Translations under genes and position numbers: made by a program | The notes under the pieces: model-generated | What the model saw: the letters and a program-made list of their open reading frames with translations, nothing else | Told to the model about the DNA's origin: nothing | Database searches by the model: none | Shown: positions 1 to 64,000 of the stretch, one piece after another | Layout: each line of letters starts with the position of its first letter | Position numbering within the stretch: the stretch's first letter is position 1 | Source: Malacoraja senta | Lineage: Eukaryota | NCBI GenBank assembly: GCA_038087875.1 | Contig: JAXLNO010002460.1 | Location: 1 to 64,000, forward strand | Length of the DNA stretch: 64,000 nt | Direction of reading: 5' to 3'

Positions 1-82
1 ACTGTATGAGAGCCACAGCTTTCCCATGCCAGAGATCCAGGTTCACTCCTGACTTTAAGTGCTTTCTGCGTGGAGTTTGCCC
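1..82 (+). mobile_element. Degenerate 5' fragment of a tRNA-derived SINE (HE1/V-SINE-like)
   Basis: ccagagatccaggttcactcctgac...tgcgtggagtttgc resembles the SINE heads at 20077 and 63890. Confidence 0.5.
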
Positions 83-399
83 ATTAGAGTAATACAGTGT
101 GGAAACAGGCCCTTTGACCCAACGTGCCCACATGGGCCAACAATGTCCCACTTGCCTGCGCTTGGTCTATAACCCGCAAACCTCAATGGGGCTGCGGGCC
201 GACAGGCCGTTGACGCGCCGGTTCTGTGACGCTGGCTGAAGGCAAAGATGGGTTGTTCCGCCGCTCGGATAGAGGACGGCGAAAAGCAGAGGGGGAAGAG
301 CCGATGTTTGGCTTGAGCCAGCGTGAGAAAGCCGGCCCGGGGGGGTGGGGCGGGGGGGGTAGTGGAGGAGAGCCGGGCGGCAGCAGTGAAAATCGCCAG

Positions 400-779
400 C
401 GAAAAAATAAAAATCTCGACGTTTTTGGAGGAGAGCCGGGCGCTTGAGCCAGCGTGAGAGAGCCGGCCCGGGGGGGGGAGGGGGGGGGGGGGTAGTGGAG
501 GAGAGCCGGGAGGCAGCTGCCGTTATGGTGGCTAGCCAGCAGGAGGCGACAAAATGAGTGAGTGGGGGGGGGATGGTGGATTTTATTTAAAATATGTGTA
601 CATAAAAATGTCTAAATCTAATAATGAGTGTGTTAGGGTGTGTAAAAGTGTAATGTCTAGCGAAATGGGAAAAAATCGCGGAGTTTTCGCGTGTGGTTTT
701 GGCGGAGCAAGGAATCAAAGGCCAAATCTGACACCCACAAATAGATATACACACACACAAACAGAGTTTTAAAAGTATA
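400..779 (-). mobile_element. Non-autonomous Helitron-like element H1, 5'-terminal part
   Basis: Minus strand starts TATACTTTTAAAACTCTG; 520-760 is nearly identical to 9330-9622, which follows a Helitron 3' terminus; left boundary not found. Confidence 0.5.
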
Positions 780-1019
780 CTAGACCAAGTGCAGACCCGT
801 TGGGTCTGGACACCGAACGTGCGTTTGCGGGTGGGGGGGGTGCTGTGGCGTCACACTAACCACCCTCTTTCCTCCAAAGCACGGTTGCGGGGTGGGAATC
901 TGGCACCCACAAAAACACACACTCATCACAACCCTTGATATTATCTTAATGTTTTAATTTGCTTCTTTTATCCCATCTCCACCCTATCCACTGACGAATA
1001 GCCCTCACCTTTCAGGTGC

Positions 1020-3280
1020 GTCTAGAGGGGGGGGGGGCAGAGAGAGAAAATTTAATGTTAGAATTTAAAAAAATTGAAGAGGGGGAGGAGGAGGGTGGAG
1101 AGGAACGGGGGAGAGGAAGGGGGAGAGAGGAAGGGGGGAGAGGAAGGGGGAGAGAGAGGAGGGTGTGGAGAGAGGAAGGAGATGACGTGGGAGATAGGTG
1201 AAGGGGGGGTTTGAGCGGGTGTTCATGAGTTGAGCTGCGGGCTGTGAAGAGAGAAGGGCAGAGAGAGAGAGAGAGGGTAGAGACAGAGAGACTGGTACAC
1301 CAAAAAAAGCTGGAAGAGGAAAGGGGAGAGATTGGGGAGGGAAAGGAGATCAGGGTGGGTGAGAGGGAGGGGGAGGAGAGTTTGGAGTGGGAGGAGAGTG
1401 GGGGGGCAGGAAGGGGGGAGAGGGGGGAGGGGATGAGGGGAAGGGGAGAGGAGTAGGGGGAAGAGAGGGAGGGGGATGGAGAGAGGTGGGGGAGGGAGAG
1501 GGGAACAGTGGGGAGTGAGGGGCAGAGGGGTAGCGGGGAGTGGTGCAAGAGAGAGGTGAAGGGGGTGGGTGGGGAATGGGGGTGAATAGGGGTGGTGAAG
1601 GGGGAAGAGAGGGTGTGGGAGGGGAGGGGGAGAGGAGAGAGGGGGAAGAGTGGGGAGGGAGAGTTGAAGTAGGAGGGGTAGGGACAGTCCATCTGTTTCC
1701 CATTCCCTATCACCCCCAATCCTCTTTCTCTATTGCCACACACGTGACGACGCCCTTCGACACAGGCTGCGGGGGGGGGAGGGGCTGGGGCTGTGGCTGC
1801 AGCAAAGGCATATGTAAATTGGTCCATTTCGATTGGACATCTTTGAGCATTGGGCATTGTGACATCACAAAACGGAACCTTCATTAACATTCTATTGCTG
1901 AGAGCTGTTTTTTTAAACATTTTGAAATTTCCCCAATCCCTATCCCCCCCACACACGTGGCGACGCCCTTCGCCCTTTCAAAATGTTAAACAAACAGCTC
2001 TCAGCAATAGAATGTAAATGAAGGTTCCGTTTTGTGATGTCACAATGCCCAATGCTGCGGGGGTTGGGGGGGAGGGGCCGGGGCTGGCATATGTAAATAC
2101 AGAGAGACTGTTGGCGGGCTGTTTCCCCAACACGCGTTTGCGGGAGGGGGGTGGGCTGCGGCATCACACTCACACTAACCACCCCCCAAACTCACACTAA
2201 CCACCCCAAACACACTCGGGTGGATGGGGTGAGGGGGGATAGGAAGACGGGGTGGGGAGAGAAGAGGGGAGAGGAAGACGGGGTGGGGAGAGAAGAGGAG
2301 AGGGGGAGGGAGGGTGGAGAGGAAGGGGGAGAGAGGAGAGGGGTGGAGAAAGGAAAGAGAGGATGGGGGGAGAGAGGTGAAGGGGTGGGGTTGGAGCGTG
2401 CGTGCATGACTCGAGCCGCGGGCTGTGAAGAGAGAAGGGCAGAGAGAGAGAGAGAGAGAGGGGAGAGACAGAGAGACTGGTACACAAAAAAAAGCTGGAG
2501 AAACACAGCGGGTGCAGCAGCATCTATGGAGCGAAGGAAATAGGCAACGCTTTGGGTCGAAGCCCATCCTCAGAATGGTTTTCTACCGAAACGTTGCATA
2601 TTTTCTTTGATCCCTAGATGCTGCTGAACCCGGTGATGATATACAGTTTTTTTTTGTGTACCTTCGATTTTCCAGCATCTGCAGTTCCGTCTTAAAGACA
2701 GAGAGCCTGTTGGCGGGCTGTTTTCCCAACGCGCGTTTGCGGGAGGGGGGGGGGGGGCTGCGGCATCACACTCACACTAACCACCCCCCAAACTCACACT
2801 ACCCACCCCCAAACACACTCGGGGGGAGGGGGGGAGGGGGGGAGAGGGGAGAGGGAGACGGGGTGGGGAGAGAAGAGGAGAGGGGGAGGGAGGGGAGAGG
2901 GGGAAGAGGAAAGGGGAGAGATTGGGGAGGGAGAGGAGATCAGGGTGGGTGAGAGGGAGGGGAAGGAGAGTTTGGAGTGGGAGGAGAGCGGGGAGGGCAG
3001 GAAGGGGGGGAGAGGGGGGAGGGGATGAGGGGAAGGGGAGAGAAGTAGGGGGAAGAGAGGGAGGGTGAGGGAGAGAGGTGGGGACGGGAGAGGGGAACAG
3101 TGGGGAGTGAGGGGCAGAGGGGTAGCGGGGAGTGGTGCAAGAGAGAGGTGAAGGGGGTGGGTGGGAGATGGGGGTGAAGAGGGGTGGTGGAGGGGGAAGA
3201 GAGGCGGTGGGAGGGGAGGGAGGGGGAGAGGAGAGAGGGGGAAGAGTGGGGAGGGAGAGTTGAAGTAGGAGGGGTAGGGA
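1020..3280. repeat. Three related polypurine (G/A-rich) tracts inside H2 (~1020-1680, 2220-2480, 2820-3280)
   Basis: Almost pure G/A on the plus strand with recurring blocks such as ggagagaggaaggggg; explains the Pro/Ser/Leu-rich and Gly/Glu/Arg-rich ORF calls. Confidence 0.9.
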
Positions 3281-4300
3281 CAGTCCATCTGTTCCCCATT
3301 CCCTATCACCCCCAATCCTCTTTCTCTATTTCCACAAACGTGATGACGCCCTTCGACACAGGCTGCGGGGGTGGGGGGGAGGGGCTGGGGCTGGTGCTGC
3401 TGCAAAGGCATATGTAAACGGATTCATTCCGATTTGTCATATGTGAGCATTGTGCATTGTGACATCACAAAAAGGAACCTTCATTTACATTCTATTGCTG
3501 AGAGCCGTTTTTTTAACATTTTGAAATTTCACCATTCCCTATCCCCCACACACGTGGCGACGCCCTTCGACACAGGCTGCGGAGTTGGGGGGGAGGGGCT
3601 GGGGCTGGGGCTGCTGCCAAGGCATATGTAAATGAATCCATTCCGATTGGACACCTGTTAGCATCGGGCATTGTGACATCACACAACGGAATCTTTACTA
3701 ACATTCTATGGCTGAGCTGTTTTTTTAATCATTTTGAAATGTTTGGTTTGGGGGGGGAGAAGTATTTTATTTTAAAAAGTGTACATAAAAACGACCAAAT
3801 TTAATCAGGGTTGTCTATTCGTAAAGATAAACGTAATCACAGGCTGCGGGGTTGGGGGGGAGGGGCTGGGGCTGTGGCTGCTGCAAAGGCATACGTAAAC
3901 GGATTCATTTCGATTTGTCACACGTGTCGCAGGGCGTCGCCACGTGTGTGGGGGCGATAGGGAATGGGGAAATTTCAAAATGTTAAACAAACAGGTCTCA
4001 GCAATAGAATGTAAATGAAGGTTCCGTTTTGTGATGTCACAATGCCCAATGCTGCGGGGGGAGGGGCTGGGGCTTGGGCTGCCGCAAAGGCATATGTAAA
4101 TGGATCCATTCCGATTGGACATCAGTGAGCATTGTGCATTGTGACATCACACAACGGAATCTCTACTAACATTTTAGGCCGAGCTGTTTTTTTAAACATT
4201 TTGAAATGTTTGGTTTGGGGGGGGGAGAGGTATTTTATTTTAAAAAGCGTACATAAACACAACCAAATTTAATCAGGATCATCTATTCGTAAAGATAAAC
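1738..4300. repeat. ~225-bp unit repeated in direct and inverted orientation inside H2
   Basis: Core gcattgtgacatcacaaaacggaaccttcatt..cattctattgctgagagc at ~1850, 3450, 3670, 4135 (+) and inverted at ~1977-2057 and ~3975-4055. Confidence 0.85.
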
Positions 4301-4459
4301 GTAACCTCTTTAGAAACGGTAAAAAACTTCGGCGTTTCCGCGCGCCGCGCAGGCGCGGGGCGGTATCAAAGGCCGCGCGGCACAAGTCAAGCAGAACGTC
4401 GGACGTACAGACGTACAGACGGACGACAGCCAGAGAGTTTTATATAATAGATAGATAGA

Positions 4460-4663
4460 TGTAGATGATATATGCATGTGCCTTTAACATAGTGACCTCA
4501 TACCTACTAACCACTCCCCATATCACAAGTATAACTACAACCTCCCCACCCACAGATCGCTCTCTAGTTCCGGTGACAGACCACGTACAGCTAGTGCAAT
4601 ATGTAATGCTCCAGTATGAATAAAGATAGTAAAGTAACGATGCCTCGTTATAGATTCTTTACA
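4460..4663 (+). repeat. 5' LTR of Gypsy element
   Basis: TGTAGATGATATATGC...GATTCTTTACA; 2 mismatches to 8998-9201; contains AATAAA. Confidence 0.97.
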
Positions 4664-4759
4664 GGGTGTCAAACCACTTACCTTGCGCCTCCTGTCTATC
4701 GGTTTATCATTTAATTTTGTCCCAGTTTTTTGTTTCCCCCGCCCTCCTATTTCTTTGTT

Positions 4760-5512
4760 ATGGCCACTTCTGCCCGTAAGCCTGATGTGCTCGTTTTCGA
4801 TTTAGACATCGCCCTTCGATGGGATGTATTCAAACGTGACTTTGAACACTATGTCACGATCGCTCATCCTGCCGCCACCGCTGATCTCAAAGCCTCTCTG
4901 CTTCTCAACTTGGCTGGTCCAGAGGCCCTGACTCGCTCTGACTTCTTCGTCTACGCTGATGGAGAATCAGCTCGGGACCCGGTATGTCTGGTGGCTAAGT
5001 TTAATGCTATTTGTGATATTCCAACAAACTGCATCTTAGAACGTTTTAAACTGTTCGCGCGGCGTCAGCTCCCTGGGGAATCTGCTGAGAACTATGTCTG
5101 CGCTGCGACACCTGGCCAGGCGCTGCCGCCTCCACACGTGGACCCCGATGAGATTATCAGGGACCTTCTGGTTTACGGTCTCCGCGATGATAAGCTCAGG
5201 GCCGAACTTCTGCGCAAGCCCGATCTGACTTGCAACGATGCGATGCACGCCACCCGCTTAGCTGAAGCTGTCACCTCAGCGGTGTCACCGGCTGAACAGG
5301 CGATTAACTTTGCCAGCACTTCCAGTCGTCTGATGAACACGCCCCGGTCGCGGCCCCCGGGGTCGTTCGCTGCTCAAGGGGGACGTGCCCCGGGGTTCGG
5401 TACTGCTCCCGTGGGAGGTGCCCGGCAAAGGTGCCCTAATTGCAACTTCACCACTCATCAATACAATGTGTGCCCTGCCTTGGTAAAACGTGCAATGTCT
5501 GCAAGAAATTGA
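4760..5512 (+). pseudogene. gag: Gypsy gag, frameshifted
   Basis: WDVFKRDFEHY, ERFKLFARRQLPGES, IRDLLVYGLRDDKLRAELL; zinc-knuckle region CPNC..H..C continues as CNVCKKLNHFAAAC in the pol frame after a 1-nt shift near 5480. Confidence 0.9.
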
Positions 5513-8500
5513 ACCATTTCGCTGCGGCCTGTCGCTCCCGTGGGAAGCCTGTCGCTGCTCCGAGGGGCAATTTAAACAACCTTTTACAAACTGATAGTGA
5601 GCTCAGCTCCCAGTGCTATTTCGACGAACAGTCTGTTTCTGAATCCGACTCCTCTCAGGGGGAGAACGGCTTGTATACTGTGTTGGGCGCACCTGCTATG
5701 ATAACGGACCCTTCTGTGCGAGTCACTGTGAACAACTCGACCTTCACTGCTAAGATTGACACGGGGGCAGTTGCGAAAGTTATGTCAACATCACTCTTCA
5801 AACAGATAAGGACTAATGAGCAGATTTTTTCTCAGAACTCAACCTTGCATGCCTACGGGGGGGAGATTCTTACTCCTGTGGGCAAGGCCACGCTAAGCTG
5901 TAAGATACTAGAGACCTCTCGGCCCCTCACCTTCTATCTCCTCGATCAAAAATGCATTCCCCTGCTGGGTATCCGGGCATGCCAGGAAATGGGCCTGGTA
6001 TCCTTCCACCGTGACATCCACCACGTGCAGGCCCTCATGGACCCGCTGGCCGAATATCCCGACCGCTTTGATGACGAGCTAGGCAAACTACCCTGCAGCT
6101 ACAAGATTGTAGTGGACCGTAAGGTCGATCCAGTGGTCAATACACCTCACCGTGTCTCCTTCGCCATGAAGGCCAAAGTGCAGTCGACACTACACAGTAT
6201 GGTAAAAATGGGCATCCTAAAGGCGGTCATCGAGCCCACCAGGTGGGTCTCTTCCATGGTTGTTGCCGCGAAACAGGACAAGAGCGAGATACGCATCTGC
6301 ATCAACCCCAAAGACCTCAACCTGGCCATTAGACGCCCGCACTACCCTATGAGAACGGTAGAAGAAGTCGCTGCACAGGTTGGTCCGGCAACGTTTTTTT
6401 CTGTCCTCGATGCCAAAAGCTCCTTCTGGCAAATACCACTGGACGAGCAGTCGTCCATTTTGACAACTTTCGCCACCCCCTTCGGAAGGTTCCGGTTTCT
6501 CCGAATGCCATTCGGAATCAACTCTGCAAGCGAGGTATTTCAACAGACAATGGAGCAGCTGTTTTCAGATCGACCATGCGCCATCATCGTTGATGACATC
6601 CTCGTGTACGGTAAGGACGTTGCCGAACACGATGTCAACCTCCGCCAGGTCCTGGACCGGGCCCGGGAAATCAACTTGAAACTGAACCTCAAGAAGTGCT
6701 GATTCCGCGTCCCGGAGTTCACCTATGTTGGACATGTATTCACCGCCGAGGGGTTAAAACCAGACCCGCAAAAAATGGCTGCCATTTCCGGGATGCCTTC
6801 TCCTACTAATGTGGCGGGCCTACAACGCTTCCTGGGCATGGTAAACTACCTGGGGAAGTTCATTCCCGACCTCAGCGAGCTCAGCGCTCCCCTGAGGGAT
6901 TTGATAAAAAAGGACACGTCCTGGGCTTGGTTCCCCCACCACCAGAAAGCATTCGACATTCTTAAGTCCAAGCTAATCAGCACCCCCACACTCAAGTTTT
7001 TTGACCTGCAGCGTCCCATTGTCCTCACCTGCGACGTCTCTCAGTTCGGACTCGGTGCCGCCTGTCTCCAGGTCCATGACGGCCTACAGTTGCCTGTCTC
7101 CTTCGCTTCCCGCACCATGACCGTCACCGAACAGCACTACGCGCAGATTGAGAAGGAGCTACTGGCCGTGGTGTTTGCCTGCTCCAAATTCAGAGACTAC
7201 ATCCTGGGCAACACTTTCACCATTGAAACTGACCACCAGCCACTTGTCACCATTCTCAACAAGTCGATCCATGCCGCCTCGTCACGCCTGCAGTGCATGA
7301 TGCTGCAGCTCCAACGCTTCACGTTCAATGTGGTTTATCGTAAGGGCAAGGACATGTTCGTGGCCGACACGTTGTCTCGCGACCCGCTAACGTCCACCGT
7401 TCGCCACCCATATGAGATGTCTGATCTAATGGTGCTCCAAATGAACATCGTCCCTTCACAGCAGATGAAGTCACTGGTTGAACACACTACCAATGACCCT
7501 GCCCTGCAACAGCTGTCTGCCGTCATCCAGCGGGGCTGGCCCGACCGTCGTTCCGCGCTGCCGGCTGGCGCCGTGCCCTACTTCCTGGTCCGTGACGAGC
7601 TCGTACAACACGACGGCGTGGTGGTGAAGGGTCGCAAGGTGGTCATGCCCGCTGCGCTGCACGACCACTATTTTCAGGTCGCTCACCGCGGTCATCCTGG
7701 GGCCGAAGCCACCGTGTCTCTCGCCCGGAGCCAGTTCTATTGGCCGGGTATGGCCAAATACATCCGGGAGAGGGTCTCCTCGTGTTCCACCTGCAACAGC
7801 CTCGCCCCCCACCAGCAGCGTCAGCCGCTTCTGCAGCAGCCCGCGCCCGAACTGCCCTGGATGGCGCTTGCCACCGACATTTTCGAGTGGCGAGGCAAAC
7901 ACTTCCTGGTTCTCGTTGACTCCTACTCCAGCTGGTTTGTGGTCGACCGGCTGCACTCCCTAACCTCTTCGGCCATCATCGACAGGTTATACCCTCATTT
8001 TGGCACTTTTGGCCCCCCGGCAAGCCTGCAGTCGGACAATGGCAGCCAGTTCACGAGCTCCGAGTTCAAGGCGTTCGCTTCCAGATGGAACTTCCGCCAT
8101 TTCACCAGCAGCCTGGAGTACCCGCAAAGCAACGGTCTGGCCGAGCGTGCCGTCCGCAGCGCGAAGCACCTGCTGGAACAGTGTGGTGGCATTAACTCCG
8201 ATTTCCATCTGGCCCTCCTCAACCTCCGCAACATTTCCCGCGACTCTGCCATGGGTTCCCCTGCTCAGCGGCTCATGTCTCGCGCTACCAGGCTCCCGCT
8301 CCCGGTGGCCCAGCGCTCCCTCATACCCTCCGTCCTCCCGCCTGCGGCGGTTCAGAAACGCATTGCCTTCAGGCACGATGTCCAAAAGCGTTCCCATGAC
8401 AGGTCTTGCCACCCGCTGCCGCGCCTCTTCCCCGGTCAAGTTGTCTGTATGCAGACCCCTTCCGGTCACTCCAAGCTCGCTACTGTCGTCGGCTCTGCGG

Positions 8501-8874
8501 GGTCGCCCAGGTCCTATCTCGTCGACCATGCGGGAGCAATTTACCGACGGTCCCGCCAGCACCTTCGGCTCGTCAACGAGCCGCGTCCTCCTGCCGCGGA
8601 TCTCTTTGCTCCCCCACTGCCGACTTCGCGTCCGGGCGTTGTTCTGCCCGTCCTTCCTAACATGCAACGGTCTACACCACCTCAACTCCTTCCGTCCCAC
8701 CCTGCTCCGACTAGTCCTCGCTCGCCTGCCCGCGCTCTGCCCGCTCCTGATCCCGCATCACCTCCGCTTTTGGCGCCGCGGTCTCCTCCGTCTCCTCCCG
8801 TTTCCCCCTTTCAGGTTCGTCTGCCCCCATCGGTGCCTCTTCTTCCTGCCGGAAGGGAGGATGGCGAGATGTGA
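5440..8874 (+). pseudogene. pol: Gypsy pol (protease, RT, RNase H, integrase) with one in-frame TGA at 6700-6702
   Basis: PR IDTGA; RT LDAKSSFWQIPL, RMPFGI, IVDDILVYG; RH YAQIEKELLAVVF, TDHQPL; IN H..HPG..C..C, SDNGSQF, PQSNGLAERAV; ORFs 5440-6702 and 6775-8874 share a frame. Confidence 0.95.
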
Positions 8875-8997
8875 ACCCGGTCGGGACGTCTTGTCAAACC
8901 GCCTGTCCGCTATGGCGATTTTGTTTAACTGTCCTAGCGCATGAGCCGTGGTCGCCCTGTCACCATTGTATTTGCCTGTCGTTTCGAAGGGCAAGGA

Positions 8998-9201
8998 TGT
9001 AGATGATATATGCATGTGCCTTTAACATAGTGACCTCACACCTACTAACCACTCCCCATATCACAAGTATAACTACAACCTCCCCACCCACAGATCGCTC
9101 TCTAGTTCCTGTGACAGACCACGTACAGCTAGTGCAATATGTAATGCTCCAGTATGAATAAAGATAGTAAAGTAACGATGCCTCGTTATAGATTCTTTAC
9201 A
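8998..9201 (+). repeat. 3' LTR of Gypsy element
   Basis: 204 bp, ~99% identical to 4460-4663. Confidence 0.97.
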
Positions 9202-9206
9202 GTATA

Positions 9207-9622
9207 CTAGACCAAGAGCAGACCCGTTGGGTCTGGACCCCGAACGTGCTTCAGACCCCGGGGCGAAAATCGCTATCGAAAGAAAAACAATGGCGGCGTT
9301 TTTGGAGCAGAGCCGGTCGGCAGCAGCCGTTATGGTGGCTGGCCAGCAGGAGGAGACAAAATGAGTGAGTGGGGGGGTGGGGGGGTGGGGGTGGATTTTA
9401 TTTAAAAAATGTGCAGCAGCAGCCGTTATGGTGGCTGGCCAGCAGGAGGAGACAAAATGAGTGAGAGGGGGGGGGGGGGATTTTATTTTAAAAGTGTACA
9501 TAAAAATGTCTAAATCTATTGTAAAAGTGTAATGTCTAGCGAAATGGAAAGAATCGCGGAGTTTTCGCGTGTGGTTTTGGCGGAGCAAGGAATCAAAGGA
9601 CAAATGTGACACCCACAAATAA
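9207..9622 (-). mobile_element. Helitron-like element H3 (3' end intact, runs into gap)
   Basis: Minus-strand terminus CTAG (9210-9207) with hairpin CAGACCC-gtt-GGGTCTG (9219-9235); body matches H1. Confidence 0.7.
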
Positions 9623-9762
9623 NNNNNNNNNNNNNNNNNNNNNNNNNNNNNNNNNNNNNNNNNNNNNNNNNNNNNNNNNNNNNNNNNNNNNNNNNNNNNN
9701 NNNNNNNNNNNNNNNNNNNNNNNNNNNNNNNNNNNNNNNNNNNNNNNNNNNNNNNNNNNNNN
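9623..9762. other. Assembly gap
   Basis: N run. Confidence 1.
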
Positions 9763-10478
9763 CTCTTTCCCCAACAATGTCTGCGCCGAACATGATGCCA
9801 AGACCATCTATTATCTGCCAATGCATAATCCATATCCATTTATTCCCTGCATAACCCTATGCCTACTGAAAAGCCTCTTAAATGCCACTTTCGTATCTGC
9901 ATTAACCACCAACAGTACGCCCCAGGCACTGATCGCCCTCTAAACAGTCCCCCTGTACATCTCCTTTAAACTTTGCCCCTAGCACCTTAAATCTATGCCC
10001 TCTAGTATTTGATATTACCATCCTGGCAAAGGGTCAGATGGCGAATAAGAGCAAAAGGAATAGAAGCACGGGCTTATCAAAATACTGTCAGATTAGCCAG
10101 ACATACCCCGGATAAAGCCATGACGATTGTGCCTAATTATCCCATTCTCTACCAAATGCGACAATCCTATACCGAAGAATCCTCTCTAATAATTACCCTA
10201 ACACAAAGTAACAAGTCCAACACGGAAATACGAACTGCATTAATCATCTTTAGTGGTAGTTAATCGCTGTTACAATCTGACACAAGTGAATGATCATAGA
10301 GTCCCTTCGGGGACCACGGCAGGTGCTGAGAAAACTCGTTTCAACTGCAGATCTTAATTAAGCCAAGTAACTGCTCTCTTTGAAGCTGTGTAGCGGGGTG
10401 GGAGATTGCAATCTTCATGTGGTCCGCCCTGTTTCAACGAATGCAATCAACCTGGCGTGCACAATCAAATAAGATCAA

Positions 10479-12510
10479 ATAGATACATAGATACATAGAA
10501 AATAGGTGCAGGAGTAGGCCATTCGGCCCTTCGAGCCTGCACCACCATTCAATATGATCATGGCTGATCATCCAACTCAGTATCCCGTACCTGCCTTCTC
10601 TCCATACACCCTGATCCCCTTAGCCACAAGGGCCACATCTAACTCCCTCTTAAATATAGCCAATGAACTGGCCTCAACTACCCTCTGTGGCAGAGAGTTC
10701 CAGAGATTCACCACTCTCTGTGTGAAAACGTTTTTCCTCATCTCGGTCTTAAACGATTTCCCCCTTATCCTTAAGCTGTGACCCCTTGTCCTGGACTTCC
10801 CCAACATCGGGAACAATCTTCCGGCATCTAGCCTGTCCAACCCCATAAGAATTTTGTACGTTTCTATAAGATCCCCTCTCAATCTCCTAAATTCTAGCGA
10901 GTATAAGCCAAGTCTATCCAGTCTTTCTTCATATGAAAGTCCTGACATCCCAGGAATCCGTCTGGTGAACCTTCTCTGCACTCCCTCTATGGCTATAATG
11001 TCCTTCCTCAGATTTGGAGACCAAAACTGTATGCAATACTCCAGGTGTGGTCTCACCAAGACCCTGTACAACTGCGGTAGAACCTCCCTGCTCCTATACT
11101 CAAATCCTTTTGCTATGAAAGCTAACATACCATTCACTTTCTTCACTGCCTGCTGCACCTGCATGCCTACTTTCAATGACTGGTGTACCATGACACCCAG
11201 GTCTCGCTGCATCTCCCCATTTCCTAATCGGCCACCATTTAGATAATAGTCTGCTTTCCTGTTTTTGCCACCAAAGTGGATAACCTCACATTTATCCACA
11301 TTATACTGCATCTGCCAAACATTTTCCCACTCACCCAGCCTATCCAAGTCACCTTGCAGTCTCCTAGCATCCTCCTCACAGCTAACACTGCCCCCCAGCT
11401 TAGTGTCATCCGCAAACTTGGAGATGTTGCCTTCAATTCCCTCATCCAGTTCATTAATATAAATTGTAAATAGCTGGGGTCCCAGCACTGAGCCTTGCGG
11501 TACCCCACTAGTTACTGCCTGCCATTGTGAAAAGGACCCGTTTACTCCTACTCTTTGCCTCCTGTTTGCCAGCCAGTTCTCTATCCACATCAATACTGAA
11601 CCCCCAATACCGTGTGCTTTAAGTTTGTATACTAATCTCTTATGTGGTACCTTGTCGAAAGCCTTCTGAAAGTCCAGATACAACACATACACTGGTTCTC
11701 CCCTATCCACTCTACTAGTTACATCCTCGAAAAATTCTATAAGATTCGTCAGACTTGATTTACCTTTCGTAAATCCATGCTGACTTTGTCCAATGATTTC
11801 ACCACTTTCCAAATGTGCTGCTATCCCATCTTTAATAACTGACTCTAGCAGTTTCCCCACTACCGATGTTAGACTAACTGGTCTGTAATTCCCCGTTTTC
11901 TCTCTCCCTCCATTCTTAAAAAGTGGGGTTACGTTTGCTACCCTCCAATCCTCAGGAACTACTCCAGAATCTAAAGAGTTTTGAAAAATTATCACTAATT
12001 CATCCACTATTTCTGGAGCTACTTCCTTAAGTACTCTGGGATGCAGCCTATCTGGCCCTGGTGATTTATCGGCCTTTAATCCATTCAATTTACCCAACAC
12101 CACTTCCCGACTAACCTGGATTTCACTCAGTTCCTCCATCTCCTTTGACCCGTGGCCCCCTGCTATTTCCGGCAGATTATTTATGTCTTCCTTAGTGAAG
12201 ATGGAACCAAAGTAGTTATTCAATTGGTCCGCCATATCCTTGTTCCCCATGATCAATTCACCTGTTTCTGACTGCAAGGGACCTACATTTGTTTTAACTA
12301 ATCTCTTTCTCTTCACATATCTATAAAAACTTTTGCAGTCAGTTTTTATGTTCCCTGCCAGTTTCCTTTCATAATCTATTTTCCCTTTCCTAATTAAGCC
12401 CTTTGTCCTCCTCTGCTGGTCTCTGAATTTCTCCCAGTCCTCTGGTATGCTGCTTTTTCTGGCTAATTTGTACGCATCATCTTTTGCTTTGATACTATCC
12501 CTGATTTTCC
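10479..12510 (-). mobile_element. 5'-truncated young CR1 LINE
   Basis: Uninterrupted RT ORF and 3' tail (ATAGATAC)n/ATAGAAAATAGG at 10479-10505. Confidence 0.95.
10577..12316 (-). CDS. CR1 ORF2 C-terminal part (reverse transcriptase), 579 aa open
   Basis: KSPGPDRLHPRVLKE, NYRPVSLTSVVGKLLE, YLDFQKAFDKVPH, GVPQGSVLGP, KFADDTKL, RTRGHSLRI. Confidence 0.9.
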   Translation of the reverse strand: MKRKRLVKTNVGPLQSETGELIMGNKDMADQLNNYFGSIFTKEDINNLPEIAGGHGSKEMEELSEIQVSREVVLGKLNGLKADKSPGPDRLHPRVLKEVAPEIVDELVIIFQNSLDSGVVPEDWRVANVTPLFKNGGREKTGNYRPVSLTSVVGKLLESVIKDGIAAHLESGEIIGQSQHGFTKGKSSLTNLIEFFEDVTSRVDRGEPVYVLYLDFQKAFDKVPHKRLVYKLKAHGIGGSVLMWIENWLANRRQRVGVNGSFSQWQAVTSGVPQGSVLGPQLFTIYINELDEGIEGNISKFADDTKLGGSVSCEEDARRLQGDLDRLGEWENVWQMQYNVDKCEVIHFGGKNRKADYYLNGGRLGNGEMQRDLGVMVHQSLKVGMQVQQAVKKVNGMLAFIAKGFEYRSREVLPQLYRVLVRPHLEYCIQFWSPNLRKDIIAIEGVQRRFTRRIPGMSGLSYEERLDRLGLYSLEFRRLRGDLIETYKILMGLDRLDAGRLFPMLGKSRTRGHSLRIRGKSFKTEMRKNVFTQRVVNLWNSLPQRVVEASSLAIFKRELDVALVAKGIRVYGEKAGTGY

Positions 12511-12771
12511 CTGATTAGAACAAGTTGCCCCACAACCTTAGGCTGTGCACGCCATACGCAAGAAGAAGAAGAAGCTGTGTAGCAATGAGCAGAAACAGAG
12601 TAAATTAAAACCTTGTGTACAAAATAATAGTGGAACTGCGGAAGGTAAAACAGAAGCACAAGGTACAATGAACTGAGAGGGGCGGGTAGCAAAAAGATGC
12701 AACGCAGTGAAAGATGAGAGGCAGTGACTTCCCGTTAATCAGGTACAAACACGCCCGTAGCCGCGCTCACT

Positions 12772-13015
12772 TTAACAGCCGGATTGTGTGAGTGTGGCGG
12801 ATATTTTCGAGGCTGCTCCTTGTTGAACTGTGCAGGAGTACAACTTCCCACTGCTCCAGTCTGCGCCGCGCACCGTCAGGTAGCTGCTGAGACTGATGGT
12901 GTTGCCCGTGTCCCGCCTCACCGCGCTGGTTTGCACCTCACTGCTCGGCGGACTCCCGTCCACTGTCCAGCTGACGGCCCCAGTAGTTTCACTGAAGGGT
13001 CTTGGAGCTGCGAAG
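12772..13015 (-). pseudogene. IgL: Orphan Ig light-chain constant exon C0 with 79-bp internal deletion
   Basis: Acceptor ttgcag|cttcgcag and TAA retained; the segment between two CTGACGGC repeats (LVCLVSK strand including the first Cys) is missing, shifting the frame; no J or V upstream. Confidence 0.93.
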
Positions 13016-13346
13016 CTGCAATGGGAACAAGAGAAGACATGTTTCTTGTGACGGAAGAGCGGCGGAATACGGGGCAGAATGAATGTCAAGGCCTCTTTCC
13101 TTTCAGCTGATGGAGACCTTGTCAAGACAGAAGCATTACAAATTTGACTTACACCTATTCTTTGGGGATCCATTTTTTAATTTTATTCTTTGCAAGCGTG
13201 GTTCTCATCAACCCGATGTTGTTTCCTCGCCCCACCTCCCGAGGGTGGGAGGGAGGTAAAAACTGAAGACGGGCTGTGAGCCAGGAAAAGATTTTTGGTG
13301 GAAAGCTGACACGAAAGTTAAGGAAATGAATAATAATAACACACTC

Positions 13347-13487
13347 GGCGGCACGGTGGCGCTACGGTCGAGTTGCTGCCTTGCCGCGCCAGAGACCTAG
13401 GTTCGACCCTGTCTGTCTGTACGGAGTTTGTAGCCCCCCCCCCTCCCCCGTGACCGCGTGGGTTTTCTTCGGGTGCTCCGGTTTCCC
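13347..13487 (+). mobile_element. tRNA-derived SINE fragment
   Basis: GGCGGCACGGTGGCGC..GAGTTGCTGCC..GGTTCGA A/B-box-like head; body homologous to 20077-20395. Confidence 0.8.
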
Positions 13488-13579
13488 CACCTTCTCCCTC
13501 CATTTTCGTGATTCAGTTGTTGCCACACTCCATCCCTCAGTCCGGAGATGCTCCTCACACCTCCAACACCTCGTCTTAT

Positions 13580-14800
13580 GTGCAGCCTTCGATACCGTGA
13601 ACCATAACATCCTGCTTACCAAAGACCTTGGCATTGAAGGTTCTGCACTCAGCTGGCTCCGTTCCTACCTTTCCAACCGATCCCACTTCATCTCTCTCCA
13701 TAACCACACCTCTGCCACGGCCACTGTCACTCAAGGCCTTCCCCAAGGCTCCGTTCTCAGTCCCCTCCTCTTCATCATCTACATCCTCCCCCTCGGTCAT
13801 ATACTCCATCACTTCAACCTGGACTTCCACTGCTATGCTGATGACACCCAGATCTATCTCAGCACCAAGTCCCCCACCACCCCCCTCTCTCCCATATCAA
13901 CTCCTGCCTGTCAGCCATCAAATCTTGGATGCAACTCAACTTCCTTAAATTAAACAGTAACAAAGCAGAATTTCTCCTCATTGGCTCCAAATCAACACTT
14001 ACCAAAATTAACAACCCCACTCTCACTATTGACGGCACCATTGTCCTCCCCATCTCCTCAGGTCCGCAACCTTGGCGTGATCTTTGACTCAACCCTCTCC
14101 CTTGAGCCTCACATCCGCCATGTTGTCAAAACATCATTTTTTCACCTCCGCAACATTGCCAAAATCAGACCCTCTCTCACACCCCCCGCTGCTGAAAGAC
14201 TCATCCATGCCTTCATCTCCTCCCGACTGGACTACTGTAACTCTCTTCTCTTTGGCATTAATTCCAGCAACATCAACCGACTCCAACTGGTCCAGAATGC
14301 AGTCGCCCGACTCATCACCCACACCAAATCCTGGCACCACATCACCCCAGTTCGCAAAGAACTTCACTGGCTTCCCATCTCCCACCGATCATCTACAAAA
14401 TCCTGGTCCTCACCTACAAAGCCCTCAACCACTTGGCCCCCCCTTATCTCACTGACCTCCTCTCCCCCTACCAACCCTCACGGTCCCTCAGATCCACATC
14501 TGCCGGTCTCCTCTCCATTCTGAAATCCAACCTCTGCACTTTTGGAAACAGAGCCTTCTCAGGGGCAGCTCCCAGGCTCTGGAACTCCCTCCCACAACTG
14601 CTCCGAAATTCTGAGTCCCTCACCATCCTCCAGTCCCGCCTCAAGACCCATCTCTTCACCTCTGCATACCCTTAGTCCCATGTCCCCCTTCCTTTGCATC
14701 TCTGTCTTACTGTTCTATTTTGTTTTGTTTTTGACTCTCAATGTAAAGCGACTTTGAGTCCTAGGAAAAGCGCTATATAAAATAAAATAAAATGTATTAT
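13580..14800 (+). mobile_element. L2-clade LINE 3' part, frameshifted
   Basis: AFDTVNHNILL, PQGSVLSPLLFIIY, HCYADDTQIYLS, VRNLGVIFDS, SRLDYCNSLL; L2-type 3' end gtaaagcgactttgag...aaagcgctatataaaataaa. Confidence 0.9.
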
Positions 14801-15420
14801 CGATGCAGACACTTTCTAGATTGCTGGACCATTTCAGAGGGCCTTCGTGTGGGCCTGGAGATTGGACGCAGTCTGGAAGATGGAATGTGTCCTCCCCTCA
14901 AAGATTAATGAGCTCGCATCGAGTGTTTTGGTCTGTCGGACAGTATACCTTGACTAAGACCAAAGTTCGTCCGCACATTTGGACTGACATCATAGATTTA
15001 GTTAATTAAACAGCACCAAACTGACACTTTAGCCTGAATTTTCCATGTCAACCAAGATTCCTGCATCACCCCATTTTCCTGCATTTGGTCTATATCCCTT
15101 TTATATTTCCACCCATGTACATATCCAAATGCTTTTTCAAAGGTTGTAATTCTATCACCGACACAATCTCCTCTTACAGCTAGATTCATATACTCACCAC
15201 TCTGGGGAATATGTGACTACCCCTCATGTCCCCTTTACATTTTTCAACCTCTCACCTAAATCTATGACCTCTTGTATCAGACCCACTATTCTGGGGGGGG
15301 GGGGAGACTGTGACATCGATTTCCCCTCCACGCTTGTATAAACTTTCATGTGATGTTGACTGTTGAATTCGCATTAAAGAGTCAATCAATGGTTAAAGTT
15401 GAATTCCTGCTCTTTTACAG

Positions 15421-15697
15421 CTGGGGAGTGTCAGACACGAACTCAACCTGTGGCCGTGTCGGTGAATCCAGGAGACACGGCCACGCTGGGATGTAGTATC
15501 GATATAAAGGATGGCCACGTTTTAGCTGATACAATCATACACCGTGAACAAATGCGCAATGGATTGTCTCTAACCATCATCCTGGACTAGCCCAAGCTAT
15601 GGGTCTGAGTTGAACAGCGGCCGTTTTTCCTTGCGGTTTAACAGCTCCCTCGCCGTTTACGAATTGATTATAAACAAGGCGAAGGCGATTGTTACAG
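15421..15697 (+). pseudogene. IgL: Ig light-chain V1 pseudogene fused to the last 8 nt of J
   Basis: Acceptor ttttacag, FR1 ECQTRTQPVAVSVNPGDTATLGC, then frameshifts and TGA stops; FR3 YELIINKAKA joins directly to TGTTACAG; donor mutated to TTAAGT; no leader or RSS. Confidence 0.9.
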
Positions 15698-16172
15698 TTA
15701 AGTGTCTGGGAAATCCCTCCCGCAATTACTAACCGCTAGAATGCGGTCAGCTGGCAACTCGTATTTGAACCTTTATTATTTCTGGCTAATTTCACAGAGA
15801 AAATGTTGATTTTCCAATCCAATTGAGTTAAGCTTACAGCGCCAGTTCAACTAAATATTGTTGAGTTTAGCTATTTTTGGTACTGTTTTTTCATGACCAC
15901 GTCTCTCTTTTTCGTGAAGCTTTTTGATAATTCAAAAATGTGCTTGTGAATATTGTGTTTCTGAGACAAACTTCACTCTAGAGTTCGCGCGGTTTCAGAT
16001 TATAGTTTGTCCGCTTTTGTGCCGGTTTGATCCAAGTGAACTTGAGGGCCCCCAGCTTCCTAAAGTGGGGCCCGGTGTCACAGTGTGAACAGGACATTAG
16101 CGACTGGAGACAGCCCGGGGTTGTTGAGGCAGTGGAACTATACGTTTCACTATTGCGTGAGGATCCCACAGC

Positions 16173-16204
16173 GGAATCTCCCCCGGTATTTCACGGAAAC
16201 TCCA
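16173..16204. promoter_or_regulatory. kB-like site cluster in the J-C intron of cluster 1 (partly mutated)
   Basis: GGAATCTCCC retained; second site reads GGTATTTCAC; adjacent E-box changed to CTCCTG. Confidence 0.45.
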
Positions 16205-16439
16205 ATCCTCCCGGTGACTACGGAACTCTCCTGCAGACACCCGCCCAATAAAAGCCCTTCTCCAGTTCCCCAGTCCTTGTCTCCTCTCCCTTTGACCGCC
16301 GCTCCTTTGCGGGAACCGCTGCTCAGCGATTGCCGTCGCTGCACCGACTGAGGCCGGAGCTCCGGGTCTGGGGAGAATCGCACCTGCCCTCCCCCACAGT
16401 GAATGAGACCCGCAAACATCTTCTCTTGTTCCGTTGCAG

Positions 16440-16762
16440 CTCCGCAGCTCCCCGACGCTTCAGTGAAACTGCTGGGGCTGTCAGACGAGGAGATGTCCTT
16501 TAAAGGAGCGGGCACCTTAGTTTGCCTGGTCAGTAAACTGTCCGTGCGCTTCCCCGCCGTCAGCTGGACAGTGGACGGGAGTCCGCCGAGCAGTGAGGTG
16601 CAAACCAGCGCGGTGAGGCGGGACACGGACAACACCTTCAGTCTCAGCAGCTACCTGACGGTGCGCGGCGCAGACTGGAGCAGTGGGAAGTTGTACTCCT
16701 GCACAGTTCAACAAGGAGCAGCCTCGAAAATATCCGCCACACTCACACAATCCAGCTGTTCA
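16440..16762 (+). pseudogene. IgL: Ig light-chain constant exon C1, stop codon lost (TAA>TCA)
   Basis: 323-bp exon, TLVCLVSKL..VSWTVDG..SLSSYLTV..LYSCTVQQ..QSSC; ORF reads through to 17113; ~670 bp of the upstream intron is deleted relative to cluster 3. Confidence 0.9.
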
Positions 16763-17035
16763 AGTGAGCGGCTCCGGGCGTGTTTGCTCTTTGATTACCG
16801 GGAGATCACTGCCTCTCATCTCCCTCCCACCGTGTGCGCCCGCTGTTCTCTGTATTCCCTGCTTCCGATCCGCTTTCTCCGGTTTCCACTGTGCTATTGG
16901 AACATTTGTACTCGAGTTGACTGTTGTTCTGTTTCTGCCACCTCTAGGCGACACGGGTTAAAGTGGTCAGTAACTTGGCTTCATCAGAAATTTCAACATG
17001 AATTGTTTTCTCTGGCAACAGCCATGGATCTGATT

Positions 17036-17041
17036 AATAAA
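17036..17041 (+). terminator. Polyadenylation signal of C1
   Basis: AATAAA at the same position as in the C2 and C3 3' UTRs. Confidence 0.6.
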
Positions 17042-18015
17042 AATAATAAACGTGTTTGTAATTTTTCATCAGTATCAGACCGACGGTATGCAACGACGGC
17101 AAACTACCAATAAAGATGATCATTGTTGGAATTATTTCCCTGTGTGTGTGTGTCGTTAACTTGGAAGCTCTTCCTATTCTGACACCGGGTGGGAGGAGGG
17201 AGGAGACTCGTCTCTCTGCTCCGGTTCGTGTCCTGGTTCCGTGAAGTGAGAGGAAAGCGCTCCTTCGCGGCAGCCGTGGACATAGGGTATCAGGGAAGAC
17301 CGGGTGGAAGTTCCATTGCTGGGATACTTTAAAGAATGACAAGTGAAGCGTTGATAGTGGCAATAAAACATTTGGTATTTGTGTAGGATAATAAAAGAGG
17401 TAAATATAACGACGGTTGTGAGTATTCAGGTGGTCAGACAGGATCGGCAAAGAGCGTTTAAGTAGAAGTTACATTGAGGGCCATTGAACAGAACAGACTA
17501 CTGTCACAAACTGGAAGGGCTGGTTATCTGAAATGGGAGAGTTCTACACCTAAGATGTTCTAGACTGTGTCGAAGCGTTGAAACCCGAATTTGTGTTGTG
17601 TGCTGCTGACCGGGTACAGGAGTCTAGTGACAGGGTGATCGGAGAGGGAGAGGGGATGAGAAATTAAAGAGTTTAAGACAGAGGTGAGAGAACTTTGTTT
17701 TATCTTCTCGGAGGGTTGCACGCCTTTGAAATGTTCTTCATGAAAAGACGGTTTAGCGGCGTCAAGTCATATATTTTATTCAGAGGTAAATAGCAACTCC
17801 ATTCTACCTTTGCGAATTGCCTCACCCTATGTCCAGTTGTTCTGTAAAACTTACCTTATCCCTCCCTCTGAGGACAGGTCCCTCGGTGCTCGTCTCGAAC
17901 TAGGGCAATGTGAGGTTGCATCGCACACTATCAGCATGTTGTGATCACTTTAGTGCAACGAGTCATTCAAGTAGCCCTTAGGGAAATGTTAGTATATTTC
18001 AATAAAGCTCGTATA

Positions 18016-18143
18016 CAGTGCATTGAGAAAGTATTCAGACCCCTTCACTTTTTCTACATTTTGTTACGTTACAGCCCTATTCTAAAATGAATTAAATTCA
18101 TTTTTAAAAATCATCAATCAACACACAATATCTCATAATAAAA
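18016..18143 (+). mobile_element. Tc1/mariner left-end fragment
   Basis: TA|CAGTGCATTGAGAAAGTATTCAGACCCCTTCACTTTTTCTACATTTTGTTACGTTACAG; absent from the paralogous site near 56930. Confidence 0.75.
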
Positions 18144-20076
18144 CTCCAACCACGCCCACCTTTTATTCCTTGGGCTCTCCTCAGCTTGTGTCCCCACGCC
18201 TCCTCCTTTCTATCCTCTCCCCACCAACTCCGACGTCCCTCGGAATGAAAGATAGCAATTCAGCCATCATTTGAAACGCGGGATTTCATTGGATATGTAC
18301 CGAACGTCCAGTTCATCGAGGTACCGGGAAGAAATATTCTTCCAGGTGCAGTGGTGGGCTCTGCGCCGGACAGCAGAGGTGGTGGGGAGTAGGGGAAGGA
18401 CGACGATTAACTGATGAGAAACAAAGTGCCACTCACCCCTGTCACCAGCACACAACAAAGGCTGCAGCCATATCTTCAGCAGCGGGCAGCTCACATCCGT
18501 GAAGAAAAGCGAAAGATTCTTGTGAACCCATCCCCGTATCTTCAACCTGGCGACGCTAATTCTCAGGAGACACAGCTCTAGCAAACAGGTCCACCTAACC
18601 AACGTCTTTATTATTTTGCAACACGAGAGGTGATGTAAATACCGGCCACTCCAGCGGGGAATCTACCATTCGAGTATCATCATCCTTCCACCAGACTCAC
18701 CGCTCCCACTTTACTTCCTTTATACTGACCACATTGCAATTCACACAGGTTTCCGTCGAAATGTGTGTGTGCAAAAGCTGAAAAAATGCTTCGTTTGTCC
18801 AAAAAAAACCCGCAATTCAGTCATAGCCATCGTCATAGTCATAAAGCGTGGAAACAGGTCCTTCTCGCCCACACTGGCCAACAATGTCCCAGCTACATTA
18901 GTCCCACTTGCCTACGCTTGGTCAATATCCCTCCAAACCTGTCCTAACCATGTACCTGTCTAACTGTTTCTTAAACGATGGGATAGTCCCAGCCTCAACT
19001 ACCTCCTCTGGCAGCTTGTTCCACACACCCACCACCCTGTGTCTAGCTTCAGATTTATGATACTAGAACCATGGAAACTGAAGGCCACATTATACTGGCA
19101 AAGAACGTGCTTGACCCGAGGCTCCCGAACAACGAGCATATGTCAATAACATTTTATAAACCGAGGGTATTAATTGTCATGTGTGCAATCATGATATATT
19201 ATGGATCATTTATGCAGATATTCTCTTCTCAATAATGTCACTGTAAAACACCAAGCGCAATTCAGTAAGCACAATGCTCAGACCACCAGAAGAATAAATA
19301 CTATTAAATAGTACACTCTCTCGATGTTACCTCCTGGGTGGTGGAATTTTGGCCAAAAACACTCAGTGGAAGAAATCTACCCTCGAGGCCGAGGATCGGA
19401 AGTGTGGCTGCCCTTCCCATGGGCGTCTTGTTTCGGTCCAACCCTTCAACTTTGGACTTGGCAACAATGTGGTTTCAAGACCCATTGACCCACGAACCAA
19501 TATTTGGGCATCCGTCTGTGCCAGGGATACCTGTGACAAAAACTCTCGTCTGTGGCAGGAATGCTTGATTCTCACTCTACCCCTCCCTCTGTCCCACATC
19601 CCGACGAACTTCAAACTCCTTCCTTGCCCACTTTTCTATCCGCTGGGCTGTGACTTACTCCTCAGGATGTCTCCACACACCTCATTCCAATCCTTCCTTC
19701 TCCTACCCATTGCTCCACCCTTCTCCTGCCAATTCCGCTGTCCCTTTCAATTAAAGGCGGCAGGAATTTACCCATTATTTAAAATTCGGAACTTAATTAA
19801 TAGATGCCGACCGTTTATTGAGCTAACCCCGGGAATCAGTGCTCTTGCAGCTGCGGTGGCGCGTTCTGAGCCGGACTGCAGAGCTGATGGAGAGGGGAAA
19901 TAATTATCGAGCAAAGCTGTAAATGTGTCTAGTTCATATAAGTAGTGAAAATGTAAACGAGAACAAGGCTTCGGTCCAAGAAAGCTGAAACTGAAACACA
20001 GAAGCAGTGCATTTGAGGGCGGTCATTCAACAAACAAAATGATGAGGCCCCGCCCAGTGAGCAGAGGATGACGAAC

Positions 20077-20395
20077 GGTCACGGTGGCGCAGCGGTAGAG
20101 TTGCTGCCTTACAGCAAATGCAGCGCCGGAGACCCAGGTACTATCCCGACTACGGGTGCTGTCTGTACGGAGTTTGTACGTTCTCCACGTGACCTGTGTG
20201 GGTTTCTCCGAGATCTTCGGTTTCCTCCCACACTCCAAAGACGTATAGGGTTGTAGGTTAATTGGTTTGGTAAATGTAAAAAATGTCCCTAATGGGAGTA
20301 GGATAGTGTTAATGTGCGGGATCGCTGGCCGGCGCGGACTCGGTGGGCCGAAGTGCCTGTTTCCGCGCTGTGTCTCCAAACTAAACTAAACTAAA
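20077..20395 (+). mobile_element. Full-length tRNA-derived SINE (HE1/V-SINE-like)
   Basis: GGTCACGGTGGCGCAGCGGTAGAGTTGCTGCC head, central ggtttcctcccacactccaaagacg, LINE-like tail ending (CTAAA)n. Confidence 0.9.
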
Positions 20396-20592
20396 CTGAT
20401 GAGTAGAGCCAGGATGTTTAGGCACTTAAAACACTGAAATAGGCAGGCAAAAAGGCATAATAAAATTGCAAAAAAGGCACGAAAGGGCATTTATTGACAA
20501 AAAAGGCATAAAAAGGCATGTATTTCCACCACCAAAATATGGTTTAAAATTATATGGTTAAAAATGATAATATTAAACGACTTGCAAAATTA

Positions 20593-21835
20593 CTAGCATT
20601 TTTTTTTCAAATTATCTGGTTTTAAATTATGCCGTCTGTCAGACAGAATATGCTTCAGTTGTGAAAAACGTATTTGTACCTCAGCTGAAGTCACTGGTGC
20701 ATACCCGAAACAAGCTACAGACTCTATAGTCATGTCACTATCTTGTGCATTACAACTACCTTTGAGAACTTTAGCTATGTTGTGTATTTCTTCAAGATCT
20801 TTGTTAGCTAAAATCACTCTCTCACATTTTCCTTGCATATCTTTACCTGCATCGCCAGGAACTTTACGAATATCGTCAGTTACTTTGTTGAAAACCTGCA
20901 AGTTATTCACTAATGTTTTGCCACGTTTCTCAAGGGAAGTGATAGCTTGTGGGAAGTATGCAAAATTGGAAGCAATAAACACGAGATCGTGGTGGAGGGA
21001 CTTTTTCTGCATGATTTCACTGACGATCCTGACTGCAGCAGATTCTTCTTCTTCAAAACAGTTGACGATTTCTTTTATCTTTTCAAAATTTGCAGCATAG
21101 TAGAGTACAGCAGAGAGCCATGTACCCCACCTAGCCAAAACGGGCTGAGGAGGTAGCAGAATCTCGGGTGCCATTTCCTTGAACAACTGCATACGTGACG
21201 GTGCTTTGAGGAAGATTTTCTTGACATTGGAAACTAGGCGATCGACATTTGGAAATAAGTTATGTATGTGCTTGGCAATTCTATGAAGTCCTTGAGCTAA
21301 GCATGTCAAATGCAATATTTTGGGGAATAAAACTTTAAGAGCATGAGCAGCTTTTTTCATTGTTCAGTCACAAACAGAAGTACATTCTCGGGTTTTATAC
21401 CTTCTGGCCAAAGTACAGCAAGTAAAGATGTAAACAACTGAGCAATAGTTGAGCTGTTTAACTTATCTAATACTTCCGATGTCAACAAATACTCCTTTGA
21501 TGGTCGACCTGCCTCCAGTGTACCGATGACCACATTGGCAACATATCTCCCCACAGCATCGGTTGTCTCATCTATTGAGATCCATATTTTGTTGCATGCA
21601 ACTTCATCTTTAATTTTCTGCACAACCATGTTAAAGTTGCTGTCAACATAATTTTTCTGTAATGATGACTCGCTTGGTATATGTTCCTCTGTGTATTTAT
21701 CTAAAAAACCTCTGAGAGCTTTGTTTTCCAATTTCCACAGTGGAATTCTAGCATCAATGAATGCCTTGCACAGATCACTCGATAACTCAGATTTGCAACT
21801 GGAGCCAGCAGTAAATGTAGTGAGGAGACAAGCTT
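20593..21835 (-). pseudogene. hAT transposase remnant
   Basis: WISIDETTD, LLFVT[deletion]MKKAA, HLTCLAQGLHRI, PPQPVLARWGTWL, APVTSAEVQIRFS; small deletion at ~21358 disrupts the second catalytic-Asp region; N-terminus interrupted by a Penelope fragment. Confidence 0.85.
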
Positions 21836-22110
21836 GGATATTTCGCTTGGGCAGTCTAAACCCCAGCGGTATCAGCATTGACTTCTCGAATTTTAGATAG
21901 CCCTTGTCTTCTCCCTCCTCCCCCTCCCCCTCCCCCTTCCCAGCTCTCCTTCTTGTCATACTGTTTCAGCCTCTTCCTTTCTTTCCCCCCCCCCATCAGT
22001 CTGAAGAAGGGTCTCGACCCGAAACGTCGCCAATTCCTTCTCTCCATAGATGCTGCCTCACCCGCATTCTCCAGCATTTTTTGTCTACCTTCGATTTTTC
22101 CAACATCTGT
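21836..22110 (+). mobile_element. Penelope-like element 3' fragment with hammerhead-like core
   Basis: IFRLGSLNPSGISIDFSNFR* is a typical Penelope ORF end, followed by a pyrimidine tract and CTGAAGAAGGGTCTCGACCCGAAACGTC (22001-22028). Confidence 0.75.
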
Positions 22111-24518
22111 ATTTCTTTCTTAAATAGATCTTGGAGAAGACTGATCCAGCAGGCAGCAGCACGAACGAGTGAACGACCGTGTGGTGCCTTCGGTTTCGCC
22201 CCGGTGGTGGAAATTTTCTTGTAAGTTATACTATGTTAACACGATAATAATAACATTGATATTAACGAGTTAACATTGAAAACGTCATTGCAATCACAGT
22301 ACAACTAGAGAAAATAGCACGGCCTTTTAGCAAAACGGCAAAAAAGGCTGATTTATCAAAAAAGGCATGAAAAGGCACATGGCATTTATGGCAAAATCCT
22401 GGCTCCACTGATGAGAAGCCAAGCTCGTTCACCCTGTCACCAGCACACTCCTGTCCCGAGGCTACAGCCACGTCTTCAGCACCGGACAGCTCCCAGCCTT
22501 GAAGCAAAGCGGAAGATTCTTGTGAACTCACCCCCTTATCTTGAACGTAGCGATGCTAATTCTCAGGAGACAGAACTCCAGCAAACAAGTCTACCTGACC
22601 AACTTCTGTAATTTTCGCAACAATGGAGGTGATGTATGCACCGGCCATTCTTGTGGGGAATCTACTATTCGAGTATCATGATCATTCCACCACTCACCGC
22701 TCCCATTTTACTGCCTTTATACTGACTACATTCTAATTCATACGGGCTTCCGTGGAAATATGTGCGTGCAGAAGCTGAATAAATGCTTATTTTGCACAGA
22801 AAAACCGCCATTCATTCTTGCTTCAGATTCAAGATACCTGGACCGTGGAATACCAAAGCCCACACTATACTGGCAAATAACGTGTTTGGCCTGAGGGGAC
22901 ACAAACTCGCGAAATGCGAGCACGTGTAAAAACATATATACAAGGAGGGTATTGTCATGTGTGTAACCATGATATATGATGGATAATTTATGCAGATATT
23001 CCCTTCCCAACTGACTCGGTAAATCTCCAATCACAGTTCAGGAAGCCCAATGTTCAGAGCAATAAAAAATATCAAATCGTACACCAGCTCCATTTTATCT
23101 CCAGTGTGTTGATAAAGCATTGGCCAAATTTCACAATGGAAGAAATCTAAACCCGAAGGCAGGAAGTGTGGCTGTCCTTTCCATGGGGTGTCTTGCTTCG
23201 GTACAAACTTTCAACTTTGGACCTGGCTACAATGTGATTTCAAGACCCATTGACCCAGGAACCAATATTTGGCCTCGCGAGTGTTGACGATTGAGGAAGG
23301 AGGGTTGTGAGAAAGAGGGAAGGAGAAGATCGTCCGTCTGAATCTCACTCTATCCCTCCTCCTTCGGTCCCCCATCCCTACGGACTTCCAACTCCTTCCT
23401 TGCCCACCTTTCCATCCCCTGGGCTGTGACTCACTCCTCAGCTTGTCTCCCCACTCTTCCTCCTTCCCATCGTCCCTTCCCCTCTCAATTCTTCCATCCA
23501 TCTCCCGTCAATTGCGCTGTCGCTTTCAACAGGGCAGAAGGCAGCAGGGATTCACCCGTTATTTAAAATGCAGAACGGAATTGATATATGCCGACAGCCG
23601 CCAGAAAGAAATACTCTCACCAGCTGCGGTGGTGGTGCACTGTCTACTTCGTGGGAGTAGAGAAAATCTAAACGGGAACAAGTCTTCGGCCCAAGAAAGC
23701 TGAAACAGGAACTGAAACCGAGAAGCAGTGCAGCGGAGGGACGATGATGAACTGATAACAAACCCAGCCCCGCCCACCCTGTCACATACCAGAGGCTGCA
23801 GCCTCGGCACAGGCGACCCCTAACAACGGATTCAATTTAACTTCTGTGCTGCACCGTCTGTGTTCTACATGCTACGTAAACTCTTTCCGTGTTTTTAATT
23901 ATTCAGTCCCCCTCCACTTTACATTGCAGCCTCTAAACTGCACAAATTGTTCTCCTGGCCATGACAGAGAGAGAAAGGGGATGTGTAACGTGAAGCTCAG
24001 GGAACATCATCTCACCTTCTGACTAAACTCGGTACCTAGCCTACATTGTAACCACTTCAAATAACCAGCCATTGCAGTTTGTGTCTGAATTGATCAATTC
24101 TGGTGAAAGGTAATTGCCCGCAATGTAACTTCAGGTTTAAAGTTCTTCACAGGTGCGGCCTGATCACCTGAATATTTCCAGCAATTGTTAAATTTACTTT
24201 ATTTATTATCGTTCCCAAACATTAAATGTCTTGTTATAATCTTATCATCACTGCCTTCCAATTACCCAGTCCCCATTCTTTCCAGTACCCCAGCAATGGA
24301 ACTTCCCGCCGTTCTTCCCTGATATCCCATGTCCAACGCTGCCGCGATGGAGCGCAGAGAGACGAATCTCCACCCTCCTCCCACCTGGCGTCAGAATGGG
24401 AAGAGCTCCCAAGATAACGAGACACACACGTAAATAATTCCTGCATTGATCATCTTTATTGGTAGTTTGACGTCGTTGCAGATGGTCAGTCTGATACTAA
24501 TGAAGAATTACAAACACT

Positions 24519-24524
24519 TTTATT
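24519..24524 (-). terminator. Polyadenylation signal of C2
   Basis: AATAAA on the minus strand ~255 nt after the stop, matching C1 and C3. Confidence 0.65.
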
Positions 24525-24778
24525 AATCAGATCCATGCCTGTGGCCTGAGAAAACAATTTTGATGAAGCTAAGTTACTGCCACTTTAACCGGTGTCGCCT
24601 AAAGGTGAAAGAAACAGAACAATCACTCGAGTACAAATAATCCAATAACACAATGGAAATCGGAGAACGCGGATCGGAAGCATGGAATACAGAGAACAGC
24701 GGGCGCACACAGTGGGAGGAAGATGAGATGAGTGATCTCCCGTTGATCAGGGAGCAAACACGCCCGGAGCCGCTCACT

Positions 24779-25101
24779 TTAACAGCTGGATTGTGTGAGA
24801 GTGGCGGATATTTTCGAGGCTGCTCCTTGTTGAACTGTGCAGGAGTACAACTTCCCACTGCTCCAGTCTGCGCCGCGCACAGTCAGGTAGCTGCTGAGAC
24901 TGAAGGTGTTGTCCGTGTCCCGCCTCACCGCGCTGGTTTGCACCTCACTGCTCGGCGGACTCCCGTCCACTGTCCAGCTGACGGCGGGGAAGCCCGCGGA
25001 TAGTTTACTGACCAGGCAAACTAAGGTGCCCGCTCCTTTAGCGGACATTTCCTCGTCTGACGGCCCCAGCAGTTTCACTGAAGGGTCTGGGAGCTGCGAA
25101 G
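24779..25101 (-). CDS. IgL: Ig light-chain constant exon C2 (intact)
   Basis: Acceptor ttgcag; ASQLPDPSVKLLGPS..TLVCLVSKL..VSWTVDG..FSLSSYLTV..LYSCTVQQ..LTQSSC*; C1-set Cys/Trp/Cys and terminal Cys. Confidence 0.97.
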
Positions 25102-26012
25102 CTGCAATGGGAACAAGAGAAGACATGTTTCAGGTGACGGAAGAGCTCGGTCATCTCAGCATTTGACAGAAGCGCGAGTGAGAGGTTGCAGCTTCCTCAA
25201 GTGGGGACGCGAGTCTCACTGCGGGACGTGGCCATGGAGGTCACCGCATGGATCAACACTGGGGAACTAGAGATGTGAGGCAAAGTTCCTGTTTTAGGGT
25301 CCTGCTGGTGACTCGCTGGTTCACAGCATCAGCCTCACCACCACTCCCGGGTTTACCCCGGCCTGTGCACATGAGCTGATTGCGGGAGAGTCCCACAGGG
25401 AGATATCACTTGGCCTCAGTGCCTCTGGTTAGTGAGGGAAGGGATCCATGATCCCATTACCGACCTCCAACCAGTGACCCCTCGCTCTGGGACCAACGAG
25501 TGCCGGTGGGGAATCTACTCCAATTGGTGAGGCTTTCCGGCACCGAGTCATGAACGGAGCCGAGACGCACACCGGGACCAGAAGCGACTTCGGGTCAGTT
25601 CAATGTGCCCACTGACTGAGCCACTAGCTACACGTTCCTCCTCTTCCCTTCGCCCCATCACTGATGTCCCCGCTGTGCCCCCCCCCCCCCCGCCCCCCAC
25701 TGCTGCCTGGAGAATAAACACATCTCAAACTCAGGATCGCCCCAGAGGGCGAGGTCAGCGGCTGCGCCATGTCGAGCTTCACGGAGCTGGACAGGGCAGG
25801 TCGCCCTGTGACCTGTGACGGTGCCGAGGGATTCGGGTCCCATTCACTGTGGGGGAGGGCAGGTGCGATTCTCCCCAGACCCGGAGCTCCGGCCTCAGTC
25901 GGTGCAGCGACGGCAATCGCTGAGCAAAGGAGCGGCGGTCAAGGGGAGAGATCGCAGGAGAGGAGGCAAGGACTGGGGAACTGGAGATGGGCTTTTATTG
26001 GGCGGGTGCCTG

Positions 26013-26072
26013 CAGGTGAGTTCGTAGTCACCGGGAGGATTGGAGTTTCCGTGAAATTCCGGGGGAGATTCC
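26013..26072. promoter_or_regulatory. Putative J-C intronic enhancer of cluster 2 (E-box plus three kB-like sites)
   Basis: CAGGTG at 26013; TGGAGTTTCC, GTGAAATTCC and GGGAGATTCC within 26041-26072. Confidence 0.55.
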
Positions 26073-26599
26073 GCTGTGGGATCCTCATACAATAGTGAAA
26101 CGTATAGTTCCACTGCTTCAACAACCCGGACTGTCTCCAGTCGCCAATGTCCTGTCCCCACTGTGACACCGGGCTCCACTTTAGGAAGCTGGGGGCCCTC
26201 ACGTTCACTTGTATCAAACCGGCACAAAAGCGGACAAACTAACTGGAGTAACACCGCGCAAACTCAGAGATGAAGTTAGTCTCAGAAACGCAATATTCAC
26301 AAGCACATGCAGAGACAGAGCAACCGCACCACAAAGAGAACTGATTAACCGAGAGTGCACCTTTTTGAAATATCAAACAAGCTTCACGAAATAGAGAATG
26401 TGGTCATTAAAATACAGTAACAATTCACTGAACACATCTATATTTATTTGAACTGGTGCTGGACACAGAACTCAAATGGATTGCAAAATAAAAATGTCTC
26501 GATAAAATTAGCCAGAAAATAATAAAGTTTAAAGTATTAGTTGCCAACTGACCGTATTCTCGCGGTTAGTAATTGCGGGATGATTTCCCAGACACTTAC

Positions 26600-26636
26600 C
26601 TGTAACAAAGAGCTTGGTCCCTGGGCCGAACACCCC
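26600..26636 (-). CDS. IgL: Ig light-chain J2 segment
   Basis: GVFGPGTKLFVT with FGxG motif; canonical donor G|GTAAGT. Confidence 0.97.
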
Positions 26637-26674
26637 CACAGTGTGTGGTTCCGGCTTCAGCCCTGACAGTTATC
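26637..26674 (-). other. J2 recombination signal: perfect heptamer, weak nonamer, 22-nt spacer
   Basis: CACAGTG 26637-26643; best nonamer ACAGTTATC 26666-26674 (5/9 to ACAAAAACC). Confidence 0.75.
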
Positions 26675-26992
26675 CCGGGCCCTGGAATCAGACATAAAAC
26701 ACGGTCAAACGCTCCAGTTTCCGCATGAAAGTCGACTTCACACATCCCGAGTGTCCCCGCCGGTGAGGGGCGGGAAGGGATGAACTCACAGCCGCATCGG
26801 CACGTTCAACATTAAACGGCAACGAATCCCAGCAGTGGGCGGCGGGACTCTGAAACTACAACAAAAAAAAAGAAATATTGAAATTGGAAAGTACTGTATA
26901 AAGGATAAAATTAAAGCGACTTTGTGAAGAATGAAAGATTAGAATGTTTTCATCGATTCAAAGATGTAAAGTGCATCATGTTTGTTGCCTCC

Positions 26993-27020
26993 AGTTTTTG
27001 TTTTACCTTCTCTCACTGTG
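26993..27020 (-). other. V2 12-bp-spacer RSS
   Basis: CACAGTG-agagaaggtaaa-ACAAAAACT on the minus strand. Confidence 0.97.
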
Positions 27021-27344
27021 TGTAAGTACTGCTCGCTGTAAACCACTTCATACAGTAATAGACGGCAGCGTCATTCAACTCCGCCTTGCTTATGATCAAC
27101 TGGTAAACGGTGGCGGCGCTGTTGGCTTTCGATGTGAAACGGTCGCTGCTAAACCCAGACCCATAGGTCGGGGTACTCTCTGTGTAATGATACCGGAGGA
27201 TCCATTGAGGAGTGGTTCCCGGTATCTGTTTGTACCAATAAGAATATCCGTTATCCTTTATTCCGACATTGCATTCCAGCGTGGCCGTGTCCCCTGGATT
27301 CACCGACACAGTCGCAGGTTGGGTTACGGTCTGACACTCTGCAG
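27021..27344 (-). CDS. IgL: Ig light-chain V2 exon (sigma-like), intact
   Basis: QTVTQPATVSVNPGDTATLECNVGIKDNGYSYWYKQIPG..YGSGFSSDRFTS..YQLIISKAELNDAAVYYCMKW; long CDR2 and YGSGFSS.RFTS typical of sigma-type V. Confidence 0.95.
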
Positions 27345-27448
27345 CTGTAAAGTAGAAGGAATTCAATTTTAAGCATTGACTCTTTAATGTGACCCCCAGA
27401 GCCCACATCACACCCGCTGACAATGCTGACTTGCAGCCCTGTACTTAC

Positions 27449-27494
27449 AGCTCAGCCACAGTGCCAGAGACCAGAAAAAGCACAGCGTTTGCAT
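27449..27494 (-). CDS. IgL: Leader exon of V2
   Basis: MQTLCFFWSLALWLS + T|GTAAGT; phase-1 intron; splices in frame to SAEC|QTVTQ. Confidence 0.93.
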
Positions 27495-27574
27495 CGTTAC
27501 TGCCCTCGGTTTCCTGCCTCACTCCAGCCGCTGTATCTGTGACAGACTGTGGACGCCGCTGCCGATGGAACCCA

Positions 27575-27616
27575 CTTATACACCCATTTACACAGGAAGC
27601 AAATGCGTGCAAATCA
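27575..27616 (-). promoter_or_regulatory. V2 promoter: decamer TGATTTGCAC and TATAAG
   Basis: One mismatch to the Ig light-chain decamer TNATTTGCAT at 27607-27616; TATAAG at 27580-27575. Confidence 0.75.
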
Positions 27617-28159
27617 GGGCGGGTCACACTGAGCGACCGGAGCGCGGATCTGAAACCCTCCCATTCGCCATCAGACACGGTCGGGTTGAGGCGGTGACAC
27701 GGTCAGCCACTGGCTGGTCTGTTAAACACAACCCGTGAATGAGCAGGTCGTTTGTTGCCTGATATTCCCCAAGTTCTCCCTCCATCCCCCTGAGTCAGTG
27801 GTTGCAACACTCCATCCCTCAGTCCAGAGATGCCTCTCACACCTCCAGTCACAACAGGGTGGAACAGTGGAGTCTTCCTGTTCCCACATCAATAATCCAG
27901 ACACAAGAGACTGCAGATGCTGGATTCTTGAACAAAAATGAAACTGCCGCTAGATCTCAGCGGGTCCGGCAGCGTCTCTAGAGGGAAACCCCTCTTGACC
28001 AGAAACGTTGTCTGTCTATTCGCTCCACAGTCGCTGAATTCCTTCAGGAGTCTATTTTGTTACTCAATAATTTAGACTGTTAAAACTCAGCCTTACTGAT
28101 GATATAGTGTATTCAATTCAATTTGAAGACACAACATTGGGTTGGTGGTAAGAGGAAGA

Positions 28160-29375
28160 GGATGGTTTTGAAGGATTGTTTCCCAAATGGGAGGTTTGTG
28201 ACTAGTGGTGCGGCACAGGGCTGGTACTGCTCCACTGCAGTTTGTCACATTAATTCATGATGGGGATTCTCCCTCCATTTCCCTGATTCAGTTGTTGCCG
28301 CACCTCATCTCTGTCCAGAGATGCTCCTTACACCTCCAGTCACAACAGTGTGCGACAGTACAGGCTTCAGACGCAAGAGATTGAAGATGCTGTCACATTA
28401 AATCATGATGGGGAGGAAAATAGGTGTCATTATTACTAAGTTTCCGGAAGGCATCAAAATTGGTGGAAAAGTGGGCAGTGAGGAATGCTCTCTAACCTTA
28501 CAACAGGATATTGATCAACTGGGAAAATGACAATGTAATGGTAAATGGAATTTACTCATACAAGTGCAAAGTGATGCAGTTTGAAGCATCAATCAGGCAA
28601 GGACATAATAATGACTGGCAGGACCCTGGGTAGTATTGCTGAAAGGAAACATAGGGGTAGATGTACATTGTTCCCCAAAGGTAACAACACCAGTTTACAA
28701 GATGGTGATGAAGGCATGTGGCATGCTGTTGCTTAAAAGATTTGGAAGGTCATGTCATGGTTGTACAAAATGTTAGTTAGACTGCACATGGAGTATTGCT
28801 GGGGCTCTATAAGGCACTGGTCATGTTGCATTTGGAGTACTGTGAGCAGATTTGGACTCCATATCTGAGCAAGGATGTGCTGGCATTGGAGAGTGTCCAG
28901 AGGAGGTTTACAAGAATAATTCCAGGAATGAGTGGGTTAGTGATATGATGAGCATTTGATAGCACTGGGCCTCTACTCGCTGGAGTTTAGAAGTTTGAGG
29001 GGTGACCTCATTGAAACTTACAGAATAATGAAAGGCATAGATAGAGTGGATGTGGAAAGGATGTTTCCACTGGTGGGAGAGTCTAGGTCCAGAGGTCGTA
29101 GCCTCAGAATTAAAAGGCTCTCTTTTAAAAAGGAGTTGAGGAGGAACTTCTTTATTCAGAGGATAGTTAATCTGTGGAACTCATTGCCATAGAGGGCTGT
29201 GGAAGCCAAGTTAGAGGATATTTTTAAGGCAGAGATAGACAAGTTCTTGATTAGAACAGGTATCAAGGGTTATGGGGAGAAGGCAGGAAAATGGGATTAG
29301 GTGGCAGAGATCAGCCATGATTGAAAGGCGGAGTAGATGATGGGCCAAATGGCCTAATTCTACTATAACATGTGA
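28160..29375 (+). mobile_element. Degraded CR1 LINE fragments (two generations)
   Basis: LGLYSLEFRSLRGDLIETYRIMKG..RSRGRSLRI..LWNSLP and a CR1 3' UTR. Confidence 0.85.
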
Positions 29376-29789
29376 ACTTGTATGCAGTTCCCATCGCTGT
29401 GCTGTGGGCAGAATGTAATTAAACCAGAGAGGAACCAAAGAAGATCTACAATGATGTAAGTTGGATTGGAGGGCTTGAGTTAAGAGAAAGATGTGGATAA
29501 GGTGGGACTTTTCCCTTAAATGAAAGAAACTCAGGGGTGACCTGATAGATGTTTATAGCATTATTTAAGATAGATAGTAGTCACAGGGACACCAATTCCT
29601 CCCTTTGTGGGAGAAAATCTACCATATGTACCTGGACTTTCTCTATCTCCAATCCCATCTGTGCCCTCTGCAGTGACCCAGCAACTCGCCAGTTGCCCTT
29701 GACCAACAATGGAAGGGCCTTGCCCATCACATTCTCCAGGCATCTCTGGATGGACAGCAATTGTCGGCTCTGCCAGTGACAGCCACATT

Positions 29790-30350
29790 CAAAAATGTGG
29801 AAATCAGAAGTTGACCAGAGTTTCTGTGTCTGAGGCAAAGCGTTGAGTAAATGTAGTACTGGAATCAGTCCCACTGAGTTTACACTAGTATTTGTCTTCC
29901 AGGACTCCCAGGAATTAAATAAGTTCATTGTGGGTAAGTAAGTCAATAGGTAATTGAATAGTGATGGTATTTTGTGTGTATCCCTGACTTGGTAATTGAG
30001 AGTGACTAATTTAAAAAAAATGGCAGGGAATCTCTGAACCATGTGAATGGACACCCAGTGAAAAAAGGAGACTTTGGATGCTTCCCAATTACTGGGGAAT
30101 CTCAGGTAGAGAATATGTTGGCAGCTGAAGCAGTTTGAGCACTGGATCTGAAGCTCGAGCAACAACAGTCCATCCCCAAGGCCGAATGTTTCATGTGCAA
30201 CAGGTTTCAGGGACTGGTCATCCTGCAGGTAAAGTGAGTGCAGGCAGCTGGGGAGCGGGAAACCATCAGAGAGACAAAGCAGCAGCAGATTGGTCAGGAC
30301 ATCCCTGATGGCATTCTGTTCTGTAACTGAATGATATTCAGGACTCTGAA
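29790..30350 (-). mobile_element. Old CR1-type 5'/ORF1 remnant, mirror copy of 48520-48900
   Basis: LELQIQCSNCFSC-like frame; gtcccactgagtttacac..ggaattaaataagtt matches the rc of 48845-48900. Confidence 0.55.
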
Positions 30351-30354
30351 TGGA

Positions 30355-32150
30355 GAATGCTGCCCTTGAGGATGGAGCCAAGACCCAGTGCTAGGATCTC
30401 CTGCCCAACGTCTCATGTCAAGGCAGACCCGTACCACACTGCCCGTACCCAAGCAACTACTGCAGCCACAAGTTCGCAAGCCATCGGTAATTCAAGCACA
30501 GCTTCAGCACAGGTGCGAGATCCAGAAACAATCTTACGACAAAACAAGCAGGCCACTCAAGCCTCTGGCGAGTGGTCAAGTTGTACGACTTCAGACTGAC
30601 AAGGGCCATGGTCGCCTCGGTTTAATCTGCAGCCCTGCACTAGAACCACATTCGTACATGACTAATTCGAATGGAGGGATCTACCGGCGAAACCGTCAGC
30701 ACCTTCTACCAGTGAGATCGACCAATTGACCAAATGGTGCCAGCACAATAACCTGGCTCTCAACACCAGCAAAACCAAGGAACTGATTGTGGACTTTGGA
30801 AGGGGTAGGATAGGGACCCACAATCCCGTATAAATGGGACGATGGTGGAAAGGATCAAGAACTTCAAATTCCTGGGCGTGCACATTTCCAAAGATCTTTC
30901 CTGGTCCCAGCACACTGATGCACATCAGCGCCTCTACTTCCTGAGAAGATTACGGAGAGTCGGTATGTCAAAGAGGACACTCTCGAACCTCTACAGGTGC
31001 ACAGTAGAGAGCATGCTGACTGGTTGCATCGTGGCTTGGATCGGTAACTTGAGCGTCAGGAGCGGAAAAGAATGCAGAAAGTTGTGACTACTGCCCAGTT
31101 CATCATCGGCTCTGACCTCCCCACCATCTAAGGGATCTATCGCAGTCGCTGCCTCATAAAGGCTGCCAACATCATCAAGGACCCACACCATCCTGGCAAT
31201 GCACTCATCTGTCTGCTACCATCGGGTAGAAGGTACAGGAGCCTGACATCTGGTACATCCAGGTTCAGGAACAGTTACTTCCCCACAGCCATCAGGCTAT
31301 TAAAATCGCCAACAAACAGACTCTGAACTGTAACAGCCTATTGCACTTTATCTGCTTATTTATGTGTATATGCGTGGTCTCTGCTATATAGACACACTGG
31401 ACTGTTCTGTATTTATGTTTACAATATTCTGTTGTGCTGCAGCAAGCAATAATTTCATTGTCCTATCTGGGACACATGACAATAAACTCTCTTGACGACT
31501 TGACTTGAAGGAACCACAACCCACGATCCCGTATCCAGATGTTCCAGGACTCTTTAACCGAATGACTGATACACTTTCTTCCACGGCCTGACGTCCGTTC
31601 ACGCAGTCTACCCCCATCAGGTATCCTGCCTTCTCGTCACCATGTTCGATTGCCCGGTCTCTAGCTCCACCTCACCCATCTCACAGATCTCCGGTGTTCC
31701 AACAACCCCCAGTCTCTCCATTTTCGCCGGTGAAGGATGGAGATGCGAGTTTATACCGTATGCGTGCGGGTCGTATTTGTAAACCTACCCTTAGATACGG
31801 GGTCTATGTTTAACCTGCTCCAGCACTGAAGTAACTGCCTATTTTATTTTACACACGCCAGTTAAACTTGATTAGTTGTACTTACATATATATTCGTAGT
31901 TACCTTATTTTCTTAAGAGGAAAGATGTAGATCTGCTTTACTTATATGTTAACCAATACTAACACACAAATGCTACACACCACTATTATCTATAATCCAG
32001 TCCAGATTTTTTATCATACTGGCACCATTCATACTAACGGCTCCTGACAGTCGTGATGCAGACACAGTGATGCCAACATGCTGTGTAACTTTATTATATG
32101 CCAATAAACTTGTTGGATCTTTACTTTGAGTATGTGTCAGTTGCTCTACA
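30355..32150 (+). mobile_element. Second Gypsy element: 3' remnant (integrase C-terminus, PPT and 225-bp LTR at 31926-32150)
   Basis: LGSPAQRLMSRQTRTTLP..GQVVRLQT..YRRNRQHL parallels pol 8250-8570; AGAGGAAAGA then TGTAG...CTACA. Confidence 0.85.
30716..31508 (+). mobile_element. Rex1/Babar-clade LINE 3' fragment nested in the Gypsy remnant
   Basis: KFLGVHISKDLSWSQH, QRLYFLRRLR, CTVESMLTGCIVAW; tail gacaataaa..(CTTGA)n. Confidence 0.85.
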
Positions 32151-35100
32151 GATATCCACCTCGTTCTTGAATGTATTTAATATATATTGGCCTCCACTGC
32201 CTTCTGTGTAGAAAATCCCCAAGGATTCATCACACTCGGAGTGGAAGAATTCCTCCTGTTATTGTACTAAAAGGCATCCTCTGAATCCTGAGGGCATGAG
32301 CCCTGGTTTTCGACTTCAATGATTTGTGATATCTTCCTGGGAACAGGTTTGTTCAATCCTTCCAAACATTATTGTTATCTATGAGACCCACTCTTACTAT
32401 CTTCTACTCTGGTGAATATAGGCCTAATCGACTCATTCTCTGCCCATACATCAGTCCTGCCAACACAGGAATCAGTTCAATAAACTATTGTCGTACTCCC
32501 TTAACGGCACCAACATCCTTCCTCAGATAAGGAGACCAAAACTGTGCACAAAATTCCAAATGGACTCTCACCAAAGCCTTGTCTAGTTGCAGCAGGTTTT
32601 CCGTTACTGATGTACAATAATATCCAGGTCTTGCTGCACCATCCCTTTTCCCAACTTATCTATATTCAGATAATAATTACTTTTTCTGTTTGTGAAACCA
32701 AAGTGAATAATCTCACATTTATCTACAATGAACTACACCTCCCACACATTTGCCACTTATCCCACTTGCCCAAATCACATTGGAGTTTGTTTGCATCCTC
32801 CCCACATATTCGCACACCCCACCCACAACCATAACCCCTGAAACACAGCAGCTGTGGAATCTAAATACAGTTAATAAGTTGCAATTCGAAATAAGAAACC
32901 AAATCGGCTGACTCAGAATTCTAATGGAATGTGGTAAAAACTCACCTGGTTTACTGATTCAGCATTCCCACGGGATCATCCTCATCCACTCCACTGGATA
33001 CACCCTCACGACCTCCAATTGAGCAGTCAAATATGACTTTTTTCACAAATCCATGCTGACCCTGCTCCATAATGTAATTATTTTCTTAGTGACTTACAGT
33101 AATCACACATGCTTGATTATACATTCCATTAACTGCTTATGTCAGGCTAATTGGTTGGCAGTTCCCAGTTCACTTGCTTCATAAACAGTGAGGATGACTT
33201 GTTACAAAGGCTTCCTCCCAAACACTGAAAGTAGCTTGGCTGCCCAATCAATGTAAGGTGACCGTGTACTGAAGAAGATAGCCAACAAAACGGAGTAATC
33301 AGCAGGTAGTGATGAACCTACTTGACCACATCTGCACCACTCTACCTGTGGCAGATGCACCCATCCATGACAACATTGGTTGAACATGTGCACAGTCCTT
33401 GTGAAGGCAAAGTGTTATCTTCACACTAAGGACACCTTCCATCATGATCTGTGGCTCTGGCAAACATGCTAACCTGGATAGATTCAGAACAAACTAGACA
33501 GCTTGAAACTGGGTGTACTTCAGATGTCCTGGACCATCGGCAGCAAAAATGTCCACCAGAAAAATAACCTCATTGCCCAGCATATCCCTCACCTCACCAT
33601 TACTATAAAGCCTGAGGAATAACACTAGTTCAGTGAGGAACGTAGATGCTCATGTTGGGAAAAGTACCACACATACTTGAACAAGTGGTGTCAGCTTAGT
33701 GAAGCTGCAGCAGAGGATTGCTGGCACATTTAACAATAAACTCAGTGTGGAATGATATAACCTAACAACTAATGGACCAGATCAAAGCCCAAAAGTCAGC
33801 CATACTGGGTCAGAAATGCTGGAAGACAATTTAAACAGGTAACTGGTGAAAGAGGCTCCAAACACATCCCTATCCTCAGCCATTATGCAACCTACTCTGT
33901 GAGTGCTAAAGATAAGGTTGAAGCAGGCACTTAAATGGGCAAGGCATAAAATACAGACCTAGCTTGGGTACATGGGATTGTGTAGATGGGCACTAATGTG
34001 GGCATGGATGAGATGGGTGTAAGGGCCTGTTGCTGTTCTGTGCAAATCTTTGAATCTCTGGTCACTTGCCTCAGATCTCCAGATCAGATAGCAGGAGGTA
34101 GAGGAGCAGAAATGCAGACTGGTGTAATCACAGACTGGTGTAAGAGGAACAGTTACTGCAATGGGATGTAATTCCCCCAATATTACTGAAGTATGAAAAG
34201 CTTAGATGGGGTGGAATTCATGACGAGCATCCAGCAGAGTATTTTTAGCCAATTAGACTAGTTGGTTAGACTAGTGCCTGTCTGTACTAGAACGTATTTT
34301 GGGAATGAGGTTCAGCAAGTAGTACAAGCGTCAGTGAGGAACATTTTGGGGATAGGGATTGCAATTCTGCATGATTCAAGGCAGTTGTGGAAAATGGTAG
34401 AAATACTCTGGAAGCTCATATCCAAAATTAGGGGAAGGCTGTTTCCATAGCATAAGCCAGGAGATGGAGAAAGTTGGCAGGGAGCAGCTGTTTGTGGGTA
34501 CAACAACAATCCAACCAGTGGAAAATTGTTTCAAAAGAGAGAGGGTGAGTGTTCAGGGAAAACATGTTCTCATTAGGATGGCAAGGTTAAAGGAATCCTG
34601 GATATCAAATGATATTGAGAGTTTGAAGAAAGGAAAGCAGTATATGGCTGGTACAAGTGACTGAAAATGGGAGAGTCCCTTGAAGAGCATATATATTGGA
34701 GGAGAGAAGTTAAAAATATATATTTGTAGGGCATTGAAGGGCCTTGAAACATCACTGGGATACGACAACATAGAACTAGTGTGAACGGGTGACCAATAGT
34801 CGGCGTGGATGTGGTGGGCTGAAGTGCCTGTATCCATGCTGTATCTTATTAAAAAAGATGACGGAGAAACTGAAAGGATTTTATGAGGATTTTAGGCGCA
34901 AGAGGGCTTGTTTCTATGATGGTCAATTCTATAATTCTGTAACTAGACCAGAGAGCTGAATTCCAATGGTGAGGAGACAGTGAGTGGCCGTGACACCAAG
35001 GCAACATTTGACCAAGTGTGATATCAAGCTGTCCTGGTAACACTGAAGTCAATGTGCATCGAGATGAAAATACACCAAAGGTTGGAATCAATGACCTTCC

Positions 35101-35900
35101 TTCTATCACAAAGTCAGAAGTGGTGTTGTTCACTTGTGATTGCAGCTCCTCAGCAAATGAACGAGTCCATAACTACATGCAGCATGACCAAGACAACATC
35201 CAGACATTGGTTGATATGTGGCAAGGTGGCCACCATTTACCATCATTTAATAGGGACCAGACATATGAACTGTACAGTAACGAGCAAACCAAAGGCTGGA
35301 TATGCCCTAGGTAAATGACTCACCCACTGACGGCACAGAGCCTTTCACCATTTGCAAGGTCCAAGTCAAGAGAGGACAGAATACTCTCCACTTGTTGAGA
35401 TGAGCGCAGCTCCAGTAACATTCCAGAAGCTCACCATTATCCAGGACAAGGCCACTCAAATGATTTGTACCTCATCCACCATCTGGAATATTCATTCCTG
35501 CCAACATTGGTGTAGACAGGCAGAACATTTTTCCCAGGATGGAAATATCAAACACTAGGGCCATACCTTTAAGGTGAGTGGGGTAATGTTTACAGCAATA
35601 TGCATGAGATGTATTTTACACACTTGGTGGTGAGTGCGTGGAACATGCTGCCTGCAATGGTGGTGGAGGCAAATATGATAGTGGCATTTAAGAGAATTTT
35701 AGATAGGCACATGCAGGAAGTGGAGAGATATGGATCATGTGCAGGCAGATGACAGTTGGTCTTTGCAGTATGTTGGCTACAGACATTATTGGCCGAAGGG
35801 CCTCTTCTTGTGCTGTACTGTTCAATGTTCTATGATCTGTGTTATATGTTCTACAGTGCTGATAGACTAATGCTATCTGGTTATTGTATTCCAATTTGCT
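32150..35900. mobile_element. Patchwork of heavily degraded CR1/L2-type LINE fragments
   Basis: Recognisable RT and 3' UTR motifs (ggagaccaaaactgtgcac, ggccgaagggcct, gaaggcctg-like) without open frames. Confidence 0.6.
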
Positions 35901-35964
35901 ATTAATAAAAAGCAGAATATTAAGACCATATATGCTACTCGAAGTTAAAGTGGGTCTGCTAGAC

Positions 35965-38351
35965 TATGTAAAATCAGGGTATTAATAATAAATTGAACTA
36001 ATTTCAATGCAGAAATTGGATTGGTGGAGGCAAGGTTGCAGAGAGTTGGTACTGTACCAATCAGTTTCCAGTATTTCAAATTGGCTTCATCAAGCTTGAG
36101 TACGTTATGAATGGAGGAGGATTGTCATCTAATCCAGTGGGAAATAACTCCTTGCGATATTGGACAATATTCACTTGTGTTAATACGAGGGAAGATAACA
36201 TTTCTCATGCTCCAACATTGTAAATAATAATTGCTACTTCATTTAAAGAAAGAGGTTGGAACTGTTTAAATCAGATGTCGCCTGAGTGTGAAAATAACAA
36301 ACATCTGTGGGCCGAGCAGGAAACAAGCTGTTATTTTAAGGAGAGGGGCTGTCCAGAACTGAAACAAGACGTTTCGATCTGCCTTTTATACCACTTTATC
36401 CAAATATCACAGTCTCTGGCACCCGGGACGTTGCTTTGAGTAGCTATCAGGTACTTGACTATTTAAAGGGACATTACATCTGGTGCTCTCTTTGAGCTAT
36501 AACAGTCAGCACAAGGATTGCTATAGATATTTCGCTATATTGGTTGCCTGATTAACTTCAACCCACTGAGTTTTCAGTGAATTCGGGGGGGAGGAAAATT
36601 TAATTAGGGCTGATAGCATGAAGGGCTGAAAGTGAATTCATCCCCATTACATAATATACGCCTGGTTTACTTTCCACTGTATTCAAAGGAATTGAGAAGT
36701 GATAGGAAAGAACTGCAGATGCTGGTTTAAATCTGGAGAGAAGGAATGGGTGAAGGGTCTCGACCCAAAACGTCACCCATTCTTTCTCTCCAGAGATGCT
36801 GCCTGGCCCACTGAGTTACTCCAGCATTTTGTGTCTACCTTCAAATTGAGAAATGAAGTGAGTTGTACAACGGGGTTTGAATTCAATCCACATATTTAAT
36901 CCACACAAAGTTAAACTGCCCTTGTTTGTCCTTCCATTCTCATGACCTTCCTTTTACTATTACTTTTTGGTCAAATCTACCCTCCAAGTCTAAAATCTGT
37001 GAATCAGCCTGGTCTGTGCATCAGCAACATCAGTCTCACTGATCCAGTGACCACTCCTCCCTTGGGTCACTGTACAGCTAGTGAGGACATGCAAGTTCAA
37101 GTGTAACCAATTGGCCCAGTGCTACCCTCCTCTCACACCCACCGCTCAGGAACACTGATGGTGAGCAGGTGGACAAATTCTAAGTGCGTCTGATCTGTAA
37201 TCCTGGTCATCTCAAGGAAGATCTCATGGCATAAGACCATGCACCTTCCTATTCTGCACACTCTCCCACCACAGTCAAAGCTATTTCATGCAGAGATAGT
37301 CAATTGCCCATGTCTGTATCTACATATAATGGTTATAAAGACACACAAGGAAATTGTCTCCCTAGGAATAAAGACAAAAGCTAAACTTAATGACAAAAGG
37401 CCACATCCCGTATCTCAAATTATAGCATTGGAACAGTGTATAATCTGTCCCAGGATAAGCAGCATAATGGGCACTTGAGAGCTGTGGAGCTGAAGGATAG
37501 GAGGGTGCCCATGAGACCACAAAAATAGTCAAGTCTAAACCTCAGGTTAATGTTATCTAACATATGACCAAAATTAAAAGTTAACACAATTCATTGATGC
37601 ACTCAAAATTGGAGCACTCTGCCTTGTTATCTGCTGGAGAGTGAAATTGCTCAAGCACAGGTCTACAGATTTGACATCCATGACATATTCAGCAATCACT
37701 TCACTTTTCATGGTTCTTCAAGCTCAACAAAAGCAACTTGCATTAAAAAATACCATTACAAAATTGGAAAAACTGCAAGACCATTTTCCGAATTTTGACC
37801 CAGAGATTAACAATCACACCACGTGTTTGAAATCAAAGTAAATCACTTTGTGCTCAATGTGAGGCTGGTTCATAAAGCCATGCCCTGGCTTTGTGGTATC
37901 CCAAGGGGTGAGTGCGTGAGCTGGAGAGGGTAAAAGTGAAGAGCTGCTGGCAGTAAGGGAAAAGTCATGTTGGAGTCAAAGCACAAACCTGGGGTAACGT
38001 TATAATTGGGGTAAGAGGGTCACATGAAGCAAGAGGCAAACAAACTCTCAAAAGGAAAGGGGTCACAGGCAAAATGATACTATCCCAGTGCACAAAGGAT
38101 TGAGACCTTACCAGATATAGCAATGTTTAATTTGCCTGTTCTCTGCTCAGGGAAAGATGAGGTAAATGTTATTTTGTCCCACAGAATTGCATGTGACTGA
38201 GGGAGAGATTTTGCGCAATTTAATCAGAAACTGAATTACAAGACTCCTTACACTTAAGAATGATGTGAATGAATGATCTGTGAATTTGAAATATTGCAGA
38301 AATTTGGGAATATTTGAAGTCAATTTAATTTACACAAAGAGAAGAAAATGT

Positions 38352-38386
<35 letters not shown>

Positions 38387-38860
38387 AAAGGGTTGTTGAT
38401 TTTAACTGTTCTGCGCTGGGAGGAAGTTGAGGTATTTGTTATGTCCCAAAGAGTTGGATGTGACTGAGAGAAAGAACTTGTGCAATTTAATCATAAATTG
38501 AAGTTGCAGGACCTCTTACATTTTAGGAGGCACTGTCACTGTGAAAATGCATTGTGTGAAGAAGAGAGCTCTCTCAGCTTCCACCCTCTTTCTCTAGTCT
38601 TTGGAATGAGTGTTAAAGATGTATTTTACTGGAGATCTTTAAAATATTTTATCGTTTATTTATTCCTTAAGAATCCCAATAAAGGAAAACTAAAGGAGGG
38701 ATTTGTTTTTTATTTCCCATTTTAAAAGGTTGGTGTTTCCTTCCCTCTCTTTTCTTTTTCTTCATTTATTATCTGAACATCTAAAGCATATATTACTAAA
38801 TATCCTTGAATCTGAAATACTCCTTTGGGAAATAACTTGGGACAGTTGGGTGAAATCTCA
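35965..38860 (-). repeat. Left arm of inverted spacer duplication (blocks ~35965-36500, 36990-37180, 38395-38860)
   Basis: Each block aligns by eye to the reverse complement of 42010-42555, 41510-41690 and 40270-40770 respectively. Confidence 0.85.
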
Positions 38861-40269
38861 AATATTGACTTCCAATTGCAAATACTTTATCCTCGAAAGG
38901 CTAGTCTTGATATTTACTATGCTTTTTGCATTTCTAACCATATTCCAGTTTTTCAAATGTGTGTGTGTGTTCAACTAAAAGCATAAGTGGCTGGAACAAA
39001 CACAACATTCAAACTAGACTGAAGAATGGTCTCAACCTGAAAAGTCACCCATTCCTTCTCTCCAGAGATGCTGCCTGTCCCGTTGAGTTACTCCAGCATT
39101 TTGTGTCTATATTCAGCGTTCAACTTTGAAAAAGTGATTTTCTTCAATGCCCATGTAAGGCATTCAGAATTTGTATTCCTCAGATCAGTTTCAGCTACAA
39201 AGGTTTAAAAACTGCAGTTGCCAACAAATGACTCATCATCACTGAATAGAGTTCTGAAAATAAACCATTGGTTTTGATTTGGTTACAGGTTAAAACAGCT
39301 TTAGATTTTAGACTCTGGAATTCAATTATTTGGTCTGTGTTTTTAATCCAGAGTTTATGAAGATAGCAAGTTCTTGGGGAAATCCAAACTGGGCATCAGT
39401 GAGTTGGTCACTTTAGAATGAGTGCCACTGTTGACAACAGATTGCATCACTTTACGGATGATTGATTGGTATTTAGCCACGTTAAATTTGTCCTTACTTT
39501 TGTGGATTGGTCATAACTTTGCATTTTTCTAAGGCAAAAGCTCAAGCTGCTTCATCTGAGCAGCCAAGATTAAAGAATGTTCCTCATACAATGTGCTTTG
39601 AAAGGATCTTCATATTATTTAAGGGGATTGAAGAAGGGATGGTGTCCAACCATACAATTTGATCATCTTGGGGTTCTGAAGATGAAACAATTGGTGCACT
39701 TTGATGTACCATTCATTTATGTAGCAAAAGTGGAAGCGATAAAGTGGGTGGACTGGTTCTGGCAGGATGGACTCAAACTCGATGCCGGTTATTCTGTCTG
39801 TGTAACAAAATAAAACACGCTACCCCAGCATGTGTTTTATTTTCACAAGGATCCCTGGAATGCCTCAATGCCAATAACTACAAGTCAGCTCTTCACCGAG
39901 TAATCAGTCTATGGAAGGGAAAGGAAAATCATGTCACCAACTCACACTGAGAATGCCAATGCAGGTAACAATTGAAGATAGGCACAAAGTGCTGGAGTAA
40001 CTCAGTGGGTCAGGCAACATCTCTGGAGAAAAAAGATGGGTGACGTTTCAGGTTGGGACCCTTCTTCAGTCTGAGGCCAATTGGCCTCCCTCTTTCCTGT
40101 GAAATGTGAAAATATGGAATATTTAAAGTGCAGAAATTCAGCACAAATCCTTTCACCTCTGTCTGATATTATGTATCAGTTTTATATCTGCCTTGATATA
40201 AGTGCAACACATTACATAAGGTCAAATTATATTTTCCCATCTACATCCTCCAGCTTCACTTTCTAAATT

Positions 40270-42555
40270 CTGTTTGAGATTCCTCCAAACTGCCCCAAAT
40301 CATTAACTAAATTAATAATTAAGAATCAATTGTATTTGATCAGGATTTTCATTCCTAGAATTCAAGAAACACACATAGAGTACCAAGTTAACCTGAAAAG
40401 CAAAATGGATTGTACAATTCAGATTATTATTTCTTGCAAAACTATAGTCAGGATATCAAATCCATGCCTGAGTTTTCCTGCATTAGGGACCATTGTGAAT
40501 AACTGTAAAACTTTTAAATTCTACAATCTATTAAATTTTTATCACTCATGCCAAAATGGAGGAAGAGAGAATATGTGGGCAGAAACTGAAAGAGTTCCCT
40601 CCCTAATGCAGCTCAGTCACATTGTGGCTTTGCCTCCTAAAATGTAAGAGGTCCTGCAATTTACTTTCCCATTAAATTACACAGAATCTTTCCCTCAGTC
40701 TCATCCAATTCTTTGAGTCATAATAACAGTACATTCAACTTCCTCCTTGTACAGAACAGCAGTCAATTGCNNNNNNNNNNNNNNNNNNNNNNNNNNNNNN
40801 NNNNNNNNNNNNNNNNNNNNNNNNNNNNNNNNNNNNNNNNNNNNNNNNNNNNNNNNNNNNNNNNNNNNNNNNNNNNNNNNNNNNNNNNNNNNNNNNNNNN
40901 NNNNNNNNNNNNNNNNNNNNNNNNNNNNNNNNNNNNNNNNNNNNNNNNNNNNNNNNNNNNNNNNNNNNNNNNNNNNNNNNNNNNNNNNNATGTCTCTCAA
41001 TCCCTTGTTCTTCCTCTCTATGTGCAAAGCAAACTGATTTCAAAAAATCCCATAACTCTGCAATGCTGTAATCTCCAAGATCAGTCACACACATCACTCT
41101 CAAGGGTGAAACGTGCAGGGAAACCTAAAACACAATAATTCACATTTCAAAATCGAATTTCAAATGGGCAGGCTTTAAAAAGAAAAGAATGATAGAAAGT
41201 ACTGATCCTGCAAACTCTCACATTCAAACACCCCACATCAGCCAGAACTCCAGTAGCCTCCAAGCATCCTCACTTTCTAATCTTCCAACCTGTTTCCTGG
41301 ATCTGACTGATTGAAGACTCAATTAGGTCCTCGGTGCACTGGGAAAGGGTGAACCCCTTGGGACGTGGAAATTGAATAAACCTTTGACTGTAGTGGGCGG
41401 GTGTACCGTCTGGGAAGGTGCACCGGCTTATTGGCAACAGTCTTGGCAATGCAAGGTCATCTTTCTCTAGATGTCCTGCAACACACAGCAGAACTCAGCC
41501 AGTATTTCCTAACTCCTGCTCACCCTCATTACCCCCGATTGCTGGGTGTGAGAGGACGGCAGCACAATGCTATTAGTTTCACTTGAACTTGTCTCTCCAC
41601 ACTCAATGTCCGGTTCTCAATGGAAGAGAGGCCAATGGGTCAGTGGGACTGACGTTGTTTATGCACAGACCAGGCTGATTCACAGATTTAAAAAACGAAG
41701 AGATCAATTCATCAAAGAAAAATAATAAAATAACATCATGAGGACACAAATATACAGAGGATCAGTTGGATGAATGTAAAGTGGATGACATTGAATTGAT
41801 GCTGCATTCTGCATCGAACTACACCCATTTCTCTGATTTCAGTGGAAAGGAAACCAAGCTTTTTCAATGTAATGGAGGTGAATTCGCTGTCATAATTTAA
41901 ACCAACAACATGAATTAACATTTCCTCCCAGAGAATTCAGAGAAATATCTAAGGAGTGAAGTTATTCAGGAAAACAACATGCCTGAATTTCTGAAGCAAT
42001 TCTTGTTCTGACTGCCACAACTCAATGAGAGCACCAGAGAACATGTCCCTTTAAACAGTCAAGTGCCTGATTAATACTCAAAGTAACCTCTATGATAGAA
42101 GAGAAACTATGATATTTGGATAATACGGTATAAAAGGCACAATCTAAACATCTTGCCTCAGTTCTGGGCAGCCCCGCTCCTTAAAATAACAGCTCGTTTC
42201 CTGCTTGGGCCGCAGATGTTTGTTATTTTCACACCCAGGGTGCAGCTGATTTCAACTGTACCAGACCTCTTTCTTTAAACAACAAGGACATTTTTATTTT
42301 AAAAGTTGGAGCATTGAAAAGAATGCTTCTTCCACATTTACACTGCTCAATAATGCCGGAATATCCCATGGAGTTCTCTCCCACTAGATTAAGTTACAGA
42401 CCTCTTTCATCACAATATAAACCAGTGTGCTGAAGCTGATCTGAAATACTGTAAACTGATTGGTGTAGTACTAACTCTCTGCAGCCTTGGCTCAATGAAT
42501 ACCATTTCTCTATTAAAATTAACACAGTTGACTTCAATATCCTGATTTTATTTGA
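40270..42555 (+). repeat. Right arm of inverted spacer duplication
   Basis: e.g. tgcacagaccaggctgattcacagattt (~41662) is the rc of aaatctgtgaatcagcctggtctgtgca (~36993); cctcctaaaatgtaagaggtcctgcaa (~40633) is the rc of ttgcaggacctcttacattttaggagg (~38503). Confidence 0.85.
40771..40989. other. Assembly gap
   Basis: N run. Confidence 1.
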
Positions 42556-45500
42556 ATTAGATTTATCACACTGATCAATTTAATGCATGAGTACAATATA
42601 TGACCAACAAGGCACTACTGTTCATTGATAGCATATTAAAATTCAACTGACAACGGCATGAGTACATCAGCTCTATTTATAAGGTAGACACAAAATGCTA
42701 GAGTAATTCAACGGGTGAAGCAGCGTCTCTGGAGAGAAGTTTTGGGTTGAGACCCTTCTTCAGATAGCTCTATTTATAATATCAGTTCTATGGAGTGACA
42801 AAGAATGATTCACAGGTGAAAAATGGAAACAAACACACAAAGGTCCCGACACAAAATGTCACCTATCCATGTTCTCCAGAGATTCTGCTTGACCTATTGA
42901 GTTACTCCAGCACTTTGTGGGGTTTTTTGTAAACCAGCATCTGCAGTTCCTGCAGTCTGTAGAAGGGTCTTGACCCAAATCATCACCCATTCCTTCTCTC
43001 CACAGATGCTGCCTGTCCCGCTGAGTTACTCCAGCATTTTGTGTCTATCTACAGTTCCTTGTGTACACAGTAATGTTGTCTGAACAAAAACTGAACGGTT
43101 CACTTCCATTTTCCATCAAGTCTCCATTTTTAATATTTTGCTGTGAGGATTCTGTTGTAAGGAGAATATTTCAGACACTTTGTGTGGTTCACAGCTACCA
43201 ACAATGCAACTTAACATGCATCATTGTTCTCAGGGTTAAAGGATTCTAAACAAATGAGAGAGTCATAGGATGGAAGCATTGGATCTGACCAAGGAAGGTG
43301 TTTGCTGGAGCTACAAGCTGCCATTTAATCTCCATGACTGGACAGGGCAGAAACAAAGCAGGAAACTGGGAAATATCTGCATTACTAATAACTACCTTAC
43401 TAACCACTCCAAGTCAGGAGGTGCTCAACTGGAATAGAGCTGCTCGCATTGGTGTCACTGTCTCAGCATCAGAGTTCAACATTGGAGGGTAAGAATCACA
43501 GACTCGTAGAATGGTTACATCACGGAAAGGTGCCTTTCAGCTTGTTGACTCCATTCCACCTCTATGTAAGAGAAGTCAGCGTCTCAACCCCCCAGTCCTC
43601 TCCCCACAGCCCTGCAGGTTCAGATACTATACATATCCAATTCCTTTCTGAACATTGCAATGATGCCCCACTGGTATTGCATTATATTATGCTCTCTGTT
43701 GCGCTGCTGCAAGTAAACATTTCATCATTCCATTTTGTGACATGTGACAATAAAAGTCCCTTCACTCTTCTTCTTCACAGTCACTCAGCACTCTCCATAT
43801 AAATAAATTTTTCATTCCCTTTTATTCCATTCCCCCTGATTCCTTGCCCTCTACTGATGTAACAGTCTCTTCCTTTCTACTGTCGATTCCTTATAAGCTT
43901 TTAAATACTACTGTGAGATCTTCATTATCTGAACAAGACAATCCACAGAACCAAAGTCAATCACATTTTAGTTACATTTTAATTTCTCCGTCAAGCTTTA
44001 TTTGTCCTATCTGTGATGTAAATCCTAGTGCCATCTTGAAACATTTGTACTCGTCATCAATGTGTAAATGCCAGTGCCATCTTGAGGCCAGGAGTACAAG
44101 CTGGGGAGTGTGCCTGTGCCTCGTGACTGATGACAAGTGACCTTCTAGTAGTTTCTGTTGGTTGTTGGAGATAATAAACTTTTCTTACAATATGTTGGAC
44201 ATGTATTAATTGTGCTAGTCACAACAGGATCATACAGTAGACATTACACTATCTGCCACAGGAAAGTGGTAGTGACCTGTCATCTGGAATGTCCACATTC
44301 CTTTTGGTGAAGGTGCTCCAAGAGTGTGGGTGGATAGGGAGATCCAGGATTTATACCCATTGACAATAAAGCTCCATCAATATATCTCCAATACGGATGC
44401 TATTGAAGCTTAGAAGTGACCTACACGTGGTGGTGCAACCATGCATCTTCTGCCATGTGCTCTTGGTAGACGAACTCACAGTTTTTAAAGTGTTATCATT
44501 GTAGCCTGGGGAAGTAACTCCAGAGCATTTGTAGATTGGACACAGTAGATATTGTACTCCAGTGTTAGAAGCAACGAATCTTCAGGGTGGTGGTTAAGCA
44601 GCCATCAAATGGCTTGTCTTGTCTATGCCTTGTCTGAGACAGTGTTAAACATTAGGAATGTTGTTGGAGCTGTGTTCATCACGCTGGATGAAGAGTATTC
44701 TAATCAAGAGCACTTGACTTGGACCTTGTAAATGGTGAAAGTTTCTGTGGTATCTGGAGTTAGATCAATCAATTGAACATATGCTGCATTTGGCCTTCCT
44801 GTTCGTGGAGAATTCACAACTGGTCCAGTTGAATTTATACTCAATGCTGATCCTCAGGAAATTGGCCATGGTGGGGAGGGGGCTCAGAGATAGTGATGCC
44901 ATTGAATGCCAAGGGTAGGCGGTTAGACTTACACTTGTTGGACATGGTCATGGTCTGGCATTTCTATATTGTGGACATTACTTGCCACTTATCTACCCAT
45001 GTTTCAACATTGTCTAGATATGCTGCATGCTGAAAGGCATTAAGGTCCCCAAAGAGAGTACACCTGCCACCTCACCACTTTCATTTCTTCTCCCATGGTT
45101 TTTTGATGTGAGCCAGCGGGACTTCCATTGAACCAATCCCATTGTATAAGATAGAAGAAAACTGCTCACTACCAATCTGTTAGACTGGCATCAATAGTTG
45201 CTGAAACCTACAATCAAGGGTGTGAGTTCAGGCCTCCTAGGAAATAATTACATGATTAAGCAGAATCAGCACAGATTTGTGAAAATCACACTTTACTGAG
45301 CAATTGGATTTCTGAGGATGTATCTGGTAAAATAGATGATGATACCATGGGATTGCTGAATAATTGCTAACTCAATGTGTAAGATGCCCAGAGCTCAACA
45401 GAAAACACCAATTGTGGCCAAACCAGTGTTTTCTAAAAGTTCCTATCATGACTTACTTACTGTTGCTCTCTCTGTCTCTGCTGATTTATTTATTTAGCGA

Positions 45501-46829
45501 ATGCAAAGTCCTTTAGCCAAGCAGTTGCCTCTTGATCTGCTGTATGAAGGGTGACAAGTCCTCCTTTAAGCTGTAGTATTCGGAGAGCAGGTCCAACTGC
45601 TAGGTGCTCTTGAGGCTGGTCGTTGTTGCTGCTTTCGGCTTTGGGATAATGACTAGGATTCTTTGACTTGGCTCTCAGGCGTCGTCTTGTAAAATTTAGT
45701 CTGCTGGAAGGATCATTGGCTTCCCCAGGCGAGCCTGGGTACTGACGGGGGGCGCGACGAGAACGCTGATCCATAGTCCCCCTGCTGATGTGGACCTGTG
45801 TCACCTTGACTTGTGCTTTTCATTAAAACATGCACATACACCTCTAGATAGCTCAGTTCTTGCACTGTTTTTACAATTGTACACTCTGGTTTGTATTGCA
45901 CTTTCAGGTTCCTTCTACCAAACAGTAACTCCCATCATTCTTCTTTGTTAATTTATATATTGGACAAAGTCAACATAAGTTGATAGAAGGGACTTTCAGC
46001 AGGGGCTGAACCAGATAACTGGTTAAGAGATTATTATCTGAGTTCAGATAGGTTGGCAAAGTGGAGACCTGGGTGTCGTTGTACACCAGTTGCTGAAGGC
46101 AAGCAGTGAGGAGGCCAAGGAGGAGGTTGTCAATCTCACCAAACCTTTGACTCTCAATCGTGAGCAATTGTGGAATACCCTCCTCAAGTATGGCTCCCAA
46201 TGAAATACATCTCCAGCTTATGTTTATTCTGCAAATGTTATACAACAGAATCATTCGTTCTGAAAACCAATGGTGAATGAAGGTTCCCAGTTGCACAAAC
46301 ATTTTCTCAATGTTTCTTGCTGCATGTTGCATCAAATTGGGAGTGGAGATGATGGGAATCATCTGGGAATGGGAAACTAACTGGAAATTGTTAAACCTCT
46401 GGTAACAGCAATCTAGACAGAAAGCTAGCTAAACCTTAGTAGTCAAACTCCACATGGAGAGGATGCTGCTATTGACGTGCCATTCACCATTGCATTAAAT
46501 GTGTCAGCACACATTTGGGGGGAAATAGTACTTGAAGACCAAGACTGCAGCACTGGCACAAACCCGTGGTCTACCGGGGAACTGTAATTCCTGCTTCCTA
46601 TCTGTTTGTGACAACTGAACTTGCTACAGCAGGCATCACATGGCACTGCAGAAGAGCCGCCGCCAAGGAATCCATCAAATTCATTGCAAACACCAGTGAT
46701 ACAATGTCATTGTTCACTCGAAGATAAACATCACCTGTTCTGTGGCCCTATCATGTTTAGTTGCCTGTGTTGTGCAGGTTGATTTGTTCGCATACCCTTA
46801 TTTGTACTCTTGGAACACATAGACTATTA

Positions 46830-47600
46830 TAAGCTCTGTCATGGGTGAGGTCACACGCAAACTGGAGGAACAGCCCCTCATATTGCAGTTTACAACCCAA
46901 CAGTATAAAGTCATTTCAAGTCAATTCAAATAATTTCCCCATCTAACCCTTCTCTCGTTTCTATGCCTCCTCTACCACCTGGGTCCACATCTATTTCTCC
47001 CACCATCTGCCCCAGTCACCCTGCTCCACCCCTTCACTCATCTCCTGTCCCCATGTCCCCATTTTCCTGTTATCTGTCCCTCTTTCCCTTCCCCTCTGCC
47101 ACTACCCTTCCATATCACCCTCTCTGGCTTTATACGATAATGACAATGACACAATCTTCTGACTTCTGAACTTCTGACAAGGTCTCACATGGCAGCAGGT
47201 TAAAACAGTAAAATGCCATGGGACCCATGGGTTGTGGCTCCTCGTCTGACTGATGGAGTAGAGGAGAATGAAAGCTGGAGAAGGTGGGTGGGGATGGGAA
47301 AAATACTGATAAGTCTGTGTCAGATGAGTGGTTGCGATTGGCAGATGGGTGGACTAAGTGACAAAGGCTGGAGACTAAAAGGGCACAAAAGGGTGTCAGT
47401 TAAGGAGAGCAGAGGACGAGTGAAATATAAACCTCCTCTATTGCATTTGGAGCTCCTTATGTGGCCTCCTTTACATCAGTGAGGCCAAGCATTTTGTAGA
47501 CAACCATTTCACCAAATACTTGCACTCTGTCCACCTAGGTCTGCTGGATCTACCCGTTCCTGTCCTTTTAACTCCCCTTCCCTTTCCCATACTGATCTTT
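46830..47600. mobile_element. Degraded Penelope (GIY-YIG) fragments
   Basis: RKLEEQPLI at ~46855 and YISEAK..YLHSVHLGLLDLPV..NSPSLSHTDL at ~47470-47600 resemble Penelope GIY-YIG endonuclease ends. Confidence 0.6.
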
Positions 47601-48519
47601 CAGACCAGGATGGTGATGGACAAGATTTATAGGCATGCTCAAAGCCCTTTGAAGTAATACAACATCACCACTAATTCCAGGGACTCTATGGCCCATGAGC
47701 ATTCAGGTCGAAATAGAGCATTCGGCTTTGAAACTTGTATTTGTTGAGGTCATGTGTCAGCAACACAGACAACCCCATCTGTGATGGAGGGAGTGGACCA
47801 GCTCACTAACTACACACCCTCATACTGAAGGGTCTGTGATTCCACATTATCCTCATTGGCCAGTTCATGTCCAACAAAACTGGAAAGCACACTTCGTCCC
47901 TAGGGATTGTCTAAGAAGATTCACACCACATTCACCCTCCTCTCATTCACCCTCCTCTCATTGCTTCCCTACCCTACCATGTATGGAGGAATATTTAGTC
48001 CTTCATTGCCCTTCATTAATTATACCCCATTGCCACAATATTACATGCTCTCTTTCAACTTCTTTACAATGCTACTTTCCTGAGTTCATTCTCTGCCAAA
48101 CCATATTAAACCTCTCCTCTTTCTCCGGCTAAACTTCCCATGATGTGGCGCCTTCTAGCTCTTTGAGGAAGCATCCTGCAGGCCTTGGATGTGCCCATTC
48201 TGCAACTGGATCCTCCACTTCCTGACCCATAGGCCAAAATCAGTAAGGATGTCTGACAACTGCTCCATGATATTTCTCAACACTGGTGCCCTGTAAGGCA
48301 TCGTTCTCAGCCCCTTACTGTACTCCCAATACACTCACAACTGTGTGGCCAAATTCTGCTTTAACTTTGTTTACCGATTTGCAGATGATATCACGGTATC
48401 ACAACAATCAGATGGAGTAAAAGAAGGGCAGAGAGAGCAGGGTGCCACACAGATGCCCTGACCCATCTGCCACTTCTTTGTCTCTCTAGTGGTTTCCTGC
48501 TCCCCCACTGCCAGCACTC

Positions 48520-48900
48520 ACTTTAGGTGGAGGATGACCACCTCCTGAAACCTGCTGCACATGAAACATTCGGCCTTGGGATCAAGGTCCATTTGAGCAT
48601 GGACTGTTGGTGCTCGAGCTCCAAACGCAGAGCTTGAGCTGATCTAGCTGACAACACTTCCTGTATCTAAGCTTGTCCAGGAATCAGGAAGCATTGTAAG
48701 TTCCCAGATTCCACTGTGCGCCCATTTCCATGGCTTTGAGATTCCCACCCATGACTCTTTTTATTAGTCCCTCTCAATTAATAAAGAATTCAATCAAAAC
48801 ACTATTACTATTCAATGGACCATTGCCCAACATAAACCAAACAAACTTATTTAATTCCCTGGGTCTTTGTTGAAGACAATTCTTGTGTAACTCACTGGGA
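48520..48900 (+). mobile_element. Old CR1-type 5'/ORF1 remnant, mirror copy of 29790-30350
   Basis: cctgaaacctgctgcacatgaaacattcggccttggg is the rc of 30170-30212. Confidence 0.55.
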
Positions 48901-50482
48901 CCCTGTCTCCTGCTCTATGTTTACACAAAGTATTTCACTAGACCCTGGGACGGATCAAGCTTTAATTTTCCACATTCTTGGAATATGGATGTCACTGGCA
49001 AAGCCAGTTGTTGCCATTCCAGAGGTGCCTGGACAGATTATTGGCTGAGGCCCTTCTATTGGTGGTTGTAGACCACTGACTGGGTTGCTGGGAAACTTCT
49101 GAGGCAGGCTGTGGGACTGGAAACATTCACAGGGAAGCATGGGAGGTTCCCTCCACAAAGAGTTAATGAGTCTTCTGGTGTTTCAGGCCATCAACAATTC
49201 ATTGTGACTGAGACCATTTTCCATCCTCACGCTTAGACTGCATTCGTAGGTTTAGGGATTCCTTAAATGATACAGCACTGAAACAGGTCCTTTGGCACAC
49301 GTTGTCCATTCCAACCAGGATGCCAATCTCAAATAATCCAATTTCCCGGCATTTGACACACCTGTAAACTATTCATATCCATGCACTCTAAATGCTTGCT
49401 CCTCTGACAGCTCATTCCATATACCCACCCCCATTGAGTGAAAAACCAGACCCTTATAGCACATCTTCATTTTTCTCCTCTCACCTTCAAACGATGCCCT
49501 CTTATATTAGACTGTGACTATCTACCTTATCTATACCCCGCACACTTTATAAGCTTCTAGAAAGTTCACCTCTTGCCTTCCTTCACTCAAGGGACTAAGG
49601 TTCCAGCCTTTCCAATCTCTCCTTATAAATCAAACCCTCCAAACTAAGCTTGTGCACCTGATCTGAACTGTTTCTAGATCCAACATATATTCTTTGAGCA
49701 TGGCAACAGGAACCGAGCACAATATGCCAAGTGCAGCCTAAACAAGGGCCCCTCGGTCCTGCAACACTGTCTGAGTCAAATTTATTTTTCCCATTCATTT
49801 TCCTACTTTCCCAGTTGATAAAGTTTGGTTGCAAACAGTATTTCCCACATGTCCACTATACCCCAATTCTTGCGTCATATACAGATTTAGTAATCATACC
49901 ACCTTCATTCTCATCCAAATCATGAATACATGTGACAAGCAACATTGGCCCTAACACCAGTCCCTGTAGCACACCACTGGTCACAGGCAAACTTGAGAAA
50001 CAGTGCTCTACTATCACCCTCTCTGTCTTACCACCAAGCCAATGTTAGATTCTCAATTGTCGCGGTGGGTTTCAACTTAAAGTCTAAATTAGTACGAAAA
50101 AAACAAACTGACTGAGGAACTCCGAGTTTAAAGAATCATCTGTGGAGGAAATTGGACAGACCGCGTTTTGGGCCAAGATTGAAGTAGTGTCCCGACCGGA
50201 CATCTCCAATCTCTTGTGCCTGAAGTCTGTACTGTCCCACCGTGTTGTGTCTTGAGGTGTGAGGAGCATCTCTGGACTGAGGGATGGAGTGTTGCAACTA
50301 CTGACTCAGGGGAATGTTTGGCGAAGGTGGGGGATATCAGACAACGAACGACCTGCTCATTCACGGGTTGTGTTTAACAGACCAGTCAGTGGCTGCCAGT
50401 GTCACCGCTTCAACCCGAACGTGTCTGATGGCGAATGGGAGGGTTTCAGATCAGTGCTCCGGTCGCTCAGTGTGACCCGCCC

Positions 50483-50524
50483 TGATTTGCACGGATTTCC
50501 TTCCTGTCTCAATGGCTCTATAAG
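50483..50524 (+). promoter_or_regulatory. V3 promoter: decamer TGATTTGCAC and TATAAG
   Basis: Decamer 50483-50492 and TATAAG 50519-50524, about 80 nt before the leader ATG. Confidence 0.75.
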
Positions 50525-50602
50525 TGGGTTCCATCGGCAGCGGCGTCCACAGTCTCACAAATACAGCGGCTGGAGTGAGGCAGGAAACTGAGAGCAGCAA
50601 CG

Positions 50603-50648
50603 ATGCAAACGCTGTGCTTTTTATCGTCTCTGGTACTGTGGCTGGGCT
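50603..50648 (+). CDS. IgL: Leader exon of V3
   Basis: MQTLCFLSSLVLWLG + T|GTAAGT. Confidence 0.93.
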
Positions 50649-50742
50649 GTAAGTACAGGTGGCAAGTGTGCGGGTGTGATGTGGGCTCTTGGGGTCACAT
50701 TAAAGAGTCAATGGTTAAAGATGAATTCCTGCTCTTTTACAG

Positions 50743-51066
50743 CTGGAGAGTGTCAGACACTGACTCAACCTGCGACTGTGTCGGTGAATCCAGGAGACAC
50801 GGCCACGCTGGAATGCAACATCGGGATAGATGATGGCTACTATGTTAATTGGTACAAGCAGACGTTGGGAACAACTCCTCAATGGGTTCTCCGGTATTAT
50901 CACACACACGACGCCCCGACCTATGGGTCTGGGTTCACCAGCGACCGTTTCACATCGAAAGGCAACAGCGCCGGCACCGTTTACCAGTTGATCATAAGCA
51001 ACGCAGAGGTGAATGACGCTGCCGTCTATTACTGCGGCAAATGGGTTTCAGCGAGCAGTACTTACA
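50743..51066 (+). CDS. IgL: Ig light-chain V3 exon (sigma-like), intact
   Basis: QTLTQPATVSVNPGDTATLECNIGIDDGYYVNWYKQ..LRYYHTHDAPTYGSGFTSDRFTS..DAAVYYCGKWVSASSTY. Confidence 0.95.
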
Positions 51067-51094
51067 CACAGTGAGAGAAGGTAAAACAAAAACT
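51067..51094 (+). other. V3 12-bp-spacer RSS
   Basis: CACAGTG-agagaaggtaaa-ACAAAAACT. Confidence 0.97.
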
Positions 51095-51408
51095 GGAGGC
51101 AACAAGCACGATGCACTTTACATCTTTGAATCGATGAAAACATTCTAATCTTTCACTCTTCACAAAGTCGCTTCAATTTTACCCTTTATACAGTATTTTC
51201 CAATTTTAATATCTCAATTTTTTGAAGATTCGGAGTCCCGCCGCCCACTGCCGGGATTCGTTGCCGTTTAATGTCAAGCCTGGCGATGCGGCTGTGAGTT
51301 CATCCTTTCCCGCCCCTCACCGGCGGGGACACTCGGGATGTGTGAAGTCGACTTTCATGCGGAAACTGGAGCGTCTGACCGTGTTTTATGTCTGATTCCA
51401 GGGCCCGG

Positions 51409-51446
51409 GATAACTGTCAGGGCTGAAGCCAGAACCACGCACTGTG
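51409..51446 (+). other. J3 recombination signal: perfect heptamer, weak nonamer
   Basis: GATAACTGT - 22 nt - CACTGTG. Confidence 0.75.
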
Positions 51447-51483
51447 GGGGTGTTCGGCCCAGGGACCAAGCTCTTTGTTACAG
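51447..51483 (+). CDS. IgL: Ig light-chain J3 segment with GC splice donor
   Basis: GVFGPGTKLFVT; donor reads G|GCAAGT. Confidence 0.95.
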
Positions 51484-52010
51484 GCAAGTGTCTGGGAAAT
51501 CATCCCGCAATTACTAACGGCGTGAATGCGGTCAGTTGGCAACTAATACTTTAACCTTTATTATTATCAGGCTAATTTTATCCAGAAACTTTTATTTTGC
51601 AATCCATTTGAGTTCTGTGTCCAGCACCAGTTCAAATAAATATAGATGTGTTCAGTGAATTGTTACTGTATTTTAATGACCACATTCTCTATTTCGTGAA
51701 GCTTGTTTGATATTTCAAAAAGGTGCACTCTCGGTAAATCAGTTCTCTTTGTGGTGCGGTTGCTCTGTCTCTGCATGTGCTTGTGAATATTGTGTTTCTG
51801 AGACTAACTTCATTTCTGAGTTTGCGCGGTGTTACTCCAGTTAGTTTGTCCGCTTTGTGCCGGTTTGATCCAAGTGAACGTGAGGGGTCCCAGCTTCCTA
51901 AAGTGGAGCCCGATGTCACAGTGGGGACAGGACATTGGCGACTGGAGACAGCCAGGGGTTGTTGAGGCAGTGGAAATATACGTTTCACTATTGTATGAGG
52001 ATCCCACAGT

Positions 52011-52070
52011 GGAATCTCCCCCGGAATTTCACGGAAACTCCAATCCTCCCGGTGACGACCAACTCACCTG
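52011..52070. promoter_or_regulatory. Putative J-C intronic enhancer of cluster 3 (three kB-like sites plus E-box)
   Basis: GGAATCTCCC 52011, GGAATTTCAC 52023, GGAAACTCCA 52033, CACCTG 52065 (second CACCTG at 52232). Confidence 0.55.
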
Positions 52071-52957
52071 CAGACACCCGCCCAATAAAACCCCCTCTCC
52101 CGTTCCCAAGTCCTTGCCTCCTCTCTCCTGCCATCTATCCCCTTGACCGCCGCTCCTTTGCGGGAACCGCTGCTCAGCGATTGCAGTCGCTGCACCGACT
52201 GAGGCCGGAGCTCCGGGTCTGGGGAGAATCGCACCTGCCCTCCCCCACAGTGAATGGGACCCGAATCCCTCGGCACCGTCACAGGTCACAGAACGACCTG
52301 CCCTGTCCAGCTCCGTTTGAGCTGTGTTTATTCTCCCGGCAGCAGTGGGGGGGCACAGCGGGGACATCAGTGATGGGTGGGGTGGGGCGAAGGGAAGAGG
52401 AGGAACGTGTAGCTAGTTGCTCAGTCAGTGGGCACATTGAACTGACCCGGGGTCGCTTCTGGTCCCGGTGTGCGTCTCGGCTCCGTTCATGACTCGGTGC
52501 CGGTAAGCCTCGCCAGTTGGAGTAGATTCCTCGCCAGCACTGGTTGGTCCCAGAGCAAGGGTTCACTGGTTGGAGGTCGGTAGTGGGATCACGGATCCTT
52601 TCCCTCACTAACCAGAGGCACTGAGGCCAAGTGAAGCCTCCCTGTGGGACTCTCCCGCAATCAGCTCATGTGCACAGGCCGGGGTAAACCCGGGAGTGAT
52701 GGCGAGGTCACCGAGTGGCTCATGCTGTAAACCAGCGAGTTACCAGCAGGACCCTAAAACAGGAACTTTGCCTCACATCTCTAGTTCCCCAGTGTTGACA
52801 TCCATGCGGCGACCTCCATGGGCACCGCTCCGTCCCTCAGTGAGACTCGGGTCCCCACTAGAGGAAGCTGCAACCTCTCACTCGCGCTTCTGTCAAATGC
52901 TGAGATGACCGAGCTCTTCCGTCACCTGAAACATGTCTTCTCTTGTTCCCATTGCAG

Positions 52958-53280
52958 CTTCGCAGCTCCCAGACCCTTCAGTGAAACTGCTGGGGCCGTC
53001 AGACGAGGAAATGTCCGCTAAAGGAGCGGGCACCTTAGTTTGCCTGGTCAGTAAACTATCCGCGGGCTTCCCCGCCGTCAGCTGGACAGTGGACGGGAGT
53101 CCGCCGAGCAGTGAGGTGCAAACCAGCGCGGTGAGGCGGGACACGGACAACACCTTCAGTCTCAGCAGCTACCTGACGGTGCGCGGCGCAGACTGGAGCA
53201 GTGGGAAGTTGTACTCCTGCACAGTTCAACAAGGAGCAGCCTCGAAAATATCCGCCACACTCACACAATCCAGCTGTTAA
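52958..53280 (+). CDS. IgL: Ig light-chain constant exon C3 (intact)
   Basis: Same protein as C2; acceptor ttgcag; TAA stop. Confidence 0.97.
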
Positions 53281-53536
53281 AGTGAGCGGCTCCGGGCGTG
53301 TTTTCTCCCTGATCAACGGGAGATCACTCATCTTCCTCCCACTGTGTGCGCCCGCTGTTCTCTGTTTTCCCTGTTTCCGATCCGCTTCCCACTGTGCTAT
53401 TGAAACATTTGTACTCGAGTTGATTGTTGTTCTGTTTCTCCCACCTCTAGGCGACACGGGTTAAAGTGATCAGTAACTTGGCCATCAGAAATTTCAACAT
53501 GAATTGTTTTCTCTGGCAACAGGCATGGATCTGATT

Positions 53537-53542
53537 AATAAA
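53537..53542 (+). terminator. Polyadenylation signal of C3
   Basis: AATAAA ~255 nt after the stop. Confidence 0.65.
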
Positions 53543-53988
53543 AATAATAAATATGTTTGTAATTTTTCATCAGTATCAGACCGACGGTCTGCAACGACGG
53601 CAAACTACCAATAAAGATGATCATTGTTCGAATTATTTGCCTGTGTGTGTGTGTGTGTCGTTAAATTGGAAGCTCTTCCTATTCTGACACCGGGTGTGAG
53701 GGGGGGGGGGGGGGGGGAGGAGACTCGTCTCTCTGCTCCGGTTCGTGTCCTAGTTCCGTGAAGTGAGAGGAAAGCGCTCCTTCGCGGCAGCCTTGGACAT
53801 AGGATATCAGGGAAGACCGGTGGAAGTTCCATTGCTGGGATACTTTAAAGTATGACAAGTGAAGGGTTGATAGTGATAATAAAATTGCAATAAAACATTT
53901 GGTATTTGTGTAGGATAATAAAAGAGGTAAATATAACGACGGTTGGGAGTATTCACGTGGTCAGACAGGATCGGCAGAGAGCGTTTAA

Positions 53989-55137
53989 CATAGAAACATA
54001 GAAAATAGGTGCAGGAGGAGGCAATTCGGCCCTTCAAGCCAGCACCGCCATTCATTGTGATCATGGCTGATCGTCCCCTATCAATAAACCGTGCCTGCCT
54101 TCTCCCCATATCCCTTGACTCCACTAGCCACTAGAGCTCTATCTAACTCTCTCTTAAATCCATCCAGTGATTTGGCCTCCACTGCCCTCTGTGGCAGGGA
54201 ATTCCATAAATTCACAACTCTCTGGGTGAAAAAGTGTTTTCTCACCTCAGTCTTAAATGACCTCCCCTTTATTCTAAGACTGTGGCCCCTGGTTCTGGAC
54301 TCGCCCAACATTGGGGGGGAAATTCCTGCATCTAGCTTGTCCAGTCCTTTTATAATTTTATATGTTTCTATACGATCACCCCTCATCCTTCTAAACTCCA
54401 GTGAATACAAGCCTAGTCTTTTCAATCTTTCCTCATATGACAGTCCCGCCATCCCAGGGATCAATCTCGTGAACCTATGCTGCACTGCCTCAATCACAAG
54501 GATGTCCTTCCTCAAATTAGGAGACCAAAACTGTACACAATACTCCAGATGTGGTCTCACCAGAGCCCTATACAGCTGCAGAAGAACCTCTTTACTCCTG
54601 CACTGAAATCCTTTTGTTATGAAGGCCAACATTCCATTAGCTTTGTTCACTGCCTGCTGTACCTGCACGCCAACTTTCAGTGATCGGTGTACAAGGACGC
54701 CCAGGTCTCGCTGTACCTCCCCCCTACCTAACCTAACCCCATTGAGATAATAATCTGCCCCCTTGTTTTTGCCGCCAAAGTGGATAACCTCACATTTATC
54801 TGTATTATACTGCATCTGCCACGCATCTGCCCACTCACTCAACCTGTCCAGGTCACCCTGCAACCTCCTAACATCCTCTTCACAGTTCACACTGCCACCC
54901 AGCTTTGTGTCATCCGCAAACTTGCTAATGTTGTTCCTTATCCCCTCTTCCAAATCATTAATATATATGGTAAACAGTTGCGGCCCCAACACCGAGCCTT
55001 GCGGCACTCCACTCGCCACTGCCTGCCATTCTGAAAAGGACCCGTTCACTCCTACTCGTTGCTTCCTGTCTGCCAACCAATTTTCTATCCATGTCAACAC
55101 CCTACCCCCAATACCATGTGCTCTAATTTTAGTCATA
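53989..55137 (-). mobile_element. 5'-truncated young CR1 LINE (351-aa open RT C-terminus, 54081-55136)
   Basis: GVPQGSVLGP, KFADDTKL, (ATAGAAAC)n tail; the empty site is visible at ~17460 in the cluster 1 flank. Confidence 0.95.
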
Positions 55138-55579
55138 AATAGAAGTTACATTGAGGGCCATTGATCAGAACAGACTACTTCTGACACAAACTGGAAGGGC
55201 TGGTTATCTGAAATGGGAGAGTTCTACACCTAAGATGTTCTAGACTGGATCGAAGCGTTGAAACCCGAATTTGTGTTGTGTGATGCTGACCGGGTACAGG
55301 AGTCTAGTGACAGAGTGGCCGGAGAGGGAGAGGGGAGGAGAAATGAGTGAGTCGCCAGCTGGGGGGTCGCAGCTGGTGGGTGGTTGTCAGTTGTCGAGGC
55401 TGTAGCGTCTGGTGCGTGCTGGTGCGTGACAGGGCGTGGGCGGGGATTGGTTTCACATCAGTTCATCAACACTTCTCAGGTGCAGAATCCTCACCCCTCC
55501 CCACCCGCCAGATCCCTCCGGCACCTCTACCACCCCTCTCCCCAACCACATTGCACGTCCGTGGACGGGGTTAAGTCTA

Positions 55580-56270
55580 GGAATTCAAAGGTTTCAAAGG
55601 TATTTTATTGTCACGTACCAATTAAGGTACAGTGATATTCGTATTACCATACAGCCATACTAAAAAAATGCAACAATACACACAACTACATAAAAGTTAA
55701 CATAACATCCACCACAGCGGATTCCCCACACTCCTCACGGTGATGGAAGGCAATAAAGTCTAATCTTGTTCCCTTATTTTTCTTCCGCGGTCGGGGCAGT
55801 CGAACCATCCGTCGGGGTGATCGAAGCTCCCGAAGCCGGCGATCGAAGCTCCTGCGGCCTGGAGCTTCCGAAGTCGGTCTCTAACCAGGGACCGCGTGTT
55901 CCACGATGCTAAAGTCCGCAGGCTCCCGCAGTTGGAGCTCAGAGGTCGATCCCTGGCAAAGGGATCACCAGCTCCGCGATGTTAAAGTCCTGCAGGCTCC
56001 CGCGGTTGGAGCGCCCGAAGTCGGTATGCAGCAGAGGCCAACAGCTCCTCGATGTTAGGCCGCAGTGCGGACGGAGATACGATACTGAAAAAAATCGCAT
56101 CTCCGTCGAGGTAAGAGAGTTTAAAAAAAAGTCCTCCCCCCCCCATATAAAAAAACAAACTAAAGAACACTAAAACATACATTTAACACATACTAAGGAA
56201 ACAACAAAGAAGGAAGGGTCAGACAGACTATTGACAAGGCAGCCATTGATGGCGCCACCCAGTGGAATTC
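55580..56270 (-). mobile_element. Non-autonomous retroelement-like insertion with Rex1-like tail
   Basis: Minus-strand tail gacaataaaatacctttgaaacctttgaa; head gggtggcgccatcaatggctgcc; no ORF; inside a 1.2-kb block absent from the cluster 1 flank. Confidence 0.5.
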
Positions 56271-56934
56271 AAACAATGGCTGAAATCTCACAGTCTGTTG
56301 TTGGAGGTGGGGGAGGAAAGGAAAGTGAGAAAGGGAGACGGTGGGGTGAGTAAGAGCAAGAGGCCGGTAGAGTAAGGGCACAGGTGGATAGAATGGTGAA
56401 GAGGGAATGGATGGCAATGACGAAGGTTTACTGACGGAGGAAGACGATCTAAGTGGGAAATATTCACCCCTGGCACAGTCAGAAAATTTTATCCCAACTT
56501 TAATACCCCTTCCCCCCCCCTTTTCCCATTTCTCACAACCACCCCCATTCCTCCTTTCTTTCAGTGTTTTTAAGTCAAGCGCCAACCATTTAAGACAGAG
56601 GTGAGAGAACTTTGGTTTTTTTCTCGGAGGGTCGCACGCCTTTGAAATTCTCTTCCTGAAAAGGCTGTTTGCGGAGTCAACTAATATATTTAATTCAGAG
56701 GTGGATAGGAACTCCATTCTACCTTTGGGAATTGTCTCGCTCCATGTCCAGTTGTTCTGTAAAACTTACCTTATCCCTCCCTCTGAGGCCAGGTCCCTCG
56801 GAGCGCGTCTCGAACTAGGGCAATGTGAGGTTGCATCGCACACTATCAGCATGTTGTGATCAGATTAGTGCTACGAGTCATTCAAGTAGCCCCTAAGGAA
56901 ATGTTATATAGTATAATTTAATAAAGATCGTACA

Positions 56935-59900
56935 AAGGGAGCATATTATATGGCATGTGTGTAACCATGGGGTGCGTTGAACATTATGGATCATTTATGC
57001 ATTTTCCAACTGTCTCTGTAAAACACCAAGCAACATGCAGCAAGCGCACACAGAAAACAGCTGAAGAATAATTGTTCTAAATGGTTACTTCCTGGGTATT
57101 GATGGAACTTTGACCAAAATCTCTCAATGGAGGAAATGTATCCTTGAGATTGAGGAAGCGTGCCTGTCCTTCCCATGGGCAGCTTGTTTCGGTCTAGCCC
57201 TTCAACTTTGTACTTGGCTGGATTGTGGTTCCAAAGCCCATTGATCCAGGAAACAATGCTTGGTCTCACGAGGGTTGCCCATGGAAGAAAGAGGACGGTG
57301 TGAAATGGGGAGAGAAGATCGGACAAACCATGTGTCGATGCCAGGGTTGGAATCATAGAGTCATAGAGTGATACATTGATTGACAAGGAGGAGCCGCCAT
57401 CTTGGAGGAACGGCTGCTAAACAGCAGCCGTCCGTCAAATTCACTCTTTCTTTAGTTTTTGTGTTTTTTATTTCTTTGTTTGTTTGCGGGGTTTTGACTT
57501 TTAATGTAGGGGGGTAGGGGGAAACTATTTCTAGGTCCCTACCTGGTCGGTGAGGCAGCTTTTTCTCCAGGCTGCCTCGTCGACCCGTCCTCGTGGCCTA
57601 CCAGCGGGCATGGAGCGCCGTTTCCTGACGGGGGCCGCCCAGCACCTTCAGCTTCATTGGCGGCACAGCGCTGGAGCGCTATCGGAGAGCGTAGCGGGCG
57701 ATGCCTTGCCTGGGTCGCCGCGCTGGATCGACGCGCTGGAGCTCCAGAATGCGCTGACCGCCGACATCAACACCTCCGGGCTGCGGGACTGCGGAGCGAC
57801 CAGCCGCGGGCGGCGGTGCCGACTCCAACATCGGGAGCCACGTGGCTCAAAATCGGCGCGGCCCTGTCGGCTTCGGGTGACATCGACTCCGCTGGGAAAC
57901 CGGCCGTTCCAGCCGCTGCGAGGACTCTCCCGACGGCCAGGAACATTGGGCCTCCGTAGAGGCAACTGTGGTGGTCTCGATGGGCCTGACTCTGGGGAGA
58001 ACTGGGTTGGGGACTGGACATTGTGCCTTCCCCCACAGTGGTGGTCATTGTGGGGGGATGATTTCTGTGTGCTGTGCCTGTTAGTCCGTGTACAAGATGG
58101 GGGTCAGAGGGGAGAGTGGACGCTGGCGCGAATTGGTCGCCGCTGCTCTCCTCAAATTGTGTTTCTTATTTTCTTTTGGTGCTCTTGAAATTGAATTCTG
58201 TCCTTGATTTGTGTACTGTGGTGTTTTTATATTTAATTTATTCCGATTATGTGTTTTGTATTTTTTTTGTTGTGATTCTATGCATTGTAAGGTGTCCTTG
58301 GGTTTTAGAAAGGCGCCAGTAAATAAAATGATTATTATTATTATTATTATTATTATTATTGTTGATTCTCACGCTACCCTACCCACCATCAGTTCAACCC
58401 CAATCTTGCCCACCATTCTATCCGTTGGGCTGAGACTCTCTCTTCAGCTTGTCTCCCCACGCCTTCTCCTTTCTCCCCTCTCCCCATCAACTCCGAAATG
58501 AAAGATAACAATTCACCCATCATTTGAAACGCGGGATTTCATTTCAGTTCATCGAGGTACCAGGGAAGAAATGTTCTTCCAGGTGCAGTGGTGGGCTCTG
58601 CGCCGGACAGCGGAGGTGGTGTGGAGAAGGGGAAGGACCACGATTAACTGATAAGTAACAAAGTGCCACTCACCCCTGTCACCAGCACACACCAAAGGCT
58701 GCAGCCATATCTTCAGCAGCGGGCAGCTCACTTCCGGGAAGAAAAGCGAAAGATTCTTGTGAACCCACCCCCGTATCTTTAACCGGGCGATGCTAATTCT
58801 CAGGAGACACAGCTCTAGCAAACAGGTCCACCTAACTAACGTCTTTATTATTTTGCAACACGAGAGGTGATGTAAATACCGTCCACTCCAGCGGGGAATC
58901 TACTATTCGAGTGTCATCATCCTTTCACCAGACTCACCGCTCCCACTTTACTTCGTTTATACTGACCACACTCCAATTCACACAGGTTTCCGTCGAAATA
59001 TGTGTGTGTAAAAGCTGAAAAAATGCCTCTTTTATCCAGAAAATACGCCATTCAGTCACAGTCATAGGGTCATAGAGTGATACAGTGTGGAAACAGGTCC
59101 TTCGGCCCAATTCGCCCAGTGACCAACAATGTCCCAGTTACACTAGTCCCACTTGCGTGTGCTTGGTCCATATCCCTCCAAACTTGTCCTAACCACGGGA
59201 TAGTCCCAGCCTCAACTACCTCCTCTGGCAGCTTGTTCCACACTCCCACCACTATTTGTCTTGCTTCAAATTTATGATATAAGGACCATGGAAACTGAAG
59301 GCCACATTATACTGGAAAAGAACGTACTTGACCCGAGGCTCCCGAACAGCGAGCATATATATGTCAATAATATTTTATAAACGGGGGGTATTAATTCACA
59401 TGTGAGCAATCATGATATATTATCAATCATTTATGCAGATATTCTCTTCTCAATTGTCACTGTAAAACACCAAGCGCAATCCAGTAAGCACAGTGCTAAG
59501 AGCACCTGAAGAATAAATATTATTAAATAGTACGCTATCTCTATGTTACCTCCTGGGTGTTGGAATTTTGGCCAAAAGCACTCAGTGGAAGAAATCTACC
59601 CTTGAAGCCGAGGATCGGAAGTGTGGCTGCCCTTCCCATGGGCGTCTTGTTTCGGTCCAACCCTTCAACTTTGGACTTGGCAACAATGTAGTTTGAAGAC
59701 CCATCGACCCACGAACCAATATTTGAGCATCCGTCTATGCCAGAGATGCCTGTGACAAAACCACTCATCTGCGGCAGGGCTGCTTGATTCTCACTCTACC
59801 CCTCCTTCTGTCCCCCATACCGACGGACTTCAAACTCCTTCCTTGCCCACTTTTCTATCCGCTGGGCTAAGACTTATGTCTCCCCACTCCTCCTCCTTCC

Positions 59901-60013
59901 AATCCTTCCTTCCGCTCTCCCTTGCTCCACCCTTCTCCCGCCAATTCCGCTGTCCCTTTCAATTAAAGGCGGCAGGAATACCCCCATTATTTAAAATTCG
60001 GAACTTAATTAAT
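56935..60013 (+). repeat. Paralogous copies of the downstream ~1.6-kb unit behind C3
   Basis: 58420-60013 aligns to 18150-19800; 56935-57300 is a further diverged partial unit. Confidence 0.85.
57384..58360 (+). mobile_element. Non-autonomous retroelement-like insertion with L2-type 3' end and (ATT)n tail
   Basis: Head gccgccatcttggaggaacggctgc, GC-rich body, end tgtaaggtgtccttggg..gaaaggcgcc..aataaaatg(att)n. Confidence 0.55.
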
Positions 60014-60199
60014 ACTAGACTAAGTGGGATCCGTTGGGTCCCATTCGCACACGGAAGGGCTAGTCCCCAAACGCAATATTCCACCTCTCCACCAATTCCA
60101 ATATTGGTGGCCAGTGGGGGGGGGGGGCTTTCTGGAGCCGAATGGTGTGGGCTAAAGGGACTGGTTTCCAGAGGGCTAGTATGGACATTGTGGGCCGAA

Positions 60200-61230
60200 T
60201 GGATTCTTGGACTCACAGTTCAGTCACTCACGGCTGGTGGACTCACAGTTCAGTCACTCACGGCTGGTGGACTCACAGTTCAGTCACTCATGGCTGGTGG
60301 ACTCACTCACGGCTGGTGGACTCACAATTGACTCACTCACGGCTGGTGGACTCACAGTTCAGTCACTCACGGTTGGTGGACTCACAGTTCAGTCACTCAC
60401 GGCTGGTGGACTCACAGTTCAGTCACTCATGGCTGGTGGACTCACTCACGGCTGGTGGACTCACAATTGACTCATTCACGGCTGGTGGACTCACAGTTCA
60501 CTCAATCACGGCTGGTGGACTCACAGTTCACTCACGGCTGGTGGGCTCGCAGATTCACTCACTCACGGCTGGTGGGCTCGCAGTTCACTCACTCACTCAA
60601 GGCTGGTGGGCTCACACACACACACACTCCATCTCACAAATGCACACACACACCCGCCATCATACACACACACCCCTCCATCACATTCTGGAGCCGAATG
60701 GTGTTGTGGGCCAAAGGGACTGGTTTGCAGAGGGCTAGTATGGACATTGTGGGCCGAATGGATTCTTGGACTCAGTTCAGTCACTCACGGCTGGTGGACT
60801 CACAGTTCACTCACGGCTGGTGGACTCACAGTTCAGTCACTCACAGCTGGTGGACTCACAGTTCAGTCACTCACAGCTGGTGGACTCACAGTTCAGTCAC
60901 TCATGGCTGGTGGACTCACTCACGGCTGGTGGACTTACAATTGACTCACTCACGGCTGGTGGACTCACAGTTCACTCAATCACGGCTGGCGGACTCGCAG
61001 TTCACTCACTCACGGCTGGTGTGCTCGCAGTTGACTCACTCATGGCTGGTGCTCGCAGTTCACTCAGTCATGGCTGGTGGGCTCGCAGTTTACTCACTCA
61101 CGGCTGGTGGGCTTGCAGTTCACTCACGGCTGGTGGGCTCGCATTTCACTCATGGCTGGTGGGCTCGCAGATTCACTCACGGCTGATGGGCTCGCAGTTC
61201 ACTCACTCACTCAAGGCTGGTGGGCTCACA
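60200..61230. repeat. Minisatellite (~19-31-bp variants of ACTCACGGCTGGTGGACTCACAGTTCAGTC) in two ~560-bp higher-order copies
   Basis: Spacer block tctggagccgaatggtgt..ggattcttggactc recurs at ~60131 and ~60687. Confidence 0.92.
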
Positions 61231-61293
61231 CACACACACACCCTCCATCTCACAAATGCACACACACACGCTCCATACACACACACCCTCCAT

Positions 61294-61481
61294 NNNNNNN
61301 NNNNNNNNNNNNNNNNNNNNNNNNNNNNNNNNNNNNNNNNNNNNNNNNNNNNNNNNNNNNNNNNNNNNNNNNNNNNNNNNNNNNNNNNNNNNNNNNNNNN
61401 NNNNNNNNNNNNNNNNNNNNNNNNNNNNNNNNNNNNNNNNNNNNNNNNNNNNNNNNNNNNNNNNNNNNNNNNNNNNNNNNN
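61294..61481. other. Assembly gap
   Basis: N run. Confidence 1.
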
Positions 61482-61646
61482 CACACACACATCCAGGACA
61501 TATGACAGTAAATCTACTTACGCCCGACTTCTGGACTGAGCGCGGCCTTGGACTCGGGTCTGACCTCTGGACCGAGCGCGATCTTTGGACTGAGCGCGAC
61601 TTCTGGAATTGCGACCATCCACGCCTGCGCAGTTGGGGGAAGCCGG

Positions 61647-62703
61647 TGTAAGTTATTGGGGCAAATCCTCCAAAATTATGGAAGAACTCGGGGATAAGGA
61701 CCTGGACATTTTAAAACGGACATGCTGGCTGCAAAAGAAAACCCCCCAAGGGATCACAAATGAAGAACAAGTTCAAAGCCTGTCTGTGGGCCTGGGCAGC
61801 CACATGACTATGTGAGTGGTGAGAACAGGAAAGGCCGGGACAGAGATAAAGAGATTACCTTGGAAAGACAAAGGAAGGAACCGAGCCCAGCAGACGGGAG
61901 TAAATAGCCCAGCAGCAAGACAATCACCATCGTAAATGGCCCATCCATCGGGACAATGGGAGCCCATCCAGGTGATGGGATAACGATTAGGCCAATGCAT
62001 CGTGACATCAGCAAACCCATTATCATCGGAAACTTATTTTTCATGCCAGATCGAAACTGGCAATCATCGAAAGACCCTTTTGTCCAGAGGATCACCTGGG
62101 AGTTTTCAAGGGAGAAACTGTCGGCTATAAAAAGGAGCAGGCAAGCAAGAAGGGGGCCTTCCTTTTGCTCTGTTGGACGACTCCTGATCCTGCATCGATC
62201 TAGCTGTAAGTACCCCAGACGGCCTGGTGAAGTTCCCGAAATAGGATAGAGGTTGAAAGAAGAAGGGGAAAGGGGGTGTATTTGTAATTAAAATTGTGTA
62301 AAGTAAGTTTTTACGACATGCCCGATAATTTTCTTTCCATAGTCTTAGTTTAAAGCATAAGTTTAGTCACATGTTATGTAGAATTGGTGAGATTCGATTT
62401 TTCATTTGTTTAATAAAGCCTGTAAATTTTAGACTCGCTTTGAGTCCGTCTTTGTTTCTGTTTTCTCTCATCCGCACGCTCTGGTCAAGTCAACCTTTTA
62501 TCATATCCCACCATAATTCCGAGGTCTAGAACCCAGGGGCATCCGGGCGCCTCGAAACGCCCACTCTCCCTTTTTTGTATTCTCTCTCTTGGGAACCGCT
62601 CGAGTGGAGTGGTGGCCGGGGTGGCCGTTTGACCCACTGACAAGGGAGAGAATCACTCGGGCAGTTGGGCCCGAAGTGGAGCAAAGGGAACTAAACCCCT
62701 ACA
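61647..62703 (+). mobile_element. Solo LTR (1057 bp)
   Basis: TGTAAG...CCTACA termini; 4-bp TSD CCGG at 61643-61646 and 62704-62707; internal TATAAAAAGG (~62126) and AATAAA (~62413). Confidence 0.8.
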
Positions 62704-63164
62704 CCGGTGACGCAGTAGTGACGCAAAATGATGCTGTCTCTCGGCGCGTGCGCAGTGGGCCCGGGCAGGATCAAATCACCATTTGCACTCCACACAATCA
62801 GAGATCGCCTCAACGCCTCATGTCTATGCTGGGTAAGTAGTGGAATATTGCATTGCGGGAGTGGGAGTCTGTTTTTTATCCTAGGTGGCAAACTACCCGC
62901 GAGGGGTCTGCGGGATGATTTGGAAAAAAAAAGGAGTGCCCGTTTCTCCGGGCCCGGGAGGGGGGGGGGTGCTGCAGTGTCTGCCCGCCTGGTCCATCGC
63001 CTCCATCCGCAGCGTCGGAGACTCGCCGTCGGTCAGACCGTTCTCCCGTCGCCCGGCGGGAGTGAGAACGACTGAATCTGAACCCAGTCCTGGCAGCGGC
63101 CGTGACCCCAACACCAGATGCTACTCCGGCCGGGCCCTCGCCTCCCCTGCCGCCAGGCCCACAC

Positions 63165-63600
63165 CACCCCCCCCCCCGCCGGGCCCACGCCAGCCCCCCC
63201 GCTGTCCCACGCCACCCCCACCGGGCCCACGCCACCCCCCCCGCTGGGCCCACGCCACCCCCGCTGGGCCCCCACCACCCCCCCCCGCTGGGCCCACGCC
63301 ACCCCTGCTGGGCCCACGCCACCTTCCACCCATGCCACCCCCACCCCCCCCGCTGGGCCCACGCCACCCCCGCCGGGCCCACGCCACCCCCCTCCCCCCA
63401 CTGGGCCCACGCCACCTTCCGCCCACAGTACCCCCCCCCGTTGGGTCCATGCCACCCCGCCGGGCCCATGCCTCCCTCTCCCCGTTGGGCCCAGGCCACC
63501 TTCCACCCCTGCCGAGCCTACTCAACCCCCCCTCCCGTCGAACCTCTCCACCTCCTCCCGCCGGCCCCACGCCACCACGCTGGGACCACACCTTTCTCCC
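63165..63600. repeat. GC-rich minisatellite (~21-24-bp CCCCCCGCTGGGCCCACGCCA)
   Basis: About a dozen degenerate copies; source of the Pro-rich and Gly-rich ORF calls. Confidence 0.9.
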
Positions 63601-63889
63601 CCCGCCACGGGTCCTCGCCTCTCTCCCCCGCCGCGGGCCATGCCTTGGGTTTAGACTCTCTGTTACCTGCTGCGAGGGGCAAGAAGAGTGTTTAATTATA
63701 TATGCACCAAAAAACGCTACAAAGAAATCATAACTTGCTGCAGCAAAACAAGTCTGCAAGAACAGTATTCATAGATAACAGAATGTCAATTCATATAACC
63801 ATTATCTATTCACAGCTAGATCTATTCATAGATAACACAATAAACAAAAAAACAGTAATGCCTTAAAAAACATTATTTGGAGCGGCCCA

Positions 63890-64000
63890 GCGGTGCAGTG
63901 GCGCAGCGATAGAGTTGCTGCCTCACAGCGCCAAAGACCCAGGTTCGATCCTGATTACGGGTGCTGTCTGTGTGGAGTTTGTACGTTGTCCCTGGGACCG
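63890..64000 (+). mobile_element. tRNA-derived SINE, 5' part (runs off the window)
   Basis: GTGGCGCAGCGATAGAGTTGCTGCC..GGTTCGATCC, homologous to 20077. Confidence 0.85.

Follow-up and report, generated by a model that had tools for sequence, protein, structure and literature searches.

The 64,000-nucleotide stretch of Malacoraja senta DNA analysed here (hereafter the window) contains two sigma V-J-C immunoglobulin light-chain (IgL) miniclusters placed head to head and facing away from each other, cluster 2 on the minus strand at 24.2-27.9 kb and cluster 3 on the plus strand at 50.2-54.0 kb. The locus raises the question of how two complete clusters came to stand in this arrangement, and what has kept parts of them alike while the DNA between them decayed. 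The answer is, very probably, an ancient inverted duplication of a sigma unit followed by unequal decay, with selection and gene conversion both acting on the gene portions. Named homologs, the length of CDR2 and the type of recombination signal sequence (RSS) all favour sigma over sigma-2 as the isotype.

The two clusters and their counterparts in other skates

Every signal in the gene core of cluster 2 (promoter, leader, V, J, C and 3' flank; 24160-27877, minus strand) is canonical. The leader exon (27449-27494) has its ATG at 27494 and a GTAAGT donor, and is followed by a V exon with a V-set domain (27021-27344) of the V2-type lineage, to which Amblyraja P0001, Rhinoraja P0004 and Leucoraja P0060 also belong. 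The V-RSS (26993-27020) consists of CACAGTG, a 12-nt spacer and ACAAAAACT; the J-RSS and J (26599-26675) comprise a weak nonamer, a 23-nt spacer, a heptamer at 26637-26643 and the J segment itself (26599-26636), then a GT donor. The C exon (24779-25101), a C1-set domain, ends in a TAA stop at 24779-24781. Cluster 3 (core 50222-53964, plus strand) has the same parts in the right arm: a leader exon (50603-50648), a V exon (50743-51066) of the V3-type lineage common to Leucoraja P0003, a 7-12-9 V-RSS (51067-51094), the J-RSS and J (51408-51486; heptamer 51440-51446, J segment 51447-51484) and a C exon (52958-53280; TAA stop 53278-53280) with AATAAA signals some 256 nt downstream. Its J splice donor is a non-canonical GC (51485-51486), as against GT in cluster 2, Amblyraja, Leucoraja cluster 3 and Rhinoraja cluster 2. 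In both arms the leader and V exon are open, the V-RSS has a 12-nt spacer and J lies behind a CACTGTG heptamer, albeit with a weak nonamer, and the proteins encoded by the two C exons are identical. To judge from their sequences both arms look functional, and both clusters are presumably expressed, although the GC donor of cluster 3 and the weak J nonamers count against this. The original prediction of two intact clusters as the arms of a palindrome is borne out.

The two cores align in inverted orientation at 86.9% over 3845 columns about an axis at ~39.06 kb, and the leader ATGs (27494 on the minus strand, 50603 on the plus strand) have their midpoint at 39048, in agreement with the mirror at ~39.0 kb first proposed for L, V, J and C. 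The palindrome had, however, been given as ~29 kb long (24200-53600), and in this respect the proposal was right about the inverted arms but set their extent too small, since detectable inverted homology runs from 23729 to 55484. The right arm is broken by a LINE insertion (53988-55136, minus strand, with a 351-aa open reverse transcriptase (RT) ORF at 54081-55136); once this is taken out, the arms can be followed outwards through a pair at 24052-24300 / 53828-55216 (70%) to an outermost pair at 23729-23827 / 55383-55484 (69.6%). In other words, ~32 kb is the size of an old and decayed inverted duplication. Identity between the arms is, as predicted, very uneven: 100% in J, 99.4% in the C exon (two mismatches), 95.5% in the J-C intron (1430 aligned sites), 93.9% in the V-J spacer, 90.3% in the promoter, 84.9% in the V exon, 81% in the 3' flank and ~71% in the spacer between the clusters.

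Two further sigma clusters lie in the window. Cluster 1 (15349-17536, plus strand), outside the palindrome, is a pseudogene with a broken V frame and a C stop changed from TAA to TCA, in which no J was found; cluster 0 (12711-13565, minus strand) is a remnant made up of a C exon with an internal deletion and a promoter fragment. Together they form a second head-to-head pair, and the strand changes from each of the four clusters to the next (minus, plus, minus, plus).

The same divergent pair is found on one chromosome in Leucoraja (genes at 17427516-17429982, minus, and 17452986-17455721, plus; 23.0 kb apart against 23.1 kb in the window) and on one chromosome in Rhinoraja (14371038-14373381, minus, and 14393275-14395978, plus; 19.9 kb apart). 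Coverage of the Rhinoraja spacer is complete, and a palindrome is present there too, its cores matching at 92.5-98.8% and its spacer blocks at 70-79%.

Layout and spacing have therefore persisted in three genera of two families, which could be taken to mean that the head-to-head arrangement is kept because it is used, either through shared regulatory DNA of the spacer by which the two promoters are coordinated, or through inversional joining of V2 to J3 or V3 to J2. On a given strand, the V-RSS12 of either cluster and the J-RSS23 of its partner flank their coding segments on the same side, as the coordinates show, a geometry that allows joining by inversion; in zebrafish, inversional rearrangement between IgL clusters does take place (PMC3014032). 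Nevertheless, such a role is rather unlikely as the reason for the layout. Reviews place rearrangement in cartilaginous fish within clusters (PMC5192425), Rhinoraja has lost 3.7 kb at the centre with its genes intact, about three quarters of the spacer is without conservation between the arms, and sawfish clusters have mixed orientations, 46-80 kb spacing and germline-joined genes. Moreover, the layout would be expected to persist with or without such a role, since unequal crossing over does not delete inverted repeats. Inversional joining as a secondary rearrangement would, in any case, add to the ancient inverted duplication rather than replace it.

Conversion and selection along the gene

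The phylogenetic signal switches along the gene: promoter, V exon and 3' flank group by orthology, the J-C intron and C exon by species. Informative sites divide, orthologous to paralogous, as 19:0 in the promoter, 30:4 in leader and V and 29:4 in the 3' flank (78:8 in these flanking parts together), against 1:7 in the J-C intron and 0:6 in the C exon (1:13 together). Region trees unite cluster 3 of the window with that of Leucoraja at 100% support both in promoter plus V and in the 3' flank, where the approximately unbiased (AU) test rejects a clade of the window paralogs (p=1.5e-92 and p=1e-5, respectively). In the C segment it is orthology that is rejected (p=0.007) and the window paralogs that pair, at 92/85, a moderate support owing to few variable sites. 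The two Rhinoraja paralogs form a pair in all regions (100/100). The clade hypotheses compared here were set up once the data had been given an initial inspection. In all three species the paralogs are closer to each other in the C segment (99.5, 98.5 and 100%) than are the orthologs (93.4-97.8%), and the longest perfect run between the arms, 317 nt, was matched in none of 20000 permutations. The site counts, the AU test and this run all favour gene conversion, one of the two processes originally proposed. The homogenised segment begins in the V-J spacer and includes J, the J-C intron and the C exon, at 51220-53283 on the plus strand of the right arm, with its left partner at ~24776-26866.

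Purifying selection alone, on the C exon or an intronic enhancer for example, might be thought sufficient to keep this half of the gene alike, given that the C protein is constrained across elasmobranchs and the J coding sequence is invariant among skates. Selection of this kind, however, neither draws paralogs closer together than orthologs nor makes the topology switch within one gene. Furthermore, the J-C intron and C exon are only ~77% identical between skate and sawfish, such that constraint cannot explain the intron identity between the arms; part of the Leucoraja cluster 3 intron (region 52100-52700) is not alignable at all, and in Rhinoraja the promoter, V exon and 3' flank are homogenised as well, i.e. 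the whole gene core. Selection as the sole agent is accordingly very improbable. The grouping by species indicates, rather, arm-to-arm gene conversion in the J-C intron and C exon, while orthologous topology, together with 83-85% conservation to sawfish, points to constraint on promoter, leader and V. The V exon has a dS of 0.27, with a dN/dS of 1.75 in the CDRs and 0.27 in the framework. What had been put forward as 'selection and/or conversion' therefore appears to be both, in different segments.

The spacer, its centre and the assembly

The 22-kb spacer between the clusters divides into the upstream part of the cluster 2 unit (27878-39115), which has mirrored blocks, arm-specific remnants and LINE fragments, and that of the cluster 3 unit (39973-50221). 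Where three mirrored non-coding blocks had been noticed, alignment gives ten collinear inverted blocks with 2815 aligned nt and a chain score of 1504; the direct orientation reaches 198 and three unrelated control regions 0-134. The mean identity of the ten blocks, 71%, counts alignable blocks only and probably underestimates the divergence of the arms. The best preserved, block E, lies ~8.5-9.2 kb upstream of the cluster 2 leader (35969-36692, minus strand), and its right copy (41827-42550, plus strand) is 75% identical to the left copy, 79-81% to sawfish copies and 95% to the Leucoraja ortholog. LINE-derived remnants are mirrored at 28.1-29.3 and 49.4-50.05 kb. The block at 29665-30322 / 48434-49104, first described as an old CR1 remnant, is genuinely mirrored, but its assignment to CR1 is unverified, a search of the block for RT homology having found none.

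At the centre, the predicted limits of pairing (38862/40273, ~1.4 kb apart) are exact, but the stretch between them contains two copies of a dispersed ~95-nt repeat in inverted orientation to each other (39016-39115 / 39973-40072), which leave a loop of 857 bp unpaired (39116-39972). The loop continues the left unit at 39118-39529, which is homologous to 938-1346 of the sawfish unit L005; 39530-39972 had no match to anything compared. Of seven copies of the ~95-nt repeat in the window, six lie in the spacer; the two that border the loop are 86% identical, above the adjoining arm DNA, a value that origin neither before nor after the duplication explains cleanly.

An assembly gap (40771-40989) falls in the non-coding right-arm spacer and therefore breaks no reading frame. 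Long-read assemblers are known to make false fold-back joins, and the gap is only ~1.3 kb from the axis; the contig to its right (40990-61293) might thus be mis-oriented or misplaced, or the inverted duplication falsely made by the assembler. Such duplicates would be near-identical, yet the spacer arms are not. The contig of the left arm runs through the axis and the loop into the first right-arm blocks (40273-40759), and the mirrored blocks stay in register beyond the gap. Leucoraja L002 is collinear through the gap position, matching 40416-40761 and 40990-42076 on one strand ~100 nt apart, and in Rhinoraja L012 the sequence of 37102-38114 runs on into that of 41785-42601 on one strand, linking left arm to right arm. 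With divergent pairs at the same spacing in two independent assemblies, an artefact is close to refuted, and the structure is not undermined by the gap.

Equally far-fetched is the notion that neighbouring clusters face apart by chance and the blocks are independent insertions of common repeats, for although real dispersed repeats (LINE fragments and the ~95-nt repeat) are present, the ten blocks keep strict mirrored order, the main ones have no other copy anywhere in the 64-kb window, and the same blocks recur, in unchanged order and comparably far upstream of V, both in the Rhinoraja palindrome and in several of seven sawfish sigma units, which makes them sequence of the ancestral unit and excludes this case.

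Origin and comparison with known systems

With its ortholog in Amblyraja, Leucoraja or Rhinoraja each arm shares 89-95% identity, whereas the two arms share about 71-75% with each other in the spacer; the ancient inverted duplication is thereby supported, and it long predates the split of these genera. An ancestral sigma unit, of at least ~12 kb of upstream DNA and a 3.7-kb V-J-C minicluster, would have been copied in inverted orientation in the skate lineage, before the Rajidae and Arhynchobatidae separated, so that two clusters transcribed away from each other met at their distal upstream ends. The asymmetric junction, with a single-copy loop that continues the left unit, would fit, as we infer, an origin by fold-back priming or template switching. 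By non-coding divergence the event would date roughly to the skate-sawfish split: the block E tree has four near-equidistant lineages, with the arms as old as that split. The V protein tree disagrees, placing all skate V in one clade, sister to one sawfish V; the date is accordingly uncertain, and older V-region conversion or differences in rate may be involved. Thereafter, unconstrained arm DNA would have decayed to ~70% through substitution, reciprocal deletion and transposon insertion. Purifying selection would have kept the ~380-bp promoter, leader and V framework similar, and diversifying selection held the two V exons apart in their CDRs, such that two V lineages persist across genera. 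Recurrent non-allelic conversion between the inverted arms would even out the V-J spacer, J, J-C intron and C exon within species, with a longer tract in Rhinoraja that probably overwrote the entire core, V included.

Cartilaginous fish have several miniclusters per isotype, sigma (type IV) light chains among them, which are treated as independent units whose genomic distribution is 'not well known' (PMC5192425, PMC5985310, PMC12227049). The skate locus shares this plurality; the orientation of neighbours, their linkage distance, a shared duplication unit and concerted evolution of the C region are not described in those three papers, and, as the original prediction supposed, no description of the layout in cartilaginous fish was found in the searchable literature. 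In teleosts, IgL elements occur in opposite orientation and inversional rearrangement has been demonstrated in zebrafish (PMC3014032). The skate clusters are likewise closely linked and of mixed orientation, with a geometry that would permit inter-cluster joining by inversion, though here, unlike in zebrafish, as a geometric possibility only. Avian IGH contains direct and inverted copies of one repeat unit, with gene conversion involved (bioRxiv 10.64898/2026.09.05.749481). Inverted copies of a unit, with conversion, recur in the skate, where clusters alternate in strand. The avian arrays, however, are many, young and fast-evolving, with pseudogene donors for somatic conversion, whereas the skate pair is old and stable across genera, both arms look functional and the conversion would be germline.

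Beyond immunoglobulin loci, the P1-P8 palindromes of the human Y chromosome have inverted arms about a short unique spacer, undergo intrachromosomal conversion and are kept across species. The skate pair resembles them in its arms and spacer, in arm genes kept alike and in a layout that persists across species. Y palindromes, however, are homogenised over the whole arm to >99.9%, whereas the skate homogenises ~2 kb of each 15-kb arm in Rajidae and ~3.7 kb in Rhinoraja, the rest having decayed; moreover, the skate locus, a somatically rearranging immune gene, is not known as sex-linked.

In human IGK, the proximal and distal V-kappa regions form a pair of large segmental duplications in inverted orientation that exchange sequence by gene conversion, a tract of ~16 kb being documented (PMC11327106). 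Both, then, are inverted duplications within a light-chain locus, in which paralogs exchange sequence by non-allelic gene conversion and arm-to-arm inversion is possible. The arms of IGK are ~0.4-0.5 Mb long and >95% identical, with many V genes and a single shared J-C, whereas each skate arm is a complete, autonomous V-J-C minicluster of ~15 kb, far older at ~70%, in which conversion targets the J-C/C half instead of the V genes. The skate pair, without a precedent that could be found in cartilaginous fish, is thus an inverted light-chain duplication comparable to that of human IGK.

Anatomy and isotype of the sigma clusters

Self-comparison of the window identifies four sigma clusters on alternating strands. 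The first, c0 (12711-13565, minus), is a remnant of which a promoter fragment and an internally deleted C exon are all that is left. The second, c1 (15349-17536, plus), is a pseudogene in which the V frame is broken, the J is not recognisable and the C stop has changed from TAA to TCA. Cluster 2 (24160-27877, minus) and cluster 3 (50222-53964, plus), delimited by self-comparison and gene anatomy, each comprise a single copy of V, J and C in a common orientation, unrearranged in the germline and spanning ca 2.7 kb from ATG to stop; in other words, each has the form of the V-J-C minicluster of cartilaginous fish. In both, a 46 nt leader exon with a GTAAGT donor (ATG at 27494 in cluster 2 and 50603 in cluster 3) precedes a V exon with a Pfam V-set domain (27344-27021 and 50743-51066, respectively), which is followed by a V-RSS of CACAGTG, 12 nt and ACAAAAACT. 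The J lies ca 370 bp 3' of V, after a CACTGTG heptamer, and reads GVFGPGTKLFVT over 38 nt, its final codon split. A J-C intron of ca 1.47 kb then leads to the C exon (25101-24779 and 52958-53280; Pfam C1-set), with a TAA stop in both clusters and AATAAA signals ca 255 nt past it. The C proteins of the two clusters are identical. The candidate J nonamer, 23 nt upstream of CACTGTG, is weak (~3/9 to consensus by our own count). Amblyraja and Leucoraja share it exactly and Rhinoraja almost so; the J nonamers are weak in all skates examined.

At its J-C splice donor (51485-51486), cluster 3 reads GC (AG/GCAAGT). The same donor is GT in cluster 2, in the Amblyraja, Leucoraja cluster 3 and Rhinoraja cluster 2 orthologs, and in three sawfish genes. 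The change may denote a working GC-AG intron, a first step to a pseudogene or a base error. GC splice donors in the AG/GCAAGT context can function, and cluster 3 is for this reason probably, if not certainly, functional.

The original prediction had left the choice between sigma and sigma-2 to be settled, and the named homologs, the CDR2 length and the RSS layout all point to sigma. The C domain is 95% identical to light chains of Amblyraja radiata, 94% to those of Leucoraja erinacea and 89% to those of Rhinoraja longicauda. In a comparison composed of chains named sigma and of other isotypes, none of them labelled sigma-2, it is 76-78% identical to the nurse shark (P0019) and horn shark (P0029) chains named 'immunoglobulin sigma light chain' by their depositors, and only 41-45% identical to chains of other isotypes (P0055 and P0056). 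Both window V genes group in the V tree with relatives of P0019 and P0029. The sigma CDR2 is the longest among the isotypes, at 9-10 residues versus 7 in sigma-2 (PMC5985310); in both V exons the CDR2 has ca 10 residues and the CDR1 has 7, by our own approximate IMGT-style delimitation. The RSS layout, with a 12-spacer at V and a 23-spacer at J, is of the kappa type and not of the 23/12 lambda type. CDR2 length and the 12/23 RSS fit the sigma criteria of PMC5985310, and on sequence the clusters would be classed as sigma (type IV). In region trees the window species falls outside the grouping of Amblyraja with Leucoraja, closer to those two than to Rhinoraja, which makes it a further skate and probably a rajid.

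The palindrome and its counterparts in other skates

Inverted relative to each other, the cores of clusters 2 and 3 give an alignment of 3845 columns that is 86.9% identical, about an axis near 39.06 kb. A left arm of ca 15.4 kb (23729-39115) and a right arm of ca 15.5 kb (39973-55484, including a 1.15 kb LINE) enclose a loop of 857 bp, such that the whole forms a two-arm palindrome. That non-coding blocks of the spacer are also mirrored, as originally predicted, is borne out by a collinear-chain test on the two spacers, in which ten inverted blocks (2815 nt aligned, 71%) score 1504 versus 198 in direct orientation and 0-134 for three unrelated window regions in either orientation. The main mirrored blocks have no further copy in the 64-kb window. 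The spacer is alignable over only about a quarter of its length, at 71%, and the near-identity along the whole arm found in Y-chromosome palindromes is not seen here. The structure is, in other words, a degenerate palindrome with a local conversion tract and not a Y-type palindrome.

One pair of mirrored blocks had been labelled a CR1 remnant, a label that could not be confirmed, as Pfam, the window LINE proteins and a protein search reveal no RT homology in that block. A 266-aa ORF within it (29581-30381, minus) was treated as a chance ORF, having no Pfam domain, no likeness to the window LINE protein and no homolog among 5.8 billion proteins. RT-derived remnants are present in both arms outside that block (28.1-29.3 and 49.4-50.05 kb; tblastn with the window's own LINE proteins). 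Rfam, at gathering thresholds, gives no RNA families in 23.0-55.5 kb.

Runs of N occur at 9623-9762, 40771-40989 and 61294-61481. The second lies within the non-coding spacer of the right arm, and no reading frame is therefore at stake; ORFs across 40713-41138, which run through the gap, were disregarded. The contig that bears the left arm continues through the axis and the loop and takes in the first blocks of the right arm (40273-40423 and 40457-40759), and the mirrored blocks stay in register past the gap. On one strand of the right-arm Leucoraja locus (L002), matches to 40416-40761 and 40990-42076 lie ca 100 nt apart; on one strand of a Rhinoraja locus (L012), the homolog of 37102-38114 runs into the homolog of 41785-42601. 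At the gap, the window scaffold is matched by independent assemblies of two other species.

Of the orthologous loci in other rays, to which the original prediction had looked for a check, those of Leucoraja and Rhinoraja contain the same divergent pair. The Amblyraja locus (L001) is collinear at 91-95% with the window from 37238 down to 14797, a span that takes in the left spacer and cluster 2, the region between the clusters, c1 and the beginning of c0. In Leucoraja, L002 follows the window from 40416 through cluster 3 and beyond at 90-94%, and a second annotated protein (P0060), found by cluster-member look-up, belongs to the ortholog of cluster 2, whose locus (L011) is collinear with the window from 37784 down to c0. 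The two Leucoraja genes on CM054035.1, P0060 (17427516-17429982, minus) and P0003 (17452986-17455721, plus), are divergent and 23,004 bp apart; the leader ATGs in the window are 23,109 bp apart. Similarly divergent on Rhinoraja CM130190.1 are P0058 (14371038-14373381, minus) and P0004 (14393275-14395978, plus), 19,894 bp apart, and the two loci overlap by 107 identical bases, so that the entire spacer is covered. Self-comparison of the merged Rhinoraja sequence reveals a palindrome here too, whose cores are 98.8% and 92.5% identical and whose spacer blocks, at 70-79%, lie in mirrored order. The divergent pairs in Leucoraja and Rhinoraja argue that the architecture is older than the common ancestor of these skate genera. 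The centre of the Rhinoraja structure is short, in that 442 bp (L012 1002-1444) correspond to 3.67 kb of the window (38115-41784), the loop and inner right arm being missing; either the centre was deleted in Rhinoraja or it has grown in the other lineages.

Outside the palindrome, c0 (minus) and c1 (plus) form a second head-to-head pair (window 12711-17536; L001 19919-22490; L011 19946-22305). Their 5' regions adjoin within ca 0.5-1 kb in Amblyraja and Leucoraja; in the window they are separated by a LINE (RT ORF 13381-13953), and the V of c0 is lost. With respect to cluster 3, c1 is 91.6% identical in the C exon and 3' flank and only ca 75% in the V region, which makes it a mosaic. In Rhinoraja (L004 13538-21713, compared with window 13.6-24.0 kb) the cluster 2 ortholog is followed immediately downstream, on the same strand, by the c0 ortholog, which has a separate copy (L004 14092-14632) of the spacer block designated E (window 35969-36692 and 41827-42550). 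The segment with c1 and flank X, present in the window, Amblyraja and Leucoraja, is absent there, having been either inserted in Rajidae or deleted in Rhinoraja. Flank X, of ca 1.6 kb, occurs in three direct copies at 72-87%, namely 18142-19802 (after c1), 22407-23740 (before cluster 2) and 58396-60014 (after cluster 3).

Just beyond the 3' flank of cluster 3, a LINE at 54081-55136 (minus) carries an uninterrupted 351-aa reverse-transcriptase ORF, with which a second copy at 10580-11626 shares 81% protein identity. The element near 10.5 kb has copies at 92-94% in non-orthologous sites of L001, L002 and L011, which suggests that this LINE was recently active in skates. Short-repeat arrays, tandem or interspersed and with periods of ca 100-600 bp, are found at both window ends (1076-4304, 60130-61293 and 63118-63644); the array at 60.1-61.3 kb adjoins an assembly gap.

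Evidence for conversion and selection along the gene

Identity between the arms varies along the gene, from 90.3% in the promoter, 91.3% in the leader, 88.3% in the leader-V intron and 84.9% in the V exon to 93.9% in the V-J spacer, 100% in J, 95.5% in the J-C intron and 99.4% in the C exon, then 91.1% in the 3' UTR and 81.0% in the 3' flank. The original prediction ascribed such likeness to selection and/or conversion between the arms. Trees, AU tests and the comparison with sawfish indicate both, with selection at the promoter and V, and conversion at the J-C intron and C.

In a four-way alignment of window cluster 2, window cluster 3, Amblyraja cluster 2 and Leucoraja cluster 3, the informative sites supporting orthology and paralogy stand at 19 : 0 in the promoter, 30 : 4 in the leader and V, 5 : 4 from V-RSS to J, 1 : 7 in the J-C intron, 0 : 6 in the intron end and C exon and 29 : 4 in the 3' flank. 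The same partition emerges from region trees containing both paralogs from three species (the window species, Leucoraja and Rhinoraja) together with Amblyraja. In the promoter+V and 3' flank trees, window cluster 3 pairs with Leucoraja cluster 3 at 100% support and the cluster 2 sequences form a separate clade; in the C-segment tree the window paralogs pair (92/86). A clade of window paralogs is rejected by the AU test for promoter+V (p=1.5e-92) and the 3' flank (p=1e-5). The tests for gene conversion that had been proposed come out in its favour, since orthology is rejected in the C segment (p=0.007) and the longest perfect run between the window arms, 317 nt (52861-53177), is attained in 0 of 20000 permutations of the 279 mismatches. 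Paralogs in the C segment are 99.5, 98.5 and 100% identical in the three species versus 93.4-97.8% for orthologs. Concerted evolution is found, then, in the J-C intron and C exon of the window species and Leucoraja and in the entire gene core of Rhinoraja; in Rajidae it is absent from the promoter, the V exon, the spacer and the 3' flank. All region trees join the two Rhinoraja paralogs (100/100), which are 93-100% identical and sit closer to the cluster 2 clade. A long tract has evidently replaced the promoter, V and flank of cluster 3 by cluster 2 sequence in the Rhinoraja lineage.

Constraint cannot explain the similarity of the introns, because the J-to-C segment is only ca 77% identical between skate and sawfish, and because Leucoraja cluster 3 (L002) is unalignable with 52100-52700 of the J-C intron (identity ~0.5), where both window arms and Amblyraja cluster 2 do align. 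For the promoter and V, 83-85% identity to sawfish starts exactly where the arm identity rises (50222), and selection thus explains this half of the gene. Between the arms the V exons have a high dS of 0.27 and a dN/dS of 1.75 in the CDRs and 0.27 in the frameworks. In Rajidae these exons have thus escaped homogenisation, with differences mainly at antigen-contact sites. One cluster can display two evolutionary modes at once, in which the constant half evolves in concert with its neighbour and the variable exons are kept apart with an excess of CDR replacement. Together these modes offer a natural explanation of a uniform C region beside diverse germline V genes in a multicluster system.

Ancestry, origin and significance of the pair

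In the sawfish Pristis pectinata all seven annotated sigma genes lie on one chromosome, in the order + + - - - - + and spaced by 46-80 kb, P0005 and P0010 being a divergent pair. Their 10 kb upstream regions align with both window arms at 65-79%, in a common order and orientation relative to V, and in L005 the alignment extends almost to the window axis. A scenario in which the mirrored blocks are independent insertions of common repeats is ruled out by this collinearity. The left arm alone keeps some ancestral pieces (such as 34063-34713 and 38806-39529) and the right arm alone keeps others (such as 43065-43661 and 44262-44391), the pattern that would be expected of reciprocal loss from one ancestral unit. 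The sawfish genes (L003, L005, L006, L007, L008, L009 and L010; CM019878.1, 6.03-6.39 Mb) are germline-joined VJ in all 7 of 7 cases; at locus position ~10400-10520 the V end passes straight into J and then a GT donor, without an RSS and with varying junction lengths. In skates, 7 of 7 genes examined have V and J apart and a V-RSS of the 12-spacer type. Reviews describe germline joining for lambda and sigma-2, no description for sigma having been found in them, and the joined sigma of sawfish beside the split sigma of skates provides a case study in rearrangement loss.

Block E was considered as a specially constrained element and rejected as such, given that ca 60% of the sawfish upstream 9.5 kb aligns to one or other of the arms at 65-79%. 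Its conservation among orthologs (90-95%) is barely above that of its neighbours (85-94%), and it appears to be simply the best-preserved piece of generally slow-decaying DNA. As a marker of age it is 75% identical from arm to arm and 76-81% between either arm and the sawfish copies, and its tree is star-like, with four near-equidistant lineages (the left and the right skate arm, Rhinoraja c0 and sawfish). In the V protein tree sawfish P0013 is the sister of a single clade of all skate V genes, and in that clade the V2 type of cluster 2 is a well-supported derived lineage. A split of V2 from V3, the cluster 3 lineage, before the skate-sawfish divergence was suggested by the 80% identity of V3 to P0013 versus 78% to V2, but the single skate clade lends it no support. 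The two markers disagree; the duplication long predates the skate genera and may date from about the time of the skate-sawfish split.

With respect to the sawfish unit L005, the left arm reaches 39529 (unit position 938) and right-arm homology can be recognised no further inward than 40273 (unit position 1510), the first 410 bp of the loop (39118-39529) continuing the left unit (positions 1346-938). Fold-back (hairpin-primed) duplication or template switching predicts an asymmetric junction (PMC10622511), and one or other may have produced the inversion. The loop is enclosed by an inverted pair of a dispersed ~95-nt repeat, 39016-39115 and 39973-40072, whose two copies are 86% identical and sit at roughly corresponding points of the arms. 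With copies 80-90% alike, the repeat family seems younger than the arms, and the event is so old that the junction does not allow a confident reading. Copies of this SINE- or MITE-like repeat, 75-90% alike, are found at 21997-22090, 36752-36843, 39016-39115, 39973-40072, 42681-42763, 42839-42919 and 42962-43053, concentrated within ca 3.5 kb of the axis. The loop-bounding pair is more alike than the adjoining arm DNA, for which no explanation tried fits.

The history that we propose would begin with the inverted duplication of one sigma unit into two divergent clusters. Recombination between inverted repeats would delete no gene, giving only conversion or a flip of the spacer, and such a pair would for this reason be structurally stable. 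Germline conversion between arms would recur in each lineage, tolerated or favoured where sameness suits (J and C) and selected out, or simply rarer, at V, where the copies differ usefully. A longer tract could also become fixed, as Rhinoraja illustrates, and the remaining arm DNA would drift. It is rather improbable, in our estimation, that the head-to-head pair is a functional module and not a frozen accident, with regulatory DNA shared in the spacer, or with RAG joining a V to the other J by inverting 24 kb and conversion keeping J-C interchangeable, such that either product is a normal chain. The RSS geometry would permit V2-to-J3 or V3-to-J2 joining by inversion. Inversional joining has been demonstrated in zebrafish clusters (PMC3014032), and for cartilaginous fish reviews report rearrangement within clusters only (PMC5192425). 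If the module were real, it would give cartilaginous fish a route to receptor editing or secondary rearrangement, now restricted in accounts to bony vertebrates. Diagnostic sites (3' UTRs ca 91% identical and distinct V lineages) allow a direct test of inter-cluster inversional rearrangement in an elasmobranch, which bears on light-chain exclusion and receptor editing in sharks and rays.

The genomic distribution of miniclusters was described as 'not well known' in a 2025 Science Advances paper on elasmobranch Ig linkage (PMC12227049), and a VGP preprint does not separate the light-chain types of cartilaginous fishes. Our literature search found no account of cluster orientation or palindromes for chondrichthyan IgL, which is not proof, many subscription papers lying outside it. 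The usual account of cartilaginous-fish Ig genes is one of many independent miniclusters; here there is a concrete cross-species map of sigma in batoids. It indicates that clusters duplicate as large units of ca 15 kb or more, long upstream regions included, and that neighbouring clusters can be inverted, in an arrangement stable across skate families. The overall structure is real, old and common to skates, and is a clean natural case of segment-specific concerted evolution. Inverted segmental duplications that undergo gene conversion are familiar from Ig loci elsewhere and from sex chromosomes. The kind is thus already known, and it is this chondrichthyan example of it that is new.
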